Source: Anaerolineae bacterium (GTDB lineage Bacteria; Chloroflexota; Anaerolineae; Epilineales; Epilineaceae). Taken from it: DNA of 64,000 nt. The notes beneath the pieces are model-generated. The model was not told where the DNA came from and did not search any database. It saw nothing but the letters and a program-made list of their open reading frames with translations. Location of the stretch: positions 40-64,039 of the forward strand of contig DAOUCP010000113.1 in assembly GCA_034432155.1 (NCBI GenBank), in the 5' to 3' direction. This document shows, piece by piece, positions 1 through 64,000 of the stretch (within the stretch, counting starts at the first letter, position 1; each line of letters begins with the position of its first letter). The translations under genes were made by a program, and so were the position numbers.

Positions 1-8
1 CGCCCGTC

Positions 9-156
9 CCGCTCGTGGCGACGGCCGCCCAGCGGCCTATCCGCCGCCCTGCTCTTCGCCGCGGCCACACAGCGGCTTATCCGCCGCGCCGCTCGTAGCG
101 CTGGCCGCCCAGCGGCCTGGCCGCCGCCCTGCTCTTAGCCGCGGCCACACAGCGGC
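9..156. repeat. GC-rich tandem repeat, 80-bp period (two ~68-bp copies, 9-76 and 89-156) made of 40-bp subunits with GCGGC..GCCGC hairpins
   Basis: ccgctcgt(g/a)gcg...gcggccacacagcggc occurs at 9-76 and 89-156; the last unit overlaps the stop of the 135-1937 gene. Confidence 0.8.
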
Positions 157-1937
157 AGGTAGAGCCGCCACGACTCTGGCATCGCCGTCGTCTCCACGGT
201 GCCGGTCGCACCGGGCGTGGCACTCGGCTCGCCGGTCACCGTTGGGCTCGGCGTTGGACCGGGCTCCCGGGTCCCAGTGGCACTCGGTGAGGGGCTGGGT
301 GTGGCGGTCGCGCTGGCATCGTGCGGCAGCGTCGCCGTTGGCGTCCGGGTTGAGCTGGCCGACGGTGTGGCGCCAACGGTCATGGTGGGCGAAGGCGTGG
401 GTGACACCTCTGTCGGCGGCGCCACGTACTCGTCCGCACCCATGTCGTAACCGGCACCTGCGGGGCGAGGATCGCCGTCGATATCGCTCGTCACGCCGGC
501 CGGGATCCCGGCATCGCGCGCGGCGGACGCGAACTGGATGTGGAAGTTGTCACTGAACGGATCGACGAACGCCGGATCGCCCCACACATTGACCGTCCCC
601 ACGCCGACGGTACCGTCACCGTCGACATCCCTGCCGTTCGCCCAGTCGCCGCTGCCCCAGAGGGTGGCCTCGAGGATCGCACGGCTGCCGAGACTGATGG
701 TGATGCCCACGGGATGGGCCACCAGGATGGTGTTCGTGAGCGCCACGTGGGCTCCCTGGTCCAGCTGGAGACCGTAGGCCGATTGGTTGGCGGCGACGGT
801 GTTGTGCACAAGAACCGCTCCGCCGGAGCCACCGCCGCGGATCCGCACGGCGGGGGCGGCAATCCCCTCTTGGGTCGTCCGGTTGTTGGCGATGATGTTG
901 TTCGTGATGGTGAACGACTTGACATCTTGCAGGTGGAGCGCGGAAGTCCTGGCACAGCCGTTGTCCCGGATGACGTTGCCCTCGAACCGCAGATCGCCAC
1001 CGAAGAAGCCCAGTGCTCCGTAGTCGTTGGCTGCCATGCTCCCGTGAAAGGTATTGCCTGTGAGATGGGCCGTCGCATTCGCAATCTGGACAGCCCCGCT
1101 GTAGCCAGCAATCACATGACGCACGCTGCGCCCTGCCCCATTGTCCCGGAAGGCATTGCCGTCGAGAGTGAGCGGCGAACGCTCGGCAGGATCGCCGATG
1201 AACCACAAGCCAGCCGCGACCCAAGCATCGTTGTCCTCGAACAGGCTGCCGACCACCGTCGCCCGCCGCGTGCCGACGATCGCCAGCCCGCCGCCAGCAC
1301 AGGTACGGGCTGCCCAGACGGCATTGGCTCGAAACACGCAGCCCTCCACCTCCAGCTCCCCGCCGTCGATGTACGCCCCGCCTCCGTGGGCGATGGTGTC
1401 GGGAATGCTGTAGACATCGATCATGTTGCTGTCGAAGACCATGTCGCGTAGTACGACTTTCGCGTCCAGCGAGTGCAGACCAGCGCCATCGTCCGTAGCA
1501 ACGCCGTGGGCAATCGTGAAGCCATCGAGGGTCACGCTGCTCGGCCCACGGATTTTCACACCCCGCCTCGTGCTCTCGCCGTCGACTATGCTCGGGTACA
1601 GCTCGGCCCTGCGCACGACCGGGCCGGTGGGTTCCCCATTCCAGCCGCCAGCCACCACGAGGCTTCGGGTGATGACCATGACCGCCTCGCCCGTGCTGGT
1701 GTACACCCCCTGGGCCAGAATGATGGTGTCGCCGTCGGTCGCCTGGCCCACGGCGGTGCGCAGGTCGCAGGGCGCCGACTGGGAGCAATCGCCGCTGCCT
1801 CCGGGGATCACAAACAGCGAGGTCGCCTTCCCGGCCTGGAGCTCGGACTGGGCCGCGACAAGCGCCATCAAGGCCACAGCCGCCACGGCGCCCGAAGCCA
1901 CGCCCGAAGCGAGCAATCGGACTCTGCCAGCGTGCAT
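135..1937 (-). CDS. Secreted right-handed parallel beta-helix (pectin-lyase-like) repeat protein with choice-of-anchor-Q-like C-terminal segment, Pro/Thr linker and LYLPL tail
   Basis: AAGGAGG RBS before ATG 1937; signal peptide; repeated F-x-x-N-x-A / I-x-x-N rungs; DPAFVD...DFHI...DIDGDPRP...YDMGADE motif; PT-rich tail ending RLYLPLCGRG. Confidence 0.8.
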   Translation of the reverse strand: MHAGRVRLLASGVASGAVAAVALMALVAAQSELQAGKATSLFVIPGGSGDCSQSAPCDLRTAVGQATDGDTIILAQGVYTSTGEAVMVITRSLVVAGGWNGEPTGPVVRRAELYPSIVDGESTRRGVKIRGPSSVTLDGFTIAHGVATDDGAGLHSLDAKVVLRDMVFDSNMIDVYSIPDTIAHGGGAYIDGGELEVEGCVFRANAVWAARTCAGGGLAIVGTRRATVVGSLFEDNDAWVAAGLWFIGDPAERSPLTLDGNAFRDNGAGRSVRHVIAGYSGAVQIANATAHLTGNTFHGSMAANDYGALGFFGGDLRFEGNVIRDNGCARTSALHLQDVKSFTITNNIIANNRTTQEGIAAPAVRIRGGGSGGAVLVHNTVAANQSAYGLQLDQGAHVALTNTILVAHPVGITISLGSRAILEATLWGSGDWANGRDVDGDGTVGVGTVNVWGDPAFVDPFSDNFHIQFASAARDAGIPAGVTSDIDGDPRPAGAGYDMGADEYVAPPTEVSPTPSPTMTVGATPSASSTRTPTATLPHDASATATPSPSPSATGTREPGPTPSPTVTGEPSATPGATGTVETTAMPESWRLYLPLCGRG

Positions 1938-2062
1938 CGATGCCTCCTTAGGCTTCGGATACCGGCTAGAAGGCATCATAGCGGTGCCTGGTCGGTAGCG
2001 CAACGGGCCTGCGCCGGTGGTCGCTCACTGGAGCAATGGTCCCGAGCCATGGCCGCTTTGAG

Positions 2063-2195
2063 GCGCAACGGGCCCGCTGCCGTGGCTGCCGCAGCTCCCC
2101 GCGCCCGCTGCCGTGGCTGCCGGAGCGCCCCGCGCCCGCTGCCGTGGCCGCCGCAGCTCCCCGCGCCCGCTGCTGTGGCTGGCCGGAGGCGCACC
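2063..2195. repeat. Imperfect ~30-bp GC-rich tandem repeat (about 4 units of cccgctgccgtggctgccgcagctccccgcg)
   Basis: Units read directly; gcgcaacgggcc also recurs at 1998, 2063 and 2253; intergenic between divergent genes. Confidence 0.7.
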
Positions 2196-2582
2196 GATTG
2201 GCACTCGGGGCTGCCTCGCGGCGCAGCGGTTGGCCGGCGGGGCTGGCCGGCGGCGCAACGGGCCCGCGCCCCGTTGACGGCGGGGCTTTAACGCGTTCTT
2301 GATCCTCCGTGACGGCTGGCTTCTGAGAATGCCGGCCTTTTGCCGAGGTCATGTGCGCGATACATTCTCGAGTTCGCGTGCCAGCAACTTAGGCAGCTGT
2401 GACGAGAATTGGTCAGACGCGCCGACTGCGACCGACACGAAGGTCCATCGTGCCGTGTAGCTCACGCCCCCGCTTCTGCCGCCGCTGAGGGGACTTGACC
2501 CGCCACGTAGCTGACGCCCCGACGTCCGCAGCCTGCTGCGGACGACACGGTCGGTCGCCACTCTGGCCAAGTGCCGGTACAC

Positions 2583-3136
2583 TGTGGCGCGTGCTCCTCA
2601 ACCGCTCGTTCGTCGGCATCGGCATCTTCCGGGCTGCGACTGCCCTACCGGTTCTGCGCTGGCCGTTTTTCGGCGGGCTCACGGCGCTGCTGGGCGATCT
2701 CGGCGATCTTGTGCTCATGAACTACGTGTTCGTGGGCGGCCTGGGAGACTACCAGCGCTGCGACAAGCTCTGGGACCTGGCGTACATGCTGACCTTCCTG
2801 GTCGCTGCTTCCCGCTGGACTGGCCTGGAGCGGAGCATCGCGTTCGGGTTGTTCGGTCTACGGGCAACGGGCGTGGGAGCATTCCTGCTGGGCGCGCCGC
2901 GGCCAATGTTGCTCGCCTTGCCGAATCTCTTCGAGCCTTGGTTTCTCGCCGTCGCCGCCCGCGATCGATGGGCGCCGCACTGGGCTCTCACCAAGCATCG
3001 CGCCGCGGCGCTCTTGCTTCTTGTCGTCGCCCTCAAGGTGCCCCAGGAGTACCTGCTGCACCTCGATCGTCGACTCGACACCATGACGCTGCCTGAATTC
3101 CTGCAGCTCGTCGGCTCGTATCTGGGCCTGCGGTGA
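2583..3136 (+). CDS. Hypothetical integral membrane protein (start uncertain)
   Basis: Several hydrophobic helices; LPVLRWPF..D..DL, DK.WD..YMLTFL, PN.FE.WF and K..QEY.LH segments look like a conserved family; GC-rich codon usage. Confidence 0.65.
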
Positions 3137-3284
3137 CTCGCCGCTCGGACCGACGAGCCTGAATCATCTTCCCTCGGGCACGTGCCGGGGCTTCACGGCC
3201 ATGCCTCGCCGCGCCACGGTGGGCGGCCACCGGCCAGGGCCTTTGCGCACGGGGCGAGCAGCCAGCCACCCCCACGGCCCGTCG

Positions 3285-3840
3285 TCAGGACGCACCAGGA
3301 CCTTTGCCCAGGCGGAGAACATCCGACACGTTCCGTAGCTGGCGGTAGGCATCGACGACGGCTCGAACGGATTGCGGCCAGAGGGCGTCCACGGCGCGCA
3401 AGAACAGATGGCAGGCGAAGTGCCCAGGGTCCGCCCACGGTGCTGCCTCATGCAGCCACTCGATGATCGACAACCTGCTTCGCCGGCCTACCAGGTGGTT
3501 GGGCACGAGTCACAACAGCGCGCGCTCGAAGCGGAAGCCGGGCTCGCACGGGTCCAGCCATGGCGGCAGTCCCAGCTCCTCCCGCAGCGCTCAGGCGGCC
3601 AGGATTCGCCCTAGGGCTTCGCGGACAGCACACCCGCGCCGCCCTCGACCAGCTTCCGCTGCATCTCGGGCGACACAAAGCGACTCAAGCTGACGATGAG
3701 TGCATCGATCTGCTCTTCGGACAGATGATCGACGTTGCCCAACGAGCCGAGGACGATGCGTCGGGGACTGCCACCACGAACGCGCTCGGAGCGACAGATC
3801 TGGAGATAGCGAACCTCCCCGTGGCGAGGTAGGCGAACAT
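3285..3840 (-). mobile_element. IS1634-family transposase remnant (frameshifts, in-frame stops, catalytic core apparently deleted)
   Basis: Stitched frames give YLQICRSERVRGGSPRRIVLGSLGNVDHL..QIDALIVSLSRF, then GRILAA*ALREELGL..FRFERALL*LVPNHL..SRLSIIEWL..HLFLRAVDAL, matching the IS1634 N-terminal pattern, then AYRQL. Confidence 0.65.
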
Positions 3841-3939
3841 CGTGCCTACGGTATGCCGCAGCCGAAATGCCAATACAAGCGCCTTGGCAACCATGCAGTT
3901 CTGGAATAGAGAGCACGACCTGTCCCAAGATCTCATGCG

Positions 3940-4667
3940 CTACATGTCTGCGCTGCCCCTGGCCGCAAGAAAGCCGCCAACTGGGGCTCTCGGTGTCCAG
4001 CACGGCCCAATACCGCTTCTGACCGCAAGACTTGAGCTCGTGTTCGCGAGCGTCACGAGCAGCGGCTGCAGGCACCACTCGCGGGTGTGCGCGAAGTCGG
4101 CAGCTTCGTTCTCGCGGGCGCAAAACGCCGCGCTGTGCGAATCCACATGGATGAACCCCGCGGCGCCGAGGTGCGCTCGTCGCCGGCGTCGGATGGCTGA
4201 CCACACGCCCTCTGAGACATTGTCGACCACGCTTCCTCAGGCTTCGTCCGTGTGCCCGAAGCGCATACCGGGTCGAAGCGTCGCAAGACGTCGCTCGAGG
4301 TTGTGGGAAGGGGACCGCTTGCGTGCCAAGCATCCGAGGGATGCTCGGATCGTGTTCGAGATGGGTCTGATCCTCCATGCACGTGCCGCCGGCGTACACG
4401 TTCAGCACCTGGGTCGGGAAGAGCTTCCGGTCGCTTATCCAAGGTTCGCGCTTCCGTCAGCGGCGGTGCCGCTGGATTCATTGGTAAACACGTAGATAGT
4501 TCGCGAAGGACTGGGGCGCGCTTGCCAGCCGTCGGTCGGCGACGATCGCATCCGGCAGGGTAGGCCCCAGCGGCAAGGAGCAGAAGGGGTCCTGCGAAGC
4601 TGCCGGCGAGCTGGACCTGAATCAACGCATACTCTGTCCGGATCAGCTTGCGGGGGCGTCCGATCAT
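3940..4667 (-). mobile_element. IS1380-family transposase remnant (frameshifted)
   Basis: Stitched frames give VLNVYAGGTCMEDQ..L.HDP....LG...VP.PTT.SD.LRRFD and FIHVDS.......ADFAHTREWCLQPLLVTLANT....VRSG, matching IS1380 DDE N-terminal motifs. Confidence 0.65.
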
Positions 4668-4839
4668 CTGCGTGGGGCGTCAGGAGCAGCTGCAGCTTGA
4701 ATACTGATCCAGCGTCGGTGGCGCCGCTGGCCGCGAGCGCTTGGTGAGGGGTTCGAGGACGGTCCGGCCGCGCGGAAAGGCGCTGGCGAGCGGCGCCGCC
4801 GGGGGTCTCTCTGGTGCTCGCTCGCTGCACCAGCTCAGC

Positions 4840-5310
4840 TCACCCCACGCCCGCATACATCGCAAGGCCCATGGATCCAAGCAGCAGAATCGCAGTGGCC
4901 ACAGTGACAAGCCACAACCTTCGATTCATGCGAAACATCGGAATACCCATCAGAACGATCGAGCCAAAGAAGAGCACAAGATAAGGGACGAGAATGTCGT
5001 AGCGCATTGGAGACCGAAACTCGATCTGCAGAATGTCCTCTACAACGATCATGAACGCCACGAATGCGAGGAACATCGCCGGACCGATCCACTGTCGCCA
5101 GCCAGCGCGTGCGCGCACGAAGGCGACCATGGTCAGAGCTGCTGGGACGGCAAGCGCGATCACACCATAACCAAGAAGTTGATTGATCGCGCGGTCCCCG
5201 GTTAGCACCCGTGACAAGAACCCGGCCGACTGCAGCACATTGACCGCATTCACCACCCCCCACACGGTGAGCGCTGCCCACCACAGATTCCCACGCTTCG
5301 GAACATCCAT
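4840..5310 (-). CDS. Hypothetical membrane protein, about 5 TM helices, 156 aa
   Basis: GGAGG RBS before ATG 5310; alternating hydrophobic segments. Confidence 0.75.
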   Translation of the reverse strand: MDVPKRGNLWWAALTVWGVVNAVNVLQSAGFLSRVLTGDRAINQLLGYGVIALAVPAALTMVAFVRARAGWRQWIGPAMFLAFVAFMIVVEDILQIEFRSPMRYDILVPYLVLFFGSIVLMGIPMFRMNRRLWLVTVATAILLLGSMGLAMYAGVG

Positions 5311-5444
5311 ACGGTACCTCCCGACGGGCGCCGAGGCCCACACCGCTTCCTTGGGAGCGCCCCCTGCCCTACATTGCGCTCTTGCGCCGCCCCGACCCAG
5401 CGAAGCAGTCGGCTGCAAATGCCTGCCACCCGCGCGGCCGCAGT

Positions 5445-7215
5445 TCACCCTTCCATTCCCAGAATGCCAAGAATCTCTCCCGGTTGATGTGCCACCGCCC
5501 ACCGCCAGTGCCCAAAGCCGCCCTGCGCGTTCACGGCCTGTATCCACTCGTCCAGGTAGCGGCGCTTGGACTGGTCTTGCTGGGTATCCTTTCCCTTTGT
5601 TTCCAGGATCAGCATGTCGCCGTTGACGAGACGAGCCAAGAAATCACCCCGATACTTATGAACGATGCCATGGTGAAGATAGGAAATCTCGAAGCCAAGA
5701 TGGTCGTTTTTCACCCAGGCGGCCACCACCGGGCTTTCGTCCAGGACAAAGGCATCAGACGCCTCCCAAGTGCTGTCGTACACGCAGACATTGATGTGCG
5801 ACTTGTCCGTCCGCTCGCAGGGCTTGCCCGTGTACCAGGGCCGCATTTCACCGGTAGACCGGATGGGATGGTCGCGGTCAAAGACCGGCTCGAGGCGCTC
5901 CGTGTTCTCGCGACGCACCGCATGAAATACATGCTGGACGACCCGCGACATGTTGAGGGTGATGATCAGGCGACGGCGCAACGCATCCTGGGCGAAGAGC
6001 GGCGGGTTCACGCGGATGCGGTCCGAGGCGATGAACTGCTCGACGATGCGCACCAGCTGTGCCAGCAGCACCTCGGAGCTGCCCTGGCAGCCTTGTTTCA
6101 TCTGGTCGAAGACATCCCGCGCCGTCTCGAAGATGATGCGCTGGGTGCGGAACTCGTGCGCCAGACGTTCTAGTTCGATGCGGCTCACTTGAGTCACATC
6201 TGGCTTGCCTTCGAGCACCGGTGCGAGCTCCGCCACCTGAGCCGTCTGGGCGGCATCCAGCTCCAGAGGCGGAACGTTCGCCCATTCCATGCGGAGGAGC
6301 GGCTGAACGAGGTGTTCGATACGCACAACATTCGGCCACCGAATCGCAAAGCGCGCTTTGGCGGGATCCGGCGCAACGAGCGTCTTTGGCACTGCCGGGG
6401 GCGGTGGGCCACCGTCGGTATTCTCGTGCGGCAGGAAGGTGAACGGTACGCCAAAGATGTTCACGTATTCTGGCTCGAACAGGCCCGTTGCGGGATTGAC
6501 CTCATAGCAGGTGCGTCGCAAGCCGCGCCCAACTACCTGCTCACATAGCAACTGACTGGTGAAGGCCCGCAGTCCCGTGATGTGGGTGACGGTCTTGGCG
6601 TCCCGCCCTCGGAGAGCATCCCCACCGAGATGACATTCTGCATCTTTCCGCCAGGCTGGCCCGGTTTGCCGACGGTGTCTACCATGGTGCGGAGCAGTTC
6701 CGCTTGTTGGGTTTTGGTCAACTTCTGTTCGAGTGCCACTTCTTGGTCCGCTTCTGCTTCGTCTTCGTCCGGCCGGTGGCCATCCTGCAGCACTGGCGGA
6801 CGAACGCGCCGCCGTCGCTGGGGATCTCAATGCCGGTCCGCTCAGCGGATGGAGCCTCAGTGAGCCAGATGAGGGTTTCCACCGCTTCGAGCTGGCAGAA
6901 GAAGAAGCGGCGCCGGTCGAAATCCTCGGGGTCTTGCCAGTGCTCCAGCAGCCGTTTGGTTATGCTGGTCTCGCCCGGATAGCCAGCCTCGCGCCACCGC
7001 TTGACGCGCGCACGAATCTGATTGACCAGAGGAATCTCGACGAAGATGCCCGGATCATCGAAGGCTTGCGAACTCTCGGAGGCCACCACGTAGCCGGCCG
7101 GGCGGCGTCCCTCGACTAACTCAAACAGCCGCGTCGTCCGGTCGTAGCGCCAGTAGCGTCTCGGTTCTTCGTAGGGCGAGTTGACGATCAGACGGTCAAT
7201 GGTGGCGGTCGGCAT
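5445..7215 (-). pseudogene. res: Type III restriction endonuclease Res subunit (BPTD_3080-like), large internal deletion plus frameshift
   Basis: N-terminus LIVNSPYEEP..GRRPAGY..FFFCQLEAVET..MATG joins directly at ~6771, out of frame, to the EDEAE..KLTK.QQAELL..DTVGKPG..QNVISVGMLSEG segment; 1-nt loss in EG(W)DAKTVTHI at ~6604; C-terminal PD-(D/E)xK domain (Y.GDF..ILETKG) intact. Confidence 0.88.
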
Positions 7216-7558
7216 TACCGGTCTCCCCAGGGATAACCTGCTGCAGTTCCACAATAAGCGGCGGCAGGCCCTCCTGCACGGTCTTCCACAGGATATCAAG
7301 GTTTATGTCGAAATAGGCATGGACAAGGCGATGTCGCATGCCAACAATCTTTTCCCAAGGTATATTGGGCACTTCTGCTCTGGCGTCCAGACTCAGTTGA
7401 TACGCGGCCTCGCCGATAATCTCGATGGCCTTCACCAATGCCCACACGAGCTGCCGATCGTGGTCGAGATCGCTTCGGCTGCGATCGCGGATGAAGCCTA
7501 CCGCCTCGCGCGCGGCATCCAGCATATGCCTCATGCGTATGAGGTCATCCCGCTTCAT
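7196..7558 (-). CDS. hepT: HepT-like (DUF86/HEPN) ribonuclease toxin
   Basis: IEIIGEAA and RX4H motif MRHRLVH followed by AYFD; coupled to the upstream nucleotidyltransferase. Confidence 0.9.
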
Positions 7559-7847
7559 ACTGGACCTCAGCTTCTGCCAAAACATGCTCTCGAAAATAGC
7601 GACTGAGGTCCTCAGGCGTGCGCAGGTCAACCTTACGACCTCCCAACAGCGCCGAAAGTTCCTGCTCCATGCTCACTATGTCAAAGAGGGTAGGGATACG
7701 ATCCGGAGCGAACTCGACCAGAATATCCACATCACTGTCGGCTCCGAAGTCGTCCCGCAACGCTGAGCCAAAGACCGCCAGACGACGGATGCCATGTTTA
7801 TGGCAGAAATGGGCCAAACGATCGCGGTGCATACTATTGCACTTCAT
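7545..7847 (-). CDS. mntA: MntA-type minimal nucleotidyltransferase antitoxin
   Basis: [21 protein letters not shown] (GSX10DXD motif); 100 aa; overlaps hepT start. Confidence 0.9.
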
Positions 7848-7849
7848 AA

Positions 7850-10735
7850 TTAGAGCTCCATCACCTTTAGACTCTCGATGCCACGGTCGTCGACTATCTT
7901 GACCGCGATTCTGCGATGATTACCCGCAGCGAAGGGCAGGGAGACGGTGCCTCGGTACGCCTCGATGAGGTCTTCGTCAATCTCGGCCTTCAGCGCGCAG
8001 GCCAGTTTGGCCCAGCCCTCGTTCTGCCCGGCCATCGGGAAGAAGACCTGACGGGGGAAAAGACTGCGGCCGTCGTAGTCGGTGTCCAGCAGCCACAGGG
8101 CAATCTTGTCCTTTCCACCGGACTCGACACCGCCGGTTTTGGTGTTGTAGTAGTCGAAACCGTGCACCTCGACTACGAAATAACCGTCTTCGCTCTGGCG
8201 CAGTTCCACATCCGGCTGACCGATGAGCCAGAAGGACTCGTTGCTGGCACGCTTCTTCCTCAGGTCATTTGTCAAGAGGTCGGCGCTCATCTGCACCTTG
8301 AGCAGCGTCACGCCCGGGCAGTTCGTCTCGTCAATGTCCTTTGCCGCCTCCGGGTCGAACTGGAATGCGGCGAACACAACCAGTTTTGGCCTTGGAACCA
8401 GCGTTTGGGCTTCCTGAATGGCCTGCTCGACCTGGCGCTGCTCGAGCAAAGCGTGTTCCGGACCGAAGGAGACGACGACACGCAGGGCGTCGTAGGCAGG
8501 CGCCTCTTCCCGCACCGAATCGGCGCCCTCGGGGCTCGGACGAGTTTCTCCGTCAGCATGCAGCCAACGGCAGCCGGCCAGAGGTTCCAGGCGGCTAGAG
8601 CGGATGTACTGCCCCCCCTTGCCGCGGATGCCGGTCTTCAACAGTTCGTCGCGCCATTCCGCTTGGCGCAGCGTCTCGCCAGACCGGGCGACCGAAAGGT
8701 CGGCGCCGTCACTCCCACGCCCTCGCCCAGTCGGAGGCGGGACTAAGTCCTGTACGGATTTCACCACCGGCGCCGGTACGGCCTCCACGGTGAACGGCCC
8801 GGTTACGCGCACGCGCTTGCGGTCCACGAAGGGCTGGTCGTAAAGTGTCTCCTGGCCAGCGTGGCGAGCAATAGCGTCGTCCATTGCTTTCTGCATCTTG
8901 TGGCGCGCCTCGTGAAAGCGCTCAAACGGCTCGCGCGCTTCTTCGGGCCAATCCGCGGGGAACTCGAATGGCACTTCCCACTCCAGCAACGCATTGACCG
9001 ACACCGCCTGGCCGCTCGGCATCGAAATGGTCTCGTAATCGGGCGCGGCAAAGTCCACCACGAGACCGGCTCGCCCTCCGGTGGCAACCCTGAATGGAAC
9101 AGTCTTGCCCTTCAGGGCGGCGTTGAGCTGCCTCAGGGCCTGCTCCACGGCCGGATGCATACGCGCGTAGATGCCGTCGATCTCCGCGTTGTTGGCGATC
9201 GACTTCAGCGTGACATGCGGCACGGTCCTGTAAACGAAGCCCGAGCCGACGCCTTCCTCGGGATGCGCCAGTTCGTAGTAGTCGAAGACAGCGGTCATCA
9301 GGCGCTGACGGGCAAGCGTGATAGCCACACGCGAGGTGTCGCAAGTAATCCAACGCCGACCCCATTGCTCCGCCACGTACGCGGTCGTGCCGCTGCCGCA
9401 GGTGGGGTCGAAAACAGGTCGCCCGGGGTCAGTGGTCATGTGAAGGCAGCGTTCGAGCACCTTTTCTGAAGTCTGAACCACGAATATCAGATTAGCTACC
9501 GCGCTGGTGTCATTCCAAAGATTGTCAATCTTTTGCATAGGAAAGTCATCATAGTATTGCTTGTATCTTGGGATGCCGCCAGTATCGTATAGTCTACCGG
9601 CACTAACAAGGCGTTGCATTCCTTTCTTATGCGTTCTCCAGCTTTTCCTCTGTGGTGCAACAATCCTGCCAGAGAAGAGAAAGTCATAGCTGCATGACTC
9701 TGTGTAACCAGAAGAGTTCAGGTCCCTGAAAGCCAACCTTCTTGTTTGTTGACTTCTGCACAGCTCAGGTGATAACGCACGAACTGCTCTTACTTGTCCA
9801 TTGGGTAACTCGGTGAATGCAAACCATGATTCATCAAGGTGCTTCGCAGCGTAGAGTTGTCTATACTTCAAAAGTTGCTTGTTTTTCGCATACCACACGA
9901 GGATATCATGAACTCTGGGCAACTCTCCGAAACCAAGAGCTGACGACTTGCGGAACGATATCTGTCTTACAAGATTATCCGCTCCAAACACCTCATCCGT
10001 CAGCTCGCGCACGTGGTGGACATTTTCCTCGCTGATTTGCACGAAGATACTGCCACTCTCGGTCAGGAGTTCGCGGGCCAGCAACAGGCGGTCGCGCAGG
10101 TGGGTCAAATAGGAGTGGCTGCCCAGTTCCCAGGTGTCGCGGAAGGCCAGGATCTGCTCCGGCTCGGCGGTCAAGTCTTCGTCGTTGCCGTCCTTCACGT
10201 CGCGCTTGGTCACAAAGGGCTGGAAGTTGGAGCCGTACCTGATGCCGTAGGGTGGGTCGATGTAGACCATTTGCACCTTGCCGGCTAGGCCCTCCTTCTC
10301 CAGCAGGGAGTTCATCACCAGCAGGCTGTCGCCAGCGATCAGCCTGTTCGACCAGCCGTGCGCGTGCCGATAGAACTCGATGGCTTCGCGGAGCGGCTCG
10401 TCGCGCTGCGCCGCGAAGAGTGAGAGTTGCACCGCGGAGGCCCCGCCCTCACCGCGCCGGCGCACCGCCTCAATGATCGTGCGTGGCTCGATGCGCTCAT
10501 GCACGTGCAGGCAGACAGTTGGCACCTCGAAGGAAGTGTGTTCGCCCTTGCCCGCCCAGATCAGCTCCGGGGCCAGGTGCGGGTCGTAGGCGTAGGTCTT
10601 CCTATGCTGGCCGGCCTCCGGGTCCGTTGCCTGGCTCACCAGCCCCACAGGAGGATTGTTGACACGCTGCTTGTCCCGATGCTCGTAGGCGTCAATCGGG
10701 CGATCGGATTCACTTCTCTCGTTTCGTCCCATCAA
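7850..10735 (-). CDS. mod: Type III R-M system N6-adenine DNA methyltransferase (Mod)
   Basis: DPPY (motif IV) and [10 protein letters not shown] (motif I) in beta-class order with TRD between them; 961 aa uninterrupted; upstream of res. Confidence 0.92.
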
Positions 10736-10832
10736 GTTCTCCTGTCCGCGTCTCCCCGTCCCTACCGCAGCCCGCCGATTTGCCAGTCAGCTGCCGGCCG
10801 CAAGCCGAACGACAGAAGCGCACTGCGCCCGT

Positions 10833-11207
10833 TCATGCCGAGCCTGCTCCCGCAATGCCGCCGAGTACGTCGGGCAGCGACTCCCATGCCGCGTAGTGGG
10901 CCGTCGGGAACCTCTCCCGAATGGCGGCTACCTTGCTCGGCGCGCCATCGAGGAAGACGATGGGGATCATCCGTCCCCCTTTCGAAGACCAGAGAGCATC
11001 CGCCACCTCTCGGCCATGCGAGGGGAGTCGTCGGAGTGAGATCACAACCGCCGTGGGGGGATTCCCCTTGATCTCAGCCAGCTTCATCGTCGGCCGCCAA
11101 AGGGCCACCTTCCAGCCGTGCTCGGCCAGAGCGGCCGCTATCTCACGTGCTTCCAAGTCGTCCCAGTGCACCAGCAGCACCGTCCCGCGTTCCTTCATCG
11201 AGCTCAT
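10833..11207 (-). CDS. Stand-alone receiver-like protein (atypical; Ser at phospho-acceptor position)
   Basis: VLLVHWDD, AVVISLRRLPSHGREVA and IPIVF match the REC beta1/beta3/beta4 pattern. Confidence 0.6.
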   Translation of the reverse strand: MSSMKERGTVLLVHWDDLEAREIAAALAEHGWKVALWRPTMKLAEIKGNPPTAVVISLRRLPSHGREVADALWSSKGGRMIPIVFLDGAPSKVAAIRERFPTAHYAAWESLPDVLGGIAGAGSA

Positions 11208-11271
11208 CGGTTCTCCAGTTCATTCTCGCGCGGACGGCTCGCCGACCAGCGCTGGACGCCCTGGGCGACCG

Positions 11272-11724
11272 TCAGCTCCGTCGACTTGTGAACTGGCGTG
11301 CTGTCTCCACGGCAGCCAACAGCCGCTGCGGCTCATCGGTGCCGATGCGGAAGCTCCGCCCGCTGTTCAGCTCCATCTCCACGGCGTCCAACCCCGAGAC
11401 GTTGAACAACCACCGGCGTGGCGTCAACCTGATGCCCCATCCGTAGTACCACGGATTCCGAACGACCCGAGCCTTGCGGATCTCTTCGATACGCCAGCGT
11501 TTCCGAATCAGTCCAGGACCGAACGAAACTACCAACTCGTCCGTAGTCACCTCAACCGTGAGGGCCCCGAACAAGAAGACGGCAGAAGCCAGCAGGACCA
11601 AGAGCCAACCAATCCCGCCGCGTTCGCTGGGCGCGAGAATCCACGCCATCGCGCTCCCTGCAAAGGTCAAGCCGACGCCCAACACGATCAGCGTCCCAAT
11701 CTGCCGGTGCTTGTAGATCTGCAT
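11272..11724 (-). CDS. Conserved hypothetical membrane protein (2 TM plus PH-like soluble domain)
   Basis: Two TM helices then LTVEV..GWGIR..FNVSGLDAVE..IGTDEP..L pattern; GGAG RBS. Confidence 0.75.
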   Translation of the reverse strand: MQIYKHRQIGTLIVLGVGLTFAGSAMAWILAPSERGGIGWLLVLLASAVFLFGALTVEVTTDELVVSFGPGLIRKRWRIEEIRKARVVRNPWYYGWGIRLTPRRWLFNVSGLDAVEMELNSGRSFRIGTDEPQRLLAAVETARQFTSRRS

Positions 11725-11942
11725 CGCGCGGTCCTCCCATTCGCTGCCGGCCTGGAGCTAACTTGCCTGGCGGAAGCTGCTCGGCGCCATCGGATTGTGT
11801 GCCACCCCAGCGCGCCGGGCAAGTGGCACCGACACCACCGCCAGCCAGGTCAACTGCCGCGAGTTCTTGAGCGGCCCTTCATTGCCGAAATGCTCTCTAA
11901 TAGTAATCAGCGCTCTGCCCGGTCGATTTGCATGCCATTCTA

Positions 11943-12342
11943 TCATTCTTCGATAGCCAGTCTCAGAACCAACAAACTCACTAGTAGGCTGATGGTGTAC
12001 AAACACAGCTTTCTAGATACTAGAGTGTGATGCAACGTTTCCCGCGATATTGATGAGAGAATAGACGAAGATAATCCACAAAGCGATCTTGACCATTTTC
12101 TCGAAACGCCTAGCTCTGATGTAGTCTACCCGTGCGGCAACGACGAAAGCACAGATCGGCGTGACAAAGAGAGAAAACGTTTCTAATATGACAGTATTTG
12201 TTTTCTTATTCCCGATTTGGACACCCCAAACAATGTCGGACGGAATTACATCAGCAATCACAAGAAGATGGAAAACCGCCAACATTCCATAGATCACTAA
12301 CAACACATTAGCAGCTAGCTTTGCACCTATAATTCTTTTCAT
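11943..12342 (-). pseudogene. Low-GC membrane protein pseudogene (nonsense codon plus +1 frameshift near the C-terminus)
   Basis: Reading through TAG at 12013-12015 and removing one base restores a hydrophobic end: SSI(E)KAVF(VP)ISLLVSLLVLRLAIEE*; local GC about 40%. Confidence 0.6.
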
Positions 12343-12792
12343 CTGTGCTACTAAGTATGAGTTTTGGGCCATCGCTCAATAGTTACAGTAGGTACAACCG
12401 TCGCCCGCGGATCCATCTTCTATTCGGATATTACTGGTTTCGGGCCAGAGCGCGGCGCGCGCCAGAGCGGTAGTTCAGGCAACAAAAGGTCGGCGGCATG
12501 CCCTGGCTTGCGTGCACCGCCGAGCACTTTCCTGCGCGCCCGGACACGCCTTCCCCGAACAGACCGCCGACGATAGCCGGATCGAGAGCCCCCTGGCTCG
12601 CAGAGGGGCACACCAGTATCCGGGCCGGATCGACTGGGCTAAGATGCGTCCCCCTGGCTCGCAAAGAGGCGCACCGCCCCGGGCCGGACCGTGGATCGGG
12701 TAACGAGCAAGGCCCCGGCCGGACAGGTGCGCACCCTCCGGACCGGTGGCCTTGCTAGCGGGCTGTCGAATGCAGCCGGTTGTCGGGCAGAT

Positions 12793-13476
12793 CTATTTCA
12801 CGTCCGGCAGCTTCTTCAGGCACATGAACCAATCGAGGCATGTCACATCGGGATCGGGTTTCTCCACCCGATCCTTGGCCACGCCACAAGAACCCGGAGG
12901 CGGAACGATGACATCGTCGCCAGGCTGCCAGTTTGCCGGCGTCGCGATTCCATACTTGTCGGACGTTTGCATAGCAATCAGCAAACGCATGATCTCATCC
13001 ATGTTACGCCCATTAGAAAGCGGGTAGTACAGGATTGCCCGCACGATCCCTTTGGGGTCAATGATGAAAACAGCCCTAACTGCCTGCGTAGTACTCGCGC
13101 CAGGCTGCAGCATACCGAAAGCTCTTGACACTTCCATTTTGAGATCTTCAATAACCGGGAAGGTCACCTCGATATCCCGCATGCCCTTGTAGCTGATCTT
13201 CTCTTTGATTGTACGCAACCACGCGATATGTGCATAGATGCTGTCAATCGAAAGCCCGAGAAGCTTGCAGTTCCTCTTCGCGAATTCCTCTTGCATGGAA
13301 GCGAAGGTCATGAACTCCGTCGTACACACCGGAGTAAAATCTGCGGGGTGCGAGAAAAACACGACCCAACTTCCCTCAAAATCCTTGGGGAAATGAATCT
13401 CGCCCTGTGTTGTCTTAGCCGTGAACTCCGGTGCCTTGTCACCAATCAATGGCATTCGTACGACCTCTTCGCTCAT
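12793..13476 (-). CDS. Peroxiredoxin, Prx6 (1-Cys/archaeal TdxH-like) subfamily
   Basis: FSHPADFTPVCTTE peroxidatic motif; YYPLSNGRN; ATPANW; extra C-terminal Cys in PGSCG and CLDWFMC; AGGAG RBS. Confidence 0.92.
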   Translation of the reverse strand: MSEEVVRMPLIGDKAPEFTAKTTQGEIHFPKDFEGSWVVFFSHPADFTPVCTTEFMTFASMQEEFAKRNCKLLGLSIDSIYAHIAWLRTIKEKISYKGMRDIEVTFPVIEDLKMEVSRAFGMLQPGASTTQAVRAVFIIDPKGIVRAILYYPLSNGRNMDEIMRLLIAMQTSDKYGIATPANWQPGDDVIVPPPGSCGVAKDRVEKPDPDVTCLDWFMCLKKLPDVK

Positions 13477-13785
13477 TGCTTTGTGCTCCTTCTATCATAA
13501 TGGTTTATCTGGCGGCAAGCTAGGTATGCTTCCCACCCGACAGGCTCACGACTCGCCCGCACGAAGCGTCGGCCGCGTACCGCGGGCCCGGGGCCAGCAC
13601 GCCACCGCCCCGAAGCTCCCGCCTGCTACTTGGTGTTCGGGAAGGCGGTGTGCCCCAACCACGGCGGTGCGGACTTCATCCCAAGTGTACCTTTGCACAA
13701 CCCAGGCCGTCAAGCGCCTGCCGGGCCGCATCGACACTGCTTTCGGCCTGGCCTACGATCCGTCAGCAAACGCGCAGCGGGCGAC

Positions 13786-13940
13786 GGGGGCGACCAAGGT
13801 GGGAACCACAGAGCCGGCGCGCCCACTCTCGAGCCTTGGGGGCGACCGAGGTGGGAATCACAGCGCCGGCGCGCTACTCTCGAGCCTACGGGGGCAACCG
13901 AGGTGGGAATCAAGAGCCGGCGCGCCCACTCTCGAGCCTA
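13786..13940. repeat. Three tandem ~52-bp repeats with an internal hairpin (gaggtggg...cccactctc)
   Basis: Copies start at 13786, 13838 and 13890: gggggcgaccgaggtgggaatcacagagccggcgcgcccactctcgagcct. Confidence 0.85.
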
Positions 13941-14221
13941 GGGCGGCCACGAAGGCAGGGCCCTTCCCTGCGTACCTCCGCCAGCCAGGGCTGCAGGTCG
14001 ACACCGTCCATGCCCAACAGGGCAAAGCGCTTCGGCCCGCGGTCGCCGACGTGCGCATCGCGTTCGAGGAGCGTATGCTGGGCCAGTTGCCCTGATCCTG
14101 GCCACCTTTGCGGATCGGCGCGGGCCGGACCACTTGACGCGGCCCGCCGCCGCGGGGCAGAATGGCTCGACGCCCTCAGGGCCGAACGGTGCTTTGGCCC
14201 ATGCTTCCGAAGGAGTGCCCC

Positions 14222-14674
14222 GTGAATGCGACGCTGGTCGAGCGCGCGCCTGGCCTGGTGCTGGGCACCAAGTCCCGGATCGATCCGATGGCTGCCCCGT
14301 ACGCCGAGCTCTGGGCCGCCTACATGACCCATGACCCCCTGGTCGCACCCCTCGCCGTCGATGAGACCTGGTACAGTCTGTACTACGGCACCGACGAGCC
14401 GGGCCGGGTGGACCTCCTGCTCGGCCGGCTTGTCCCCGAAGGGACGGTCGCCCCCGAGGGTCTGGCGCTGGGACCCGTCGGCGGTGGGCTGTATGCGGTC
14501 TTTGACTGTCAGATGGCTACCATCGGCCGCACATGGCGCGAAATCTACGAGCAGTGGCTGCCCAGCTCGGGCTACGTCGAGGACGAATCGCGGGCGGCGT
14601 TCGAGCACTACACCAGGGGCGGCCAGGGAACCGAAGATAAGGTCCAGATCTTCGTGCCGGTGAAGCAAGCGTAG
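14222..14674 (+). CDS. GyrI-like small-molecule-binding domain protein
   Basis: AAGGAG RBS before GTG 14222; GGLYAVF..TWREIY.QWLP.SGY...FEHY...QIFVPV pattern. Confidence 0.85.
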   Translation: MNATLVERAPGLVLGTKSRIDPMAAPYAELWAAYMTHDPLVAPLAVDETWYSLYYGTDEPGRVDLLLGRLVPEGTVAPEGLALGPVGGGLYAVFDCQMATIGRTWREIYEQWLPSSGYVEDESRAAFEHYTRGGQGTEDKVQIFVPVKQA

Positions 14675-15179
14675 GCTTGCTGGGGCCGTTTCACCGCGCA
14701 GGGCAGGAGAGTGGATGCTTGCATAGCGGCTGAGACTCTCGGCGAGCAGACCGCCGATGGAGTGCCGACGATCCCGCGGCGCAATTAGAGTATCAAGGTC
14801 GCGACGCTCACGGTTCGACCGATCACGCTTGTCTCGGCAACTGCCTGCAGTGTGTTCGCATCGCGTCCTTGGTCAGCCAACGTCCGTCACCAGGGCTAGG
14901 TGCGGCGCCGCCCGATTCCTGGGACGTACCCGAGTCGCTGGCAGCAAGCGGCGACGGCTCTCTGTGTACGTCAGCTTCTGGACCCATACTTCGCAGACTT
15001 CTGTGCCCCGCTCCCGCGCCGACGGAGCGACTCTGGGCCACTGGGTCGTGGGCGCCTACGAGGCGGGCAGCGTCGTAGCCGAAAGCGGCCAGCATGGCGT
15101 CTCCTAACGTGGACAACCGGTGGGAGCCCACGTTCCCGGAATCCCGCGGCTGAGCGGCCGGATGTGCAGCTACATTCCC

Positions 15180-15600
15180 AGACCTGAGACGGACCTGGTG
15201 CTCCGCTACTCGCCGCACCGTCGGCAGATCGCGCAGTGGCCGGTTGAGTCGCCTCTGGGCGGCAACGTGGGAGCTGGACGGCGAGGTCGCTGGAATGGAC
15301 GCTGACCCGGCCACCCAGGGACTCTGGGTGCGGGTCGGTCAGGCAGCGCGGGCCATCCGGCACTTGCAGGAACATGAGTGAGTACGACGGAACGCCACGG
15401 ACTCGCTGCCAGTTGCCGGGCTGTCCCATCGATCTCACCGTCGGCAAGGGCGGAGACCGGTAAGTGCTCTTTCACGGGCATCCCGCCCAGGAGTCCTACC
15501 GCGGGGTGCGCCGCTACCGCCAGGACTGCACCCTGGTCGACAACCTCGAGGCCTGGGCGGCTCAACGGCGTGGTGGACCCCGGCACGCCCGGTAATGCGG
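15180..15600 (+). pseudogene. Possible decayed fragment of a secreted beta-propeller (NHL-like) gene
   Basis: Broken frames give WELDGEVAGMDADPATQGLWV and PIDLTVGKGGDR*VLF..GVRRYRQDCTLVD; no intact ORF. Confidence 0.3.
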
Positions 15601-15661
15601 AAACCACGCCCGGCATCATCTCGGCGCGAGAGGGTGGACCCCGGCGCGCCCGGTAATGCGG
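15572..15661. repeat. Two 29-bp direct repeats (ggtggaccccggc(a/g)cgcccggtaatgcgg) separated by 32 bp
   Basis: Copies at 15572-15600 and 15633-15661, one mismatch. Confidence 0.8.
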
Positions 15662-16336
15662 CTGAGCCGTCGGCCACCGACCGTCGTACCGCAACGCCGA
15701 AGCCGCCGAAGCACCGACCACCGCCCGCCGGCCCAGCGACACGCCGACCACGCCCCCGTCTGCGACGCAGACGGCAACAGGCCACAGGGCCGACGTTCCG
15801 CATCGAGCGGCCTGGTGGCTGTGCATCCCCCTGACGTGGCGCGATTACAGCCTCGGCCGCTAGGCTAGCAGGCGCTGGCGACGGTGCTTGATCCCAGGCA
15901 TTGCGGAACAACGCGCCGCGGCGGGTCCATTGCGCCTGGCTGCGTGCCTGCTGCCTCACGAAACGCGACGATCCGCTCCACAGCCCTACCGATGGGGTCC
16001 TATGCTCGTGGGAATTGCACGTGTCAGCTCGCCCCGTCACGCAGCGGCAGGCTACAGCCTGGGTCGGTCGTGATCCTGTGCTGCGCCACCTCCAGGCACC
16101 ACTGTTCAGCGCCGGGCAGCCGCCTGCACAGCTCGATGGTCCTCGACAGCTCCTGCGCTACCGGGGGGTCCGCGATGCCCAGACCCACGAGCTGTGCGAT
16201 CCCGCGGGAGACTGCCGCGCAGACAATGTGGGAGGCTCATTTCGGGCGCCACTGTCCCGCATCGCCATCCGAACGGCCGCCTTAGGCCGCGGAGGCCGCG
16301 GACGTCAGGCCGCGGGGAAGGGCCGCCCGAACAAGG

Positions 16337-16421
16337 TGGGGCGGCTGGGACTCGAACCCAGACGAGGGGTAGCCTCAGCGGAGTTTAAGTCCGCCGCGTC
16401 TGCCAGTTTCGCCACCGCCCC
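16337..16421 (-). tRNA. trnL: tRNA-Leu (anticodon UAA), CCA not encoded
   Basis: GGGGCGG acceptor stem, D-loop TGGCAGA, anticodon arm GCGGA-CTTAAAC-TCCGC, long variable arm, GGTTCGAGTCC T-loop. Confidence 0.97.
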
Positions 16422-16512
16422 GGCGCGCCATCAGTGTACCACCGTCGGAGGCCCTTCGGTGAGCCCGGGCCGGGAAACACGGCCCTGGGCGGCAGGCGGT
16501 GCATCGAGCTGT

Positions 16513-19500
16513 CTAGAATGGCACTGGCGGTCGGTCGCGCAAGCTCCAGCGGGAGGGAGGAGTCCATGGACTCCCGACCGACGTGCCAAGTTGAGCCCCT
16601 TTCACGGACCGCGTGGTGCCGCGACCCGGAGTGCTAGCGGCAACTCCGTCGACGTGGGCGAAGTTGGCATCGGCAGAGTCTGCCCCGGCGGAAGCTGCGC
16701 CGGCAAAGGCCGGATGCGCAGCCCCTGCCCCGGCGGACACCGGGCCTGCGGACCCCGGACCGGCGGAGGTCGGACTAGCCGACCGACGTAGGGCAGCGCT
16801 GCCTGCCACCGCGGCACGGCCGGGCCCCTTGGTAGCGGCGGACAAAGGGAGCCCGAGATCGGTCGCAAACCGCGGCATCAGTCGATAGCCCCCCTCGTAG
16901 GGTCGGCGGGCAGCGTATTGGCTTACGATGCCGGCGACTGCCCAACGCTGGCCACGTCGCAGCGGCGGACGGCGCAGCTTGGTGCGCGGATCGATCCGGA
17001 TCCGGCACTCCCCTGAGCCGTCGTCCAGCCACACCGCGCTGCCGATCAGGCGCGTCACGCGACCGCGGACGACGACCAGGCGGCCCTCGAACTCCTCACC
17101 CATCGCACCGCTGGCCACCGGCACCGGCTCGATTGGCGGCCAGGCCCAGTCATCGAGCCACACTTCCGTCGAGTGGGAGAGGACCAGTTGCCGCTCGCCA
17201 TGGTAGCTACCCAGCGTACCACGGGCCGCCACCGGCGAGCCGACCGGCAGCGTTGGCAGCGCGCCATTCCGGACACCCAGGTAGAGGCGCAGACCGCTCG
17301 ATGCGTCGCCGATGTACATGGTGCGTGCACCGAACAACCCCGCAGGCGCGAGAACAACGCCCCGCAGGGCCACGGCCTGGCCATCGGCGAGCTGGCGCAC
17401 TGCCGCCAGGCCAAGATCGCGGTAGTCGGCGGCGGGCTTCGGCCCCTCGACCCGAGTGGCCAGCGGCGTCGGAGCCGCCGGCGGGGACGGTGAAGGCGCC
17501 AGCCGATTGGCCTCGCCCGGCGTCGCTTGGCAGTCCGCACGCCAGTCGCCGCCATCGGGCAGTCGACACAGCGAGCGATCGTAGCTCGGCCCGGTTTCCC
17601 AAGAGACCACGTCGGCGACCATGCCGTCGCGGCGCACGAGCCGCACCTCGTCGGCCCGGTTGCCGAGCGCCAGGCCCGACTCGGCGCGATGAATCACCCG
17701 AAAGCCCCGGGCGGCGATCACCTGGCCGTCGCGAAAGCGGAACGACCAACGTTCCGGCTCGCCCACCGTCAGGCGCCAGCCAGCCAGATCGACCGGGAAA
17801 GCCGAGCGGTTATACAGCTCGAGCCACTCGTCGGTGAAACCCGACGCTCCACTGGCATCCCAGTCCACCGTCCGCGGTGCCGGCAGTAGCTCGTTGATCA
17901 CCACCTCGGGCGCCTGCGACTGGAGCACGCCCGCCTGGCCTGGAGACGGCACCGGTTGCGGCCACCAGTCCTCGGCGCAGTCGGTGTCCTGGTCGCGAGG
18001 AATGCGCTCGATGGACCAGCCCGGCGGCACCAAAGGCACCGCCGGGTCAAAGGCATCGAGGTTGCCGCCGTAGCTGACGGCGTCGCCCACCAACCCCGTC
18101 GGGTCGCGCACCCGCACCAGGTCGCCCTTGTTGGCGAGGCCATTGCCGATCCGCCCGTCGGGCACCACCCACACCGCGGCGCCACTCGCCTCCACCTCGC
18201 GCGCCACATCGCGGGAGGCGACGACGACGAGGTAGCCTCTTGGGGGCACCACCTGATCCCCTAAGCTGTCCCAGCTCACTGCATCGCCCACCGCCCAGCC
18301 CTTCGTTCGAACGGGAGCATCCGACCGATTGAACAGCTCCAACCACTCGTATGCCGAGTCGTCGCCCGAGGCCAAGGCGTCGTACAGCACCTCGGTGACT
18401 ACCATCGGCAGGTAGGCCGGCGTCGGCACCACCGTGGCGCCAGGACCGGCGGTCGGCTGCCCTGGCCGCGTCGGCGTAGGCCGGACGGCACCAGGCGTGG
18501 TCGTAGGGCCGACCGTCCGTGTTGGCGTGGCGCGCCCCTCACCCGGTGTGGCCGAAGGGGCCTGCGTCGGGCCCGCAGGTGTGGGGGTTGGGTGGGGTGA
18601 TCCATTCGGCCCACCGGGCGAGGGCGATAGGGAATCGGTCCAGGGTCCGCTGCCGTCCGGCAGTCGGGCGTAGCTACCGTCGGGGACGGTGCGAGGGTAC
18701 TCCATCTCGTCGGCTGACGAGCCATCCGGTCGCAGGAGTCGCACCGTGTCGCGGTCGTTGTTGAGCACGATCTTGCTGTCCCGGCGAAAGAACAAGAGGT
18801 AGCCGCGGGAACGGAGCACCGTACCTTCCGGCAGGACGAAGGGTGCCGATCCACCGTCGGCGACGTCATCGAGTTGCCACCCACGAAGGTCCATGTCGAC
18901 GTCAGCCAGACTGGTGAGCTCGATCCATTCGTCGTTCGCCGAAGCGGTTCCGTCGCCGTCCCAATCGACATCGCGTGGCGCCGCCAAGAACTCATTCAGC
19001 GCCACGTCGCCAAATGCCGCTGTCGGCACGGGATGCTCGCTCGTCGGCGGCCGAGGATTGTCCCCCGCGGCCTCGCCAGGCGTTGGCGACGGCTGATCGA
19101 TCCAGTCGGCGGCCGAATCGGTGTCCGCTCCCGCGGGATACCGCTCCAGGCTGTGGCCAGCGGGCGCGCCGGGGACACTGGGATTCAGCAAGCCCACGTC
19201 ATCGCCGTAGCTCATGCCGTCCACCAGTTCGCCCAGCGCGTTCAGCAGCCGCACCTGATCGCCGCTGTTGCCCAGGCCGTTGCCGATGCGACCGTCCAGC
19301 CGAACGACCCGTCCGGCAAACCCCGGATGGAGTTCCTCGAAGCCGTCTCCAGCGGCGACGACCACGAACTCGCCGCTCGCCAGCTCGAGATCCGGCAGCG
19401 CGCTGGCAGATCGATTGTCACCGATCTGCCACCCGGACATCTTCACCGGTCCCGCGTCGGCGTTCCGCAGTTCGAGCCACTCGTAGGCTGCCTCGCTGCC

Positions 19501-19653
19501 CGACGTCGGAGGATCGTACTGCACCTCGTTGATGACGACCATCGGCCTCTGCGCCGCCGGCGCTGCAACGATGGTGCCCTTCGCTGCCAGACGGCCGGCC
19601 AGGGCAAGCCCCAGAGCCAGATAGGCTGAACGCGCCAGAACTGCCTTTCTCAC
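16513..19653 (-). CDS. Secreted protein with four lamin-tail domains (LTD), Pro/Thr linker and C-terminal OB-fold(s)
   Basis: AGGAGG RBS before GTG 19653; signal peptide; four (V/I/L)(N/T)E...EW(L/I)EL.N units; C-terminal GxV...YIGDASSG..V.ARG....Y.GERQL and V.GIVSQY OB-like segments. Confidence 0.85.
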   Translation of the reverse strand: MRKAVLARSAYLALGLALAGRLAAKGTIVAAPAAQRPMVVINEVQYDPPTSGSEAAYEWLELRNADAGPVKMSGWQIGDNRSASALPDLELASGEFVVVAAGDGFEELHPGFAGRVVRLDGRIGNGLGNSGDQVRLLNALGELVDGMSYGDDVGLLNPSVPGAPAGHSLERYPAGADTDSAADWIDQPSPTPGEAAGDNPRPPTSEHPVPTAAFGDVALNEFLAAPRDVDWDGDGTASANDEWIELTSLADVDMDLRGWQLDDVADGGSAPFVLPEGTVLRSRGYLLFFRRDSKIVLNNDRDTVRLLRPDGSSADEMEYPRTVPDGSYARLPDGSGPWTDSLSPSPGGPNGSPHPTPTPAGPTQAPSATPGEGRATPTRTVGPTTTPGAVRPTPTRPGQPTAGPGATVVPTPAYLPMVVTEVLYDALASGDDSAYEWLELFNRSDAPVRTKGWAVGDAVSWDSLGDQVVPPRGYLVVVASRDVAREVEASGAAVWVVPDGRIGNGLANKGDLVRVRDPTGLVGDAVSYGGNLDAFDPAVPLVPPGWSIERIPRDQDTDCAEDWWPQPVPSPGQAGVLQSQAPEVVINELLPAPRTVDWDASGASGFTDEWLELYNRSAFPVDLAGWRLTVGEPERWSFRFRDGQVIAARGFRVIHRAESGLALGNRADEVRLVRRDGMVADVVSWETGPSYDRSLCRLPDGGDWRADCQATPGEANRLAPSPSPPAAPTPLATRVEGPKPAADYRDLGLAAVRQLADGQAVALRGVVLAPAGLFGARTMYIGDASSGLRLYLGVRNGALPTLPVGSPVAARGTLGSYHGERQLVLSHSTEVWLDDWAWPPIEPVPVASGAMGEEFEGRLVVVRGRVTRLIGSAVWLDDGSGECRIRIDPRTKLRRPPLRRGQRWAVAGIVSQYAARRPYEGGYRLMPRFATDLGLPLSAATKGPGRAAVAGSAALRRSASPTSAGPGSAGPVSAGAGAAHPAFAGAASAGADSADANFAHVDGVAASTPGRGTTRSVKGAQLGTSVGSPWTPPSRWSLRDRPPVPF

Positions 19654-19924
19654 GACGTCTCCCTCCTGGGAACGATCGCGCCGCAAACGGCCTGGGCGAC
19701 CAACTGCAGCGCGGCCGGAGCATACGGCCGGGCGCGCAGCTTCGGAGAGGGACTCGGCGCCAGTTCGGCGCCACGTTGGCGACAAGCCGGGACCGCCGCC
19801 GGCCCCAGCCGCCGCGCCATCATTTCGACTGGCCGACTGGGGATGCTATTGTAGGGCCTGGCTCGACGGCTGCCGGCCCACCGCCGGCAACCGGCCGAGT
19901 GACGCGGAGTCATCCAAGCCGCCG

Positions 19925-21352
19925 ATGTCCTGCCGATCTCTGCGCCCGCACCTTCTCGTGGCCGGCCTCGCGGCCGCGGTAGGTGCCAGCTTGAGCAGCG
20001 CCACCGTCGTCACCTCCCAGGTCGTCGCAGCACCCGCCAGGCAACCACCGTCCACGAGCCCCGGCGAGCGCCCATCGGCGGTGCCGCCGGCACCGACGCT
20101 CATGCAGGGCGAGCCCCGACCCGCGGCGACGCAACCACCCCTCGCAGCGCCAGGCGAACCCCTATCGGTGGTCACCCAAGCGGTCAACGCACGTTCGGGG
20201 TCGCGCCGAGCGGTGGCCGCCACCCAACCGTTGGGACTGCTGATTCCCGATAGCGAGTTTGTCTATGGCCCGACGGGCTACGGCTTCGACACCGCCCGCT
20301 TCGTGTCCGAACAGCAGGGCTTCCTCGCCGGCTACGCCGAGGTCGTCGCGGGCCAGACGCTGTCTGGGGCCGAGATCATCGATCGCCTGGCGCGCGAACT
20401 GAGCCTTGGCCCTCGGATGCTTTTGACGCTGATGGAGATGCACAGCGGCTGGGTCACCGAACCCCAGCCGGCCAACCAGCTCTATCCCGTGCCCGAGCCG
20501 GTGCCCGGTTTGGATGCTGCGCTCCGAATGGCCGCCGGTAGGCTCCTCACCGCGTACTACGAACACCGCCGTGGCGGCCAGCCTACCGTCCTGCTGGCCG
20601 ACGGCAACCAGGTGACCATCCCTGGCTCGAATGCCGGCTCGTACGCTCTGCTGTCGTACTTTGCACGCGCCGAGAGTGCCCAGACCTTTGCCGCCCTCGG
20701 CGCCGCTAGTCGCTTCTACGTCACCTGGACCAGCTTATTTGGCGATCCCTACTTCTACGACAGCAGCGCCACCTTGCCCCAGGCACCACAGGTCGCGCTG
20801 GAACTTCCGTTCCCCGCCGGGGAGATGTGGTTCTACGTGTCGGGCCCGCGCAGCGCTGCCGGCCCCTACGGGCCGCTCGCGGCCATCGATTTCGCCCCTC
20901 CGCCGCCCGAGACCAGTGACTGCGGACCTTCGTCCGCCTGGGTGCTGGCCGCAGCCTCAGGTCGCATCGCCCGCTCCGACCAGCGTGAGTTGGTCGTCGA
21001 CCTCGATGGCGACGGCTTCGAGGGCAGTGGCTGGGTGCATGTGTACCGCCATCTGAGCCTCGTCGAACGCGCCTCCGAGGGGCAGCGCGTCAAGAGGGGC
21101 GATCGCCTTGGCCATCCGGGCTGCGAGGGCTCGGCCGGCCCGCCGGCTCGTGTCAGCTTCGCCCGTCGCTACAATGGCGAGTGGATTGCCGTCGACGACG
21201 CCCGGCAGCCGTTGCTCTTGGGCGGCTGGCTGGCGGTCCCCGGCCGGGCAGCGGGCGAGGGCTATCTGATCCATTCGGGGGCGACGACCTTGACCGCTGC
21301 GAATGCCAAGGTGCCTGGCAGCAATGGCGTCCTGGTCATGCCCACGCCGTGA
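19925..21352 (+). CDS. Secreted M23/LasA-like peptidase-family protein (zinc ligands appear degenerate)
   Basis: Signal peptide; pro-region FVYGP..FD; mature part LELPF..G.MWFY..GP..AAIDFAP..VLAAASGRI..VDLDGDG.EGSGW..VY.HL..V.RGD.LGHPGCEG. Confidence 0.7.
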   Translation: MSCRSLRPHLLVAGLAAAVGASLSSATVVTSQVVAAPARQPPSTSPGERPSAVPPAPTLMQGEPRPAATQPPLAAPGEPLSVVTQAVNARSGSRRAVAATQPLGLLIPDSEFVYGPTGYGFDTARFVSEQQGFLAGYAEVVAGQTLSGAEIIDRLARELSLGPRMLLTLMEMHSGWVTEPQPANQLYPVPEPVPGLDAALRMAAGRLLTAYYEHRRGGQPTVLLADGNQVTIPGSNAGSYALLSYFARAESAQTFAALGAASRFYVTWTSLFGDPYFYDSSATLPQAPQVALELPFPAGEMWFYVSGPRSAAGPYGPLAAIDFAPPPPETSDCGPSSAWVLAAASGRIARSDQRELVVDLDGDGFEGSGWVHVYRHLSLVERASEGQRVKRGDRLGHPGCEGSAGPPARVSFARRYNGEWIAVDDARQPLLLGGWLAVPGRAAGEGYLIHSGATTLTAANAKVPGSNGVLVMPTP

Positions 21353-21440
21353 TCGGCCGCTCGCGGGCAGGCAGGGACCAGACAGCGGTGATCGTCTTCA
21401 GCGATGAGCCTGATCCGCCGCTCGCAGGGAGACAGCGCCC

Positions 21441-22475
21441 ATGAGCTTCTATGCCTATGCCACCCGGCTTCTACGACTCTGGCGACTGTGGGTGCTCGTG
21501 CTAGTGGGCATCGGTGTCGTCGCCAGCCTCGGCAGTCGGAACTTGCTGGCCCCGGCAGCCCGAACTTGCCCGCAGGCACCCACGCTGGGTCCGGACGTCG
21601 AGCCGCAGGTGCGCGAACGGCTGACCCGTTTACACGAACTGGGGCTCTTGTACTGCGGCGGCACCCAGGATACCTTCCAGTCGCTGGACGGGCTGGTGTA
21701 CTGGGGATCGGATGGTCTGGTGAGCATCCTCTTCTTCCAGCTCACCCGGCCTGACGATGTAACGGTAACCCGGTACGTCTTTGGTAGCGGCTATCCCCCC
21801 TCCCCCGTCGGCGATGGTCCAGCGCCAGGACTGGAGGCAGTAAGTGGCGAGCCGACGACGCTCAACCAGGCGCCCGCTGGATCGCCCTACTACTACCGTC
21901 TGGACGGCGCGCCAGCCGACGACGACTATGCCATCACCGTCGATCTCCGTGGCACCGCGCGCCAGAACCGCGGGCTCCAGAAGCGCAGCTTCTGGCGAGA
22001 CCTCGACCAGCTCCTGGCGATCGTTCGGCACCGGACGTTGCATCCAGAAGTCGTCACCGGCCAAGCCCGGGTGGCCCTGCCTATCCTGCCAGATCGCTGG
22101 CGGGAGCTTCGAGCGCGCGAGGTCAATCCGGCCTTCGCCACCGAGAAGGGGAGGGCCAGTGTCAGCCGGCTGGAGGCGGCAAATCCCCTGTCACCGACGA
22201 TCTACCAGCTGGTGAACGGTCCGCTGGCAAGCACCGTCTGGGTCGCCGGAGTGGTGACGGACACGTTTCGGGCAGCCACACTGGCTGCGCCCGATGGACG
22301 CCTCGTCGCTCCGCTGGCCGTCACGATGTGGCGCAACAGCTTGCAGCGCGCCGTCGTGTCCATCGCCTTCCCCGCCCAGAGCGCCGCCACGACGTACGAG
22401 CTGCGCCTCGGTTCGCCCGGCATGGGGGAGCCCACCGCCACCGGGCCCTGGGCACTGCCCGTTCGGTTCCCGTAG
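21441..22475 (+). CDS. Hypothetical membrane-anchored exported protein
   Basis: N-terminal TM helix, 344 aa, typical codon bias, GGGAG RBS. Confidence 0.7.
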   Translation: MSFYAYATRLLRLWRLWVLVLVGIGVVASLGSRNLLAPAARTCPQAPTLGPDVEPQVRERLTRLHELGLLYCGGTQDTFQSLDGLVYWGSDGLVSILFFQLTRPDDVTVTRYVFGSGYPPSPVGDGPAPGLEAVSGEPTTLNQAPAGSPYYYRLDGAPADDDYAITVDLRGTARQNRGLQKRSFWRDLDQLLAIVRHRTLHPEVVTGQARVALPILPDRWRELRAREVNPAFATEKGRASVSRLEAANPLSPTIYQLVNGPLASTVWVAGVVTDTFRAATLAAPDGRLVAPLAVTMWRNSLQRAVVSIAFPAQSAATTYELRLGSPGMGEPTATGPWALPVRFP

Positions 22476-22552
22476 TGGCGCATCCCCCGCTCCCATCCCA
22501 CGCGCGAGGCTGCGCCCTGAACGCTTCGCCCCCATCCGAGGACCTGACTGCC

Positions 22553-23404
22553 ATGGCCGTTGCATCGGAACCGGAGAGCCTTGATGGCCTGCTGGCAGCG
22601 GCCGTGGAGATCGCACAGGCGGCCGGCGCGCTCATCCTGTCGCGCTTCCATGACGTGCATCGCGAGTCGCACAAGGGTTCGGCGCACAACCTAGTGACCG
22701 AGGTCGACCACGCCTCCGAGGAGCTCATCGTCGGCCACCTGCGGCGCCGCTTCCCTCACCACGCCGTGGTCGCCGAGGAAGCCCATCGGCTGGCCGGCGA
22801 TTTGCTCACCTGGTACGTGGATCCCCTGGACGGCACGAACAATTTCGCCCACGGCTATCCTGTGTTCGCCGTGAACCTTGCCGTGGCAAAGGGCGAAGAG
22901 GTCCTGGCGGCCGTCACCTACGATCCAACGCGGCACGAGCTGTTCACCGCGCTGCGTGGTGGCGGGGCGTGGCTGAACGGCAAGCCGATGCGCGTGTCCG
23001 GGCGCGATCGACTCGAAGAGTCGCTCGTGGCCACCGGCTTTCCGTACGACAAGGCCACCAACCCCGACAACAACTTGGTCGAGTTCGCAGCCATCATGCC
23101 CCGCGTTCGCGGCATCCGGCGCGGCGGCAGCGCGGCACTCGACCTGGCCTACGTTGCCTGCGGCCGACTCGACGGCTACTGGGAGCGGGGCATGAACGCC
23201 TGGGACGTGGCGAGCGGTCTGCTGTTGGTCTCCGAGGCTGGCGGCCAGGTTACGGATTACGACGGCCGCGAGCCCACTCTGACCGGCGGTCGCCACGTAG
23301 CCACGAACGGTCGGCTTCATCCGCGCCTCTTGGAGCGGCTGCAATGGGCACGGGGCCGTAGCGCGTCGCACGCGCAGGAGGGCGCAAGCGCCTCGCATGG
23401 CTGA
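22553..23404 (+). CDS. suhB: Inositol monophosphatase family protein
   Basis: LVTEVD, AEE, WYVDPLDGTNNF, RRGGSAALDL, WDVASG motifs. Confidence 0.93.
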   Translation: MAVASEPESLDGLLAAAVEIAQAAGALILSRFHDVHRESHKGSAHNLVTEVDHASEELIVGHLRRRFPHHAVVAEEAHRLAGDLLTWYVDPLDGTNNFAHGYPVFAVNLAVAKGEEVLAAVTYDPTRHELFTALRGGGAWLNGKPMRVSGRDRLEESLVATGFPYDKATNPDNNLVEFAAIMPRVRGIRRGGSAALDLAYVACGRLDGYWERGMNAWDVASGLLLVSEAGGQVTDYDGREPTLTGGRHVATNGRLHPRLLERLQWARGRSASHAQEGASASHG

Positions 23405-24002
23405 GTTTCTCGCGACCCGTGAGGTGCCGGGCGGCACGCGGATCACCATCGTCATCGGCGATCTTTGTGATCAGTCGGTGGATGCCATCGTGAACGCCGC
23501 CAACAGCCGGCTCGCCCACGGCGGTGGTGTCGCCGCCGCCATCGTCCGTCGGGGTGGGGAAGAGATCCAGCGGGAGAGCGATCGCTGGCTGCGCCAGCAC
23601 GGGCTGGCGACCCACGATCGACCGGCCTTGACGGGCGCCGGGCGACTACCTTGCCGGGCCGTCATCCATGCCGTAGGGCCGGTGTGGCGTGGTGGCGAAG
23701 CCGGGGAGGACGAGGCACTGGCCACGGCTTATCGCGCCAGCCTGCGGCTGGCGAAGGAGCAAGGATTCGAAAGCCTCGCCATGCCGTCGATCAGCACCGG
23801 CATCTTCGGCTTTCCACTGCCCCGCGCTGCCCGGATTGCGGTGGCCGCGGTGGCCGACTTCTTGCGCCTCCACCCCCAAGGCCCCGTCCGCGAAGTGCGC
23901 TTCGTGCTGCGCGATGCGGCGACGGCGGCGGTGTATGCGACCGCCCTGAACGAACTCGAGCTCGCCGATTCGGATGAGGCCGCCCTCCCTGAATCACCCT
24001 GA
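23397..24002 (+). CDS. Macro domain protein (ADP-ribosylhydrolase / O-acetyl-ADP-ribose deacetylase family)
   Basis: GDL, DAIVNAANSRLAHGGGVAAAI, VIHAVGP, SISTGIFGFP; overlaps suhB stop. Confidence 0.93.
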   Translation: MAEFLATREVPGGTRITIVIGDLCDQSVDAIVNAANSRLAHGGGVAAAIVRRGGEEIQRESDRWLRQHGLATHDRPALTGAGRLPCRAVIHAVGPVWRGGEAGEDEALATAYRASLRLAKEQGFESLAMPSISTGIFGFPLPRAARIAVAAVADFLRLHPQGPVREVRFVLRDAATAAVYATALNELELADSDEAALPESP

Positions 24003-24060
24003 GCTCGCCGATTCGGATGAGGCGCCCTCCCCGGACCAACCTGAGCTCGCCGATTCGGAT
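23958..24060 (+). repeat. Three copies of gagctcgccgattcggat at 42-43 bp period across the macro gene 3' end
   Basis: Copies start at 23958, 24001 and 24043. Confidence 0.85.
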
Positions 24061-24362
24061 ACAGCCCCTGCCTGAGGTGCCGGCGGCGGCACGGGGCTCA
24101 CGACGGATCGCTGCACCAGGACCTCCCAGGCGTCGCACTCGATCGCGTGACCGATCGTCACAGCGTAAACGGGACACCAAGCCCTCCGAGCCGTCAGACT
24201 CGCCCCGGCGGGCCATCCGTGCTAAGGTCGGGGCGCGAAGGGCGGTGCCGCACGGCCGGTTCCACGCTGTGCAGAGCGCACCGTGACTCCAACGGGGCCA
24301 ACGGACCATCGGCCGCCGTGGTCCGTGGTTCGTGACCCACCGGCAACGAGAGGTGACGGACG

Positions 24363-25487
24363 ATGCATCGAAACCGAGCATGGATTCTGCCCCTGTGTCT
24401 GTCGATTGCCGCGACGCTCGTGAGCGGCTGTCTGGGCATGCGCTCGGAGGGTGGCCCCCCACCCACCGGCGCAACGGCTGAGCTTTCCCCCTGGCAGATG
24501 CTTAGCGTCACCGTCGCGCCACAGCCTGTGCCATGTCCGGATGACCCCGCGAAAAGCTGTCTCGAAGTTCGCTTCGGCCCGGGCGAGCCATACCAGGCTC
24601 TCGCCGAGCCTATCGAGGGCTTCGCTTACGAGGCGGGCTACGAGTACGAACTGGTCGTCGAACGTCAGACGTCGGCCACCCCGGCCGCCAGCGGCCAGGC
24701 AGTCCGCTACCGCCTGATCCAGGTGGTCGCCAAGGTTCCGGCGACTGCGGTGCCGGCCACCCCAGGCTCCCAGAGTGGCCTACTCGAAGGCCGCATCTGG
24801 CAGCTCGTAACGCAACGCTCGGCAACAGGAGAGACGGTGCCGGCACTCGCCGGCACGCCGGTCGAAGCCCGATTCGTCGAGGGCAACGTGGCCGGCAATA
24901 CGGGCTGCAATAGCTACAATGCCGCCTACGTTCTGCAGGGCCAAAGCCTCACGATCCAGCCACCGGTCACCACCTTGATCGGGTGCGACAAGGAGCGCAT
25001 GACGCAGGAGAAGGCGTTCCTGGCTAACTTGAGCGCTGTGCGCAGCTTCCAGATCGAGGATGAGCGTCTCGTTCTGCACGATGAGGCTGGCGCGACGCTC
25101 GCCACCTTCCGCGCTGCTGTCAGCGCCGCCAGCTCGACCGCCTCGCTGACAGGCACCGTTTGGCGCTGGGTGGCGTCCTACTATGCGAACGAGACGGCGA
25201 CGGTAGTCGACGATCCCACCAAGTACACGCTGGAGTTCAGACCCGAGGGCGAGCTGGAGGTCCAGGCCGACTGCAACACGCTCATCGGCTCGTACCGCGA
25301 GGAGAACGGCGGGCTCACCATCCGGCTCGAGACGACTACGTTGGCCGTTTGCCCGGAGGGTTCCCTGGCGGAGAAGTTCCTCGCCGAGCTCAAGGACGTC
25401 GCCACCTACGTTCTGCCCGAGGCCGGGACACTCGTCCTCAACATGAAGATGGACGCGGGCGATCTGCAGTTCACCGCGGCACCCTAG
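24363..25487 (+). CDS. Lipoprotein with DUF4377 and two META domains
   Basis: Lipobox LVSGC; IEGFAYEAGYEYEL (DUF4377); GNTGCNSY..TTLIGC..QE..FL and ADCN...TTLAVC (META). Confidence 0.88.
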   Translation: MHRNRAWILPLCLSIAATLVSGCLGMRSEGGPPPTGATAELSPWQMLSVTVAPQPVPCPDDPAKSCLEVRFGPGEPYQALAEPIEGFAYEAGYEYELVVERQTSATPAASGQAVRYRLIQVVAKVPATAVPATPGSQSGLLEGRIWQLVTQRSATGETVPALAGTPVEARFVEGNVAGNTGCNSYNAAYVLQGQSLTIQPPVTTLIGCDKERMTQEKAFLANLSAVRSFQIEDERLVLHDEAGATLATFRAAVSAASSTASLTGTVWRWVASYYANETATVVDDPTKYTLEFRPEGELEVQADCNTLIGSYREENGGLTIRLETTTLAVCPEGSLAEKFLAELKDVATYVLPEAGTLVLNMKMDAGDLQFTAAP

Positions 25488-25552
25488 TCTCACGCACCGG
25501 TCGCCCTGACAGGTGCGCCGCGCATGACGCGACGGCCCGTGAGGGTCGGCAC

Positions 25553-25580
25553 TTGACGTCGGGATCACGCCTGTTACCAT
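25553..25580 (+). promoter_or_regulatory. sigma70-type promoter of hbd (TTGACG-16-TACCAT, extended TG)
   Basis: -35 at 25553-25558, -10 at 25575-25580, 6 nt before the ATG. Confidence 0.55.
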
Positions 25581-25586
25581 AGCGCC

Positions 25587-26462
25587 ATGGCGACAGAACA
25601 CAGCATCTCCATCCAAAAGGTTGGCGTTGTCGGTTGCGGACTGATGGGGGCAGGCATCGTCGAGGTGTGCGCCCGCAAGGGCCTTACGGTGGTCTTCCGC
25701 GAGATTTCAGACGACCTCGTCGCCCATGGCTCGGCGCTCATCAAGAAGTCACTCGACCGCGCCCTAGAGCGTGGCAAGCTGAGCGCGGAGGAGCATGCGG
25801 CGACGCTGGCACGCATCCAAGGGACGACGGCCTATGACGACATGGCAGACTGCGATCTGGTGATCGAGGCGGTCATCGAGAATCTGGGCCTCAAGACGGA
25901 GGTGTTCAGCAAGCTCGATCAGCTGACGCCACCCCATGCCATTCTGGCCTCCAACACCTCATCGCTGTCCATCACCAGCCTGGCTGCGGCTACCCGGCGG
26001 CCAGACAGAGTCATCGGCATGCATTTCTTCAACCCGGTGCCGGTGATGCCGCTGCTCGAGCTGGTGCTGGGACTGCAGACCAGCCAGGAGACCCTGGCTA
26101 CCGCTCGCCGACTCGGCGAGGCATTGGGCAAAACGATCGTTGTCGCTGCCAAGGACAACCCGGGCTTCATCGTCAACCTGCTCTTCGTCCCGTACGCCTT
26201 GGATGCCATCCGCGCTTTGGAGCAAGGCGTGGCGAGCAAGGAAGACATCGATACCGCGATGAAGCTGGGCATGAACCATCCGATGGGGCCGTTCGAGCTG
26301 ATGGACTTCGTTGGGCTCGATACCATGCTCTTCATCGCCGATGCCATGTTTGGCGAAACACGCGATGCGCGCTACGCCGCCCCGCCGTTGCTGCGACGAA
26401 TGGTGACCGCCGGGCGGTACGGGCGCAAGGCTGGCCTGGGCTTCTACGACTACCGCAAATAG
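25587..26462 (+). CDS. hbd: 3-hydroxybutyryl-CoA dehydrogenase
   Basis: VGCGLMGAGI Rossmann motif, VIEAVIEN, ILASNTSSL, GMHFFNPVP, HPMGPFEL. Confidence 0.93.
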   Translation: MATEHSISIQKVGVVGCGLMGAGIVEVCARKGLTVVFREISDDLVAHGSALIKKSLDRALERGKLSAEEHAATLARIQGTTAYDDMADCDLVIEAVIENLGLKTEVFSKLDQLTPPHAILASNTSSLSITSLAAATRRPDRVIGMHFFNPVPVMPLLELVLGLQTSQETLATARRLGEALGKTIVVAAKDNPGFIVNLLFVPYALDAIRALEQGVASKEDIDTAMKLGMNHPMGPFELMDFVGLDTMLFIADAMFGETRDARYAAPPLLRRMVTAGRYGRKAGLGFYDYRK

Positions 26463-26758
26463 GCCGTTCCGAGCGGCCAGCCTGGGGGTGACCCCGGGGC
26501 CAAATGGGAGACGTTCGGTCCGAGAACCGCCCCGAACGAAGTGGTGAGCGGTCGGCCTGGGAATGGCCCTGGGCGAACGAAGGAACAGTGCGGCGGCACG
26601 CGCCGCGGCGAACCTCGTCGGCAGGACGGACAGCGCGCTGCGGCCGCCGTGCGGTGCTGCACGCCGCGCGAAGCCTCGCCTTGGGGACGATCAGCACGCG
26701 CCCGCTGCCCGGACCGCGGCACGCGCCGCGGGTGGCCTCGCCTTCGTTGCGGGCAACG

Positions 26759-27946
26759 CTAGCGCAGGTAGTCGCGTAGCTTGCGACTGCGCGTGGGGTG
26801 GCGCAGTCGTCGAATCGCCTTGGTTTCGATCTGGCGGATTCGTTCGCGCGTCACTCCCAGTGCGTCCCCGACTTCTTCGAGGGTATGCTGGCGACCGTCC
26901 ACCAGGCCGTAGCGCAGCTGCAGTACCTGCGCCTCGCGCTTCGAGAGGCCCTTCAACAGCTCACCGAGTTCCTCACGCAACAACTCGTGGCCGGCCAGCT
27001 CCGTGGGCTCGGGTGATCCGTCGTCGGCGATGAGGTCCACCAACTCCGAATCGGCCTCCTGGCCAACATTCATGTCCAGCGACAACGGCCGCCGGGCGAT
27101 CTCCAGGATCCGAACGACTCGTCGCGGTGGCAAGCTGAGCTCTTCGGCGATCTCCTCGACCGTCGGCTCACGCCCCAGCTCTTGTTCCAAACGACGGGAT
27201 GCCCCCATGACCTTGGCGATGAGCTCGGTCATGTGAACGGGTACTCGGATGGTGCGCGCCTGGTCAGCTAGGGCGCGGATGATGGACTGCCGAATCCACC
27301 AGGTGGCGTACGTGCTGAAGCGGTAGCCGCGGCGGAAGTCGTACTTCTCGACGGCCCGAATCAAGCCCAGACTGCCTTCCTGGACGAGGTCCAAGAGCGG
27401 CAGACCGTGGTTCATGTAGCGCTTGGCCACATGGACCACCAGGCGGCTGTTGGCTCGAATCAGGCGCTCGCGAGCCCGTCGGCCTTCCGCTACCCGCCGC
27501 TGCAGCTGCCGCACTTCCGACTCTTCCAGTTGCTGCAGCGCATCTGGATCGGCCAACATGCTCTCGGCCACACCGCCTTGCTCGTAGGCCCGAGCAAGCG
27601 CGATCTCCTCCTCGGCGCTGAGCAGCGGGATGGCGCCGATCTCCCGCAGGTAGAGCGCCACGATGTCGTCGGTCTCTTCGGCAGCGGGAGGGCGCGGTTG
27701 CCCCACCAGGGCAGACGCCGACGGCCGGCTGGCCAGCACCGTCACGTCAGCGTCGGGATCGCCCAGCTCGACATCGACGCCGGCTCTCGCCAGCCGGGCG
27801 TATACTTCTTCGACCTGATCGTCCGAAAGCCCACTCGCCTCAATCGCGTCTGCGATATCGTCGGTGACCAGCCTACCACGTGCTCGGGCCAATTCCTGCA
27901 GCCGAGCAACCACCGTAGCGACGTCAGAGGCGACACGATCGGCCAT
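26759..27946 (-). CDS. rpoD: RNA polymerase sigma-70 factor, RpoD/SigA family with region 1.1 (may be a paralogue rather than the primary sigma)
   Basis: LYLREIG..PLL, NSRLVV..AKRY, DLVQEG..GL.RAVEKYD..RGYRFSTYATWWIRQ, RTIRVPVHM, TLEEVG..GVTRERIRQIE. Confidence 0.9.
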   Translation of the reverse strand: MADRVASDVATVVARLQELARARGRLVTDDIADAIEASGLSDDQVEEVYARLARAGVDVELGDPDADVTVLASRPSASALVGQPRPPAAEETDDIVALYLREIGAIPLLSAEEEIALARAYEQGGVAESMLADPDALQQLEESEVRQLQRRVAEGRRARERLIRANSRLVVHVAKRYMNHGLPLLDLVQEGSLGLIRAVEKYDFRRGYRFSTYATWWIRQSIIRALADQARTIRVPVHMTELIAKVMGASRRLEQELGREPTVEEIAEELSLPPRRVVRILEIARRPLSLDMNVGQEADSELVDLIADDGSPEPTELAGHELLREELGELLKGLSKREAQVLQLRYGLVDGRQHTLEEVGDALGVTRERIRQIETKAIRRLRHPTRSRKLRDYLR

Positions 27947-28000
27947 CGTTTCTCGAATCCTGTGCCTGCCCACGGACACGGGCAAACCAGGCTGGCGCCA

Positions 28001-28028
28001 AGTGTAGCGCAGCCCATGGGAGTGTCAA
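28001..28028 (-). promoter_or_regulatory. sigma70-type promoter for the sigma gene (TTGACA-16-TACACT)
   Basis: Reverse complement of tgtcaa at 28023-28028 and agtgta at 28001-28006. Confidence 0.6.
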
Positions 28029-28074
28029 AGGCATTTCCCGGGCAGAGCGACTCGCCAGACAGCCATCCTGGCTG

Positions 28075-28083
28075 TGCTATACT
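28075..28083 (+). promoter_or_regulatory. Extended -10 element (TGcTATACT) for the phosphatase-DUF3090-SCO1664 operon
   Basis: About 40 nt upstream of ATG 28125. Confidence 0.5.
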
Positions 28084-28124
28084 AGCGCTCGTCCCGCGAC
28101 CCCCTCGAAGCCCCTGGCCACGCG

Positions 28125-28781
28125 ATGACCCAACTGCTCCTCATCCGTCACGCCCACAACGACTGGCTGAACGACCGGTTGGCGGGCTGGACGCCCGGGG
28201 TGGGTCTCAATGCCGAAGGCCACGCCGCAGCTCGGGCATTGGCCCAGCGGCTGGATCAGTATCCCATCGACGCCGTCTTTTCGAGCCCCCTGCAGCGCAC
28301 CCTCGAGACCGCGGCCTATCTCGCCGAGTCGCGGCACCTGACCATCCACGAGGAGCCGAACCTGGGGGAGGTGGATTGCGGCAGCTGGACGGGCCGCCGC
28401 CTGGAGGAGCTCCAGGCCGACCCATTGTGGGCTCATCTGCGCGTCTATCCGAGCGGCACCTGCCTGCCGAACGGGGAACACATCGCCGCGGTGCAACGTC
28501 GATCGGTGGCGGCGGTCGAGGCCATCGTCGCCGCCTGGCCCGAGGGAGTCGTGGCCATCGTTTCTCACGCCGACGTGATCAAGACGATCGTGGCCCACTA
28601 CGTCGGCATACCCCTGGACTTGTACCGTCGGTTGGAAATCGACCCGGCATCGCTGAGCGTGTTGCAGGTAACTGCCCAGGGTCCTCGACTGCTGCTCCTG
28701 AACGAGACGGGAGCTCTTCCCCCGCCACCCACCCCCAGCAGCCACAAGCCGGGAGCGGCTGGCAAACCCGCCACGCCCTGA
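28125..28781 (+). CDS. Histidine phosphatase, MSMEG_4193-like putative phosphomutase
   Basis: LLIRHA, LAGWTPGVGLN, SSPLQRTLETA, VSHADVIK. Confidence 0.88.
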   Translation: MTQLLLIRHAHNDWLNDRLAGWTPGVGLNAEGHAAARALAQRLDQYPIDAVFSSPLQRTLETAAYLAESRHLTIHEEPNLGEVDCGSWTGRRLEELQADPLWAHLRVYPSGTCLPNGEHIAAVQRRSVAAVEAIVAAWPEGVVAIVSHADVIKTIVAHYVGIPLDLYRRLEIDPASLSVLQVTAQGPRLLLLNETGALPPPPTPSSHKPGAAGKPATP

Positions 28782-28787
28782 GCGTCG

Positions 28788-29315
28788 ATGGCTGCCGAGT
28801 ACGATTTCGACCTAGACCCGGTGTCGTTCATCACCGTGGGCGCCGAGGGCCCGCCCGGTCACCGGACCTTCTACCTGCAGGCGGCTGCCGGGCAGGAAGT
28901 GCTGACGCTGACCATCGAGAAGGAGCAAGCCGCGGCCCTGGCGGAGAGCATCGAGCGCCTACTCGCCGCCTTGCAGCGCCACGATCCCGAATACGCCCGC
29001 CATGTCCAGCCGCTGCAGATGGACATGGCGCTCATTGAACCCCTGGATGCCAAGTTCCGGGTAGGCCAGATGGGCATCGGGGTTGACGAGGAGCGCCACG
29101 TCATCGTGCTGATCGCGCACGAGGGCCACGGCCAACCGTCGGCCATGCGAGCGCGATTTGTGGCTACCTACGAGCAGATGCTTACCATGGCCCGCCAGGC
29201 GGCCGCCGTGGTCGCCCAGGGCCGCCCGCTTTGCGACCTCTGCGGGGAGCCGATCGATCCGGACGGTCACTTCTGCGTTCGTCGGAACGGTCATAACGCC
29301 TGGCCACCCGCATAG
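28788..29315 (+). CDS. DUF3090 family protein
   Basis: ITVGAEGPPG.RTFYLQ, EKEQ..ALA, C.LCG.PIDP.GHFC.R.NGH. Confidence 0.9.
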   Translation: MAAEYDFDLDPVSFITVGAEGPPGHRTFYLQAAAGQEVLTLTIEKEQAAALAESIERLLAALQRHDPEYARHVQPLQMDMALIEPLDAKFRVGQMGIGVDEERHVIVLIAHEGHGQPSAMRARFVATYEQMLTMARQAAAVVAQGRPLCDLCGEPIDPDGHFCVRRNGHNAWPPA

Positions 29316-29403
29316 GAGTTGGTCATAGCGGCGGCAGGCGTCACAGGCGATGGCAACGGGAACCTCCCCGGTCGGGGGCCCGCAAGGCAGACACGCGAGT
29401 AGG

Positions 29404-30147
29404 GTGACTCCTGACGCCGAGGCGATGCTGCCGGCAACGACCGTCCTCGCGATTCTTCGACGGGGCACCCTCGAACTCGCCGCCTACGTTCCCTGGAGCT
29501 CCAACGCCACCCTGCTCGTCCGGGTGCACCACCGCCAGCGGAGCCTCGAAGCCGTCTACAAGCCCCGCTCCGGCGAGCGCCCGCTCTGGGACTTCCCGCG
29601 CGGCAGCTTATGCCAGCGTGAGGTTGCCGCCTACCACCTGAGCCAGGCTCTCGGCTGGCATCTCGTACCGCCAACGGTGTTGCGGCGCGGTCCGCTCGGA
29701 CTTGGCGCGGTCCAGGCGTTCGTCCCGCACGACCCTGCGACCCATTACCTGGTCATGGACGATCTTGCGCCCCGCGTAGTGGAGCGCATCGTGGCCTTCG
29801 ATGTCGTGGCCAACAATGCCGACCGCAAGAGCGGGCACGTTCTGCGGGATCCGCAAGGTGACATCTGGCTCATCGACCACGGCCTAACCTTCCACGTCGA
29901 ATGGAAGCTCCGGACGGTGATCTGGGAGCTGGCCGGCGAACCGCTACCGCCCCACGTGCAGCGCGACCTGCGGCGTCTACTGGCCGCCCTGGATCAGGAG
30001 GGCTCGGCCCTGCGCCGGCGCCTAGGCAGACTGCTATCGGCTGCCGAAGTGGAGGCGCTGCGCCACCGCACGCTCGGCTTGCTGCAGAGGGCCCGCTATC
30101 CGTGCCTCGATCGCGAGCGGCGCGCCGTGCCCTGGCCCCTCGTCTGA
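29404..30147 (+). CDS. SCO1664 family protein (PI3/4-kinase-like fold); start uncertain
   Basis: WSSNATLL, VYKP..GERPLWDFP.G.L..REVAAY, NNADRKSGH, IDHGLTFH, VPWP. Confidence 0.9.
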   Translation: MTPDAEAMLPATTVLAILRRGTLELAAYVPWSSNATLLVRVHHRQRSLEAVYKPRSGERPLWDFPRGSLCQREVAAYHLSQALGWHLVPPTVLRRGPLGLGAVQAFVPHDPATHYLVMDDLAPRVVERIVAFDVVANNADRKSGHVLRDPQGDIWLIDHGLTFHVEWKLRTVIWELAGEPLPPHVQRDLRRLLAALDQEGSALRRRLGRLLSAAEVEALRHRTLGLLQRARYPCLDRERRAVPWPLV

Positions 30148-30242
30148 TCGCCAACCATCAGCCGTGAAAGGACCGGGCCGTCACCCTGGACGGCCCGGTC
30201 GGAGTGGATGCCAGCGCAGCCGGCCTCAAACGCCCCGTAAGC

Positions 30243-32294
30243 TCATGGCTCGCCTGGACATGGGATGTAGCGGGCCACCTCGCGGTAGATCCGCAGCAAC
30301 TCCTCCGAGCCCGGCGCCTCGTAGTACAGATCGGCGATGCCGCGCAGCAAGTCGCTGTCCACATCGCCACCCAAGCCAATGGTGACCACGGTGATGCCAG
30401 CATCCCTTGCCTGCCTGGCCGCGGCGGCCACGTCGTTGGGATCGCCAATCTGGCGACCGTCGGTCAAGAGCACGATGGCCCGGACCCGGCCGCTCTGTGG
30501 TGACCGCGTCAGCTCATCGTAGGCGGCGCGAAGACCGAGGTCGATGCGCGTGCCAACCGCTTGCCGACTCGGCAAGGCCCGCAGCGCCGCTGCGATCTGG
30601 CCGCGATCGCTCGTCAAGGATGTCTCGACGTGGGCGGCATTGTTGAAGCCCACGATCGCGACCCGATCGACGTCCTTGAGCTGATTCACGAATTCTTGCG
30701 CTGCCTCGATCGCCGCCTCCAGCTTGCTCTGCGTTTGTCCCGGCGTCTTTTCACTCATGCTGGTCGATGTGTCAATCGCCAAGGCAACGCTCAGAAGCTG
30801 CGCTTCTGGCACGCACTTCGTCGGCGCCGGTGTGGCCGTCGGTTCCGGCGGCCAATTGCGGAACAGGATCGGCAAGTACTTGGCCCGGGGGGCCGGCGTT
30901 TCGGTGGGCAGCGGCGTGGGCGTGTCGGTCGGAGTGGGCGATGCCGTTGGCGTGGCGGTGGGTGTTGCCGTTGGCGGCAACACCTCGATCTCTACCGGCG
31001 GGAACCAGCCCGAGCCGATCGCCGATCGGCTATCCACGTACTGAATCCCGGCGCTGACGCTGACCGGCCACAAACCTGCCGCCTGGGGCTGGACGCGGTA
31101 GGTGAGGGTTACGGGCAGGGTCGGCGGCTCGAACTTCCACTCCATCTGCTGCCCGGTCACCGTCACGTTCGGCGGCGTGATCGAGCCGGCATCCAGCTGC
31201 ATCGTATCGGTCAAGACATCCCGAACGAGGAGCGAAGCGATGGACACGGGCTCTCCCTTGGCCAGCTGCTTGGTGTAGGCATCGAGAAACGGCTTCATCG
31301 AGCCGCGCTCGCTGACATACGCCCCCTGGCTGGCCAGCTCGGAGAGCTTGCGGCGGTCGTAGTCCCGCACGCCGAAGCCGACGGTGAACACGTGGGTATC
31401 CTTGTCGACGCCCAGGTTGCGCATGTCCTTGGCGCAGAACTGGAAATCCGACAGGATGATGATCACTTTCGTGCGCGGGTCAGGACGAGCACCGGTGCCC
31501 TTCAGAACGCGAACCGCCTCGCGCATGCCGGTGTTGATCCGGGTGATGCTGCCACCGCGCAGGCGGTTGACGCCGGTCGACACTTTGTTACGTTCGCTCG
31601 ACAGGGCCACCGAGACCTGCACGCGCTCGTCGAAGGCCACCAAACCGACTCGCAGCCGGTCTGCTGCCATGTCGCGCTCGATGTTAAGGTCGCCGAGGAA
31701 ATCGCCAATCCACTTCTGAACATCCCGGATGCGATCGGCATCGCCGGCCGGCTCCAGCTCGTTGATGTCCGGCGTTGAGAAGACCGGTGGCATCGGCGTC
31801 GGCGTTGGTCGCCAGCCGGGTCGGCGGGTGGGCGTGGGCGACGGTTCATTCCCCCGCACCGGATTGCAGAAAGGCGGCTCGCCTTCTGGCGCCCCGCTGC
31901 CAGGCGTTGGTTCGTTCCCCGTCGGCGGCGTAGGCGTCGGCCGCTCACCTGTCGACGTCGGTTCGGGGCGGGTTGGAATCGTGGTCGGCAGACTGCCCTG
32001 CTTGTACTTGGTCATCGAGTTGGAGATGTCAGCCAGGAGCACCAGGTCGATGGGCCCACCCCAGGCAGCGCAGGTACCACTGACGACGAGGGTCACCTGC
32101 GAGCTGTCGCCCAGGGGAATCACTTCCGGGTCCACCCACTTCTGCAGCTCCGTCAGGCAACTGCTCGGCATGGCCGTCGCCGTTGGCCGGGCCTGCGCGG
32201 CCGTCGGGCTGCTCTCCGAAAGGGTGAACAACGCCACCACGACAACAAAGAGAGGGATGAGTGCAATCCAGAGCAATCTCAGCGGACGTACCAT
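30243..32294 (-). CDS. Secreted double-VWA domain protein (VWA - DUF11/Ig-like - PT linker - VWA), paralogue A
   Basis: GGAGGAG RBS; signal peptide; MIDAS DISNS and DTSTS; GTRID.GL and LLTDG; internal KYLPILFR. Confidence 0.9.
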   Translation of the reverse strand: MVRPLRLLWIALIPLFVVVVALFTLSESSPTAAQARPTATAMPSSCLTELQKWVDPEVIPLGDSSQVTLVVSGTCAAWGGPIDLVLLADISNSMTKYKQGSLPTTIPTRPEPTSTGERPTPTPPTGNEPTPGSGAPEGEPPFCNPVRGNEPSPTPTRRPGWRPTPTPMPPVFSTPDINELEPAGDADRIRDVQKWIGDFLGDLNIERDMAADRLRVGLVAFDERVQVSVALSSERNKVSTGVNRLRGGSITRINTGMREAVRVLKGTGARPDPRTKVIIILSDFQFCAKDMRNLGVDKDTHVFTVGFGVRDYDRRKLSELASQGAYVSERGSMKPFLDAYTKQLAKGEPVSIASLLVRDVLTDTMQLDAGSITPPNVTVTGQQMEWKFEPPTLPVTLTYRVQPQAAGLWPVSVSAGIQYVDSRSAIGSGWFPPVEIEVLPPTATPTATPTASPTPTDTPTPLPTETPAPRAKYLPILFRNWPPEPTATPAPTKCVPEAQLLSVALAIDTSTSMSEKTPGQTQSKLEAAIEAAQEFVNQLKDVDRVAIVGFNNAAHVETSLTSDRGQIAAALRALPSRQAVGTRIDLGLRAAYDELTRSPQSGRVRAIVLLTDGRQIGDPNDVAAAARQARDAGITVVTIGLGGDVDSDLLRGIADLYYEAPGSEELLRIYREVARYIPCPGEP

Positions 32295-32456
32295 ATTGCT
32301 GCTCCTCCGGTGAAACACCTGGGACTTGGATCCGCGCCCGTCGCGGCCGGTGTGCGATTCGATCATGAGAGTGGACGCACCTGCGGCCAGCGGGGACGCG
32401 GGCCTCATCTTACGATAACGCCGCGTCGCGCTCCAAGATAGACGGTGACAGCGTGA

Positions 32457-33761
32457 CTACGGCCTCTGACTCGGATTCCCCGCGAGTGCGGCGAGAAGAC
32501 GCCGCACCGCCCTGCCCCGGTGGCTGACAAAGTTCTTCTCGGCCATGGGCAGCTCGGCCATGGATACGTGACCACCGTAGCCGGCGTCCTCGACCAGGAA
32601 GACGGGATCGTAGCCGAAGCCGCCCTTCCCGCGCGGCGCCCAGGCGATTCGGCCTTCGACGGAACCTTGCGCGCACTCGGCATGGCCGTCCGGCCATGCG
32701 ATGGCCGTCGCCGACGTGTAGCGCGCCGTCCGCTTCTCCCAGGGCACATCGCGCATCCGCGCCAAGAGGCTGCGCCAGCGCTCGGCGTCGCTCCCCTGGA
32801 GCCAGCGCGCCGACTGCAAACCTGGCTGGCCGCCCAGGGCGTCGACCTCCAGCCCCGAGTCGTCGGCCAGCGCCGGCAGACCGCTCGCTTGGGCATAGGC
32901 CTTGGCCTTGGCCAGGGCATGCTCCCACCACGTCGTCCCCTCTTCCGCGACACGAAGCGCCAAGCCGAGATCGGAAGGCGTGCGGATGCGTTCCGCCAGC
33001 CCCTCGGCGAGAGCGGCCAACTCGGCCAGTTTTCCGGCGTTCGTGGTGGCAATCAGCAGTTCGGCCATCGGCAGCGGAAGGCGCGGCGCGGCAGGCAGTG
33101 CGCCCGTCAGCAACGTGGGCGCTGGCCGAGCGGCCGTTGGGGCCTCGTGGTAGAGACCGTGGCGCTCGATGTAGGAACGCACCGACTCCGCGACCTGGTA
33201 GCGAATCGGCCGGCCGTCGACCACCCGCTGGCGCAAATCCGTGCCGGAGATGCCGATGGGCGGCATGGCGACGACGCGCAGAGCACTCCGCAAGCCCGGG
33301 ATGACCGCCTCCAGGGTGACCAGATCAGGCGGTTCTCCGGGCCGGTTCAGGACCACCAGGCAGGCCAACTGGGGCAGGCGCTGCGGCTCGTGCCAAGTCG
33401 CGAGCTCGGCCAGAGAGTCGCTGCCCATCAGGAAGTGCAGCCTCGCCTGAGGATGCTCGTCGCGCAGCTGGGCGAGCATATCCACGGTGTAGTGGGGACC
33501 GGGCCGATCGACGTCGACCCGGCTAATGGCCAGACGCTCATTCCCGGCGATGGCCAAGGCCAGCATGGCAATGCGATGGTCGGACGTCGTCTTGGCCCTC
33601 GTGCGTTTGTGAGGCGGATCGGCGGCCGGTACGAACAGTACCGCCTCCAGAGCAAGCGCATGGAGTGCCTCAGTGGCCGCCACCAGGTGCCCCACGTGCA
33701 CCGGATCGAAGGTGCCACCGAAGACACCGATGTCGCCGGTCCAGGTGGGCTTCACCGGCAT
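32457..33761 (-). CDS. nadD-rdgB: Fused nicotinate-nucleotide adenylyltransferase (NadD) and RdgB/HAM1 non-canonical purine NTP pyrophosphatase
   Basis: GVFGGTFDPVHVGH..YTVD..LMGSD..ISGT..YQV (NadD); then, with no stop, LIATTNAGK..ADDSGLEVDALGGQPG..FGYDPVF..SHRGRA (RdgB). Confidence 0.9.
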   Translation of the reverse strand: MPVKPTWTGDIGVFGGTFDPVHVGHLVAATEALHALALEAVLFVPAADPPHKRTRAKTTSDHRIAMLALAIAGNERLAISRVDVDRPGPHYTVDMLAQLRDEHPQARLHFLMGSDSLAELATWHEPQRLPQLACLVVLNRPGEPPDLVTLEAVIPGLRSALRVVAMPPIGISGTDLRQRVVDGRPIRYQVAESVRSYIERHGLYHEAPTAARPAPTLLTGALPAAPRLPLPMAELLIATTNAGKLAELAALAEGLAERIRTPSDLGLALRVAEEGTTWWEHALAKAKAYAQASGLPALADDSGLEVDALGGQPGLQSARWLQGSDAERWRSLLARMRDVPWEKRTARYTSATAIAWPDGHAECAQGSVEGRIAWAPRGKGGFGYDPVFLVEDAGYGGHVSMAELPMAEKNFVSHRGRAVRRLLAALAGNPSQRP

Positions 33762-33795
33762 CGCCTCCGCCACCGGAGCCCGCGTCGCACGCCGG

Positions 33796-35812
<2,017 letters not shown>

Positions 35813-35838
35813 CCGGCCGTCCGGCTACCCTCGCACCG

Positions 35839-37899
35839 TCATGGACAGGGGATGAAGCGGGCGATGCGCCGGTACAAGTCCAGCAAGTCCTCGGCGCCAG
35901 GCGCCGGGAAGTAGTATTCCGGCAGGCTGGCCAGGCGCTTCAACAGCTCCTCGTCGACGTCGTCACCCAAGCCAATCGTCACCACGTTGATACCGGAGGC
36001 CCGAATCCGGTCACCGACGGCCACGACATGATCGTTGCCCGGTGGTCCGACTTGTCGACCGTCCGTCACCAGCACGATGGACCGGTTGTTCTCCGTCCGA
36101 TGCCGCGGGCCCACCAGCTCCGCCTCGGCCGCCTCCAAGCCCAGGTCGATGCGCGTGCCGGTCTTCTGGGTCTCGGGCAGCCGCCGCAACGCCGTCCGCA
36201 CTGCATCCTTGTCCGCCGTCAGGTGGGCCGCCGTCGTCGCCGTGCTGTTGAAACCGATCACCGCGACCTGGTCGTCTGCTTTCAGCAGATCGACGAGGGC
36301 GATGCTGGCCTCGATCGCCGCTTGCAGTTTGGCGAGTCGGCCACCCGGCGTCGGGTCGTTCATGCTGGTCGACGTGTCCACCAGGAGAGCCACGTCCACC
36401 GTCTGAACCTCCGGTACGCACTTGGTGGGTGCCGGCGTCGGCGTCAGCGTGGGCGTGACCGGCGGCCAGAGACGCAGCAGGTACGGCAGGTAGCGATCGA
36501 TCGGTCGCGGAGTGGCGGTCCAGGTTGGCGTCGGCGAGGGGGTTTCGGTGGGCGTGCTGGTGGGTGTGGCCGTGGCCGTTGGCGTGTGGGCAATGACCTC
36601 CACCCAGACTGGCGGGAAGAGGCCCCGGCCTACCAGCCCCTTCGAGTCGCTCCACAGCGCTTCCGCTTGCTTGCTGATGAGCTGCCGTCCCACTGCCAGT
36701 GGCTGAACCGCGAAGGTGAGCGTCGCCGGCACGTACGGCTCCGGCAACTGCCACTCCAGCACTTGCCCGCTGATGGTCACCGTGGGCGGGTTCACCGAGC
36801 CACCGATGAGACTCATGGTGTCCGTCAATTCGTCGCGAACGGTAAGGCCAGCGAAGAACACCGAGCTGGCCCGCGACAAGCGGTTCACATAGGCCTGCTG
36901 AATGGGCGTCATGGCATGCCGCTCGCTGACATAGGCTGCATCGGTCGCCAGCTGGTGCAACCTTGGTCGGTCGAAGTTGCGCACCCCGAAGCCCACCGCC
37001 AGCACGTGCACGCCCGGCTCGATGCGGAACCGCATGTCGGCATCGCAGAACTGGAAGTCCGACAGGATCATGAGGGCCTTGACCCGCTCGGTGTCGGGAC
37101 GGCTGCCCGTGCCCGACAACACCCGCAGCGCCTCGCGCAGACCGTTGTTGATGCGCGTGATGTCCCCGCCGCGGGCCCTGGTCACGCCATTCAGAACGCG
37201 ACTGGGCTCATTGGTGAGCGCTACCGTGTTGACCGGCCGCTGGTCAAACGCCACCACCCCGATGCGCAGCCGGTCGCTCTTCATGTCGCGCTCGATCTCC
37301 GGCAAGCCTAGGAAGTCGCTCACCCAACGTTCCACCTCCCGAATCTGGTCCTCGGTGCCCGATGGCTCCAGCTCCTCAATGCTGCGGGTGGGGATCGGCG
37401 CCGGTGTCGGCGTCCACCAATACCAGCGACGCGTTGGAGTTGGGGTGGCCCGCTCGGGATGGCAGAACGGCGGCTCGCCGCCCAGCCTGGGATCTTCGGT
37501 CGGCTGCGGCCCGGGGCCAGGTTCGCGGGTGGGCGTGCCAGGCGTCTCAGGCGGGCCGGGCCGCGTAGGCGTGGCTATCCCCGGGCCGAGGCCGCCCTTC
37601 GACATGGAGTTCGAGACATCGACCAGCAGCACCAGATCAATCGGCATGCCGCTGGCAGGACAATCGCCGGTGATCACCAATGTGACATCCACGTCCTTGC
37701 CCAGTTCTACTACCTCAGGGACGGCCCACTTCTGAAGGCCGGCGAGGCACTGGCTGGGGGCAGCGGAGGTGGCCGTGGGCGCAAGAGCAGGCGCACCGGC
37801 CAGGCGCGGCGATTCGGCGGCGGCCATGGCCAGCATGGCGGTCAGAAAGGCGAGAACGGGAAGGAGAGCAGTCCACAAACGAACGACGCGGCGCATCAT
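35839..37899 (-). CDS. Secreted double-VWA domain protein, paralogue B
   Basis: Signal peptide; DVSNS and DTSTS MIDAS motifs; same architecture as 30243-32294; internal RYLPYLLR. Confidence 0.9.
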   Translation of the reverse strand: MMRRVVRLWTALLPVLAFLTAMLAMAAAESPRLAGAPALAPTATSAAPSQCLAGLQKWAVPEVVELGKDVDVTLVITGDCPASGMPIDLVLLVDVSNSMSKGGLGPGIATPTRPGPPETPGTPTREPGPGPQPTEDPRLGGEPPFCHPERATPTPTRRWYWWTPTPAPIPTRSIEELEPSGTEDQIREVERWVSDFLGLPEIERDMKSDRLRIGVVAFDQRPVNTVALTNEPSRVLNGVTRARGGDITRINNGLREALRVLSGTGSRPDTERVKALMILSDFQFCDADMRFRIEPGVHVLAVGFGVRNFDRPRLHQLATDAAYVSERHAMTPIQQAYVNRLSRASSVFFAGLTVRDELTDTMSLIGGSVNPPTVTISGQVLEWQLPEPYVPATLTFAVQPLAVGRQLISKQAEALWSDSKGLVGRGLFPPVWVEVIAHTPTATATPTSTPTETPSPTPTWTATPRPIDRYLPYLLRLWPPVTPTLTPTPAPTKCVPEVQTVDVALLVDTSTSMNDPTPGGRLAKLQAAIEASIALVDLLKADDQVAVIGFNSTATTAAHLTADKDAVRTALRRLPETQKTGTRIDLGLEAAEAELVGPRHRTENNRSIVLVTDGRQVGPPGNDHVVAVGDRIRASGINVVTIGLGDDVDEELLKRLASLPEYYFPAPGAEDLLDLYRRIARFIPCP

Positions 37900-37994
37900 G
37901 TCACGCTCCCTTTCGCGGCGCTGTCGCCCGATAATGCCGCGCGGCGCCGGGCGTACAGCGCCCGCCTACCCGGACCTACTTCGGACTGATTATC

Positions 37995-38003
37995 ATTATA
38001 CCA
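37995..38003 (-). promoter_or_regulatory. Extended -10 (TGgTATAAT) for the VWA-B/translin/obgE/nadD-rdgB run
   Basis: Reverse complement of attatacca, about 95 nt upstream of ATG 37899. Confidence 0.55.
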
Positions 38004-38045
38004 CCCGCCCCAAGGCCGGGGAAGGCGCAGCCAAGGAGAATCGCG

Positions 38046-38474
38046 GTGGAGCCAACTGTCGTGTCGCGCGTCGCTGTGCGCTGGATCGCCGATCGTTTGA
38101 TGATCGGCGCCGACTCCGGTGGACGAACGGTGGCCCTCGCCACCTGGCGTGACAAGGAACCAGCATGGCAGGGCATCAAGCCGTCCGATCTGCTGCTCAT
38201 CGCTGCCGCGGCTTGTCCGATGGTCGACGTCGTGGAGATCCTGCGCAAAGGCCGCCATCCGCTGGTTAGTCTGGAGACGGAGTGCACCGGCCAGCAGCTA
38301 GCCGATCCGCCATACACCTTCACCGCCATTCACATCCACTTTCGCGTTGGGGGCGCCATTCCGGCGACTGCCGTCGAGCGGGCCCTGGAGCTGTCCATGG
38401 ACAAGTACTGCTCGGTGGTGAACACCCTGCGCCCGGGAGTCGCCGTCAGCTACGATTACGAGCTGGAGCCGTAG
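38046..38474 (+). CDS. OsmC family protein (YhfA-like)
   Basis: GIKPSDLLL.AAAAC..VDVV.IL.K.R; FT.IHI; LS.DKYCSV. Confidence 0.88.
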   Translation: MEPTVVSRVAVRWIADRLMIGADSGGRTVALATWRDKEPAWQGIKPSDLLLIAAAACPMVDVVEILRKGRHPLVSLETECTGQQLADPPYTFTAIHIHFRVGGAIPATAVERALELSMDKYCSVVNTLRPGVAVSYDYELEP

Positions 38475-38547
38475 CCAGGCCTGACGGACGCTTGCCAGCG
38501 CCCGGGGTCAGCGGTAGTGGCGATGCCGAGCAGGCATTTGCCGGCAC

Positions 38548-38711
38548 GGCAGGCCAGCGGCGGTAACCATGCCGACCAGACGCGTGCCAGTGCGGCAGGC
38601 CAGCGGCGGTAACCATGCCGACCAGACGCCTGCGGGCAGGTCAGCCGCGGTAGCCACGCCCACCAGACGCATGCCACTGCGGCGGGCGAGCGGCGATAAC
38701 CCCGCCCACCG
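38548..38711. repeat. Four ~36-bp direct repeats (ggcaggccagcggcggtaaccatgccgaccagacgc) with 5-10 bp gaps
   Basis: Copies start at 38548, 38594 (identical), 38635 and 38681 (degenerate). Confidence 0.85.
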
Positions 38712-38812
38712 GTGGCCCCGGTTTGACGGCGCACCCCGGCAACGGTATGTTCAGCCGCCGGTCGCGACCGAGGGTCCGATACTGGCCAAGGCGCTCCCTT
38801 CGAGGTTGTCCG

Positions 38813-39703
38813 ATGCCCTATGACATGATTGTGCTTGCCAAGCAGGTTCCCGACACGGCTCGGGTCACAGCCAATGCCATGAAGGCCGACGGCACGCTGA
38901 ATCGGGCGGCCTTGCCGGCCATCTTCAACCCGGATGACCTCGCGGCACTGGAGCTAGCGCTGCGCGTGCGGGATGAGCACGGGGGCCGGGTGACAGTTCT
39001 AACGATGGGGCCGCCTCAGGCTGCCGAAGTGCTGCGGGAAGCGCTCTATCGGGGCGCCGACGGCGGCGTGCTGCTCACCGATCGGAAGGCGGCCGGCTCG
39101 GACACCCTCGCCACGTCCTATCTTCTGGCCTGCGCCGTACGCAAGCTCGGCCGCTTTGACCTGGTGTTCTGCGGGCGTCAGGCGATCGACGGCGACACGG
39201 CTCAGGTGGGTCCACAACTGGCCGAGAAGCTGGACCTACCGCAAGTCACTTATGTCGAAGCCATCGAGAGTTTGCAGCCACAGACGATCTTGGTGCGCCG
39301 CGCCCTGCCGCTCGGCATCGAGGTCGTGGAATGCCGCTTGCCGTGTCTCCTCACCGTGGCGGGAGCTGGCGTACAGGTGAGGCCACCCTCGGCGCGCCGT
39401 CTGCTCAGCCACAAGCTTGCGGCGACCCCGCTGGAGTATGAGCCCCTGCGGCGTCAGTGGCCCGAGTTCCGGTCCGATGCGGAGCTCGACGACTTTCTGG
39501 CCCAGCGGGGGCTGCGCATCCCGGTTTGGAGTGCTGCCGACGTCGATGCCGAGGAAAGCCGCATCGGCCTGGCTGGCTCGCCAACCAAGGTGGCGCGCGT
39601 GGACTACGTCGTCCTGCAGGGTCGGGGTTCGACGGAGGTGACTCCCACGCCCGCCGACATCCAGCGGCTGATCGGCGAGTTGGTGGCCGAGTACATCCTT
39701 TAG
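38813..39703 (+). CDS. etfB: Electron transfer flavoprotein beta subunit
   Basis: KQVPDT, NPDD..ALE.AL, TMGPPQA, SDTLATS, GRQAIDGDTAQVGPQ, G..GSPTKV. Confidence 0.93.
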   Translation: MPYDMIVLAKQVPDTARVTANAMKADGTLNRAALPAIFNPDDLAALELALRVRDEHGGRVTVLTMGPPQAAEVLREALYRGADGGVLLTDRKAAGSDTLATSYLLACAVRKLGRFDLVFCGRQAIDGDTAQVGPQLAEKLDLPQVTYVEAIESLQPQTILVRRALPLGIEVVECRLPCLLTVAGAGVQVRPPSARRLLSHKLAATPLEYEPLRRQWPEFRSDAELDDFLAQRGLRIPVWSAADVDAEESRIGLAGSPTKVARVDYVVLQGRGSTEVTPTPADIQRLIGELVAEYIL

Positions 39704-39729
39704 ACGCGGCGGGCACCATGGGAGAGAGA

Positions 39730-40770
39730 ATGACAGACGGTCGGGACGTATGGGTATTCGTCGAGCAGGACGGCGGCAAGCCGGCGCCGGTCAGCCTGGA
39801 ACTGCTCGGCAAGGCGCGCGAGCTCGCGGACCAGCTCGGGAGCCGTGTGACGGCCCTGGTGTGCGGGGCAGACACCACACCCCTGGCCGAGGCAGCAATC
39901 CAGAGCGGCGCCGATCATGTGCTGGCCGCGGAGCATCCCGAGCTCGCCGTCTACCGGACTCTGCCTTACGCCCGCATCGCCATCGAGCTGGTGCGCTCGC
40001 GTCGGCCGTACATCCTGCTGTTCGGTGCCACGCCTGTCGGTCGCGATCTCGCGCCACGGGTCGCCAGCGCCTGCCGGGCCGGCCTGACCGCGGACTGCAC
40101 GGGCCTGCGGATTTCGGATCTCGAGACTCGCGACCGGGTCTATCGAGATCTGCTCTTTCAGATTCGACCGGCCTTTGGTGGCAACGTGATTGCCACCATC
40201 GTCAACCCCGAGATGCACCCCCAGATGGCCACCGTTCGGGAGGGCGTGATGCCGCTGCCGGCGCCGGATCCGCTGCGCTCCGGAACGGTGGAGCAGGTCC
40301 GGGTGCAGCTCGACGACAGGGACCTGGCCCTGCGCATCGTGCGGCGCGACATCCGGCTACCGAGCGTCGATCTCAAGCGAGCACACGTCATTGTGGCCGG
40401 TGGCGCTGGCGTCGGCGGCGCTGAGGGGTTCGCCCTGCTGCGCGAACTGGCGGACGTCCTGGGCGGCGAGGTGGGCGCCAGTCGGGCGGCCGTGGACGCG
40501 GGCTGGATTTCTGCCGAGCACCAGGTAGGCCAGACCGGCACCACAGTCCGACCGCGGCTGTACATCGCCGTTGGCATCTCCGGAGCGGTGCAGCACCTGG
40601 CGGGCATGGACGAAGCGAACACCATCGTGGCCATCAACACCGACCCCCATGCTCCGATCTTCCAGATCGCCCACTTCCGCATCGTGGCCGACTACCGGAC
40701 GGTGGTGCCGGAAATGATCAAAGCCTACCGCGAACAGGCCGGCCGCGCCGCTGGGAGCCAACATGGCTGA
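39730..40770 (+). CDS. etfA: Electron transfer flavoprotein alpha subunit
   Basis: GLTADCT, RPAFGG, PQMATVR, GASRAAVD, QVGQTG, YIAVGISGAVQHLAGM. Confidence 0.93.
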   Translation: MTDGRDVWVFVEQDGGKPAPVSLELLGKARELADQLGSRVTALVCGADTTPLAEAAIQSGADHVLAAEHPELAVYRTLPYARIAIELVRSRRPYILLFGATPVGRDLAPRVASACRAGLTADCTGLRISDLETRDRVYRDLLFQIRPAFGGNVIATIVNPEMHPQMATVREGVMPLPAPDPLRSGTVEQVRVQLDDRDLALRIVRRDIRLPSVDLKRAHVIVAGGAGVGGAEGFALLRELADVLGGEVGASRAAVDAGWISAEHQVGQTGTTVRPRLYIAVGISGAVQHLAGMDEANTIVAINTDPHAPIFQIAHFRIVADYRTVVPEMIKAYREQAGRAAGSQHG

Positions 40771-42487
40771 GAACTTCTACCTGGACAATCCGGACCTGGT
40801 TCGCTACCTGGACAAGATCGACCTGTCCGAGGCCGTCGCTGTCCTGGAGGCAGACTATCGCTACGCCTCGGAGTACCCCGACGCCCCGCGTCACTATGCC
40901 GATGCCATCGACAACTACCGCCGGCTGCTGACCCTGCTGGGCGACATCGCTGCCAACTGCATCGCCCCTCGGGCGGCCGAGGCTGCCGAAGAGGGTTGCC
41001 GCATCGTCGATGGCCGTGTCGTCTACGCGCAGGCCAGCCAGGAAGCCCTGGCCGTCCTGCGGCAGGCAGAGCTCATGGGCGCCATGCTGCCGCGGGAGGT
41101 TGGCGGCCTGAACCTGCCGGAAACGGTCTACGAGATGATGATCGAGGTGGTGTCGCGCGCTGATGCTGGGTTGATGACGCTCTTCGGGCTGCAAGAGGTC
41201 TCGGCGACGATTGCCGAGTACGGGGATCCGGCCACCAAGGATCGCTTGCTGCCTCGCTTCGCCCGCGGGGAGGCCACCGGCGCAATGGTGCTGACGGAGC
41301 CGGATGCCGGTTCCGATCTGGGCGCCGTCCGAACCCGGGCCACTTTCGATGCCAGCAGTGGCATGTGGCGTCTGCGCGGGGTCAAGCGCTTCATCACCAA
41401 CGGCGGTGCCGACGTGCTGGTGGTGTTGGCGCGCTCGGAGCCCGACTCCGCGGATGCCCGCGGCCTGTCCTTGTTCGCTGTCGAGGCCGACGAGTCGGTG
41501 CATGTGCGTCGGCTCGAGCACAAGATGGGTCTGACGGCCTCGCCGACGTGCGAGATCGAGTTCCGAGACACACCCGCCCGGCTGATTGGGCGGCAGCGCT
41601 TTGGGCTCATCCGCTACGCCATGAGCATGATGAATGGTGCCCGGCTTGCGGTGTCGGCCCAGGCCGTCGGCATTGCCGAGGCAGCCTACCGCGAGGCGCT
41701 GCACTATGCGGAGAAGCGCGTCCAATTCGGCCGGCCGATCCTGGAACTGCCGGCGGTGTACCGGATGCTCCTCACCATGCGGTGTGAAATCGAGGCTATG
41801 CGGGCCTTGGCGTACGAAGCCGGCCGGTGGGTCGACCAACACAAGGCCCTCGAGCGTCGGAAGGAGCGGGGCACCTTGCCCTCGGACGGCCGGGAGCGAC
41901 TCAAGCAGGCCGAACGCCTGGCGGGTCTGCTAACCCCGATGGCCAAGTATCACGCCACCGAGATGGGCAACCGCGTCTGCTATCAGGCGGTGCAGGTCCA
42001 CGGCGGCGCGGGCTACATGCGCGAGTTCGCGGTCCAGCGACTGGCGCGTGAGATGCGGGTGACGAGCATTTACGAAGGCACGAGTCAGTTGCAGGTTGTG
42101 GCGGCCATCGGCGGCCTGCTGGGCCACGCCTTGGACGATTGGCTCGTCGAGCGGGCGGCCATCTCGGTGCCGGAGGCGCTCCGCCACGTTCGCGGCGGGC
42201 TCGAAGAGGCCACGGCCTGGCTGCACGAGTCGGCGGATCGGCTTCGCGGCCAAGACCCGCCGATCATCGATTACTATGCCGCGGACCTGATGGACCTGGC
42301 GGTCCATGTGGTGACCGGCTGGCTCATGCTCGAGGATGCCGCCGCGAGTGAGCGCAAGGAACAGGTGGCCCAGCTCTACCTGGCCGAAGCGTTGCCCCGG
42401 ATGCGTGCCTGGCGGGAGCGACTGGCTGCCTTGCAGACTACCCCCGACGAGGTGCGCGCCAAGGTCCTGCAGGGCGAAGGTAGCTGA
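40763..42487 (+). CDS. Acyl-CoA dehydrogenase (ETF-associated long form)
   Basis: LTEPDAGSDL, GVKRFITNG, KMG..ASPTCE, MNGARL, HGGAGY, IYEGTSQLQ; overlaps etfA stop. Confidence 0.92.
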   Translation: MAENFYLDNPDLVRYLDKIDLSEAVAVLEADYRYASEYPDAPRHYADAIDNYRRLLTLLGDIAANCIAPRAAEAAEEGCRIVDGRVVYAQASQEALAVLRQAELMGAMLPREVGGLNLPETVYEMMIEVVSRADAGLMTLFGLQEVSATIAEYGDPATKDRLLPRFARGEATGAMVLTEPDAGSDLGAVRTRATFDASSGMWRLRGVKRFITNGGADVLVVLARSEPDSADARGLSLFAVEADESVHVRRLEHKMGLTASPTCEIEFRDTPARLIGRQRFGLIRYAMSMMNGARLAVSAQAVGIAEAAYREALHYAEKRVQFGRPILELPAVYRMLLTMRCEIEAMRALAYEAGRWVDQHKALERRKERGTLPSDGRERLKQAERLAGLLTPMAKYHATEMGNRVCYQAVQVHGGAGYMREFAVQRLAREMRVTSIYEGTSQLQVVAAIGGLLGHALDDWLVERAAISVPEALRHVRGGLEEATAWLHESADRLRGQDPPIIDYYAADLMDLAVHVVTGWLMLEDAAASERKEQVAQLYLAEALPRMRAWRERLAALQTTPDEVRAKVLQGEGS

Positions 42488-42599
42488 CGCCTTCGACCGA
42501 ACTTCACATTCCGCCAGCCACGGCGTACCCTACCGGCCGCCCGACCCATCACGCTCCGGGCACCGTGTTCGGAGCTCGCTCGCGGGCTGGGAGAATGAC

Positions 42600-44231
42600 A
42601 TGAACAACACGCAGATCCGCATTCCGGTACCCCAGAACGAGCCGATCCGGCCGTACACGCCCGGTTCCCCCGAACGGGCCAGCCTGCAGGCCCGCCTTCG
42701 CCAGATGAAGAGCGAGTCGGTTGACATCCCGGTGGTCGTTGGCGGTCGGGAGATCCGGAGTGGGCGGACGGTCGAGATCCGTCCACCGCATGAGCGTTCG
42801 CACTGCTTGGGCGTATACCACCGCGCTGGGCCCGACGAGGTCCAACTGGCCATCGATGCCGCCCTGGAGGCTCGCCGCACGTGGAGTCGCATGGACTGGG
42901 CGGCGCGGGCAGCCATTTTCCTGAAGGCGGCCGACCTTCTCGCCGGGCCATGGCGCGACACGGCCAATGCTGCCACGATGCTGGGCCAGAGCAAGAACGT
43001 CTTCCAGGCGGAAATCGATTCGGCGTGCGAGCTCATCGACTTCTGGCGCTTCAACGTGGCATACGGTCAGATGATCTACGAGGACCAGCCGGCGTCGCCG
43101 CGTGGCACCTGGAACCGGATGCAGTATCGGCCCCTCGAGGGGTTCGTCTTCGCCGTTCCGCCCTTCAACTTCACCTCGATTGGCGGCAACCTACCTACTG
43201 CGCCGGCCATCATGGGCAATGCCGTGATCTGGAAGCCGGCCTCGACGGCCGTGCTCTCGAACTACATCGTGTTCCGTGTTCTGGAAGAGGCGGGTCTGCC
43301 GCCAGGCGTCATTAACTTCGTGCCCGGCAGTGGCGCGGAGGTGGGAGATCCGGTGTTCGCCTCCTCGCACTTCGCAGGGCTGCACTTCACCGGGTCGGTC
43401 GCCACCTTCGACACCATGTGGCAGACCATCGGCGCCAACATCGGTCGCTACCGGACGTATCCCAGAATCGTAGGCGAGACGGGTGGCAAGGACTTCATCG
43501 TGGCCCACCCCTCAGCCGACGTAGCGGCGCTGGTGACCGCCGCCGTGCGGGGCGCCTTCGAGTACCAAGGCCAGAAGTGCTCGGCCGCCTCGCGCATGTA
43601 CGTGCCGGACACCCTCTGGCCCGAGGTCCGGGACCGCATGCTGGCCGAATTGGCGACGATACGAGTGGGCCCGGTCGACGATTTCCAGAACTTCATGAAC
43701 GCCGTCATCGACGCCAAGGCCTTCCGCGACATCACTGCGCACATCGAACGGGCTCGTTCCTCGCCGGCCTGCAAGATCCTTGCCGGGGGTGGCTACTCGG
43801 ACGCCGAGGGCTACTTCATCGAGCCCACGGTAGTGTTGGTCAGCGACCCCAAGGACGCGATCATGCAGGAGGAGATCTTCGGCCCAGTGCTGGCCGTCTA
43901 CGTATACCCCGAGGCGCAGTGGCCCGAGACGCTGCGCCTGGTGGACGAGACGTCACCGTACGGCCTCACCGGCTCCGTGTTTGCCCGCGACCGCTGGGCG
44001 ATCGTCCAAGCGACCGAGGCGCTGGAGAATGCCGCCGGCAACTTCTACATCAACGACAAGCCCACCGGTGCCGTGGTTGGCCAGCAACCCTTCGGCGGTG
44101 CCCGCAAGTCCGGCACCGACGACAAGGCCGGCTCGTACCTCAACCTGGTGCGCTGGGTGGCGGCACGAGCCATCAAGGAGACCTTCGACCCGCCCCGGGA
44201 CTACCGGTACCCTTTCTTGGCCCCGGACTAG
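42600..44231 (+). CDS. pruA: L-glutamate gamma-semialdehyde (1-pyrroline-5-carboxylate) dehydrogenase
   Basis: EIDSACELIDF.RFN, PFNFTSI, FTGS, GETGGKDF, FEYQGQKCSAASR, EEIFGP, GNFYINDKPTGAVVGQQPFGG. Confidence 0.95.
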   Translation: MNNTQIRIPVPQNEPIRPYTPGSPERASLQARLRQMKSESVDIPVVVGGREIRSGRTVEIRPPHERSHCLGVYHRAGPDEVQLAIDAALEARRTWSRMDWAARAAIFLKAADLLAGPWRDTANAATMLGQSKNVFQAEIDSACELIDFWRFNVAYGQMIYEDQPASPRGTWNRMQYRPLEGFVFAVPPFNFTSIGGNLPTAPAIMGNAVIWKPASTAVLSNYIVFRVLEEAGLPPGVINFVPGSGAEVGDPVFASSHFAGLHFTGSVATFDTMWQTIGANIGRYRTYPRIVGETGGKDFIVAHPSADVAALVTAAVRGAFEYQGQKCSAASRMYVPDTLWPEVRDRMLAELATIRVGPVDDFQNFMNAVIDAKAFRDITAHIERARSSPACKILAGGGYSDAEGYFIEPTVVLVSDPKDAIMQEEIFGPVLAVYVYPEAQWPETLRLVDETSPYGLTGSVFARDRWAIVQATEALENAAGNFYINDKPTGAVVGQQPFGGARKSGTDDKAGSYLNLVRWVAARAIKETFDPPRDYRYPFLAPD

Positions 44232-44278
44232 TCCTGGAGCCAGCGTTTGCGCCCCGCGCAGCCGTGTGACTCTCGGCG

Positions 44279-44306
44279 AAGCAACGGGAAGCTTTTCCCG
44301 ATGCTT
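44279..44306 (+). terminator. Hairpin downstream of pruA, possible terminator
   Basis: aagcaacgggaa-gctt-ttcccgatgctt, one mismatch; no long U tract. Confidence 0.45.
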
Positions 44307-44768
44307 AGCACTAGGTAAAGGCACTGGCTTCGCATACCACCCTGCCAGGCAGGGAGTCTAGTGGGCGCGATGCACCGGTGCCGGCTGCTTCGCCCAAGGG
44401 GCCTTGCCGAGCGTCACGTCAGCGGCTGTTCCGGCAGCGACGAGCTGCTGGTACCCTTGCTGGACCACGTCCATCGCCATGCGGCCGGCGCCGGCGTCGG
44501 GGCGTCGCACCATGGGATGGGGGAGCCAGCGGACCGAGCCCCTTGGCCCATACGGGGCTCCGGGGCATACCCTGCCGCTCAACACCGGACCGGCAGACCG
44601 GCGCCCGCTGACGAACCACTTGGAAACAGTGCTGGCCAGTGCTGTACGAGAAGCGGCCGCCGCTACGGAGGCGCGACCTACTCCGCAAGGCAGCCGCCGG
44701 CGGCGGCCAGGAGGGGACGTATGCTTCGATCTCCTGACCGTTGGATGGCAGCCGAAAGGAGGGGCCGG

Positions 44769-45629
44769 ATGCGCGCATTTCTGGTAACCCCAACCGTGGC
44801 AGCCGCTGGGCTGCTCCTTGCTGGACCCTCGGGGGCGGTGGTGGCCGAGCGACCAAGCCGGCAGGCGCCGGCGCCCGCAAATGGGCCGCTCGTTGGCCAC
44901 TGGCTCGTGGCAGTGCTTGGAAGGGCCAAGGACGTCCTCTGGTTGGCCCGTAACGCTGTTTGCTCTGGACATGGTGTCACGCAGGTTGGGGGTAAGAATC
45001 AGCCAAACGGCCGTCGTGACGTACCGCGACGGCACTTGACAAGGACAGCAGAGCCCCTTTGCCCAAGGGATGCCCTGCCCTGGCTGCTGGCGGTCCTTGT
45101 ACGATGTGGACATGGTGTCCGAGTCGGAGGGCTGGATCGTGGGCGAGCGGGGGCGATGCTCCACTACCAAGACGGCGAGTGGCAGGTGGTGACGCCGCCC
45201 CCGGATGCGGCGGAGGCGTGGACCCGCGCTATCCGCATGGTCGCTGCGATGGAAGGGTGGGCGGTTGCCGACAGGCTGTTTCTCCACTACCCCAAGGGCG
45301 CATGGGAAGGCGTCCCCAGCCCGACCACGCAGGCGCGGAAGGTCATCGACAAGGTGAGCGCCGGCGAAGGGTGGGCGGCAACGACGGAGGGCACCTTCGT
45401 CCACTACGCCGGTGGCAGCTGGCAAGTAGCCGACAGGCCGATTACGGAGGCGATCGATGACCTGGACATGGCCTCCTCCGATCGTGGCTGGGGCGCGGCC
45501 GAGTGCTCGCCCTGCAGGAACGATGGGATGCGCTACGCGGCCGGCCAAGGGACGCTCGAGCGGCACGGCTTGTACCTACCTGGGCTGAGCAAGCTTGCGC
45601 CATGGCGCGGTGCAGCGGCGAGGGATTGA
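44769..45629 (+). pseudogene. Secreted beta-propeller-like repeat protein pseudogene (two frameshifts, one nonsense codon)
   Basis: AGGAGG RBS; signal peptide; repeated (L/V)DMVS..EGW.V...(H/T)Y.DG.W units split across frames; TGA at 45037-45039; G-run shift near 45150; ends GLYLPGL. Confidence 0.7.
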
Positions 45630-45836
45630 TCCCGGACCGCCACGGCGGGGCCTGCGTTGTCCGCGGGAGGCAGTCCAGCGTCTCCTCTACCGGCACTCCG
45701 TGTGGAGCGCGATCGTCGGCCGCGCGCCACATGTGCCGGCGGGCAGGACTCGTCACTGCTGCCGTCCCCGGGCCTGCCCTGGCGGGCAGAACTTGTCACC
45801 GCTGTCGTCGCCTAGCCTGCCCTGGCGGGACGGGCA

Positions 45837-46538
45837 TCAGGGAAGCAACGCCAGGACAGTAGCCGGCGCCCCCGTCCCACCACGCAGTCGCAACGGGCCC
45901 AGCACCACGGTGGCGCCGCGGCTCGGAAGCTCGTCCACGCGCGCCAGGTTCTCGACGACCAGGCGATCGTGGGCAAGCACCAAGCGGCTGACGGCATAGG
46001 TGCGGTCGGCCCCCACTTCGAGGCCAGCGGTGTCGGTTGCCAGCCCGGCGACCCCACGTTCCAGCAACAAGCAGGCCGCCTGTTCGCCGAAGCCCGGGAA
46101 ATGCAGGCCGCCAGAGTCGTCGAGACCCAGGTAGTCACGGGGCGCCGACCAGCGACGGTGCCAGCCAGTGTGCAGGATCACCAGCACCCCGGCCTCGACC
46201 TTCCCATGGCGAGCCTCCCAGCGAAGCAGATCATCGGCCGACAGAGCATAGTCGCTCGCCAAGGCGGCCTTCTCCTGGACGTCGATCACCACCGCCGGGT
46301 GCACGAGCCGGGCCGCTGCCAGCTCATCGATGCCCCAGCCAGCCTCCTCGTAGCTCGAGCGGGCAACGAGATGCGTGCCGGCATGTTCGCCGAACGAAAC
46401 GCGGCGCAGCCGGTAGCCGTCGGTCGCTAGCGAGGCCACCAACTCGGCGCTGAGCGCTGGATCGCCGGGCCAGTGCGGCATGCCCGGCTCGAGCACGTGG
46501 CTGAGGTAGACGATGCGCTGGTACCGAATGGTGTGCAT
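45837..46538 (-). CDS. Cyclase family protein (kynurenine formamidase-like metal-dependent hydrolase)
   Basis: P.WPGDP, GEHAGTH, VILHTGW, HFPGF, LATDT, VENLA..L, PL.L.GGTGAP. Confidence 0.88.
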   Translation of the reverse strand: MHTIRYQRIVYLSHVLEPGMPHWPGDPALSAELVASLATDGYRLRRVSFGEHAGTHLVARSSYEEAGWGIDELAAARLVHPAVVIDVQEKAALASDYALSADDLLRWEARHGKVEAGVLVILHTGWHRRWSAPRDYLGLDDSGGLHFPGFGEQAACLLLERGVAGLATDTAGLEVGADRTYAVSRLVLAHDRLVVENLARVDELPSRGATVVLGPLRLRGGTGAPATVLALLP

Positions 46539-46716
46539 GTGGAGCTCCTTCGAGCACGTGGCAAGGCGGCGAGAGATCTCGTGGCGGCCGTCGTTCCGGC
46601 GGGCGCAACAGCCGGTTTACGTGGCGATTGTGGAACCGAACGGCTCCGCGAGGCAACGAGGCGGTCGGGGCATGCAGAGGACCGCCAGGGCGCCTGCTAT
46701 AATTCAGCTCCAGCCG

Positions 46717-47877
46717 ATGGCGCTCGAGACGAGTTCCCTGCCCGTACCTGCCCTTGCGCGCCCGCCGCATCAGCGTGTGGGCCGTTTCTTGTTGGCCGTG
46801 GCGCTGCTTCTGATCCTGGCAGAGCTGGCAGCCGTGGCAGCCCTGATCGCCTTCACCCTCTTTCGGCTGACCGACGGCCACGCCTCGCCCTCTGGGATGC
46901 GCCGCCGACCAGCGTTCCTGATGCCCCTGCCGGGGAGCAACCCGGACCGGGTCGAGATCAACGTGTGGGACCATCACGGGCCTTTGAACGTGCTCCTCAT
47001 TGGGCTCGACGCCGACGATTGCGCCGTCCAGGGCAGTACCACCATGGCACGACGCGCAGATACGATCATCGTCGTCCGCATCGATCCCCAGACCAAACGC
47101 GCCGCCATGCTGTCGATCCCCCGCGACCTCTATGTCGCTATTCCCGGCCACGGCGCACGCAAGATCAACACCGCGCATGTCCACGGGGAGCTGGATCGGA
47201 GCCTACCCGGCGGCGGACCACAGCTCTTGGCCGAAACGATCGAGGCCAACTTCGATATCCCGATCCATCGGTACGCCCGCGTGGATTTCGCCGGCTTCGA
47301 GCGGATCATCGATGCCGTGGGCGGCATCGACATCGTCGTGCCGCCGTCACCGCGCGATCCGCGGATTGGCCTCTTGGACAGCGAGTATCCGGACGGCCAT
47401 TGCGGCACCATCACTGTCTGGTTCCCACCGGGGCCCCAACACCTTGATGGCCAGCGTGCCTTACAGTACGCCCGATCCCGCAAGTCGACGAGCGATTTCG
47501 ATCGCTCGCGGCGCCAGATGCAGGTTCTGCTGGCGCTGCGGCAACGCGCACTAAGCCTGGGTGCCGTTCGACACTTGCCCGAACTGGTGCCAGCTCTGAT
47601 GGACGCGGTGGATACCGACTTCACAGCGGCGGAACTCATCTCCCTGGCTCGGCTCCTGCCTGCGGTTGGCGCCGACGCGCCCACCTACTCCCTGGACGAG
47701 CAATCGCTGTACGCCGAGATGCTGGTCATCGACGGCGTTCCGCAGGCCACCTTGCGGCCCGACCCTAGCGCCCTGGCTGTCGTTCTCCACAGCTTCATGG
47801 CGCTGCAGCCGCCCACCCCCACACCCCAGCCGAGCGGTACGTTGGTGCCGAGCGTGCCAGGCGTTCCGACACCGTAA
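46717..47877 (+). CDS. LCP (LytR-CpsA-Psr) family cell-wall glycopolymer transferase
   Basis: TM anchor; NVLLIGLD, RADTII, MLSIPRDLYV, KIN, VDFAGF..IIDAVGG, ALQYARSR, DFDR.RRQ; TGcTATAAT at 46695-46703. Confidence 0.92.
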   Translation: MALETSSLPVPALARPPHQRVGRFLLAVALLLILAELAAVAALIAFTLFRLTDGHASPSGMRRRPAFLMPLPGSNPDRVEINVWDHHGPLNVLLIGLDADDCAVQGSTTMARRADTIIVVRIDPQTKRAAMLSIPRDLYVAIPGHGARKINTAHVHGELDRSLPGGGPQLLAETIEANFDIPIHRYARVDFAGFERIIDAVGGIDIVVPPSPRDPRIGLLDSEYPDGHCGTITVWFPPGPQHLDGQRALQYARSRKSTSDFDRSRRQMQVLLALRQRALSLGAVRHLPELVPALMDAVDTDFTAAELISLARLLPAVGADAPTYSLDEQSLYAEMLVIDGVPQATLRPDPSALAVVLHSFMALQPPTPTPQPSGTLVPSVPGVPTP

Positions 47878-47902
47878 GCCGGGCAGGAAGAGAGACAAGC
47901 GC

Positions 47903-48940
47903 TTGGCGGAGTCTCTTGCCTTGCTGCGGCTCGCCCACGCCGCAGGGCGCCTGGGCGAGGCGCAGGCACGGGCGGTGGCCACAGCGCTGCGTCAGCGAAC
48001 GTCCGACTTGGCGATCTCGCTGATCCCGGTGGCGGCAGATCCATTCGGCCAGGCTCGCCGTTCCGGCCAGGGCGAGACGGCGAAGACCGACTCCCTGGGG
48101 CGCGCCCTGCAAACCGGTCTGGCCGATGCCGCGGTGCGGAACGCCGCCGACTATCCGTTCGGCCTGGGCGACGAGTCCATGACGGTGGTCGCTCTGCCGC
48201 GCTACGACCCTCGGGACGCCTTGGTGTCCCGCAACCACAAAAGCTTCAGCTACCTGCCGCCGGCAGCCGCCGTCATCACCTGTGGTGCCCATCGCCGTGC
48301 CCAGCTGCTCCGCCGCCGTCACGATCTCTCGGTGACGCTTACTGCCGCATCTGCCGAATCTCTGCTCGCCCTCCTGGATGCAGGTGCTTGCGACGCGGTG
48401 GTCGTGGCCGGGAGCGAGCTGCTCTGGCTGGACCTCCAGGTGCGCGTGACGGAGGCCATCGACACCGACTTGTTGATCCCGGCCGCCGGTCAGGGCGCCC
48501 TGCTCGTCCAGACTGCAGCCGAGGGACCGGCCGCCGAGGCGGTCGCGGTGCTGCACGACGTGGCCAGTGCTCATGCGTTGCAGGCCGAGCAGGCATGCAT
48601 GCGGCGCCTGGGCCCGCCCGTCGACGCCGCGGTAGCCATCCATGCTGCCACGGAGGACGAGGACGTGCTGATGCACGGCATTGTGGCCGAGCTCGAAGGT
48701 GGCCATGCGGCCCGCCTGCGCTGGCGTGGCCCCCGGCGGGCGGCCGAGGACACGGGGGCCACAATGGCCGAGCTTTTGCTCGCCGCCGGTGGTCGCGAGA
48801 TCTTGGCCGGCCTGCCCTTGGAGTCCACGGGCCGCTACACCTTCCGCATCGCCGAGCCCGGCTTCGGCCGATCGTCGCCGGAGCTTACCGACGATGAGCG
48901 GTTCCCCCTCGATGGCCGCGACTGTGGCGGACGGCCGTAG
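47903..48940 (+). CDS. HemC (porphobilinogen deaminase)-like protein lacking cofactor Cys and most catalytic Arg/Lys residues
   Basis: Full-length collinear similarity (R.DPRDALVS, RRAQL, G..DAVVVA, PAAGQGAL, AE.A...RL, G...AE.LL..GGREIL) but HSMKD is RNAAD, RGNV..RL is AASA..LL, and GGCQVP is GPPVDA. Confidence 0.8.
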   Translation: MAESLALLRLAHAAGRLGEAQARAVATALRQRTSDLAISLIPVAADPFGQARRSGQGETAKTDSLGRALQTGLADAAVRNAADYPFGLGDESMTVVALPRYDPRDALVSRNHKSFSYLPPAAAVITCGAHRRAQLLRRRHDLSVTLTAASAESLLALLDAGACDAVVVAGSELLWLDLQVRVTEAIDTDLLIPAAGQGALLVQTAAEGPAAEAVAVLHDVASAHALQAEQACMRRLGPPVDAAVAIHAATEDEDVLMHGIVAELEGGHAARLRWRGPRRAAEDTGATMAELLLAAGGREILAGLPLESTGRYTFRIAEPGFGRSSPELTDDERFPLDGRDCGGRP

Positions 48941-49081
48941 GCGATTCCTCCGCCACACAAGCCGTGCGCGATAGAGGCGGCTCCTCGCCATGCTCCGACC
49001 ACGGGGGCCACGGAATGCAGGTATCGTCCTGCTCGGACCATGGGAACCCCGCTGTGCACCGTCCGTCATGCCGAGACCAGG

Positions 49082-49196
49082 GGCCACGGTGTGCACTGCC
49101 CGCGACGCTGGGACCACCTTGGCCGCGGTGTGCGCCCCCACGACGCTGGGACCACGTCGGCCACGGGGTGAACCTCCCGCCCGTACGGGACGCTTG
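49082..49196. repeat. About three imperfect 38-39 bp direct repeats (ggcc(a/g)cgg.gtg...cgacgctgggaccac)
   Basis: Units start at 49082, 49121 and 49159. Confidence 0.55.
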
Positions 49197-49210
49197 GCGC
49201 AGCGGCAAAG

Positions 49211-49239
49211 TTGACTCACCAGATGGTTAGTGCTATATT
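49211..49239 (+). promoter_or_regulatory. Near-consensus sigma70 promoter of the LysM gene (TTGACT-17-TATATT, extended TG)
   Basis: -35 at 49211-49216, -10 at 49234-49239. Confidence 0.75.
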
Positions 49240-49324
49240 AAGGCGGCTCTGCTCGCGAGGCGGTTGGAGGTCATGGCGCAACGCTCGTGGCCGCTGCCAC
49301 CGCCAACAGATGGAGGGAAGCATC

Positions 49325-49840
49325 ATGGCCACGCGAGGCCGCTTGGTTCTACTTGTCGTCCTGTTGACCACGGTTGTGCTGGCGGCAGGTCAGGCCAACA
49401 CCGTCAGCGCCCAGGGCGGCATGCACTGCGTGCGTCCGGGCGAGACCTTGTACCGCATCGGCGCCATGTACAACGTGTCGCCCTACCTGATCGCCCACGT
49501 CAACGGCATTCCCAACCCAGCGTACATCCGGGCTGGTTCGTGCCTGCGCATTCCGCCGGCCTTCGGCACGTTCGGCTGTCAGTACCCGGGTTGCCAACCC
49601 AAGCCCGTCATACAGCCTTGCTATCCGCAGCCGTGCCAGCCAAAGCCGGTTGTGCAGCCTTGCCGGCCGCCAGCATGCGGCGGTCCCTCGTATACGCGCT
49701 ACTGCGTGCGGCCCTGCGACACCCTATTTGCCATCGGCCGACGCTTCGGCGTGTCGCCTTGGGCAATCGCCAGCCTGAACGGCTTGACCAATCCGAACTA
49801 CATCCGCGTTGGTCAGTGCTTGCTGATCCCTACTCGCTAG
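49325..49840 (+). CDS. Secreted two-LysM protein with Cys/Pro/Gln-rich linker
   Basis: GGAGG RBS; signal peptide; V.PG(C)(E/D)TL..I...(Y/F).VS...IA..NG..NP.YI..G..L.IP twice; 11 Cys. Confidence 0.9.
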   Translation: MATRGRLVLLVVLLTTVVLAAGQANTVSAQGGMHCVRPGETLYRIGAMYNVSPYLIAHVNGIPNPAYIRAGSCLRIPPAFGTFGCQYPGCQPKPVIQPCYPQPCQPKPVVQPCRPPACGGPSYTRYCVRPCDTLFAIGRRFGVSPWAIASLNGLTNPNYIRVGQCLLIPTR

Positions 49841-49867
49841 CAGGTGCCGGGCCTGGCGCGCACCAAA

Positions 49868-51622
49868 CTAGCCGCGGCCCAGGTAGGGAAGGACAACGGT
49901 GGCTTGACCATCCGGCGTGGTCCGGGTGGCTAGACCGGCAGTCGAAGTCGCCAACGGCGTTGCGGCCGGCGTGGCCGTTGCCGAGCCCGTGACCGCTCGG
50001 GTAGCCGTCGCCGTCGCGGTGACCGAGGGCGAGGGTCTCCCTGTTGCCGTTGGCTCGGGCGTCGGCGGCTCCCCGCTTGGCCGACGGAGCGCCCAGTAGC
50101 ACATGGCGTCCTCACCCCAGCGGCCCCAGTCGGCAATGTCCAGGAGCGTTGTCTCGCACACCAGCAAGGCCAACGGGCCGTCGGCAGTTACGTCGAGCTG
50201 GCTGTCCTCGGGTAGGCTCGCGGCGGGCCGCACAACGGCGCTGGCCCCGGCGGCGAGCGTCAGACGGTCGCTATGCAAGGCCGCACCCTCGACGGTGCGG
50301 TAGGCGAACACCGCCTCAACCGGTACGCCACCCGGATTGAGCACCGCCAACTGGGTGCGGCGCCCGCGGTCCGCAACCCGCACCCTCGGCACCGAGAATC
50401 CCTGCCCCAGATCGGCCTCGCCGAAGGCGTTGTAAGCGCTGACCGAATGGACCACCTCGCGCTCTCGAGCCTCATCCTGAACGACTGCCAGCAGCGGACC
50501 ATCCGCGGCAATGACCGCGTGGCCCTCGAAGCCACGGTTCAGCCTCGTACCGATGGGCAAGCCCGTGGGCGGGGCCAAGCCGCGGTTCAGGCGCGCCAGG
50601 TCGACGTACGTCGCTCCGCGGGGCTCGAGGCGCAAGGGCTGTTCGATCGCTGGTTCCGATGCCGACACGCCATGCGCTCGATAGGCGATGGAGGCGTTCA
50701 CCGCCTTGGTGAGGCTTGGATTGGCGATGGCGATCAGCGAGTTGCCAAGATAGTTGGCACGCACGGAGGGCAGGAGCAGCCGTGTCGAGGCTCGAGCCAC
50801 CGGCCGCGCGACGAAGGCCGACGTGCCGTCGCCAGCCATCTCATCGCCAAACGCCATCACAGCCAATGGTTTCTGGGCGGTGATGCGCGTCGCCAGGATC
50901 GACCCACCATCCCCAGCGTTGATCGGCATGTCCCCAAAGTTCAGATCGTCGAACCAGGTGTCGTACGAGATGGTTTGGCCTCCCGGAATGAACGTGCTGA
51001 ACGAAACCATTAGTTCGCCGCTCGAGTTATCGAACAGCTGCACGTCAACTTTGTTCTCTGAGGAAGACTCGTCTGTGTTCTGAAAGTAGAGAATGCTCGT
51101 GTGAGAGTACACATCCCGAACCGTGAGGGGCAGGATGAGGCTGGTGCCTGGCTCACAGGCTTCATACGCCGCGGCGGCACCGTTTGGCCATTCCGTCCGG
51201 CTCAGAAAGCCGATGTAGCCACGACTGGCGATGGTGGTGGCATAGCGGCCGCGCGGCACCTGGACCAGAGATCGCAGGGCCAGGCGGTCGGCCGTGTCCG
51301 GCCCAACCGTCGGTAGGACGGTGATGTCGTTCTCGTACGCCGGCCGGAGGCGAACTCGCAGTGCGTGCGCTGAAGGCAGCCAGTTGCGGATATCGATGGT
51401 CGAAATGCCGAAGCCCTCCATTCCTGCCAGCCGCTGGCCCGTCGCCACAGCCGTGCTACCACGGGATTGCACGATCGGCAGATAGGTGCTCTCGCCCCCG
51501 GCTGCGCCACGCCCCAGCACCCGCGGCGAGGTCCATGCCAAGCAGAAGCCCACCGTCCAGATGCCGGCCAGGCTGGCACGGACGATGAGCCGCACGCGAT
51601 GGTGAAGAGAAAGCGGTGGCAC
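49868..51622 (-). CDS. Secreted hypothetical protein with repeated beta-sandwich modules and Pro/Thr tail
   Basis: AGGAAGGAG RBS before GTG 51622; signal peptide; repeated L.LP......(T/S).L...N units; YLPIVQSR near N-terminus; VVLPYLGRG C-terminus. Confidence 0.75.
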   Translation of the reverse strand: MPPLSLHHRVRLIVRASLAGIWTVGFCLAWTSPRVLGRGAAGGESTYLPIVQSRGSTAVATGQRLAGMEGFGISTIDIRNWLPSAHALRVRLRPAYENDITVLPTVGPDTADRLALRSLVQVPRGRYATTIASRGYIGFLSRTEWPNGAAAAYEACEPGTSLILPLTVRDVYSHTSILYFQNTDESSSENKVDVQLFDNSSGELMVSFSTFIPGGQTISYDTWFDDLNFGDMPINAGDGGSILATRITAQKPLAVMAFGDEMAGDGTSAFVARPVARASTRLLLPSVRANYLGNSLIAIANPSLTKAVNASIAYRAHGVSASEPAIEQPLRLEPRGATYVDLARLNRGLAPPTGLPIGTRLNRGFEGHAVIAADGPLLAVVQDEAREREVVHSVSAYNAFGEADLGQGFSVPRVRVADRGRRTQLAVLNPGGVPVEAVFAYRTVEGAALHSDRLTLAAGASAVVRPAASLPEDSQLDVTADGPLALLVCETTLLDIADWGRWGEDAMCYWALRRPSGEPPTPEPTATGRPSPSVTATATATRAVTGSATATPAATPLATSTAGLATRTTPDGQATVVLPYLGRG

Positions 51623-51758
51623 TGGGAGCGCTCCTTCCTGTTCGCTTCCGGGAACTCGCCGAGGCGCCCCAAGATAGCCGCAAAACCGCTGGCGATCAAG
51701 AGACCGCCAGCGGCGGCAGCCCGACCGCGATCGGCTGCCCGCCGTTGACGCCGCCGCG

Positions 51759-54700
51759 CTATTGGCCACCGACCTCAAGGAGGAAGCGGTCGCGATCGGC
51801 GGACCCGGGAGGACCGGTGACCGGCAACCGCACACCGGTAGCCAGATCGTACCAGCCGATCGCCAGCCGGAGGCGGCCGTGCGGCGGATCGCCGATCGCG
51901 CCAGCGGATGGTTGCAGCACCACCGCGATGTCGAGCGGCTGGTTCAGCGGCCAGGCGCTCGTGGGCAGCGCACCATCGAATGGCTGGCCGTCGTGTTGGG
52001 CAACGAGAACTTCGCGGCCGTCCTCGCCGAGCCGCAACAGGTGTACGAACAGGGTATAGTCGCGCCGCGGCTGGGCGGTCGCCATCCAGCGCAGTGTCAC
52101 GGTGAGCGGCCGGCCGGGGCCCACAGTCCGCGTCGGCGACAGGGCGTAGCCTTGCAGGGCCAGCTCGCTGCCAAAGTGCGCACTGGCCTTGTGGTCGATC
52201 GGCGCCAGACGCTCGTGCACGACAGCGATGCTGCGCCTGAATTGGTCGGCGACGGCCGCGCCATGCGCGTCAAGGACGGGCAGCAAGCGACGCGTGGCCT
52301 CGTCGTACAGGCTGACCTGTAACCAGTAGCCGCCCGGCGTGAGGTCGGTCGGCACCGAGAGCGGCATGAGATCGTGGAACTGCTCCCCAGGGCGCCAGCC
52401 GGTCGTCGGCCGTGTCCCGTGAAGGATCGGTCGATCCTCGTTACTCCGCCGGTCAAGCCCGGGATCGAGCAACTGAATGGAGGCGCGAACGCGGTGAGTC
52501 GGCACGGCGTAGCTCTCCCAGACAAGACCGACCAGCACCCGCCGGCCGACGCAAAGGCTTTGGGGCACGGCCAGCCCGACGAGGCGGATGCCGTCGGCAA
52601 AAGTAACCGGCGCGGCGAGGCCGGGCGTGCCAACGCGGACATGAATCGGCGGTAGCACGAACGGGCGGGGGTGCACCAGAATCGACTTCGCCGCCCGCTG
52701 GGGCAACAGACGCCCGTCCTCTCGGAGCGAGAGCTGCATGGGTACCTTGTCCCCAGCCTTGCGCTCGAGCTCGTGGGGCACGCGAAACGTGTGCCGCGTC
52801 GTCACGACTTGGCCAGCCCTGAGATTGGCGAAGGCGCAGCCCGTGTCTCGCCCGAGAGGCCCAGCGTCGACGGTCAGGGTCACTGGCCGCTCCGGCGTAG
52901 CCGACGACAGCCACCGCCAGTGCAGGGCGAGCCGCACCTCGTCCCCGGGACGCACCGATGGCGGCGCCTCGAAGCCCAACAGGCGCGCACGGCCCGGCCA
53001 CACGGCCTGCACGGGCCGCGCGCGGCGCACGGAACTCTCGTCGGCGGATGCGATGCCGGCCGCCGAGTCGCGCAGGGTGTCCTCGGCCTGCCCAGCGCCG
53101 GGCCCGCCGAGCGCTACCGCCAGACCCTGGGGCACTCTGCCGACCGCGTCGAACGGTCGGCTGGAGACCTCGACAAGCGGGCCGATCGACCGTGTGTAGA
53201 AACCGTCTGCCGGGTCGGGCTCGACACCCCACAGGTAGACCGGACCCCCGCTGGCCGGCAGACCGTCCAGGATGCGCCGCGCCGAGGGGGTGTCGGCGTA
53301 CATGATCCGCACGTCCGGCCGCCGGCCCTCGATGAGCTGCGGATACAGAAGCGCCGAGCCCAGCTGCGGCTCCACGACGATCGAGGCGCCAGCGGGTAGG
53401 CCAGCGTCCAGGATCCTCCGGCCCAACGCGGCCGGCGGCCAGCCCTGGCTGCGATCGCACGCCGGTCCGTTGTTCCACAGCTGGCACACGGGCAGCAGCA
53501 ACGCCAACGTCCAGTAGACCGCCGGCAGGCAGTGTCGCGGGGCGGTGTCGGGCGCCAGCCTGGCGCTGCCGGCGGCGGCTTGGTATCCTGCGGCACCCAG
53601 CGACAGCGCCGTCCGCGCCCTGCGGAGCGACCCGCCGAGCCGGTCTTCCACCGCGGCCATGCCGGCCGCGACCCACACACCGACGATGAGATGCGAGGGC
53701 AGCAGGGTCACCCATCCGTCCCACGCGTTGTAACCCGCGCGAAACGTCACATGAAGCAACCATACCATGCCCAGCCACATCGCCCACTGCGTGCGCCTGG
53801 CCAGAAGCCACACCCAGCCGAGGGCGGCTAGCAGCAGGAACGGCGCGCCGAACTGCGACGTGAGCTCGTACCGAAGGAGCACGAGTAGCCGGGTCGGATC
53901 CTCGAGCGGCCAGGTGGGGCGAAAGAGGCCCGTGTACGGGCTGGCCGTCGCATAGCCCAGCACGTCGGCCACCCGAGCCGGCCGCCCGCTTACCGCCGGC
54001 CAGCGCGCGAAGAGGTAGAGGGTCGGCGCCAAGCCCGCGAGAAGCGCCATCGCCGGCCCCACCAGGCGGCGGGGGCTAACGAGCAACCTCGGCTCGTTGA
54101 CGAGAACGGCCCCGGCCAGGGCGGGCGCGAGAAACACAATCGTGGCGTGGTGCGTCAAACCCAGGCCGAAGGCAAACACCGCAGCGAGCAGCCACCTCGT
54201 AGCGCCCCTGCCGGATGCGCCCGACCTCACGGCAGAGGCCCACCGCATCGCGCCCAAGAGCACGACCGCCACCAGCAGCACGTGCGTTGCATACACCTCC
54301 GTGATGACGGCAAGCGACCAGAAGGCGGGCGTGAAGGCCAAGGTGAGTGCCGCGGCCAGCCCGGCAGACGTCTTGCCCGTCAGGTGGGCGCCGATGAGGG
54401 CCGTTACGCCCACGGCCACGGCTGCGGAACACGCCGACAGGAGGTTCATGCGATAAGCGATGTCACGCACCGGTAGGAGCGTGAATAGCTTGCCGAGCAT
54501 CGTGTAGAGCGGATAGCCGGGTGGATGGGCGAGCGTGAGCTTGTGGGCGACGACTTGGAACTCCAAGCTGTCCGCCACGTCGGTGGTCGGCGACAAGGTG
54601 CGCAGATAGATAGCGAGCACGACGAGGGCCGAAGTCACGGCGATCGGCGTCGCCCCATGCCTGAGCCGCCGCCGATCCATCCACAGAGCGAGCACCCCAA

Positions 54701-54827
54701 GCAGCGACACGCTTAGAATTGCCGCTCCCAGCCACGGTCGCACCTCCGGCTGTCTCGCATAGTGAAGGTTTAGCAGCAGCGGGACCAGCAAGCAGACGGA
54801 CCTCGGCACGGCTCGCCGGGCGGTCAC
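51759..54827 (-). CDS. DUF2723 (TMEM260-like) GT-C membrane glycosyltransferase with extracytoplasmic C-terminal beta domains; start approximate
   Basis: DSLEF...AHPPGYPLY..LGKLF..NLLSA..A.ITEVY..H..GL.HH; many TM helices; C-terminal GYAL..L.W..DYTLFVHL..DGQP..PTSAW..G.YD. Confidence 0.88.
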   Translation of the reverse strand: MTARRAVPRSVCLLVPLLLNLHYARQPEVRPWLGAAILSVSLLGVLALWMDRRRLRHGATPIAVTSALVVLAIYLRTLSPTTDVADSLEFQVVAHKLTLAHPPGYPLYTMLGKLFTLLPVRDIAYRMNLLSACSAAVAVGVTALIGAHLTGKTSAGLAAALTLAFTPAFWSLAVITEVYATHVLLVAVVLLGAMRWASAVRSGASGRGATRWLLAAVFAFGLGLTHHATIVFLAPALAGAVLVNEPRLLVSPRRLVGPAMALLAGLAPTLYLFARWPAVSGRPARVADVLGYATASPYTGLFRPTWPLEDPTRLLVLLRYELTSQFGAPFLLLAALGWVWLLARRTQWAMWLGMVWLLHVTFRAGYNAWDGWVTLLPSHLIVGVWVAAGMAAVEDRLGGSLRRARTALSLGAAGYQAAAGSARLAPDTAPRHCLPAVYWTLALLLPVCQLWNNGPACDRSQGWPPAALGRRILDAGLPAGASIVVEPQLGSALLYPQLIEGRRPDVRIMYADTPSARRILDGLPASGGPVYLWGVEPDPADGFYTRSIGPLVEVSSRPFDAVGRVPQGLAVALGGPGAGQAEDTLRDSAAGIASADESSVRRARPVQAVWPGRARLLGFEAPPSVRPGDEVRLALHWRWLSSATPERPVTLTVDAGPLGRDTGCAFANLRAGQVVTTRHTFRVPHELERKAGDKVPMQLSLREDGRLLPQRAAKSILVHPRPFVLPPIHVRVGTPGLAAPVTFADGIRLVGLAVPQSLCVGRRVLVGLVWESYAVPTHRVRASIQLLDPGLDRRSNEDRPILHGTRPTTGWRPGEQFHDLMPLSVPTDLTPGGYWLQVSLYDEATRRLLPVLDAHGAAVADQFRRSIAVVHERLAPIDHKASAHFGSELALQGYALSPTRTVGPGRPLTVTLRWMATAQPRRDYTLFVHLLRLGEDGREVLVAQHDGQPFDGALPTSAWPLNQPLDIAVVLQPSAGAIGDPPHGRLRLAIGWYDLATGVRLPVTGPPGSADRDRFLLEVGGQ

Positions 54828-54886
54828 CGCATCGCCCGGCGCCGCTGGGCATCCGGCCTCGCCAGACGCGACTGGCCGACGGAGGC

Positions 54887-55663
54887 TCACGAGGTGGGCC
54901 GGCGCGCCAAGTGTGCTGCGTCGCCTCGCATCCTGTGCCGATGCACGCGCCATGCAGTCAGCCGGGCGACGGTGCCCAGGGCGCGCCAGATCTCCGTCCG
55001 CGAGATCTTCGAGGCTCCCCGCCGCCGCTCCTCGAAGACGATCGGCACCTCGGCGATGCTCGCGCCGAGCTGCTGGCATACGAACAGCATCTCGATCAGG
55101 AAGGCGTAGTCGCTCGAACGAAGGCGATCGAACTCGATGCGCCGCAGCAGGTCGGTGTGGTAGCACCGGAAGCCGGACGTGCAGTCGCGCGCCTCCAGCC
55201 CGGCGGCGAGGTGCGCGACCGCGTTCGCGCCGCGGCTGAGCGCCCTGCGGTGCCAGCCCCAATGCCCGATGCCGCCCCCCGGGACATAGCGGCTGCCGAT
55301 GACGACCTCGTGGTCCGCGCTCGCCGCGAGCAAGCGGGGAATGTACGCCGGATGGTGCGAGAAGTCGCCATCCATGGTGACGATACGCTCGGCCCCCAGC
55401 GCCAGGGCGCTGCGAAAGCCGGCGACGTAGGCCGTGCCGAGACCAAGCTTGCGGGGGCGAGAGACGACGTGGAGCCGGCCTAGCCGGTCGGCGAGCATCT
55501 TGGCGACGGCCGCCGTGCCGTCCGGCGAGTTATCGTCCACCACCACCAGGTGTGCGATGCCCTTCTGGCCCAGGATGGCCTCGGCGAGCGCGGGCAAGTT
55601 GTCGGCCTCGTTGTACGTAGGGACGACGACAATGGCGTGCGGCAACGGTTGGTCTCGCTCCAA
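54887..55663 (-). CDS. Polyprenol-monophosphomannose synthase (GT2, Dpm1-like); start approximate
   Basis: VPTYNEADN, VVDDNSPDGT, KLGLGTAY..GF, MDGDFSH, VIGSRY, DCTSGFR, EVPIVF.ERR.G.SK. Confidence 0.92.
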   Translation of the reverse strand: MERDQPLPHAIVVVPTYNEADNLPALAEAILGQKGIAHLVVVDDNSPDGTAAVAKMLADRLGRLHVVSRPRKLGLGTAYVAGFRSALALGAERIVTMDGDFSHHPAYIPRLLAASADHEVVIGSRYVPGGGIGHWGWHRRALSRGANAVAHLAAGLEARDCTSGFRCYHTDLLRRIEFDRLRSSDYAFLIEMLFVCQQLGASIAEVPIVFEERRRGASKISRTEIWRALGTVARLTAWRVHRHRMRGDAAHLARRPTS

Positions 55664-55749
55664 GCGCGGATCCCGCGGCGGGCCAGACCGCCGACGGCTA
55701 ACAGCGGCTATTGTAAGCGGCCCACCGTTGCGTCGCCAGCCGTCGCGCC

Positions 55750-56296
55750 GGGGCAGGGCGCCTGAGCTGCTGATCGTCGGGCCGGCATCGAGTGAGCTGA
55801 CCATCGTAAACCTGGATGCCTCGCGAGCCGTGCCTACGTCGGTGCAGCTGTTCCGAATCGGCACTGGCGATCGCGCCGCCGTCCTGCTGGAGCGGGCCAT
55901 TGCGCCGGCAGACGCGGTAACCTTGTCCCCGGCGGATTGGTCGCCAGTGGCGAGCGGGGGTTACTCGGCACGCTCCAGGTGGCCGGGCACAGGGACGTTG
56001 TAGCACACGCCGGACCGACACCGAGCACGGAGGTCATGCTGCCTGTGGTGAGCCCGCACCGCCATGGGCAGTCGTCGCTGATCGTTGTTCTCAACACGGA
56101 CCCCGACTCGCCCGCGCACGCGACGCTGTCGGTATTTGGTGCTGCCGGCGGCCCACCGGTCCAGCCATGGGAGGTTGCCCTGCCGCCGGGCTCTTCTCAC
56201 AACTTCGACCTCGCCAGCAGGCAATGGCGCTCCGCAGATTCCGACTTCGGGGGGTCCGTCCGGGTGACCTCGACGATTCCTACGCCGACCTGGTGA
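55750..56296 (+). pseudogene. Truncated, frameshifted fragment resembling the 49868-51622 secreted protein
   Basis: SELTIVNLD..V..G.YSA in one frame; TEVMLPVV...QSSLIVVLNTD...PG.S..FDL..FGGSV in another; aligns by eye with TSLILPL...TSILYFQNTD; no signal peptide. Confidence 0.5.
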
Positions 56297-56593
56297 CAGG
56301 CAGCTGGATGCGCGTCGGGTGGTCGGGCCTCCGCATTGTCGATGTGAGCATGCCGACGCACCGACAAAGATCGCCTCGCTGCCGTGCCCCGTTGTGCCCC
56401 GGAGTCTGGGCGTCGGCGGCGGCGTCCGACCAAGTACTCGCCGGAGGTGCCAAAGCTGTTGGCGCTCGAACGCGCTCCGGCGCACGCTCCGCCACCCTCC
56501 TTCGGCCATGGGGTGGTGCTCTGCGCCGGCATCGGCGTCCTCGGCGTGTTGCCATGCCGAAGGCCTCCATGCTTGCCGGCCACAGCAGTCAGC

Positions 56594-56672
56594 CAGGCGA
56601 TCGGCTGCCCGCGAGTGGCTGTGGCCCGCGACAGCCGGACAGGCGATCGGCTGCCCGCAAGTGGCTGCGGCC
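56594..56672. repeat. Two 33-bp direct repeats (caggcgatcggctgcccgc(g/a)agtggctg(t/c)ggcc), 46-bp period
   Basis: Copies start at 56594 and 56640. Confidence 0.8.
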
Positions 56673-56823
56673 GCGGCTGTTGAACGAGCTGGCCAAGGGC
56701 GCTACACTGAGCCTTGCTGCATACCCGGGGCACCGGAGACCGCACCGGAGCTGCCCGCCCCGGCCGGCGGCGCCATGGGCGAGGAAAACGGCCTGACACG
56801 CGCCATTCGCGGAGGAGGTTCGC

Positions 56824-59289
56824 ATGCACGGCCCACAGAAGGCGACTGGCCTACGCGCGCTAGGCAGGATTGTCGCGCTCTGTCTGGTATCGACGCCCCT
56901 CCTCGGCGGGTTCCCTGGCCAACGGACGGCCATCGCCGCCGCGGCGCCAGTTTGGCCGATCCCCGACTTGGTGGCCGACCTCGCGGCCCTGCTTGGCGAA
57001 CTCTACCGGCAAAGGGCAGACGCCAGCACCCCGGTCTTCTACCTGGCGCCGGAGTGGGAATCCGACAAGTGGCGCTCCAGCAAGGATCCCGACACCCTCT
57101 GGGAGTACGGCGCTCGCCCAGAGACGCGTTGCCATGAGGCCACCACCATGGCCGCCTTCGTCGACTGCACAGGGCACCGTCTGGCGCTGGCGGCCGACGT
57201 TCCGTACCGCGGCGGACTCAGTCTCTTCGATCCCACAGCCGGTTTCGCCGCCCATGCCAAGCTCATCGAACTGGCCGGCATCTGTGCACTCTACCATGCC
57301 TACGTGCGTGACCACGACGCGACCCTGGCAGGCGCTTACAGCGCTGCCGAGGCCCGCGACGCTAAGCGCTACCACGAGGCCATGATGCGCGCCTACGAGG
57401 CGCACATGCGCGACATCTTGCTCCGGATGTTCCGTGACACGCGCCATGACCCAGCCTTCCAGTTCGAGTTCACCCTGGGTGCCGGTTGGTTGGCGCTGGC
57501 CTATGTGCGGACGGTCCAGGCACTGGAGACGGTCGATGCGTGGGCCGATCCCGAGGACCGGCGCAGCGCGTTGGCTCTCGTGAATGGTCTGAACCAGCGA
57601 CTGTGGTGGGAGTGGATCTGGCCCCAGACCGAAGGTCCTCGAACGGCTGGCTTCGTGGACCTCGGCAGTGAGGCCACGCAGGCCGCCGCCGCGGCGTCCG
57701 GACCCGGCTGGGTGGGCACCGACCGCTTCCGCTCCGATGGCGGTGTGGTGTTGAGCCTGCGGCCCAGCTCGCTGGACGAAGGTCCCTACGACGGCCTCTG
57801 GGTGGATGCCGACTATGCCGCGCCTGGCGAGTGGTGGTGCTACGCTCGGTATGGCGGCTTCAGCACAAGCCTTGGCGATTGCCTGGGCCAGGCGCGCAAG
57901 GCCTCTTTGGGCGGTTCGCGCTCGCCTTTCGGCCAGTACTACGGTCAGCCCGGTACCGGCACCGCGTGCGGGTCTCGAGCCAGCAATGTAACCCCCCAAA
58001 CCTGCGGCGTGCCCAATCGTGGCTCGATCGCGCTCGACTGGGTCCAGGCCTTTCTGGGAGCCCGGCTGGGCATGTTCGTCATTCGCGAGCTGGCCCAGTC
58101 GAACGATGCCCATCTGCCGGCCGGCGCCATTGGTCTCCGGGAGCTGCCGACGGTGACCTCCCGACTTGGGTACGGCGTGGCCGGTTGGCATGGCGGCGCC
58201 AATCAGCACGACGATCTGGAGTGGCCGTGGAGTGCGGCCTTGCCGGTGGTGGCCATTCGCACCCTCTCGGCAGCCCGACACGATTTGGAGCCTCAGGATG
58301 GCCGGTTCAGCCTTGGCGAGACCGACACCTCGGCCGTCTCGGTCGCCCGTCGCGGCGACACCTGGTCGGACGATCAGCAGGAATTCCCGGGCGCCGTGGA
58401 GCGCCAGGCAGCCGGGCCCAGCCCATTCTACGGACCGGAGCTTCTGGCCTTGGTTCTCTCGGACCGCACATCCGACGGCCTGGCTGGCTCGTTCTACGAT
58501 GCCCAAACACGAGACGAACCCGACGAGTTCGACGTTTGGTTGTGGCTCCTGTTATCGAGCTTCTACCGTTGCCCGGGCGTGAGCGATCCCGCCGACGGGG
58601 CTTGTGTGGCCTTCTCCACCGCCCACTGGCCGAACCCGGCGGTCATCCGGCGGGTTCCGTTGTTCAGCCCGCCCGCTGACCCCCTGCCCGATGCACGATT
58701 CCGCAACCTCTGGCTCAACCCGGTGACCGACACGGGGCCGGTCATTGGCGAGGGCAGCATCGCCGACCGCGACATGACCTGCCGTGGCGGTGGCGGGCTA
58801 CCGTGGCAGCATGTCGCCGACTGGACGGCGCTGGCCGACTCGGGCTACCTCGTCGACGAAGCCGGCCAGGGCCCGTACGACAGCCTCATCCCGGCCTTTG
58901 GCAGCGCCTTGCGGCTGCTCGCGGCACGGTACGCCGAGGCCCCACCGGACCCGGCGCTGGCAGACGACTACGAGCGGGCGCGCAGTGACGTGCTCGCACC
59001 ATGGTACGAGGAGCTGCACCGCCAGGTGAAAGCGTTGCTCGTGCTCTACCGAGATGCGCCACCGGCGGGGTTCCGTTACCTTCCCGGGGTCGAGAACTCC
59101 ACCTGCATCGGCTTCGATCCCTATGTTCCTGGAGACCCGTCGCTCAAAATGGTGCTGAGCTGGCAAGGCGGCACCAGTTCGACGCGCGAGCGAGCGGTTG
59201 CCCACCGCGCCATAGGTTACAGTCGCGTCGTCGAGTGGTACTGGTGTTACAGCGATGACTGGCTCACCGTGGACGCAACGACCTGGTAG
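56824..59289 (+). CDS. Large secreted protein of unknown function (821 aa, Trp/Tyr/Asp-rich, paired Cys)
   Basis: GGAGGAGG RBS; signal peptide ending AAA; long ORF with strong GC3 bias; no family motif recognised. Confidence 0.85.
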   Translation: MHGPQKATGLRALGRIVALCLVSTPLLGGFPGQRTAIAAAAPVWPIPDLVADLAALLGELYRQRADASTPVFYLAPEWESDKWRSSKDPDTLWEYGARPETRCHEATTMAAFVDCTGHRLALAADVPYRGGLSLFDPTAGFAAHAKLIELAGICALYHAYVRDHDATLAGAYSAAEARDAKRYHEAMMRAYEAHMRDILLRMFRDTRHDPAFQFEFTLGAGWLALAYVRTVQALETVDAWADPEDRRSALALVNGLNQRLWWEWIWPQTEGPRTAGFVDLGSEATQAAAAASGPGWVGTDRFRSDGGVVLSLRPSSLDEGPYDGLWVDADYAAPGEWWCYARYGGFSTSLGDCLGQARKASLGGSRSPFGQYYGQPGTGTACGSRASNVTPQTCGVPNRGSIALDWVQAFLGARLGMFVIRELAQSNDAHLPAGAIGLRELPTVTSRLGYGVAGWHGGANQHDDLEWPWSAALPVVAIRTLSAARHDLEPQDGRFSLGETDTSAVSVARRGDTWSDDQQEFPGAVERQAAGPSPFYGPELLALVLSDRTSDGLAGSFYDAQTRDEPDEFDVWLWLLLSSFYRCPGVSDPADGACVAFSTAHWPNPAVIRRVPLFSPPADPLPDARFRNLWLNPVTDTGPVIGEGSIADRDMTCRGGGGLPWQHVADWTALADSGYLVDEAGQGPYDSLIPAFGSALRLLAARYAEAPPDPALADDYERARSDVLAPWYEELHRQVKALLVLYRDAPPAGFRYLPGVENSTCIGFDPYVPGDPSLKMVLSWQGGTSSTRERAVAHRAIGYSRVVEWYWCYSDDWLTVDATTW

Positions 59290-59308
59290 GCGGCGGGCCA
59301 CCGCCGCC
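59289..59308. terminator. Perfect 8-bp GC hairpin between convergent genes
   Basis: ggcggcgg-gcca-ccgccgcc; no U tract. Confidence 0.4.
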
Positions 59309-59334
59309 AGAAGGGCCGCCTCCCGAAGAAGCTG

Positions 59335-61683
59335 TCAGTCGCGCTGAGCCACCGGCACGTACAGATACCACACCGCACCCGCTGGATCGACCGTGCCGTA
59401 TGCGAAGAGCCCCGCCGACGTGGCCAACCAGACGGTCCCATCCACGCCGATCGCCAGGTCGCGGACCAGCGCCCCCTCGGGCAAGCCGATCTCGGCGGCT
59501 TGGAACGCGTCGATCCACAAGCCGGCCGGGTTCTGGGCCGCCAGGATGCCACGGGCCGAGGCAAGCCACCGCTCGCCGTCCGGGCCATAGGCGGCCGCTG
59601 CCACCCAGTCATCGCCCACGCCGTTTGGGAAGAGCGGCGAGTTCGACAGGTCGATCACCGCTGCCCAGGTCTCGCCGGCGAACTGATTCTCGTACACGTG
59701 GGTGCTCACGGTGCGGCGGCTCGCCGGATCGAGGCTGTGGCGCTCCACCCACGTGAAGACCACCGGCCGACCGTCCGGCCGCAAGCAAGCCGCGGTTGCG
59801 TGTCCGCCGGTGCGGTAGCGCGGCGACATGGCGACGTCCAGAAGAACGGGGAAGGGCACGCCACTTACCTGTGGCAGTGGATAGAGGGCCCGATGCCCCA
59901 CAGCCCAACCACCGCTCGGTGCGCCGGCGGGTGCTGGGTTGGCGAGCAGCCGGACGGACGGCACACCCCGCCTCAGGGCCGTGGGATCGACATCCAAGAT
60001 CAGGTCGCCTTGCAGGTGCCGGCCGGCCACATAGGGCCGCAGGCCAGCGATCCTGCAGGGGGCGATGCCGGTACAGCGGACCGTAGTCTCGACTGGCACC
60101 CGTGCGATGCCGGTCCGATCCACGAGCACCTCTTGGTGCAGTCGGACGCGACCGTCCGGTGACCACTCGTCGGCTCCCTCGACGCGCCAGCTCTGACCAT
60201 CGAAGTATTCGGCACCGATCCAAACATCGCCTCGCTCGTTGAATGCCCAGAAGCCCTCCAGGACCCCCAAGCGCCGAACGTCCTGGCTCTGCCGCATCAC
60301 CGCCTGGCGCAAGTCGGCATAGAGGCGCCACGGGCCGTGCGCCAGGGCGGCTACCACGCCATCCGGCCGGCGTTCGCCAAGGTAGACTCGCACCCACGCC
60401 GTGCCGTCGGCATCGGTGCTCACGCGCCGGACATCGTCGGACGCGAGCGGGGCGTTGGCACGGCTAAAATGCCGCCAGCTTCGACCAGGAAGACGTGTGG
60501 GGAAGGCCGTCGGCATCGGTGATGGCATGACGGCAGTCGGTGTGCCAGTTGGTGGGGCGGTGGGCGAGGCCGTCGGCGATCGTGTTCCCGTAGGCGTCGA
60601 CGTGGCGGTCGCTACCATGGCCGTGCCCGTCAAGGTGCTGGTTGGAGTCCACAGTCCGGTGGCCGTCGCCGTACCGGGCTGGGTGGGCGTGGGCAGCACC
60701 GGTTGCGGCATGGCGAGAGCGATCCGCTGTGCCTTCCAGGAAGCAGTGAAGACGCCGAGTAGCTGCAGGTCCGCTGGATCGCTGGCATCCACAACCTCGA
60801 GCCCGCCATCCAAGCGGGCCACGAAGACGCGCTGCCCCTCGCCGGCAACGTCCACGAAGTCGCCCGGAAGAGAGCCGATCACAGAGGGCATCACCGGATC
60901 GCTGTCGTCCACGGCGCTCAGACCTCCCGGCTCGGAGCCGCTTGCCGTGGCCGCGACGTACGTCATGTCGGCAACGGCTACGGCGCGCATGTCGCCTGAC
61001 AGCGCGATCCCGCCGAGGCCAGCAGGCTGCGGCGGCTGCCGAATGTCGGCGATGGACAGGCCATGGATGGGCAGCCGACCCACGAGCAACAGCCATCGGT
61101 CGCGGATGGCCAGGTCCTCTGGGCGGCCGAGGAACAGACCCACTTGTTCGGGCTGGCTCGCATCCGCTACCCGGACCACCACCACCCCGAGAGCCCCGGC
61201 GAGGTAAGCGTAATAGCCGTCCGCCACCACCGCCGTGGCACCGAGCTGCAGCGTTCCCAGCACGGCCGGGGCCGTCGGGTCGGCCACATCGACCACGTGG
61301 AAGGACGTGGGGCTGACGAGGTACGCACGATCGCCAAACACGGCGACATCGGTGGCGTCTTCGGCGAGCGAACCGACGAGTTGCGGCGCCGTCGGATCGG
61401 TGACATCCACGATGGCCATACCGGCAGCGCCACGCGCGAGGTAGGCGTGCCCTTCCTGCACGACGACCGCCCGGGTGCCCGTCAGATCAGCGACGGCGCC
61501 CACCTCCACCGGTGCGGCGGGGTCGGATACGTCTACCACGCGCAGCCCATCCTCGCCAGCAGCCACAAACACGTGCGAAACAGGCTGTGCCTGACGCGAG
61601 GGCAACGCCTCGAAGAGGCCGATGGCGGCCACGCCACCGACCACCACCAGCGCGACGCGATGCGCGACACTTAGATCGTTCAC
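59335..61683 (-). CDS. Secreted LVIVD-repeat beta-propeller protein with Pro/Thr linker and second propeller-like (regulator-propeller) domain
   Basis: GLRVVDVSDP..P, GMAIVDVTDP, SFHVVDVADP etc.; LASDDVR..STDADG..W and VRDLAIG.DG.VWLAT..GL; ends YLYVPVAQRD. Confidence 0.85.
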   Translation of the reverse strand: MNDLSVAHRVALVVVGGVAAIGLFEALPSRQAQPVSHVFVAAGEDGLRVVDVSDPAAPVEVGAVADLTGTRAVVVQEGHAYLARGAAGMAIVDVTDPTAPQLVGSLAEDATDVAVFGDRAYLVSPTSFHVVDVADPTAPAVLGTLQLGATAVVADGYYAYLAGALGVVVVRVADASQPEQVGLFLGRPEDLAIRDRWLLLVGRLPIHGLSIADIRQPPQPAGLGGIALSGDMRAVAVADMTYVAATASGSEPGGLSAVDDSDPVMPSVIGSLPGDFVDVAGEGQRVFVARLDGGLEVVDASDPADLQLLGVFTASWKAQRIALAMPQPVLPTPTQPGTATATGLWTPTSTLTGTAMVATATSTPTGTRSPTASPTAPPTGTPTAVMPSPMPTAFPTRLPGRSWRHFSRANAPLASDDVRRVSTDADGTAWVRVYLGERRPDGVVAALAHGPWRLYADLRQAVMRQSQDVRRLGVLEGFWAFNERGDVWIGAEYFDGQSWRVEGADEWSPDGRVRLHQEVLVDRTGIARVPVETTVRCTGIAPCRIAGLRPYVAGRHLQGDLILDVDPTALRRGVPSVRLLANPAPAGAPSGGWAVGHRALYPLPQVSGVPFPVLLDVAMSPRYRTGGHATAACLRPDGRPVVFTWVERHSLDPASRRTVSTHVYENQFAGETWAAVIDLSNSPLFPNGVGDDWVAAAAYGPDGERWLASARGILAAQNPAGLWIDAFQAAEIGLPEGALVRDLAIGVDGTVWLATSAGLFAYGTVDPAGAVWYLYVPVAQRD

Positions 61684-61865
61684 CGGACGCCCCGCCTTCC
61701 TGGCCAAGATCTGGCTCCGCGATCCGAGCTTACACGCAGTGGAGCCTCGAATCAAGCCCCTGTGCCCAGACATTCGCGGACAAGGCAGCGCTGGGGGTAA
61801 GGCGCAAGGCCTCCAGCTTCGGGCCTGGATCGGGAATGGCATCTGCCGGATGGCGAAGGTGGGCT

Positions 61866-61990
61866 GGCGGCCTCGCGGCCGGAGCGCGAAGCTGGGGGTT
61901 GCGGCCCTGCAGCCGGAGCGCGAAGCCGTGGCTGTGGCCTCGCGGCCGGAGAGCGAAGGCGCGGTTGCGGCCTTCCAGCGGGATCGCGAG
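61866..61990. repeat. About four imperfect 33-bp tandem repeats (gcggcc....gccggagcgcgaag)
   Basis: Read directly at 61866-61990; upstream of the LVIVD gene. Confidence 0.6.
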
Positions 61991-62204
61991 CCTGTCAAGC
62001 GTCAGCTGGGAGGACTGCCCCAGCCTTCCTGTCCTGCACCGGTCATCGGCTGGACACGAGCCGAGTCCCCAATGAGAGTGCGCCCAGCTGGCGTCGTGCC
62101 GACACGACCAGAAGCTTGTGGCGCACGGGTGCCATGGCGCCGCCCAGGACCTCGCCACCATCCCCACCGCCACTCGCCGGCCGACGTGCCCCCCGGGCCT
62201 TCAG

Positions 62205-62583
62205 GCGCGTCGTCCGTAGACTGCTGATGAAGCAGGGGCGTGAGCTATCGCCCCTGTCTGCGGGCGCTGCGTGCGGGACGACTTCCCCCACGTCCGGATC
62301 CCGTACCGAACCACGACGGAGCTAGGGCTACGGGAGCGCTTCCACCAGACGTTCCAGGCGGAAGAGGTTTCCTTTCGTCTCTACGACGAGGCCGAGCACC
62401 TTCGACACTGCTTCGCCGAGTTTCCCAACCGCACCAACCCTGTCCGACCACACGGGGCACTCCGCCCGCGACGAGGTGATCCCTCGGCGCCGGCCGACGG
62501 GTAGGTGCACGGGCGGTAAATTCGAATCCCCCTGCGAGCCGCTGGGTAGCGCGTGCTGTCCAACCAACCCCGGGTTCCGCGCA
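62205..62583 (+). mobile_element. IS3-family transposase remnant (integrase core C-terminus) with possible right end
   Basis: HVRIPYRTTTELGLRERFHQTFQAEEVSFRLY...AEF..RTNPVRPHGALRP..GDP..PADG*VHG matches the IS3 rve C-terminal pattern; stops in frame; tgtcc...gca terminus near 62556-62583. Confidence 0.65.
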
Positions 62584-62618
62584 GGACCATGCGTTGCCCA
62601 TGCGCGGCTGGGACCGTC

Positions 62619-62770
62619 CCTTGACCCCGCGCACGAGCGGGGACTACGTAGCGGCGGCCGGGCTGCCCCGGCTTGACAGGCTTGACCCCCCGCACGAGCG
62701 GGGACGACTGGCGATCGCCAAGCTCGCCAAGCGGCTACGGCCTTGACCCCCCCGCACGAGCGGGGACTAC
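62619..62770 (-). CRISPR. Minimal CRISPR array: 3 repeats (29, 29, 30 bp), 2 spacers of 32 bp, type I-E-like; no cas genes in window
   Basis: Repeats 62619-62647, 62680-62708, 62741-62770; minus-strand consensus GT(A/C)GTCCCCGCTCGTGCGGGGGGTCAAG(G/C) with CCCCGC/GCGGGG stem; unique spacers; 61-bp period. Confidence 0.8.
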
Positions 62771-62868
62771 CATGGCCAGCGTGGGGTGTTCCGCTCTGTC
62801 TACTGCCCGCCAACTGCCCCGGCGTGCCCCCGCCGTGCGACAGATCGCTCCGCCATGGAGGTGCCCCC

Positions 62869-64000
62869 ATGTCCCCTCTCTGCGCCCGACGAGCCGTCCG
62901 CCGCCTGGTCGCTCTGGTCATCCCCGCCACCCTCGCCCTCACGACAGGCACCTCCACCCCGGAGGTGGCCGGGGCGCCACCGCCAACCCCGCCGGTGCGG
63001 CCCGACCGGGCCACGCCCATTGACGCCGCCAAGGCCACGCAGCGGTCCCCCGTGCTCGTCGCCGACGGCGACGGCAACCTTTATGCCATCTGGCAGGACT
63101 TCCGCGATCAGGGCGGCTCCCGGCTGCGCTTCGCCTTCCGACCGGCCGGCGGCGGCTGGCAACCCAGCCAGCGGGTCAGCCGCGACAACGTCTTTCAATG
63201 GCGCCCGACCCTGGCCATCGACGGCGGTGGCAACGTCTACGCCGCCTGGTTGGAGGACCGTGCGGACCAGGACAAGGTTTACTTCGCCTTTCGTCCGTCG
63301 GGCGGGGCGTGGGGCGAGGGCGAAGCCCTCACCCGCGGCCTGTCGCGACAGGAGGAGCAGGCGCGGCCGGCCCTGGCGGTGAACCGTCGTGGCGATGCCG
63401 TCCTCGCCTGGGCGCAGGGGTCAAACCAGACCAAGCAGCACGCCGTCTACGCCGCGATGCGTCCGGCCGGCGGTGACTGGGCAGCGGCCGAGCGTCTGGC
63501 AGAGTTCAGCGGCGAGCTGTGGCGGTTCGACGCGGACGTTGCCATCGACGACTGGGGGGGCGCGCACGTTCTCTGGAGTGCCGCGCCCGAGGGTCCACGG
63601 CTGTACGCCACCCGTGCGCCGGGTGGGCCGTGGACCACGCCGTTGGACGTACGCCAGGGCAGTGGCGGTGAGGTGGCAACACCTCGCCTCGCGCTCGACA
63701 GCGCGGGCAACGCCCACGCGGTGTGGCAGGAGGAGCGCGACGGCGATGTCGACATCTACGGCGCTTACCGGCCGGCCGGCGGGCCATGGAGCACCAGCCT
63801 CCGCATCAGCGACGATGGTGGCGGCAGGCTGCAGAGCGTGCCCGACATCGCAGTCGACGGCGCGGGCAACGCCATCGCGACGTGGACGGACGGGCGCCGG
63901 GGCATAGGGGATATGTACGCCTCCGTGCGCCCGCGCAGCGGCGGATGGAGTGCCAATGTGCTGTTCCTGCACTGGACGCCAGCGGCAGCGCAGTCGACCC
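62869..64000 (+). CDS. Secreted beta-propeller repeat protein (BNR/sialidase-like repeats), runs off the window end (absent from ORF track)
   Basis: GGAGG RBS before ATG 62869; signal peptide; repeats of P.(L/I)A.D..GN..A.W.D.R...(I/V)Y.A.RP.GG.W. Confidence 0.85.
   Translation, partial: MSPLCARRAVRRLVALVIPATLALTTGTSTPEVAGAPPPTPPVRPDRATPIDAAKATQRSPVLVADGDGNLYAIWQDFRDQGGSRLRFAFRPAGGGWQPSQRVSRDNVFQWRPTLAIDGGGNVYAAWLEDRADQDKVYFAFRPSGGAWGEGEALTRGLSRQEEQARPALAVNRRGDAVLAWAQGSNQTKQHAVYAAMRPAGGDWAAAERLAEFSGELWRFDADVAIDDWGGAHVLWSAAPEGPRLYATRAPGGPWTTPLDVRQGSGGEVATPRLALDSAGNAHAVWQEERDGDVDIYGAYRPAGGPWSTSLRISDDGGGRLQSVPDIAVDGAGNAIATWTDGRRGIGDMYASVRPRSGGWSANVLFLHWTPAAAQST

Follow-up and report, generated by a model that had tools for sequence, protein, structure and literature searches.

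The YLP-box of Chloroflexota proteins is already represented in NCBIfam by two models, NF050076 (sort_motif_YLP, 11 positions, cut-off 15 bits) and NF053834 (ultrashort_CTERM, 10 positions, cut-off 10 bits), which bear the label "YLP-box putative sorting motif" and have no mechanism attached; a literature search found no publications on the motif. We analyzed a 64,000-nucleotide stretch of an Anaerolineae bacterium contig (hereafter the window), in which three C-terminal tails and two internal motifs are almost certainly diverged copies of this box. The initial annotation had mentioned similar tails in Chloroflexota exported proteins, with no established function; the existing models show that the motif is already recognised. 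The box is a discrete unit of 10–11 residues with the consensus [R/Y/H/K]-[V/I/L]-Y-L-P-L-V-L-[R/K]-N-[Y/H]-P. The window copies represent the same peptide as the models, and the tails occupy homologous positions in the same families, but the model names refer to a C-terminal motif, and two of the window copies lie inside their proteins, upstream of a vWA domain. Canonical tails of homologues pass NF050076 (15.7 and 15.2 bits) and NF053834 (14.6 and 14.3 bits). All window copies fall under both cut-offs: tail 1 reached 12.6 bits against NF050076, and for the other copies no NCBIfam YLP-box match was reported at E ≤ 10. The window tails are worn, with Val for Tyr, Val for Leu, and Gly at hydrophobic positions.

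Tail 1, WRLYLPLCGRG (138–170, minus strand), ends a beta-helix/choice-of-anchor-Q protein (gene 135–1937). About 105 of the 120 listed beta-helix homologues end in xYLPLVx[RK]NYP (typically IYLPLVLRNYP) at the same position. The proximal half of tail 1 is canonical, and its distal half, P-L-C-G-R-G plus the stop, lies inside a tandem array at 9–156 (40-bp unit × 3.4, or 80 bp × 1.9; no strand), whose gene-nearest unit encodes the final six codons and the stop. Because the window tails are worn and tail 1 is half repeat-encoded, some copies may have lost function. A linker of 83 Pro/Thr/Ser/Ala residues (171–419, minus strand) separates tail 1 from the DEYV end of the choice-of-anchor-Q domain. 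The initial statement that most carriers have Pro/Thr linkers is true of four of the five copies in the window but not in general, since most of the 120 listed beta-helix homologues lack a linker and place the box 5–10 residues after the folded domain (DIGADE).

The second tail, ATVVLPYLGRG (49871–49903, minus strand), ends a multi-beta-sandwich surface protein (gene 49868–51622) after a 57-residue Pro/Thr/Ala linker (49904–50074, minus strand), and homologues end in LFLPLLVRG, VYLPLAHR, AYLPIAHRW, VYLPWAWRP, and AYLPLAYK. The third tail, AVWYLYVPVAQRD (59338–59376, minus strand), ends an LVIVD-repeat protein (gene 59335–61683) and has no Pro/Thr linker. Its orthologue in a relative ends in WQLHLPIARRD and a 31%-identical homologue in TIYLPRAEKK, while in three distant homologues (L085, L086, and L088) the type IX secretion (T9SS) domain model TIGR04183 matches at the tail position with 40.6, 36.7, and 42 bits. 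The three C-terminal motifs first reported, YLPLCGRG, VLPYLGRG, and YVPVAQRD, are all real, and each ends in Arg, one further residue, and the stop.

All seven strings listed in the initial annotation are present at their given places; five are instances of one real motif and two are unsupported. ESTYLPIVQSR near the N-terminus of the 49868–51622 product (51461–51493, minus strand) was rejected as a YLP-box. The segment is instead the first beta strand of the folded domain and has a family-specific motif, [YF]LP[DS]LQ[ST][DR], that is polar where the box is hydrophobic or basic, and AlphaFold2 predicted a paired strand at residues 44–53 (block pLDDT 66–73). The other string, GLYLPGLSK, is found in a frameshifted beta-propeller-like gene, the 44769 pseudogene, 11 residues short of its stop (YLPGLSK, 45573–45593, plus strand). 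Its profile score of 7.9 is no better than chance, given that an unrelated LTD-domain strand in the window scored 9.0 and that about 2–3 chance positions with such scores are expected per window; it is indeterminate between a worn box and chance. With both instances unsupported, the window itself shows no N-terminal box position.

The two internal boxes, KYLPILFRNWPP and RYLPYLLRLWPP, were correctly placed from the start in the two vWA proteins, in Pro/Thr linkers upstream of the C-terminal vWA domain (Pfam VWA, 1.1e-35 in vWA protein 1 and 3.1e-30 in vWA protein 2). In vWA protein 1 (gene 30243–32294), RAKYLPILFRNWPP (30846–30887, minus strand) has Pro/Thr linkers on both flanks, and a short Pro/Thr spacer and the Cys-bracketed domain come after it (together 30243–30845, minus strand; PTKC...DTSTS...YIPCPGEP-end). 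In the paralogous vWA protein 2 (gene 35839–37899), IDRYLPYLLRLWPP (36460–36501, minus strand) is likewise followed by a Pro/Thr spacer and a Cys-bracketed C-terminal vWA domain (35839–36459, minus strand; FIPCP-end). The box of vWA protein 1 is unchanged in an 82%-identical relative. In the homologue alignment the box is conserved in 26 of 31 vWA homologues, with near-invariant Tyr and Pro, and the two Cys of the vWA domain are invariant. Disulfide-bracketed vWA domains such as A1 and A3 of von Willebrand factor are similar to this MIDAS-bearing domain, in which one Cys immediately precedes strand 1 and the other is C-terminal, but the window-type domain serves as a mobile end-module at the C-terminus of bacterial surface proteins, nearly always with a YLP-box ahead at fixed spacing.

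Box–vWA cassettes were found in 161 proteins. The spacing in compact cassettes is rigid (YLP-x7-Cys-x13-DxSxS), with seven residues from Pro to the first Cys in 98 of the 161 and 14 from Cys to the MIDAS Asp in 128, and the box core lies just upstream of the module in 97 of 128 representative vWA-module proteins, most others having near-variants. This fixed spacing could reflect structural coupling between box and vWA domain in these cassettes, which counts against a docking function. In its full form, such coupling would make the box the N-terminal strand or junction of the following domain, above all of the Cys-stapled vWA end-module, and free tails would be remnants after module loss or caps for the preceding domain; the look-alike YLPIVQS strand, predicted to pair inside its own domain, is consistent with this. 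We consider it unlikely, however, because tails are far commoner than cassettes and experience strong purifying selection in families without a vWA domain, and because the elements before boxes are of unrelated kinds (beta-helix, Ig-like domains, disordered Pro/Thr linkers). Domains other than vWA (CBM-like and NHL) also follow boxes. Furthermore, the window vWA proteins have a spacer of 10–14 Pro/Thr-rich residues between box and domain, and AlphaFold2 gave a pLDDT below 50 over the box of vWA protein 1 (residues 465–490), with no cis contact.

The frequency of the box was assessed in 1.1 Mb of Chloroflexota DNA, with loci picked via one box-bearing family and genes called crudely as longest ORFs. 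Sixty-eight of 766 ORFs ended in a YLP-box, compared to three of 3394 off-frame ORFs; a reversed version of the motif ended none of the 766. With the beta-helix cluster set aside, the box ended 12 of 660 ORFs, where 0.22 were expected. In the window, a relaxed tail was found in 3 of 54 ORFs but in none of the 301 off-frame ORFs, and at the off-frame rate of all loci (3/3394) the probability of at least three in 54 is 1.7e-5. A spurious signal, due to chance or to the composition of GC-rich coding sequence high in Pro, Leu, and Arg, would fit the relaxed pattern also matching off-frame window sequence (7 of 12 matches) and the chance-level scores of the weak instances (N-terminal, pseudogene, and LTD-domain strand). 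For five of the seven instances it is refuted by the above probability, by the absence of reversed motifs, and by the retention of the box in homologues while linkers diverge, so that its overall likelihood is negligible. Codon use further argues against chance: Leu is encoded by 5–6 codons, Pro by 4, and Arg by 6, with synonymous variation at every box position, indicating that the box is selected at the protein level.

Signal-peptide-like N-termini, called by a crude heuristic in these loci selected via one box-bearing family, occurred in 50 of 62 box carriers and in 159 of 659 other proteins (odds ratio 13, p = 1e-18), in agreement with the earlier expectation that the motif is commoner on exported proteins. 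The window carriers resemble adhesins or enzymes of the cell surface (Beta_helix, LVIVD, and VWA), and "choice-of-anchor" models match two of them, one above its cut-off (Choice_anch_Q, 26.6 bits, cut-off 25) and one below. At the sequence level, the proposal of a lineage-specific tag on exported proteins holds, based on this enrichment, the codon-level selection, and the position shared with the T9SS domain.

Including the identity of the box, we tentatively favor the reading that it is a post-Sec retention tag recognized in trans, most likely by non-covalent docking; sorting, S-layer docking, and processing are putative alternative roles. The carrier would leave the cytoplasm by the Sec route, directed by its N-terminal signal peptide, and the mature protein would retain the box as a hydrophobic island that is exposed and unstructured, usually terminal in the chain and frequently on a Pro/Thr tether. 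A putative envelope component would then read the box in trans and hold the protein at the cell surface, probably by accommodating the peptide in a groove or on a sheet edge. Being self-contained, the box would allow a further disulfide-stapled domain (vWA, CBM-like, or NHL) to come directly after it, as in the two window vWA proteins. That it is a discrete unit is indicated by the tails: 66 of 69 have 0 to 3 residues after [R/K] and thus end at or before Pro+7, the same point at which the first Cys of the vWA cassette sits. Recognition in trans is consistent with the AlphaFold2 models, whose strand and helix assignments leave the internal box and the 49868 tail disordered and outside folded domains (tail plus linker, residues 522–584, pLDDT <50). 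Chemistry on a side chain is disfavored since Phe, His, or Trp takes the place of Tyr in ~15% of boxes and the basic position varies between R and K (64:35); no side chain of the box is both invariant and reactive.

Some 70% of boxes lie right at the C-terminal end, a placement seen more typically in sorting signals that undergo processing than in peptides that dock freely. A covalent sorting signal is accordingly a possible but less probable explanation, in which the box would be recognized by a peptidase or transpeptidase outside the cytoplasm (sortase-like, PorU/C25-like, or PBP-like) that would cut in or just after it, release a very short peptide or the whole downstream domain, and attach the newly formed C-terminus to a polymer of the wall or envelope. 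The sharp limit of at most three residues after [R/K], the label given by the NCBI curators, the position equivalent to a domain that PorU removes in Bacteroidota homologues, and the order of YLP signature, hydrophobic stretch, and basic residue, a miniature echo of tripartite sorting signals, are consistent with it. However, there is no membrane helix to keep the substrate near a membrane enzyme, and obligatory C-terminal cleavage is disfavored by the 13 of 69 tails that have nothing after [R/K], by the boxes found between domains, and by L040, where a canonical box lies ~45 residues past the signal anchor and cutting would free the entire passenger. Cleavage at internal boxes would similarly lose the conserved, disulfide-stapled vWA domain. 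All-against-all clustering of 818 ORFs from 83 loci revealed no conserved neighbor of box genes, and therein neither a candidate enzyme tied to the loci nor a receptor or partner was identified.

Alternatively, boxes on different surface proteins might pair with one another or attach to a shared fibre or sheath protein, and thereby cross-link the exported proteins of these filamentous bacteria into a matrix with no dedicated receptor. With its core V/I-Y-L-P-L-V-L, the box is a short hydrophobic stretch with many beta-branched residues, carried on flexible tethers; dozens of unrelated proteins in each genome sample bear it, and some proteins, such as L031, have two. Nonetheless, Pro and a flanking basic residue disfavor amyloid-like stacking, and the box has an invariant Pro and such a residue, making self-association improbable.

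Compared to known systems, the favored docking tag shares features with several. The T9SS type A sorting domain (TIGR04183) processed by PorU occupies, in LVIVD homologues, the position of the window's YLP-type tail, but it is a folded beta-sandwich of ~70–80 residues, removed by cleavage in a diderm envelope, whereas the YLP-box has ~10 residues and is predicted to be disordered. LPXTG signals of sortases are likewise C-terminal on Sec-exported surface proteins, often with a Pro/Thr-rich spacer ahead, and have an L-P core. As the initial annotation had recognized, the YLP-box is neither a membrane anchor nor LPXTG: it lacks the Thr-Gly scissile pair and the hydrophobic membrane helix, and also a multi-residue basic tail, as the chain stops 0–3 residues after one basic residue; its internal copies, moreover, precede whole folded domains. 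The PEP-CTERM/exosortase, PGF-CTERM/archaeosortase, and GlyGly-CTERM/rhombosortase systems have the same order of signature, hydrophobic, and basic parts, which the box shows in miniature, but they require a full transmembrane helix in place of its 3–4 hydrophobic residues. SLH, LysM, GW, CWB2, and dockerin–cohesin modules resemble the proposed retention by envelope binding and are flexible in chain position; they are folded modules of 40–70 or more residues with known ligands, whereas the YLP-box is a linear peptide.

The YLP-box, a peptide of about ten residues on exported proteins, was defined operationally from a logo of 154 boxes as the core aromatic-L-P-h-h-x-[R/K], with the chain ending 0–4 residues past the basic residue. 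All seven strings listed in the initial annotation were found in the window sequence, which has a GC content of 61–70% and whose nearest public relatives are Chloroflexota. The proposal that they represent one motif in seven places held for three C-terminal tails and two internal boxes, and was unsupported for an N-terminal TYLPIVQSR and for GLYLPGLSK. The three tails, all on the reverse strand, are YLPLCGR-G-stop in a beta-helix gene (135–1937), VLPYLGR-G-stop in gene 49868–51622, and YVPVAQR-D-stop in an LVIVD-repeat gene (59335–61683). They share one register, with a single residue between Arg and the stop codon, and all fit the core and end of the definition, with V replacing Y in one and L in another. 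The internal boxes KYLPILFRNWPP (30846–30887) and RYLPYLLRLWPP (36460–36501) lie in Pro/Thr linkers of the paralogous vWA proteins 1 (gene 30243–32294, reverse strand) and 2 (gene 35839–37899, reverse strand), and both are followed by a short Pro/Thr spacer and then a C-terminal vWA domain. In all five carriers a basic residue precedes a hydrophobic stretch at the N-terminus, and the carriers were counted as Sec-exported.

For the tails and the internal boxes alike, homologues from other genomes have a box in the equivalent place, and this conservation places five of the seven instances beyond chance. For the beta-helix protein, whose best named match was from Candidatus Thermoflexus japonica, ~105 of the best 120 homologues end in ...[V/I]YLPL[V/I/A][L/V/M][R/K]N[Y/H]P, in most cases directly past DIGADE, with which the choice-of-anchor-Q domain closes. 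For the 49868 protein, homologues terminate in LFLPLLVRG, VYLPLAHR, AYLPIAHRW, VYLPWAWRP, AYLPLAYK or IYLPINRRGLE. The LVIVD orthologue ends in WQLHLPIARRD, and a 31%-identical homologue in TIYLPRAEKK. Of 31 full-length vWA homologues, 26 have the internal box, whose Tyr and Pro hardly vary. A 222-kb contig of a Chloroflexota relative (GCA_900174595.1) carries orthologues of window genes at 66–82% identity in conserved order, and there the vWA internal box is identical while its flanking linkers differ. In general, the tails of the window and of this relative have diverged from the consensus, and the two internal boxes are canonical and identical in both genomes.

The tail of the beta-helix protein has a further peculiarity. 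Its distal half, P-L-C-G-R-G-TAA (138–156; stop 135–137), lies inside a tandem array at 9–156, which can be read as a 40-bp unit repeated 3.4 times at 78% matches or as 80 bp repeated 1.9 times at 91%. The array unit closest to the gene covers its final six codons and the stop, and the 19-mer GCCGCTGTGTGGCCGCGGC occurs exactly twice in the window, both times within the array. Such an origin explains the odd Cys-Gly in this tail, which we treat as a putative tag whose distal half is repeat-encoded.

The two unsupported strings were compared with true boxes using a position-specific profile made from 141 tails outside the window. TYLPIVQSR (51461–51493, profile score 8.1), which had been taken as an N-terminal occurrence of the tag, is instead a family-specific motif in a beta strand of a folded domain. 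Its counterparts in homologues are LFLPSLQSD, LFLPDLQTD, LYLPDLQTD and AFFPDAHTN, with polar residues at positions where the box requires hydrophobic or basic ones, and in the AlphaFold2 model of the 49868 protein (pTM 0.78) residues 44–53 form a paired beta strand of the first beta-sandwich. GLYLPGLSK (45573–45593) scored 7.9, at the level of chance, and lies 11 residues ahead of the stop of a frameshifted gene. That gene (44361–45629, forward strand) encodes GW...HY.GG.W repeats resembling a beta-propeller, with blades continuing in another frame; the frameshift reflects either decay of a surface-protein gene or an indel in the assembly. Of 351,000 positions, about 50 outside boxes scored above the lowest true box, so that two to three chance look-alikes are expected per window. 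One such string, TPAYLPMVVT, scored 9.0, higher than either unsupported string, in a strand of a protein with four lamin-tail domains (LTD, 6.6e-57; 16513–19785, reverse strand). The third of these domains starts with PTPAYLPMVVTEV directly past a Pro/Thr linker and thereby mimics a YLP-box; we rejected it as the usual opening strand of an LTD repeat (RPMVVINEV and PEVVINEL are its counterparts in other repeats). Because the LTD strand outscores a true internal box (4.4), the profile score alone is insufficient, and context and homologue conservation are required. A true N-terminal box was found in another Chloroflexota genome (L040, 933–2330), where a canonical LYLPLVYKAPP lies ~45 residues past the signal anchor and precedes a folded domain; the window has no such N-terminal box.

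Within the window, a relaxed form of the tail ended 3 of 54 longest-ORF genes and 0 of 301 off-frame ORFs. Using the off-frame tail rate over all fetched sequence (3/3394), the probability of at least three in 54 is 1.7e-5. The wider sample (1.12 Mb) combined the window and two loci of the relative with 80 loci surrounding beta-helix homologues. Judged by record title, these 80 were nearly all from Chloroflexota (Thermoflexales, Caldilineales, Anaerolineales, and unclassified Anaerolineae), with no phylum stated for some few. A box ended 68 of 766 complete longest ORFs within four residues past [R/K], compared with 0/766 for the reversed motif and 3/3394 for off-frame ORFs; these counts refer to loci picked via a box-bearing family and to genes called as longest ORFs. 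After the large beta-helix cluster was removed, the box still ended 12 of 660 unrelated ORFs, against 0.22 predicted from the internal match rate. Every synonymous codon was used at the box positions, indicating selection on the peptide and not on the DNA. The tag was also enriched on export-like proteins in these loci: an export-like N-terminus was present in 50 of 62 tail-bearing ORFs and 159 of 659 others (odds ratio 13, p = 1e-18), as judged by a crude, approximate heuristic that asked for a basic residue ahead of 12 hydrophobic residues in an uncharged run.

The logo of 154 distinct C-terminal boxes, numbered from Tyr as 0, has R, Y, H or K at −2 and V, I or L at −1, followed by Y (85%, otherwise F, H or W) at 0, L (96%) at +1, P at +2, L (74%) at +3, V (68%) at +4, L, V or M at +5, R (64%) or K (35%) at +6, N (35%) at +7, Y or H at +8, and P at +9, after which the chain ends. 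Zero, one, two, and three residues past [R/K] were found in 13, 16, 19, and 18 tails, respectively, and more than three in three tails, which gives the box a sharp downstream edge at Pro+7. This edge coincides exactly with the start of the next domain where one exists. A search of the box-plus-vWA segment of the window against 1.84 billion representative proteins placed the box core just upstream of a C-terminal vWA module in 97 of 128 matches, and most of the others had near-variants. Among 161 cassettes, the first Cys stood at Pro+7 in 98 and the MIDAS Asp 14 residues past the Cys in 128; the two vWA proteins of the window belong to a minority class with a 10–14-residue Pro/Thr spacer inserted between box and Cys. 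The vWA end-module itself (30243–30845 and 35839–36459, reverse strand; 161 proteins) has two invariant Cys (...C-x13-DxSxS ... [I/L]PC[P/R]-end) and is joined to a wide range of unrelated passengers (NHL and SMP-30-like ones among them); a YLP-box nearly always precedes it at a constant distance. Behind other internal boxes come an NHL propeller, a second beta-helix passenger or, as a weak match, a CBM4/9-like domain of 166 residues. The box thus forms a discrete unit, 10–11 residues long, that usually ends the chain and can take a disulfide-stapled domain directly behind it. Two fetched sequences look like fusions of box-tagged proteins: L031 (1433–5125) has one internal box past DLGADE and another near its end, and L036 (1–3171) has a box mid-linker between two passengers, the second a beta-helix without its own signal peptide.

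AlphaFold2 modelled vWA protein 1 from a 31-sequence alignment with a mean pLDDT of 80, and both vWA domains and a beta-sandwich were confident. Residues 465–490, covering the box and its linkers, had pLDDT <50 and lay in no predicted folded domain. Residues 522–584 of the 49868 protein, covering its Pro/Thr linker and tail, also had pLDDT <50. A fold search with the latter protein returned generic tandem beta-sandwich matches alone (TM-scores ≤0.16 over the whole model). Both models leave the box disordered and so predict an exposed linear peptide, which fits recognition in trans. A purely structural role in cis is suggested solely by the rigid spacing in the compact vWA cassettes; docking of the box on the vWA or another domain was unsupported by the model of the window vWA protein, and we consider such a role improbable.

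Statements on the function of the YLP-box are drawn from sequence throughout. The 154-box logo has no invariant reactive side chain at any position, and side-chain chemistry (Tyr glycosylation or a Lys isopeptide) is unlikely given the interchange of Y/F/H/W and of R/K. Anchoring at the membrane interface is likewise unlikely, the gain for YLPLVLR being ~1 kcal/mol by our own Wimley-White interfacial estimate. With side-chain chemistry unlikely and a membrane anchor excluded by length, the reader would be a protein that either binds the peptide or acts on it as a peptidase/transpeptidase. We tentatively favour non-covalent docking, at somewhat less than an even chance, because many tails have no residues past [R/K] to act as a leaving group, cleavage at internal boxes would discard conserved, stapled domains, at least one canonical box lies N-terminal to its passenger, and the box sits on flexible tethers where it is predicted to be free. 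Covalent sorting is unlikely by comparison but a serious rival, given the strong preference of the box for the C-terminus and the fact that its positional analogues, LPXTG and the T9SS CTD, are all processed. In a bolder reading, the box could be the uncleaved, position-tolerant docking strand of a Chloroflexota surface-display network that dispenses with membrane anchors, with a box-travelling module such as the vWA end-module as its reader, a proposal we regard as a long shot. On this view, strand exchange would let enzymes and adhesins with box tails attach non-covalently to hub proteins that bear the vWA module; in this possible reader the box is held seven residues from the first Cys.

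The carriers are surrounded by genes with housekeeping or cell-wall roles (Obg, sigma-70, ETF, acyl-CoA dehydrogenase, LysM, LytR-CpsA-Psr, and M23 peptidase), with a heliorhodopsin among the neighbours in the relative. No candidate reader linked to these genes was found, and no conserved neighbour emerged when 818 ORFs of the 83 loci were clustered by all-against-all BLASTP. The recurrent clusters either owed their coherence to response-regulator receiver or ABC ATPase domains or consisted of housekeeping enzymes, and were rejected as partners. Between the tagged genes lie a LytR-CpsA-Psr protein with a Pro/Thr-rich C-terminus (46513–47877, forward strand) and a LysM protein (49211–49840, forward strand), both conserved in the relative. 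LytR-CpsA-Psr and LysM proteins are markers of cell-wall glycopolymer attachment. Adjoining the 49868 gene, whose Pro/Thr linker has 57 residues, is a gene for a large membrane protein (51759–54767, reverse strand) with a TMEM260-like/PMT_2 protein O-mannosyltransferase domain (2.1e-32), which may O-glycosylate the Pro/Thr linkers. PMT_2-type genes recur in some fetched loci; in the syntenic relative, gene calling put none between the matching neighbours.

Chloroflexota are abundant members of communities in wastewater, hot springs, soil, and the subsurface, and to our knowledge the build of their envelope and their display of surface proteins are poorly understood. In the surface-protein loci sampled, about a tenth of the ORFs bear the same 10-residue peptide, a frequency that points to a possible major route of protein sorting or retention without a membrane-spanning signal. 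The motif has already been flagged by NCBI curators, so that the find itself is not new. NCBIfam release 20 contains NF050076 (sort_motif_YLP; 11 positions, cut-off 15 bits) and NF053834 (ultrashort_CTERM; 10 positions, 10 bits), both named "YLP-box putative sorting motif-containing protein", and a literature search found no paper with the name "YLP-box" or any of six literal tail strings. Canonical homologue tails passed both models (15.7 and 15.2 bits for NF050076, 14.6 and 14.3 bits for NF053834). With NF050076, the beta-helix tail of the window reached 12.6 bits, over model positions 1–8 alone and below the cut-off, and the other six window peptides had no match (E ≤ 10); with NF053834, no window peptide matched. 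The motif is therefore already curated, and the window tags are diverged members of it that the models would miss, lineage-specific variants of relevance to annotation. The window also presents the box as a discrete unit tolerating a folded domain directly behind it, and adds predicted structures in which it is disordered and outside any folded domain.

The tags differ from the established C-terminal signals. LPXTG/sortase substrates need a pentapeptide, a hydrophobic transmembrane segment and a basic tail, whereas the window tails lack T-G and stop one residue past R, in agreement with the initial annotation, which had set them apart from LPxTG and rightly judged them too short for a transmembrane anchor. 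PEP-CTERM, PGF-CTERM, and GlyGly-CTERM have a C-terminal transmembrane helix, unlike the box with its three to four hydrophobic residues past Pro. The carriers are typical surface cargo: right-handed beta-helix with choice-of-anchor-Q, LVIVD-repeat, vWA adhesin-like, and tandem beta-sandwich proteins. Choice-of-anchor type Q (NF041518) scored 26.6 on the beta-helix protein against a cut-off of 25, and type B (TIGR04312) gave a partial match of 28.9 on the LVIVD protein against a cut-off of 100. The T9SS type A sorting domain (TIGR04183, ~72 positions) matched none of the window carriers, but LVIVD homologues from other metagenomes (L085, 127–2295; L086, 2–1258; L088, 1–1701) end in it, at 40.6, 36.7, and 42 bits (cut-off 23). 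In these distant homologues the T9SS CTD holds the position taken by a YLP-type tail in the window protein and its nearer homologues, a concrete anchor swap in which the C-terminal sorting device of one passenger differs between lineages. Surface cargo and this T9SS-equivalent position make a sorting or retention tag a sensible reading of the YLP-box, and the suggestion of a lineage-specific sorting, S-layer-docking or processing signal is partly supported. If it does mark such a route, the mechanism would be unlike those of sortase, exosortase, rhombosortase, and T9SS.

Follow-up and report, generated by a model that had tools for sequence, protein, structure and literature searches.

The locus and its two domains

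The window, i.e., the whole analyzed stretch of 64,000 nucleotides, derives from Anaerolineae bacterium, an uncultured, Anaerolineae/Caldilineae-like member of the Chloroflexota. On its minus strand, positions 32457-33761 are occupied by a single uninterrupted open reading frame (ORF) of 434 codons without internal stop, in which nadD is fused to rdgB and whose stop codon lies at 32457-32459. An earlier note, made from the sequence alone, had placed NadD and RdgB in one frame here; the ORF is found at exactly these coordinates and both domains give significant matches, the strand being our addition, as it was absent from that note. A Shine-Dalgarno-like GGAGG (33764-33768, minus strand) is located 8 nt upstream of a GTG at 33755, whereas its spacing to ATG 33761 is just 2 nt. 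Because of this spacing, GTG 33755 is probably the true start, which would yield a protein of 432 aa, in agreement with the length of the database entry (P0001, 432 aa). A longer ORF of 482 aa from TTG 33905 was rejected, as it overlaps the end of obg and as the homologues and the Shine-Dalgarno sequence favor 33761 or 33755.

Directly upstream, obg encodes the GTPase ObgE (33796-35070, minus strand; Pfam GTP1_OBG, MMR_HSR1, and DUF1967; product on record as P0400, 424 aa), its stop codon lying 34 nt before the ATG of the fusion. The same position of obg was found at four further fusion loci (L001, L083, L084, and L086), all of which also keep the same reading frame across the fusion. The downstream gene (30243-32408, minus strand) encodes a VWA-domain protein of 721 aa (Pfam VWA) and starts 48 nt after the fusion stop; it is syntenic in L001 and belongs to the neighborhood only, outside the fusion. 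A promoter scan around the operon returned 0 promoter-like sites, and terminator-like sites did not exceed the shuffled background. The fusion is a real gene, which would be expressed from the obg operon as one polypeptide of ~47 kDa.

The N-terminal domain (aa 10-206; 33144-33734, minus strand) is a predicted nicotinate-nucleotide adenylyltransferase (NadD, EC 2.7.7.18) according to equivalog HMMs, motifs, and fold. It passed the cut-offs of both NadD equivalogs, namely NCBIfam NF000840 (196.5 bits vs. 150, aa 10-206) and TIGR00482 (175.5 bits vs. 112.45), in addition to a Pfam CTP_transf_like match at aa 13-179 (E 1e-20). The motifs GGTFDPVHVGH (aa 15-25), PPHK (49-52), GSD...W123, and ISGTDLR (171-177) were located, with the nucleotidyltransferase (H/T)xGH motif and the C-terminal ISxTxxR motif both present. 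Across 13 fused proteins, i.e., that of the window and 12 relatives, G15, G16, F18, D19, P20, H22, G24, H25, S172, and R177 are invariant, as is HVGH (aa 22-25; 13/13). For the NadD half of the AlphaFold model, 3E27, 5DEO, and 1KAQ are matching structures, with target-normalized TM-scores of 0.92-0.94 and an rmsd of ~2 Å. These features point to an ordinary NaMN adenylyltransferase, which would convert NaMN and ATP to NaAD and PPi.

The C-terminal domain (aa 232-427; 32481-33068, minus strand) is a predicted non-canonical purine NTP pyrophosphatase of the RdgB/Ham1 type (EC 3.6.1.66), as judged by Pfam, alignment, and fold. The Pfam model Ham1p_like matched aa 235-424 over model positions 1-185 of 186 (E 9e-53, 179.4 bits vs. 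a gathering score of 22.5). The RdgB equivalogs, applied here to a divergent phylum, scored slightly below their cut-offs, with 141.7 vs. 145.35 (TIGR00042) and 190.4 vs. 234 (NF011397). Key residues comprise N241, K244, E273, K285, D300-D301-S302-G303, FGYDP (382-386), and SHR (413-415). In an alignment with E. coli RdgB (chain 1k7k), N241, K244, E273, K285, D300/D301, F382-P386, and S413-R415 correspond to the active-site residues N10, K13, E41, K53, D68/D69, FGYDP, and SHR, the E. coli numbering being counted along the alignment. These active-site residues are invariant or nearly so in 14 sequences, S413 and D300 being found at a level of at least 90%, and ADDSG (aa 299-303), FGYDP, and SHR are also kept in the reverse-order protein P0014. 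A 4-residue insertion relative to 1k7k precedes the MAEL helix and is kept within the fused clade. The RdgB half of the model matches 2q16 with target-normalized TM-scores of 0.90-0.91, consistent with an ordinary RdgB, which would hydrolyze ITP, XTP, and dITP to NMP and PPi. The catalytic signatures HVGH, ADDSG, FGYDP, and SHR, previously described as intact, are thus all present and invariant in the 13 fused proteins. In comparison to stand-alone NadD (B. anthracis 3E27, M. abscessus 5DEO) and RdgB (E. coli 1K7K, 2Q16), the folds match (TM ~0.9) and all catalytic motifs are shared at 35-41% identity, but unlike the fusion these are separate proteins.

Linker and internal start codon

The two domains are joined by an Ala/Pro-rich linker, as the earlier note had proposed, which we assign to aa 207-231 (33069-33143, minus strand). 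It is predicted to be disordered, with a pLDDT <50 for aa 207-228. The AlphaFold model consists of two confident domains and this disordered linker, with a pTM of 0.52; therefore, no defined interdomain geometry is predicted. Among the fused relatives, linker lengths range from ~7 to 55 residues, always with the frame retained, and neither length nor sequence is conserved; in P0009 and P0010 it is nearly absent. Judged by its match to the NadD tail of two relatives with separate genes (L087 and L088, see below), the linker descends from the ancestral NadD C-terminal tail.

Directly behind the linker, the codon of Met232 (33066-33068, minus strand) is a putative remnant of the former start codon of rdgB. 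When the domains are compared from their first strand, it takes the position of the ATG of rdgB in L087 (MSARLLVATTN) and of the GTG in L088 (VTAELVAATAN). This exact coincidence is one of two points in favor of the domains being made or used as separate proteins, either by internal initiation at Met232 or by proteolysis of the linker; the other is the linker itself, which is disordered and therefore protease-accessible. We nevertheless regard such a separation as improbable. The earlier note had described the internal Met as devoid of a Shine-Dalgarno sequence, which proved correct, and the same holds for TTG217, the sole other in-frame start codon of the linker. Moreover, P0002-P0004 have Leu or Ile in place of Met232, the stretch from the end of NadD to the RdgB domain is devoid of in-frame start codons in L001, and the proteins P0009 and P0010 offer almost no linker to cleave. 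In addition, as no stop codon lies upstream of Met232, termination-reinitiation coupling cannot operate.

Fused and split relatives

Searches in NCBI, JGI, ENA, and Logan revealed 12 other protein clusters with the NadD-RdgB architecture from independent assemblies, 47-70% identical to the protein of the window. The NadD and RdgB halves diverge in parallel and in the same frame (75/71%, 47/53%, and 45/57% identity). Chance is not a concern, as the match of each half is highly significant and assemblies made independently show the same architecture. The four nearest relatives (70, 62, 61, and 55% identity) are all fused and form a clade with the window (92% bootstrap), which answers the earlier concern that close relatives might carry a stop codon in the linker; consequently, the fusion is neither a private read-through nor the product of a lost stop codon. 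An assembly or sequencing artefact, in which a lost stop or a junction indel had joined two genes in this contig only, is accordingly a very remote prospect, even though the existence of split forms implies that a single-base indel would suffice to interconvert the states. Against it stand the 12 other fused clusters from four independent data sources, the closest relatives included, the frame retained despite differing linker lengths, and a continuous fused ORF of 408 aa in a Caldilineae MAG. A scan of GTDB genomes with the fusion alignment returned no fused Chloroflexota among the matches listed, which represented generic NadD/RdgB motifs, and the PDB holds no chain with both domains. Public annotation of these proteins varies: several of them are already called bifunctional in the automated annotation of JGI, and at least one public record (L086) annotates only the RdgB half of a fused ORF.

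In two MAGs as assembled (L087 and L088), obg, nadD, and rdgB follow one another as individual genes, with the nadD stop and the rdgB start codon overlapping by 4 nt (ATGA and GTGA, respectively). A third locus (L089), the nadD of which recurs in three sequencing runs, contains one extra ORF between nadD and rdgB, again with 4-nt overlaps. In a neighbor-joining tree of the concatenated domains (404 columns, 500 bootstraps), in which support is low at some nodes (48% and 16%), monophyly of the fused forms was recovered in 0/500 bootstraps and that of the split forms in 0%, while the group of L087, P0012, and P0013 reached 86% and the five-member fused subclade of the window the above-mentioned 92%. 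The separate NadD and RdgB domain trees are congruent. Fused and split forms are therefore interspersed, and the covalent link was gained or lost repeatedly. Beyond this group, P0015 (60% identity), the nearest rdgB that stands alone, is not linked to nadD, and the same is true of other nadD and rdgB genes in Chloroflexota.

The earlier note had suggested that the fusion as such could have a function. In that form the suggestion is not supported, with split relatives nested in the clade and the state switched more than once; to us the fusion does not seem to be the functional point because the linker varies between ~7 and 55 residues, no fixed arrangement is predicted, and RdgB joins many unrelated neighbors. 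Substrate channeling between the active sites was likewise rejected in view of the disordered and variable linker, the low pTM, and the lability of the fused state, and because the NadD and RdgB reactions have no intermediate in common.

Clostridial fusions and other partners of RdgB

Fusions of the reverse order, RdgB-NadD, were found in Clostridia/Oscillospiraceae (e.g., P0132 and P0284, database entries only), accompanied by RdgB-NadD-YqeK triple fusions in Clostridia (P0165, P0290, and P0280, the latter being MDR0858720.1). They contain the same two catalytic domains within a housekeeping cluster, with the locus ordered ftsY-rdgB::nadD-yqeK-lytR-rsfS-leuS. Their NadD half is ~29% identical to that of the window and groups with unfused Clostridial NadD, so that the fusion is of independent origin. 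The GTDB genome scan also returned an rdgB-yhbY-nadD-yqeK housekeeping cluster in Clostridia; the Clostridial fusions derive from this pre-existing rdgB-yhbY-nadD arrangement.

RdgB is fused to a variety of other proteins. Another partner is carried by ~27 of ~85 RdgB-containing matches, for example GNAT, TrmD, RNase III, MoaC, MoaA, Rph, MurI, or Gmk. GNAT-RdgB accounts for at least nine clusters, Rph-RdgB is represented by P0031, P0083, and P0323, and MurI-RdgB by P0062. RdgB-YhbY fusions form at least 15 clusters in Clostridia, where yhbY adjoins, and the rdgB of L031 abuts a MoaA-like ORF, paralleling the MoaA-RdgB fusion P0057. One further candidate, P0123 (434 aa, two matched stretches), was excluded as a distant NadD-RdgB fusion, as it is a tandem RdgB-RdgB protein. 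The NadD-RdgB fusion resembles the Rph-, MurI-, GNAT-, and YhbY-containing proteins in that RdgB is appended to whichever gene adjoins. NadD, in contrast to the other partners as examined here, is joined to RdgB in either order, and this in two phyla.

Discussion

We consider it probable that nadD and rdgB, two housekeeping genes coupled in translation, merged in a near-neutral event. In the ancestral state, rdgB would have been located downstream of nadD and translationally coupled to it via a 4-nt overlap. A small indel in the nadD tail may then have removed the stop codon and brought nadD in frame with rdgB, leaving Met232 as the former rdgB start codon. The NadD and RdgB domains would each work alone on either side of a flexible, non-conserved linker. 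The lineage would have conserved nadD and rdgB as a tightly co-expressed pair behind obg, while their covalent joining, presumably near-neutral, flipped repeatedly.

Some observations count against this merger having been neutral. The two genes are operon neighbors in two phyla, where fusions of opposite order arose independently, and, as compared here, the recurrence of the nadD-rdgB association exceeds what purely accidental pairing predicts. The frame kept over linkers of 17-55 residues in the 92% subclade suggests a degree of selection for the fused state. Furthermore, there is a published precedent for a NadD-fused hydrolase with a specific quality-control role (PMC9426524). This NadD-YqeK pair, known from Firmicutes and mycoplasmas (Haas et al. 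2022, mBio, PMC9426524) and also found by comparative genomics in that work, is alike in that NadD is joined to or clustered with a nucleotide-cleaning hydrolase; YqeK has been described as an Ap4A hydrolase (Minazzato et al. 2020, as cited in PMC9426524). NadD is thus clustered or fused with a sanitizing hydrolase in several lineages, the Chloroflexota contributing fused and overlapping genes and the Clostridia reverse and triple fusions. The two pairs differ in the hydrolase, an HD-domain protein there and an ITPase-fold Ham1 domain here, as well as in timing, with YqeK acting on the dinucleotide products afterwards and RdgB predicted to act on ITP/XTP before their use by NadD. A further precedent, in which a pyridine-nucleotide adenylyltransferase is fused to a nucleotide pyrophosphatase, is NadM-Nudix, the bifunctional NMN adenylyltransferase/Nudix hydrolase (NCBIfam NF003788). 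It differs by its NadM subfamily (15.7 bits against the fusion) and its Nudix hydrolase fold. The Nudix hydrolase of these proteins acts on ADP-ribose.

A rival reading is that the pair serves damage control. RdgB would be retained beside or on NadD because it removes ITP and XTP (and dITP), nucleotides that NadD might otherwise accept instead of ATP, thereby pre-empting hypoxanthine and xanthine analogues of NaAD and NAD that inhibit NAD-dependent enzymes, and complementing YqeK, which hydrolyzes wrong NadD products afterwards. The suggestion of the earlier note, in which RdgB would prevent ITP/XTP from ending up in NAD analogues, is plausible by analogy; as an explanation of the fusion we rate it possible, if on the unlikely side. 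It gains from the independent pairing in two phyla and both domain orders, the Clostridial triple fusions, and the coupled adjacency in Chloroflexota. Mammalian NMNATs produce NHD from ITP (PMC6739475), and a mycoplasma NadD is highly NTP-promiscuous, with its fused YqeK proofreading the products and partly complementing mutT (PMC9426524). However, B. subtilis NadD strongly prefers ATP, and ITP is not among the terms found in the same paper (PMC9426524). A soluble hydrolase lowers ITP cell-wide; therefore, a covalent link adds nothing without channeling, and a fixed geometry is at odds with a linker that is variable and disordered and with the recurrent switching between fused and split states. 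Moreover, RdgB is as readily joined to the functionally unrelated YhbY, GNAT, TrmD, and MoaA, the Clostridial fusions are accounted for by the pre-existing housekeeping cluster, and P0015 and other Chloroflexota nadD and rdgB genes show no linkage at all.

A search of the open-access literature yielded no paper describing a NadD-RdgB fusion, and NadD and RdgB are both absent from a systematic survey of fusions (PMC4921024). The remark of the earlier note, to which no description of the fusion was known, is thus supported for the publications searched; in databases, the JGI annotation as bifunctional proteins already records the architecture. Both enzymes are textbook housekeeping proteins, and the fusion gene thus brings no new chemistry. 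It is real and common to relatives, but since close kin switch between fused and merely overlapping genes, we see in it a curiosity of modest weight and not a new system. A Rosetta-stone fusion with a promiscuous partner such as RdgB is, as a matter of caution, a weak sign of functional coupling.

Considered as a merger of coupled genes, the locus provides a clean natural example of 4-nt overlapping genes flipping back and forth into fusions. Its value lies in comparative genomics, as nadD and rdgB are held together (overlapping, fused, or reverse-fused) in two distant phyla, an association that stands beside the already characterized NadD-YqeK proofreading pair. The association, coupled, fused in both orders, or part of a triple fusion, might even constitute a second, pre-emptive quality-control arm of NAD synthesis, a proposal we hold to be doubtful; RdgB would then clear ITP/XTP before NadD uses them, and YqeK would remove the wrong dinucleotides made anyway. 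The lead to be taken from this is whether bacterial NadD enzymes misuse ITP/XTP and whether RdgB protects the NAD pool besides DNA and RNA. Should such a second arm exist, deaminated-purine NAD analogues would be a genuine kind of metabolite damage in bacteria, and one under negative selection.

Architecture of the Fused Gene

In the window, which has a G+C content of 67%, nadD and rdgB share one uninterrupted open reading frame of 434 codons (32457-33761, minus strand), in which Pfam matches CTP_transf_like to aa 13-179 and Ham1p_like to aa 235-424. An earlier note had described this single-frame fusion from the sequence alone; its coordinates hold with small corrections, the gene lying on the minus strand and its likely start being internal to them. 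Because a Shine-Dalgarno-like GGAGG (33764-33768, minus strand) sits 8 nt upstream, the GTG at 33755 is probably the true start, yielding a 432-aa product as in the database record of the fusion, P0001. The NadD equivalog models of NCBIfam exceed their curated cut-offs (NF000840, 196.5 vs. 150 bits), and the RdgB models score slightly under theirs (TIGR00042, 141.7 vs. 145.35). Further details of the note were confirmed, as the motifs HVGH, ADDSG, FGYDP, and SHR are all present, the domains are joined by an Ala/Pro-rich linker (aa 207-231, 33069-33143, minus strand), and nothing resembling a Shine-Dalgarno sequence was found in the window 5' of the internal Met on the RdgB side of this linker (aa 232, 33066-33068, minus strand).

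Conservation, Structure, and Gene Neighborhood

A search of 5.8 billion proteins returned 12 further 90%-identity clusters with both Pfam domains (P0002-P0013), originating from NCBI, JGI, ENA, and Logan assemblies and showing 47-70% identity to the window fusion across 94-97% of the query. Alignment of the fused proteins shows no variation at any catalytic residue of either half. The linker could not be aligned, ranging from ~7 (P0009, P0010) to ~55 residues (P0004, P0005), with the frame kept in every case. Both halves diverge from those of the window in parallel, with NadD/RdgB identities of 75/71%, 47/53%, and 45/57% at the related loci L001, L083, and L084. The alignment contained no conserved internal start, L001 being without any in-frame start codon between the domains; that internal initiation or cleavage separates them appears improbable.

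An AlphaFold2 model showed both domains with confidence (pLDDT ~90). Considering the linker pLDDT of <50 and the pTM of 0.52, the domains are predicted to have no defined mutual orientation. Each half fits solved NadD or RdgB structures (target-normalized TM-score ~0.9), and no PDB chain holding both domains was found.

Directly upstream of the fusion, obg (minus strand) ends 34 nt before it and is itself preceded by a 241-aa ORF (35087-35812, minus strand) with no Pfam match, overlapping the extended ORF of obg. In L001, L083, L084, L086, and L088, obg likewise follows a comparable ORF (205-232 aa) that carries no annotation, and this recurrence marks it as a conserved operon member without assigned family. 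The order of this ORF, obg, and fusion is common to L001, L083, L084, and L086. Based on independent fused relatives, invariant catalytic residues, in-frame linkers, and common synteny, a sequencing artefact is very unlikely as source of the fusion, and we give this explanation hardly any weight.

The operon is flanked by the genes of two large paralogous VWA-domain proteins with long Pro/Thr-rich spacers (721 aa, 30243-32408, beginning 48 nt after the fusion; 686 aa, 35839-37899; both minus strand), a bracketing also seen in L001. Syntenic with L001 is likewise a gene pair of a His_Phos_1 histidine phosphatase and DUF3090 (28125-29315, plus strand). The sole RNA gene found within the 64-kb window is tRNA-Leu(TAA) (16335-16421, minus strand).

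For the window Obg, the best named matches are MAG proteins of Caldilineae, Anaerolineae, and Ardenticatenales (60-63% identity), and among the matches listed those unfused NadD and RdgB genes that come nearest likewise belong to Chloroflexota. L086, from a MAG labelled Caldilineae (GCA_020634625.1), holds a continuous fused ORF of 408 aa (5274-6500); the stored gene call covers only a 218-aa RdgB product (5844-6500), which probably leaves the NadD half without annotation in the public record.

Transition Between Overlapping and Fused Genes

In two genomes reached via Obg relatives, L087 and L088, nadD and rdgB lie behind obg as distinct genes, the nadD stop and rdgB start sharing 4 nt (…cgATGAgc… and …aaGTGAca…). 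Such an overlap is a classic translational-coupling arrangement. In a third relative, L089, whose nadD was found in three sequencing runs, one additional ORF of 219 aa lies in between (1425-2084), Ala-rich with a lipoprotein-like N-terminus, no Pfam match, and a 4-nt overlap with each adjoining gene. In L087 and L088, rdgB starts at the position of Met232 in the window, and the linker of the fused proteins is the counterpart of the low-complexity C-terminal tail of split NadD; judged by these sequences, a small indel in this tail would suffice for conversion in either direction.

In a neighbor-joining tree of concatenated NadD and RdgB (404 columns, 500 bootstraps, Clostridial outgroup), monophyly of all fused forms and of all split forms each received 0% bootstrap. 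Split L087 grouped with fused P0012 and P0013 (86%), and the window with P0002-P0005, every one fused (92%); separate domain trees agreed. As fused and split forms are intermixed, the covalent link has been gained or lost at least two times within the lineage, with adjacency and co-translation kept. In other Chloroflexota, nadD and rdgB are unlinked.

Throughout the fused/split clade, the RdgB domain carries an invariant Trp (aa 320 of the window fusion) and, in the stretch aa 394-407 (~32541-32582, minus strand), a 4-residue insertion just ahead of the conserved (A)EL (EDAGYGGHVSMAEL vs. PSEGK----TAAEL in E. coli).

Independent Fusions and Other RdgB Partners

Reverse-order RdgB-NadD proteins occur in Clostridia/Oscillospiraceae (P0014, P0126, P0132, P0281, P0282, P0284, P0285), as do RdgB-NadD-YqeK triple fusions of 517-587 aa (P0165, P0290, P0162, and its cluster-mate P0280, named only "YqeK" by NCBI). 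Their NadD half is ~29% identical to that of the window and clusters with unfused Clostridial NadD, which indicates a second, independent origin. The fused locus reads ftsY-rdgB::nadD-yqeK-lytR-rsfS-leuS, and the unfused relatives L026 and L055 (ftsY or rph)-rdgB-yhbY-nadD-yqeK. YhbY, a CRM-domain RNA-binding protein, was confirmed by Pfam, and RdgB-YhbY fusions are far commoner in the same organisms (at least 15 clusters, e.g., P0288, P0289, P0294).

Among the matches listed, ~27 of ~85 relatives of the window RdgB domain bear another Pfam domain, including GNAT, TrmD, RNase III, MoaC, MoaA, RNase PH, MurI, a QueG-like domain, guanylate kinase, Uma2, histidine phosphatase, formyltransferase, and TetR (Pfam accessions taken from the search). 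In L031, rdgB adjoins a MoaA-like ORF, paralleling the MoaA-RdgB fusion P0057. Evidently, RdgB merges with whichever gene adjoins. A tandem RdgB-RdgB protein was also observed (P0123, 434 aa, JGI metagenome), whose first copy is without several canonical motifs (e.g., DESF for DDSG), suggesting a degenerate regulatory or pseudo-enzyme half.

Proposed Function and Significance

We consider the fusion probably a near-neutral variant of the translationally coupled nadD/rdgB pair. A single chain would be translated from the obg operon, its N-terminal domain converting NaMN and ATP to NaAD and its C-terminal domain hydrolyzing ITP, XTP, and dITP. The two reactions have no common intermediate and the linker would act as a floppy tether, the fusion ensuring 1:1 co-expression with no further benefit. 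The earlier note had proposed that RdgB spares NadD from making NAD analogues. Support from outside the window comes from mammalian NMNATs, which produce NHD from ITP (PMC6739475), and from a mycoplasma NadD strongly promiscuous for NTPs, whose fused YqeK domain proofreads the erroneous products and gives partial mutT complementation (PMC9426524). We regard this proposal as doubtful; if true, the gain would come from co-expression, not from the covalent link.

Among known cases, the NadD-YqeK fusion or cluster comes closest; by architecture, the nearest are fusions of RdgB to Rph, MurI, GNAT, or YhbY, together with the Clostridial RdgB-NadD proteins, the latter known solely from database entries. 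An open-access literature search found no paper describing a NadD-RdgB protein; JGI automatic annotation already calls several such proteins bifunctional. The fusion is sound and tidy, though unsurprising to a specialist; it offers a starting point for work on NAD quality control and illustrates how labile the step from gene overlap to fusion is.

Follow-up and report, generated by a model that had tools for sequence, protein, structure and literature searches.

A predicted HemC pseudoenzyme as the apparent relic of a collapsed hem operon in Anaerolineae-type Chloroflexota

Among enzymes, it is well known that a paralogue without activity can regulate its active counterpart, the AdoMetDC prozyme being one example. 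In Escherichia coli HemC (hydroxymethylbilane synthase, HMBS, or porphobilinogen deaminase), Arg11, Arg131, Arg132 and Arg176, like Arg149 and Arg155, bind carboxylates of the cofactor and substrate; for the first four, the role comes from the mutagenesis literature. A structural review identifies Cys242 as the site of covalent cofactor attachment and Asp84 as catalytic, and assigns Arg149 and Arg155 to ES2 formation and the ES4-to-EP step (PMC8561815). The 64-kb stretch of DNA analysed here (the window) encodes a protein that appears to be a non-catalytic form of this known family, without earlier description in the literature searched. A full-text search turned up neither a dead HemC nor a bacterial protein termed 'HemC-like', and nothing relevant linking LCP (LytR-CpsA-Psr) and hem genes in Chloroflexi.

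The gene, which together with its relatives that lack the catalytic motifs is referred to here as dead hemC, is a single uninterrupted frame:

47903 to 48940, plus strand: dead hemC open reading frame, starting at TTG, 345 codons without interruption (345 aa).

An alternative in-frame TTG at 47921, the choice of the public gene caller, gives a protein of 339 aa (P0001), and an AGGA/GGAG-like motif (purine-rich, Shine-Dalgarno-like) lies about 8 nt 5' of each TTG (47903 and 47921). The sequence-only reading of this DNA had proposed an open frame of about 345 aa collinear with HemC, and an ORF scan, Pfam and structure prediction followed by Foldseek all bore this out. Alignment to the family HMMs gave 89.6 bits for Pfam PF01379 (E 2.6e-25; above the cutoff of 22.1), a weak 16.8 bits for the C-terminal domain PF03900 (below the cutoff of 26) and 118.4 bits for the hemC equivalog TIGR00212 (below the trusted cutoff of 164). 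An AlphaFold2 model of the window protein, built from a 103-sequence alignment, was confident (pLDDT 88.7, pTM 0.85) and had the three-domain HMBS fold, collinear with the family. When this model was searched against the PDB with Foldseek, the best 32 matches were all HMBS, headed by E. coli 1ypn and 1pda (E ~1e-30, TM 0.90 normalised on the target, ~30% identity); periplasmic binding proteins (SsuA) and LysR effector domains occupied ranks 33-50 with TM 0.3-0.4. Given the Pfam and TIGR00212 scores and a confident model that matches HMBS, both the ORF and its homology to HemC are real. No signal peptide or transmembrane segment was predicted in any member of the dead clade, so the protein is expected to be cytoplasmic.

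Catalytic residues were checked in an alignment of the window protein with E. coli HemC and some 30 further sequences, and E. coli numbering is used for them. Cys242 is replaced by valine in the loop LGPPVDA, and HSMKD has become RNAAD (S81 to N, K83 to A). The other losses are R11 (to A), S13 (to G), R149 (to A), N151 (to S), R155 (to L) and R176 (to W), and the TRGD, GGKGLF lid and RGNVxTR motifs are absent. Two of these sites, located from the alignments, are:

48137 to 48151, plus strand: codons for R79-N-A-A-D83, which replace HSxKD (E. coli H80-D84).
48620 to 48622, plus strand: GTC codon of Val240, at the position of the dipyrromethane-binding Cys242.

The alignment thus upheld the earlier claim that Cys242 (GPPVDA), Lys83, R11, R149, R155 and R176 are lost. 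The same reading had D84 and the R131/R132 pair retained, which is correct for D84 and R132 but not for R131. In an ungapped alignment anchored on AQLL...DL, the 'HRR' of the window protein places His at R131 and its two arginines at R132/Q133, so R131 is lost as well; the arginine set R11/R131/R132/R149/R155/R176 reads A/H/R/A/L/W, with R132 as the sole survivor. Also retained are R101, D106, Q198, G199 and E231. The Asp at the D84 position (RNAAD) probably carries little weight, because it is H, E, V, Q, A or R in the orthologues. Every canonical sequence aligned has Cys at position 242 and 0 members of the dead clade do, the other dead members having P, A, G, P, V, I, T or R there. Because C242, K83, R11, R131, R149 and R155 are gone, we infer that dead HemC would be unable to attach the dipyrromethane cofactor or to condense pyrroles. 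With clear homology to an enzyme and the essential residues lost, the protein is, as judged from these alignments, a pseudoenzyme, and it is predicted not to act as a tetrapyrrole enzyme.

Relatives with the same losses were found by several routes. A word-seeded search of 5.8 billion proteins ranked four of them above the canonical HemCs, with 58% (P0002), 59% (P0003), 48% (P0004) and 41% (P0006) identity to the window protein. A profile run exhaustively against 1.84 billion cluster representatives retrieved about 11 dead-type clusters at 50% identity along with the active HemCs of the lineage, adding dead members P0121, P0123-P0128 and P0130; a scan of GTDB species representatives added L005 and L008, both loci from Anaerolineae/Anaerolineales MAGs, and a later search added P0290 and P0300. 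The search for orthologues sharing the substitutions and the synteny, an idea of the sequence-only reading, therefore produced at least 15 dead-HemC sequences, all intact, all from Anaerolineae-type Chloroflexota and with identities as low as about 35%. None of the dead members recovered has the cofactor Cys or the HSxKD, RGNVxTR and TRGD/GKG motifs.

The nearest active enzymes (P0005, P0122, P0129, L006, L007 and P0270-P0299, of which P0270 is that of L007) have all catalytic motifs, and those with a name carry the labels Anaerolineae, Ardenticatenia or Ardenticatenales. Dead and active HemCs of the lineage have in common C232, F.YLP, QLLRRRSDL, FDTDQMIPAPGQG, ARLRWSGP, TLAELL and a C-terminal P.PPT.RY tail. 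In neighbour-joining (NJ) bipartition bootstraps, the 13 dead sequences tested formed one clade in 77/80 replicates and the dead and active Anaerolineae HemCs came together in 80/80, trees that are distance-based and in which attraction between fast-evolving sequences is possible; a 33-sequence tree agrees. One ancient inactivation of HemC would be the simplest reading of these data.

We compared conservation between 14 dead and about 28 active HemCs of the lineage, counting a position as conserved at 80% or more. Sixty-one positions are conserved in both groups and 91 in the active HemCs only. By domain, active and dead HemCs have 56 and 16 conserved sites in domain 1, 54 and 31 in domain 2, and 37 and 30 in domain 3. 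The part best conserved in the dead clade, and one that it shares with the active HemCs of the lineage, is domain 3 with the C-terminal helix (ARLRW.GP...AELL..G..IL.G):

48560 to 48805, plus strand: domain 3 and C-terminal helix (residues ~220-301), from conservation and from AlphaFold2 secondary structure and pLDDT.

The pattern fits a protein that still needs its fold, domain 3, C-terminal helix and hinge surfaces, and for which the cleft may have become irrelevant.

The flanking genes bear on the origin of this protein. The sequence-only reading had noted an LCP gene on the 5' side, a LysM gene on the 3' side and no other hem gene in the window, all of which was confirmed by Pfam and tblastn:

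46717 to 47877, plus strand: LCP (LytR-CpsA-Psr) gene (PF03816, 137 bits).
49325 to 49840, plus strand: gene for a secreted protein with two LysM domains and a Cys/Pro-rich linker (PF01476, 82 bits, two stretches).

The LCP start was set at M69 of a long ORF by alignment to the orthologue at locus L001, and its end lies 25 nt from the HemC-like start. Searches by tblastn with Anaerolineae HemA, D, B, E and Y as queries found no other hem gene in the 64-kb window, and no remnants of hemA, hemD, hemB, hemE or hemY in the flanks, in the 64-kb window or in 21 kb of L001 (E <= 1e-3). The order LCP-deadHemC-LysM characterises the dead loci. LCP lies directly upstream in 7/7 of them (the window, L001, the P0004 contig, L002, L005, L008 and L017), and LysM lies downstream in 5/6 (the window, L001, L004, L005 and L008; L018 differs).

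The same flanking genes enclose an intact pathway in canonical relatives. At L007 a single strand carries LCP-hemA-hemC-hemD-hemB-hemE-hemY(PPO)-LysM, and L006, L011 and L013 have hemA-hemC-hemD-(hemB)-hemE-hemY-LysM, the L006 contig beginning within hemA. Orthologues of the LysM gene lie 3' of dead HemC at L001, L004, L005 and L008 and 3' of hemY at canonical L006, L007, L011 and L013, and across locus types their products are 40-50% identical with the same architecture (HCVR.GETLY... twice). The LCP gene adjoins the 5' side of hemA at one canonical locus only, L007, other genes being found there at L011, L013 and L015. The window LCP is 80% identical to that of L001 and 48-56% identical to those of the other dead loci and of canonical L007, and the L007 LCP is as near to the dead-locus LCPs (48-56%) as those are to each other. 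Removing hemA, hemD, hemB, hemE and hemY from the canonical locus thus gives the LCP-deadHemC-LysM arrangement of the window, which appears to be a collapsed-operon relic. Synteny and phylogeny across the loci compared indicate the collapse of a six-gene hem operon to dead hemC. The ancestral arrangement would have been a hemA-hemC-hemD-hemB-hemE-hemY operon between LCP and LysM genes, from which one sublineage would have deleted the five other hem genes in situ, keeping the hemC-derived ORF alone.

It is unlikely, although it is the best of the alternatives, that the locus instead arose as a segmental-duplication paralogue, in genomes that would still have a working hem operon at another site, the dead copy regulating or competing with active HemC or its partners. 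Regulatory dead paralogues have precedent in the prozyme, and the surfaces that the dead clade retains are exactly those it has in common with the active HemCs of the lineage, namely domain 3, the P.PPT.RY tail and the C-terminal helix. Against this, the locus is collinear with the flanks of the canonical operon, and the LCP and LysM identities fit one orthologue group. Moreover, when matches of NCBI origin to a profile of the lineage's active HemCs were traced, none came from GCA_900174595.1, the assembly that carries P0002, which is a weak argument as MAGs are incomplete.

Collapse of the operon would also account for the surroundings of the gene, which had been described as a cell-envelope neighbourhood. 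These surroundings are no pointer to function, since canonical relatives have a full hemA-C-D-B-E-Y operon between the same two genes, LCP and LysM. Because it is inherited from the hem operon flanks, the LCP/LysM context is by itself uninformative on function, and we found no LCP-X-LysM linkage specific to dead HemC beyond that ancestry. The LysM gene also has a conserved promoter-like element of its own, which argues against a functional partnership with it:

49211 to 49239, plus strand: sigma-70-type promoter-like element before the LysM gene (TTGACT-17-TATATT, extended TG).

This element has the form TTGAC-N17-TGCTATATT. The window, L001 and L004 share one and the same GGTTAGTGCTATATTAAG core, and canonical loci have AT-rich sequences resembling a promoter in the equivalent place. 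The gap between LCP and dead hemC is 17-90 nt in all dead loci, and no terminator was predicted between the two genes, which are probably co-transcribed. Because it lies 17-90 nt upstream with no predicted terminator, and because LysM has its own promoter, LCP is the only plausible co-transcription partner. An Rfam scan of the window found one tRNA only, with no riboswitch or ncRNA near the dead hemC locus. By Pfam, no haem- or tetrapyrrole-dependent genes are present among the roughly 40 window ORFs, a result that is uninformative on haem use.

These data bear on the proposal that the type II PBP-like cleft binds a new ligand and that the protein acts with LCP and LysM in envelope assembly or regulation, which we consider quite improbable. 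The adjacent 5' LCP gene at 7/7 loci makes co-transcription plausible, and beyond HMBS the fold does resemble periplasmic binding proteins and LysR effector domains. The adjacency of LCP and LysM is, however, inherited, LysM has its own promoter, and dead HemC is without signal peptide or transmembrane segment whereas the LysM protein and the catalytic domain of LCP are extracytoplasmic. The cleft itself gives no sign of repurposing, contrary to the earlier suggestion. Eighteen positions are conserved only in the dead HemCs, and at 16/18 of these the active majority residue is identical and just under the threshold; because the dead-only sites nearly all match the active majority, nothing points to a site that has newly evolved. 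The residues at former active-site positions vary among the members. HSxKD is replaced by RNAAD, REGAH, FGAEE, HAYEV, VGLRQ and others, and RGNVDTRL by TAASAESLL, TSDSTAALV, IPNDIGALL and others. Conserved inter-domain cleft residues of the kind expected of a PBP-II ligand binder were thus not found, and dead HemC is probably not a small-molecule binder.

A further alternative is a functionless pseudogene awaiting disruption. Selection was estimated for pairs of dead loci. Nei-Gojobori dN/dS between the window and L001 was 0.28 for dead hemC and 0.06-0.15 for neighbouring genes; dead hemC gave 0.21 against L004, and 0.28 for L005 against L002. These are pairwise estimates with saturated dS (>1), so the values are rough and the ratios, if anything, inflated. 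Dead hemC nonetheless evolves faster than any other gene of the syntenic block, as a pseudogene would: its identity between the window and L001 is 58%, whereas its neighbours reach 67-86%. A further point in favour of a pseudogene is that high-GC DNA yields long chance ORFs, the antisense frame of the window being open too. When six reading frames were compared, the HemC frame alone was open in all six dead loci for which DNA was at hand, and the chance of a 345-codon open frame at this GC is about 1e-3 per lineage by a base-composition estimate. The frame is intact in all dead sequences recovered, down to about 35% identity, the residues of the structural core are conserved and the AlphaFold2 model is confident. 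With the frame open in all six dead loci and dN/dS well under 1, dead hemC is not a decaying pseudogene; that alternative is largely refuted, and we regard it as very improbable. The antisense ORF (47795-49219) was rejected as a real gene. It is interrupted in L001, L002 and L004, and is thus a high-GC artefact.

The sequence-only reading had argued for repurposing rather than decay from an intact gene with targeted losses, and had named dN/dS near 1 as a sign of recent decay. The intact gene is now matched by a clade of 13 sequences with an open frame, and its dN/dS of 0.21-0.28 is not near 1. As estimated from these comparisons, purifying selection acts on the protein that dead hemC encodes, though about 2-3 fold relaxed compared with the neighbouring genes, and the pseudoenzyme is retained by such selection across diverged lineages. 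Since the losses recur in at least 15 diverged relatives with an intact frame and a low dN/dS, the inactivation is old and not a recent decay. That the protein is instead an active HMBS with C232 (EQACMRRL) carrying the cofactor is extremely unlikely: C232 is invariant in the clade, but the lineage's active HemCs carry C232 and C242 alike, which makes C232 a lineage feature and not a replacement site, K83, R11, R131, R149 and R155 are gone, D84 is not conserved, the TIGR00212 score is under the cutoff and no other hem genes are nearby.

We therefore favour as probable, on a reading of conservation and synteny, that dead HemC is a positional relic of the hem operon kept under selection for an older non-catalytic role, likely one of protein-protein interaction. 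Anaerolineae HemC may already have had a non-catalytic 'moonlighting' role through the lineage-specific features of domain 3 and the C-terminus, and after loss of the operon this role alone would have sustained the hemC-derived gene. An older role is suggested because constraint, now gone from the cleft, is still seen in the core, in domain 3 and in the C-terminal helix, with no newly conserved residues. The role would most plausibly be protein-protein interaction or scaffolding through domain 3 and the C-terminus, and this moonlighting step is pure inference from conservation patterns. LCP is a possible interaction partner. It has a short N-terminal tail, one transmembrane segment and an extracytoplasmic catalytic domain; the tail left in the cytoplasm is thus short, and the adjacency of the two genes is ancestral. 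The wider proposal, that Anaerolineae HemC has a second, non-catalytic function in its domain 3 and C-terminal features that was kept long after loss of the pathway and may now be exerted with the LCP glycopolymer ligase, is put forward as tentative and is doubtful as a whole. If true, dead HemC would be the first known HemC given over entirely to a non-enzymatic role, and nature would have performed a 'separation of function' experiment of unusual cleanness.

Several consequences would follow. P0004 is annotated as 'hydroxymethylbilane synthase' by JGI, and such calls would overstate the tetrapyrrole and haem capacity of Anaerolineae MAGs, which occur in abundance in wastewater, sediments and hot springs. 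A check for the cofactor Cys and RGNVxTR would cure the misannotation. In evolutionary terms, a whole operon appears to have been deleted with one enzyme gene surviving as a dead but selected protein, and that survival suggests a hidden second function in a textbook enzyme. With regard to method, an apparent 'functional neighbourhood' may be inherited synteny, and here the comparison with active relatives altered the interpretation.

Among known systems, dead HemC was compared with the binders of type II PBP fold (SsuA, LysR effector domains). Domains 1 and 2 share the PBP-II topology, but the similarity is far below that to HMBS, and dead HemC is without conserved pocket, signal peptide or DNA-binding domain. 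It resembles pseudoenzymes such as the trypanosome AdoMetDC prozyme in that the fold is kept and the catalytic residues are lost under purifying selection. Unlike the prozyme, dead HemC seems to be the orthologous remnant of a pathway that was deleted, and not a regulatory duplicate. To HMBS itself (E. coli 1pda/1ypn) it is alike in the three-domain fold, with all domains collinear, and it retains the structural residues R101, D106, R132, Q198, G199 and E231 and occupies the position of hemC in its relatives. It differs from HMBS in being without Cys242, Lys83, Arg11/131/149/155/176, TRGD, GGKG and RGNVxTR, in scoring 118 bits against the cutoff of 164, and in having no hemA, D, B, E or Y alongside. 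The closest known proteins are the active HemCs of Anaerolineae/Ardenticatenia type (P0005, P0122, P0270/L007, L006 and P0278), at 40-45% identity, with 63% for P0290, the dead member that has decayed least. These enzymes differ from dead HemC in that every catalytic motif is present and their genes lie within hemA-hemC-hemD-... operons.

Before the LysM gene that lies downstream of dead hemC, the HemC-fold ORF at 47903-48940 without the cofactor Cys and catalytic motifs, comparison of the window with two related loci carrying the same gene (L001 and L004) revealed a strongly conserved sigma-70-type promoter-like core. This core, GGTTAGTGCTATATTAAG, is identical in all three loci, and outside it their spacers are ~50% diverged. 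The element has the following positions:

Window 49211-49239, LysM promoter-like element
L001 11107-11138, LysM promoter-like element
L004 1165-1182, LysM promoter-like element

In the window, the spacer between dead hemC and LysM also contains a 37-39 nt repeat, present in about five degenerate copies (48984-49174; GACCACGG.GGCCACGG.GTGCA-like); the corresponding spacers of L001 and L004 lack this repeat. A long frame was additionally present on the opposite strand:

Window 47795-49219, reverse strand, antisense ORF of 474 aa spanning the entire HemC-like gene

The corresponding frame is interrupted by stops in L001, L004 and a further related locus, L002; we therefore rejected the antisense ORF as a gene, and it is an artefact of high GC content.

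Gene order differs between the window and L001 at several points. The aldehyde dehydrogenase and cyclase genes are separated by ~1.6 kb in the window (44232-45836) but by only 25 bp in L001; long ORFs on both strands of the window interval had no Pfam match, and the interval could represent inserted DNA or a gene specific to this lineage. Between conserved genes of 655 and 821 aa, the window encodes a 1167-aa TMEM260-like/PMT_2 glycosyltransferase and a GT2 glycosyltransferase (51759-55900), neither with a counterpart in the L001 gene order. L001 carries a heliorhodopsin gene (17458-18291) between the 821-aa gene and an LVIVD-repeat gene, whereas in the window these two genes adjoin (56824-59289 and 59335-61998), with no space for it.

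Elsewhere in the window, GC content is lower at ~4000-14000 (0.575-0.63 versus ~0.68). Several ORFs there had no family match, and the stretch, which includes the methylase listed first below, is a candidate mobile or restriction-modification island. The other two features adjoin one another:

7850-10735, reverse strand, N6/N4 DNA methylase of 961 aa
16337-16421, reverse strand, the only tRNA gene in the window
16513-19785, reverse strand, 1090-aa protein with four lamin-tail domains

Among related Anaerolineae-type proteins with the same losses (the dead clade), P0004, from a contig of JGI metagenome 3300075153, is annotated at source as 'hydroxymethylbilane synthase', although in alignment it lacks the cofactor Cys and the catalytic motifs. 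Pathway-completeness calls for Anaerolineae MAGs may therefore be inflated through such annotations. The least-decayed member of the clade is encoded in another related locus:

L017 2639-3607, P0290

P0290 shares 63% identity with P0005, an active HemC of the Anaerolineae-type lineage that keeps all catalytic motifs, and its cofactor loop still reads GGGVNRPIG, the sole change there being Cys to Val. In L017, LCP already lies immediately 5' of its gene and hemA is gone. In the tree, P0290 branches off close to the root of the dead clade, and it could serve as a guide to the order in which losses occurred.

Follow-up and report, generated by a model that had tools for sequence, protein, structure and literature searches.

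The window analysed here is a stretch of 64,000 nt of DNA, whose genes encode RpoD, Obg, ETF subunits, an acyl-CoA dehydrogenase, an aldehyde dehydrogenase, VWA proteins and glycosyltransferases. The context of the repeat array described below is thus one of chromosomal housekeeping and envelope genes. The nearest relative, judged by an Obg identity of 80%, shares synteny with the window across more than 20 kb of a 222-kb contig (FWPV01000183.1, GCA_900174595.1); the comparison with that contig spans 21 kb and ends approximately 16 kb before the position of the array. The named relatives belong to the Caldilineae, Anaerolineae and Ardenticatenales of the Chloroflexota.

The array lies in the intergenic region between two divergent genes, as the first-pass annotation had it, with a gene for an LVIVD-repeat protein on its left and one for a repeat-rich, BNR-like protein on its right (Table 1). 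The start codon of the former is probably an ATG near 61773 or a GTG near 61680. As for the latter, its match to BNR_4 is weak and below the Pfam cutoff, its N-terminus is hydrophobic and the product is probably secreted. Its best homologues are only 31-53% identical, too distant for synteny to be traced through this gene, the closest named ones being proteins of Chloroflexi MAGs, and the DNA of the gene contains two direct-repeat families, D2 and D3. The 3' stump of a transposase gene of the IS3 family is found between the LVIVD-repeat gene and the array.

Table 1. Features at and around the array. Repeats and spacers are listed by their position on the plus strand; the strand column gives the strand on which each feature is read.
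Feature	Coordinates	Strand	Length	Sequence or remark
LVIVD-repeat protein gene (left neighbour)	59335-61773	-		Pfam LVIVD, E 3e-26
IS3-family (HTH_21-rve-rve_3 type) transposase, 3' stump	62262-62531	+		C-terminal quarter
Gap between last transposase homology and R1	62532-62618		87 nt	
Whole array	62619-62770	-		repeat form GTCGTCCCCGCTCGTGCGGGGGGTCAAG
Repeat R1	62619-62647	-	29 nt	GTAGTCCCCGCTCGTGCGCGGGGTCAAGG (plus-strand letters CCTTGACCCCGCGCACGAGCGGGGACTAC); terminal repeat at the trailer end
Spacer 1 (older)	62648-62679	-	32 nt	CTGTCAAGCCGGGGCAGCCCGGCCGCCGCTAC
Repeat R2	62680-62708	-	29 nt	GTCGT-CCCCGC-TCGT-GCGGGG-GGTCAAGC (plus-strand letters GCTTGACCCCCCGCACGAGCGGGGACGAC); canonical I-E-class layout 5+6+4+6+8
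Spacer 2 (newer)	62709-62740	-	32 nt	CCGTAGCCGCTTGGCGAGCTTGGCGATCGCCA
Repeat R3	62741-62770	-	30 nt	GTAGTCCCCGCTCGTGCGGGGGGGTCAAGG (plus-strand letters CCTTGACCCCCCCGCACGAGCGGGGACTAC); leader-proximal when read on the minus strand; extra C/G within a homopolymer run, i.e. one G added at the stem/handle border
Expected leader position	62771-62868	-	98 nt	72% GC; ends at the start codon of the divergent gene
Repeat-rich BNR-like protein gene (right neighbour)	62869-64000	+		ATG at 62869; continues past the window end

A repeat search grouped the repeats into one three-copy family with start-to-start spacings of 61 and 62 nt, and the three repeats of 29-30 bp and two unique 32-bp spacers of the initial description were verified in both their coordinates and their letters. 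The two spacers differ from each other, and each is present in a single copy in the window. Spacer 2 holds a perfect 9-nt tandem duplication (TRF row 62715-62732), and the opening bases of spacer 1 repeat the final 7 nt of R2. Gapped alignment revealed no degenerate extra repeats above the random-window background in either flank, and the array therefore comprises exactly three repeats and two spacers, two spacers being the minimum that most CRISPR callers accept. Near-identical direct repeats in the 23-50-nt range, separated by unique spacers of constant length, are what defines a CRISPR array, and both are found here. The repeat appears to be confined to this locus: when cores of 21-25 nt were searched for in the 64 kb with up to 3 mismatches, only the array copies were recovered, the expectation from shuffled sequences being 0.00-0.02. 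In a scan of the window at a threshold of at least 19/29 identical positions, the array repeats scored 23-29/29 and four other, unrelated sites each scored exactly 19/29. Altogether, we consider that the segment is almost certainly a CRISPR-derived array.

Read on the minus strand, R2 consists of 5 unpaired bases, a stem of 6 pairs (7 if a U-G pair is included), a 4-base loop and an 8-base tail. It corresponds exactly to the layout of Cas6e-type repeats (approximately 29 nt, with a CCCCGC/GCGGGG stem), from which R3 differs by one extra base and R1 by a shifted stem. To assign the class of the repeats, we used a covariance model built from 11 I-E-class repeats, none of them from the window, namely four repeats from metagenomes, five variants from Streptomyces and one repeat each from E. 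coli and Thermus; it was run with filters off. The best match of the window is R2 (29.9 bits, E 1.7e-8), followed by R3, aligned with one inserted base (23.4 bits, E 4.6e-6), and R1 (22.3 bits, E 1.2e-5), all three over the full length of the model and on the minus strand. On 80 kb of GC-rich control loci the maximum was 16.3 bits, and a weak look-alike inside a gene of the window (17331-17358) reached 18.2 bits. The crRNA sense of the array is the minus strand. A scan of 62400-63000 against Rfam with E values up to 10 gave zero matches, an uninformative outcome as models of 29 nt are too short for the search space.

When the array was compared by BLAST with 72,556 plasmids, the top-ranking records were from Streptomyces, and the matched segments overlap no annotated gene. 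The one record inspected, a plasmid of Streptomyces rochei (NZ_CP121272.1), carries a long run of repeats with a 61-nt period beside cas3/casA/casB/cas7e, and it aligns in the same orientation as the minus strand of the window. The two arrays share the 29-nt repeat, the 32-nt spacers, the 61-nt period and the layout GTCGT-CCCCGC-NNNN-GCGGGG followed by 8 nt. The first 11 bases of the repeat and the 3' arm of its stem are identical, the last base is variable in both, and by hand count the S. rochei I-E repeat, GTCGTCCCCGCGCCTGCGGGGGTAGCTC[N], is identical to R2 at 21/29 positions. The window array differs by its 3' handle, by having only three repeats, which are not identical, and by having neither adjacent cas genes nor a leader.

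These results bear on the possibility that the locus is unrelated to CRISPR, i.e. that a GC-rich palindromic element, of REP type or forming RNA hairpins in a 5' region, happens to be present three times at intervals of 61-62 nt. The repeats do occupy the promoter or 5'-UTR region of divergent genes, and, as palindromes, they can fold on the plus strand as well, in the sense of the right-hand gene. However, the plus-strand matches to the covariance model are partial ones that cover the bare hairpin only, at 17 bits, whereas the full-length matches, which include the unpaired 5' and 3' parts, are restricted to one strand, and the 29 + 32 nt geometry occurs twice. Furthermore, the 64 kb contain no solitary dispersed copies, and the genome, metagenome and viral collections, which do not include the source genome and its near relatives, yielded no exact copy of the repeat. 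The first-pass annotation had named a dispersed REP or IS-end family as the observation that would overturn a CRISPR assignment; no such family was seen in the window. We thus give very little credence to a chance arrangement of palindromes. Several other identities were discarded: a protein-coding repeat, as the 61-nt period breaks the reading frame; the array of a CRISPR-associated transposon, as there are no tns genes and the repeat class is wrong; a mini-array regulating cas genes, as no cas operon is present; and a prophage mini-array, as phage genes are absent.

No two of the three repeats are alike. Both the third and the final base of R2 differ from those of R1 and R3. In R1, the 3' arm of the stem carries a G-to-C change, with which a stem of 6 bp and a loop of 6 nt in a shifted register are predicted, and this most degenerate stem sits at the presumed trailer end. 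Degeneracy of the terminal repeat is a normal feature of working arrays. R3 is predicted to form a 7-bp stem with a 4-nt loop; its extra G, being part of a homopolymer, could be an assembly error. The predicted folding energies are -14.3 kcal/mol for both R2 and R3, and all three repeats fall between -13.8 and -14.3 kcal/mol. The decay of the array is therefore mild, as the 32-nt spacers are exact and the three hairpins still fold. Guide RNAs would be produced only if the array were transcribed from right to left by read-through and if a compatible Cas6e-type nuclease were encoded elsewhere in the genome. Cleavage as in I-E systems would then release two crRNAs of 61-62 nt. The crRNA with the older spacer would have a normal 8-nt handle (GGUCAAGC) provided by R2 and a 3' hairpin with an enlarged loop provided by R1, and that with the newer spacer would have an abnormal 9-nt handle from R3.

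No A+T-rich leader with Cas1-Cas2 and IHF sites adjoins the first repeat, in agreement with the initial description: the segment where it is expected is as GC-rich as indicated in Table 1, 62506-62618 on the other side has 68% GC, and the former is unlike the leaders of the related metagenome arrays discussed below (L014, L015, L019 and L009), which resemble one another. Lacking a leader, the array would be unable to acquire new spacers. Between 61900 and 63100, neither a sigma-70-like promoter nor an intrinsic terminator was predicted, although the sigma-70 consensus may not suit this phylum. The absence of cas genes from the window was likewise borne out by Pfam searches of its candidate open reading frames, selected by length or by codon-position GC, with a few short ones left out. 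The window represents nearly all of its 64,466-nt contig. In particular, the scans detected no type I-E locus with adjacent cas3, cse1, cse2, cas7e, cas5e, cas6e, cas1e and cas2e genes in the window, and no csf or dinG genes that would associate the array with a type IV-A system.

The spacers give no indication of what the array might have targeted. With as many as 3 mismatches allowed, neither spacer matches elsewhere in the window, and neither has a match in IMG/VR, whether exact or with every sixth base left free. BLAST searches of both spacers, which the first-pass annotation had proposed, returned only matches of 22-34 nt with E values of at least 0.6 in the phage and plasmid collections; such matches are expected by chance for GC-rich 32-mers, and neither a target nor a PAM can be named from them.

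On these grounds, namely the lack of a leader, the absence of cas genes from view, the non-identical repeats, the lack of recognisable targets, and the position between a truncated insertion sequence and a gene start, we favour with moderate confidence the view that the array is a non-autonomous relic of the I-E (Cas6e-hairpin) repeat class, located in a chromosomal intergenic region and left with two spacers. Since only approximately 64.5 kb are visible, and a cas locus or sister arrays could be present on other contigs, the term 'relic' is based on the state of the array itself.

The nature of the system to which it once belonged is less straightforward than the fold of the repeats suggests. 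The 3' tail of the window repeats is GGTCAAG[C/G] (GGTCAAGN), as compared with GTAGCTCN in Streptomyces. The E. coli I-E handle is ATAAACCG. None of the I-E consensus tails (ATAAACCG, ATGGACCG and GTAGCTCC) is found in the window repeats, the alignment columns of the covariance model that correspond to the 3' tail are unmatched in them, and to our knowledge the GGTCAAG[C/G] tail is unlike any described I-E tail. The description of the repeat as typical of type I-E consequently stands for its fold, layout, period and variable last base, but not for its tail. 'Type I-E' is a safe designation for the fold of the repeat, not for the assignment of a cognate effector.

In 185,579 species genomes (one genome per species), no pair of adjacent repeats fitting CCCCGC-N4-GCGGGG-NN-TCAAG was found. 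When the two-repeat pattern was relaxed and applied to 241 million metagenome records, 26 loci were obtained, most of which are tandem repeats, coding or otherwise. True arrays, whose period is 61 nt and whose spacers measure 32-33 nt, account for five: L014 (Ga0335395_10000103), L015 (Ga0075163_10044704), L019, L009 and L026. Both arrays with visible upstream genes, L014 and L015, are preceded by genes for Csf2, Csf3, a Cas6e-like protein and Cas1e, followed by the leader and the array. The matches of Csf2, Csf3 and Cas1e exceed the NCBIfam cutoffs (TIGR03115, TIGR03116 and TIGR03638, respectively), and in L015 only, a weak, below-cutoff match to Cas2e is located between Cas1e and the leader. 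On the opposite strand, L014 additionally has Csf1 and a Csf5-type Cas6, and its array is followed by a CRISPR-associated DEDDh exonuclease. Cascade genes were not observed near these two arrays. On another contig of the L014 sample, L009 is a repeat-spacer-repeat unit with the L014 leader, adjoining the C-terminal part of a type IV-A DinG/Csf4 protein (E 2e-74) and a TnpB fragment; L026, on the same contig as L009, is a further repeat-spacer-repeat unit, beside an IS605 TnpB gene.

The window array shares with L014 and L015 the repeat class, the handle motif NNTCAAGN and the 32-nt spacers, and the repeat variants of L014 are identical to R2 at 22-23 of 28 bases. Unlike the window array, L014 and L015 have 14-23 near-identical repeats and a conserved leader. 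Because TCAAG is otherwise found only in arrays attached to type IV-A-like loci, a type IV-A-like complex is as likely a reader of the window array as an I-E Cascade, and the array may equally well have been built by such a complex together with I-E-type Cas1-Cas2 as by a classical I-E system. The search had been defined by this 5-nt handle motif, only three metagenome contigs back the link to type IV, and outside the motif the window repeat is by hand count at least as close to the Streptomyces I-E repeats; we therefore regard the link as a lead rather than as a classification. Type IV loci have been described as lacking adaptation genes, and the IV-A3 arrays, whose repeat and leader are I-E-like, as extendable in trans by I-E Cas1-Cas2 (PMC7038947, PMC8175902, bioRxiv 10.1101/2023.06.23.546257). 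Type IV loci reside mainly on plasmids and ICEs (PMC7038947), and type IV-A systems silence their targets and work with components supplied in trans (bioRxiv 10.1101/2023.06.23.546257; PMC7038947).

This raises the question of whether the array might be a working satellite, used in trans by a Cas6e-type nuclease and an effector, either an I-E Cascade or a type IV-A-like Csf/DinG complex, encoded elsewhere, perhaps on a plasmid. The mini-array would then be transcribed and its two crRNAs loaded for defence or gene silencing. The three intact hairpins, the exact spacer lengths and the normal handle predicted for the older-spacer crRNA are compatible with such a role, mini-arrays of this repeat family distant from cas genes are known from one metagenome contig (L009 and L026), and there is the documented precedent of type IV-A silencing with trans-supplied components cited above. 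Nevertheless, leader, promoter-like site and cas genes are all absent from view, each repeat is a distinct variant, and neither spacer has a credible counterpart in the window, IMG/VR, phages or plasmids. L009, moreover, has retained a leader, whereas the window array has none. The uses envisaged by the first-pass annotation, in trans, for regulation or for self-targeting, find no support here, given the absence of self-matches within 64 kb, the lack of a promoter-like site and the divergence of the repeats, and we consider a working satellite array rather unlikely.

The state of the neighbouring insertion sequence offers some clues as to how a relic might have arisen. The stump corresponds to residues approximately 212-302 of a 323-residue homologue, and its tail carries two in-frame stops, as determined by tblastn mapping. 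Mapping of homologues upstream of the stump did not recover the N-terminal two thirds of the transposase or its catalytic core. The frame at 62244-62501 matches Pfam rve_3 with an E value of 3e-4 and 21 bits, below the curated cutoff of 26.5. An exhaustive phmmer search of 1.84 billion representatives yielded 102 relatives (best E 1.9e-18, 50-60% identity), and a scan of ten of them found rve_3 in nine, rve in seven, HTH_21 in four and HTH_Tnp_1 in one. OrfB transposases of the IS3 family typically have the domain order HTH_21-rve-rve_3. Word-indexed protein searches and tblastn against plasmids gave zero relatives of the stump. The gap that separates it from R1 probably contains the eroded last part of the transposase frame together with the right-hand terminus of the insertion sequence; one homologue, P0085, extends 21 residues beyond the aligned part. 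We found no repeat-like sequence in this gap and no terminal inverted repeats of an IS3-family element. The first-pass annotation had placed an IS3 end about 35 bp to the left of the array: the IS3-family remnant is supported in kind, as a 3' stump, and the recognisable transposase homology ends at 62531, 87 nt before R1.

As the array reads from right to left, the stump abuts its trailer, i.e. old, end and not its leader end. The earlier suggestion of a relic cut by IS insertion could consequently explain the loss of older spacers, but it cannot explain the missing leader and cas genes. These would require a further rearrangement, unless the fragment arrived already broken with mobile DNA. 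The array probably descends from a longer array or CRISPR-Cas locus, or from a piece of a mobile element that carried one, through rearrangements and deletions associated with the insertion sequence.

The relic interpretation has a variant, which differs in the origin that it proposes, namely that a piece of a type IV-A-like or I-E locus borne by a plasmid or an ICE joined the chromosome by way of the IS3-family element, and that the rest was later deleted, the stump and the array end being one scar. The stump and the array are indeed adjacent and both truncated, and IS605/TnpB elements have visibly interrupted the related arrays L009 and L026. Type IV loci, to which the handle family is linked, are mainly borne by plasmids and ICEs (PMC7038947). 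However, the GC content of the scar (approximately 72%) does not stand out from that of the surrounding chromosome, other plasmid or ICE genes are absent nearby, and the spacers share the high GC content of the host, in keeping with native acquisition. We consider a mobile origin unlikely.

The most far-reaching proposal would be that the array is a functional cassette of guides on the chromosome, serving a type IV-A-like (Csf/DinG) system that has its own I-E-type adaptation module and is encoded elsewhere in the cell, for instance on a plasmid. If so, a chromosome would borrow the nuclease-free, silencing-type CRISPR effector of a plasmid, and repeats with TCAAG handles would mark a little-known type IV lineage in Chloroflexota-like bacteria. 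We judge this proposal quite improbable. For the relic that we favour, the handle nevertheless retains some interest, as it is rare and as the metagenome loci tie it to type IV-A-like loci with Cas1e, in contrast with reviews that describe type IV without adaptation genes. The array may be the footprint of a rare type IV-A-like/Cas1e lineage in an uncultured Chloroflexota-like organism. This adds interest mostly to the related metagenome loci and less to the window.

Orphan, degenerate CRISPR arrays are well known and common, and they matter mainly for annotation. This one is best annotated on the minus strand as a degenerate array of the I-E class rather than as a functional locus. Mini-arrays borne by viruses or plasmids usually sit in a mobile element and target rivals; unlike them, the window array is surrounded by housekeeping genes of the chromosome, and no target could be identified for it. 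It rather resembles the orphan arrays and mini-arrays described earlier (PMC7038947), as it is very short, far from cas genes and beside the debris of a transposable element. Within its own repeat family, L009 and L026 are parallel orphan mini-arrays, and together with these two IS-flanked metagenome units, the window array illustrates how insertion sequences break arrays into cas-less pieces.

In two metagenome loci with TCAAG-handle repeat arrays, L014 and L015, genes for the type IV effectors Csf2, Csf3 and a Cas6e-like protein are immediately followed by an intact cas1e gene, a leader and an array of 14-23 repeats. L014 additionally encodes Csf1, a Csf5-type Cas6 and a DEDDh exonuclease, and in L015 a weak, below-cutoff Cas2e match lies behind Cas1e. 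As type IV loci are devoid of adaptation genes according to reviews, L014 and L015 may represent a rare type IV-A3-like lineage that carries its own I-E-type adaptation module. The L014 repeat is also present in two separate mini-arrays, L009 and L026, each consisting of a single spacer between two repeats. One of them has the L014 leader and adjoins a truncated type IV-A DinG/Csf4 gene and a TnpB fragment, and the other adjoins an IS605 TnpB gene. Taken together, L009 and L026 look like pieces of an array and cas locus fragmented by IS605-family elements.

Features of the window and of the metagenome loci
Feature	Sequence	Position	Strand
Lower-G+C stretch	window	4000-14000	
N6/N4 DNA methylase gene (961 aa)	window	7850-10735	minus
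Solitary repeat look-alike	window	17331-17358	minus
33-bp tandem repeat	window	61845-61973	
9-nt near-duplication	window	62670-62687	
9-nt perfect tandem duplication	window	62715-62732	
L014 type IV-A-like locus	Ga0335395_10000103	3679-10434	
L015 type IV-A-like locus	Ga0075163_10044704	1571-5471	
L009 mini-array	Ga0335395_10000111	2238-2327	
L026 mini-array	Ga0335395_10000111	3361-3450	

Two short duplications mark the mini-array of the window. Spacer 2, the newer one, contains a 9-nt perfect tandem duplication (TCGCCAAGC twice), and a near-duplication of 9 nt, GGCTTGAC[A/C], spans the border between the older spacer 1 and the middle repeat, so that the end of spacer 1 is a copy of the first 7 bases of the repeat. 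Both may stem from replication slippage or odd protospacers. A further small repeat, of 33 bp (3.9 copies, 73% matches, consensus GCCGGAGCGCGAAGCCGGGCTTGCGGCCTCGCG), is placed between the LVIVD gene on the left and the IS3-family transposase stump, upstream of the likely LVIVD start.

Elsewhere in the window, a single sequence, GTTGTTCTCGCGCCTGCGGGGTTGTTCG, within the gene of a lamin-tail-domain protein, matched the covariance model of I-E-class repeats with 18.2 bits (E about 4e-4, a rough value), slightly above the best control at 16.3 bits. It is probably a chance match. The G+C content of another stretch dips to 57-63%, compared with about 68%. This stretch harbours the methylase gene and several ORFs without Pfam matches and may represent a restriction-modification or defence island that was gained by horizontal transfer.

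The window spans nearly all of a 64,466-nt contig, and the array therefore lies within about 1.7 kb of one end of it. In a relative's contig, L029 (FWPV01000183.1, GCA_900174595.1), Obg is 80% identical to that of the window, and synteny extends over more than 20 kb.
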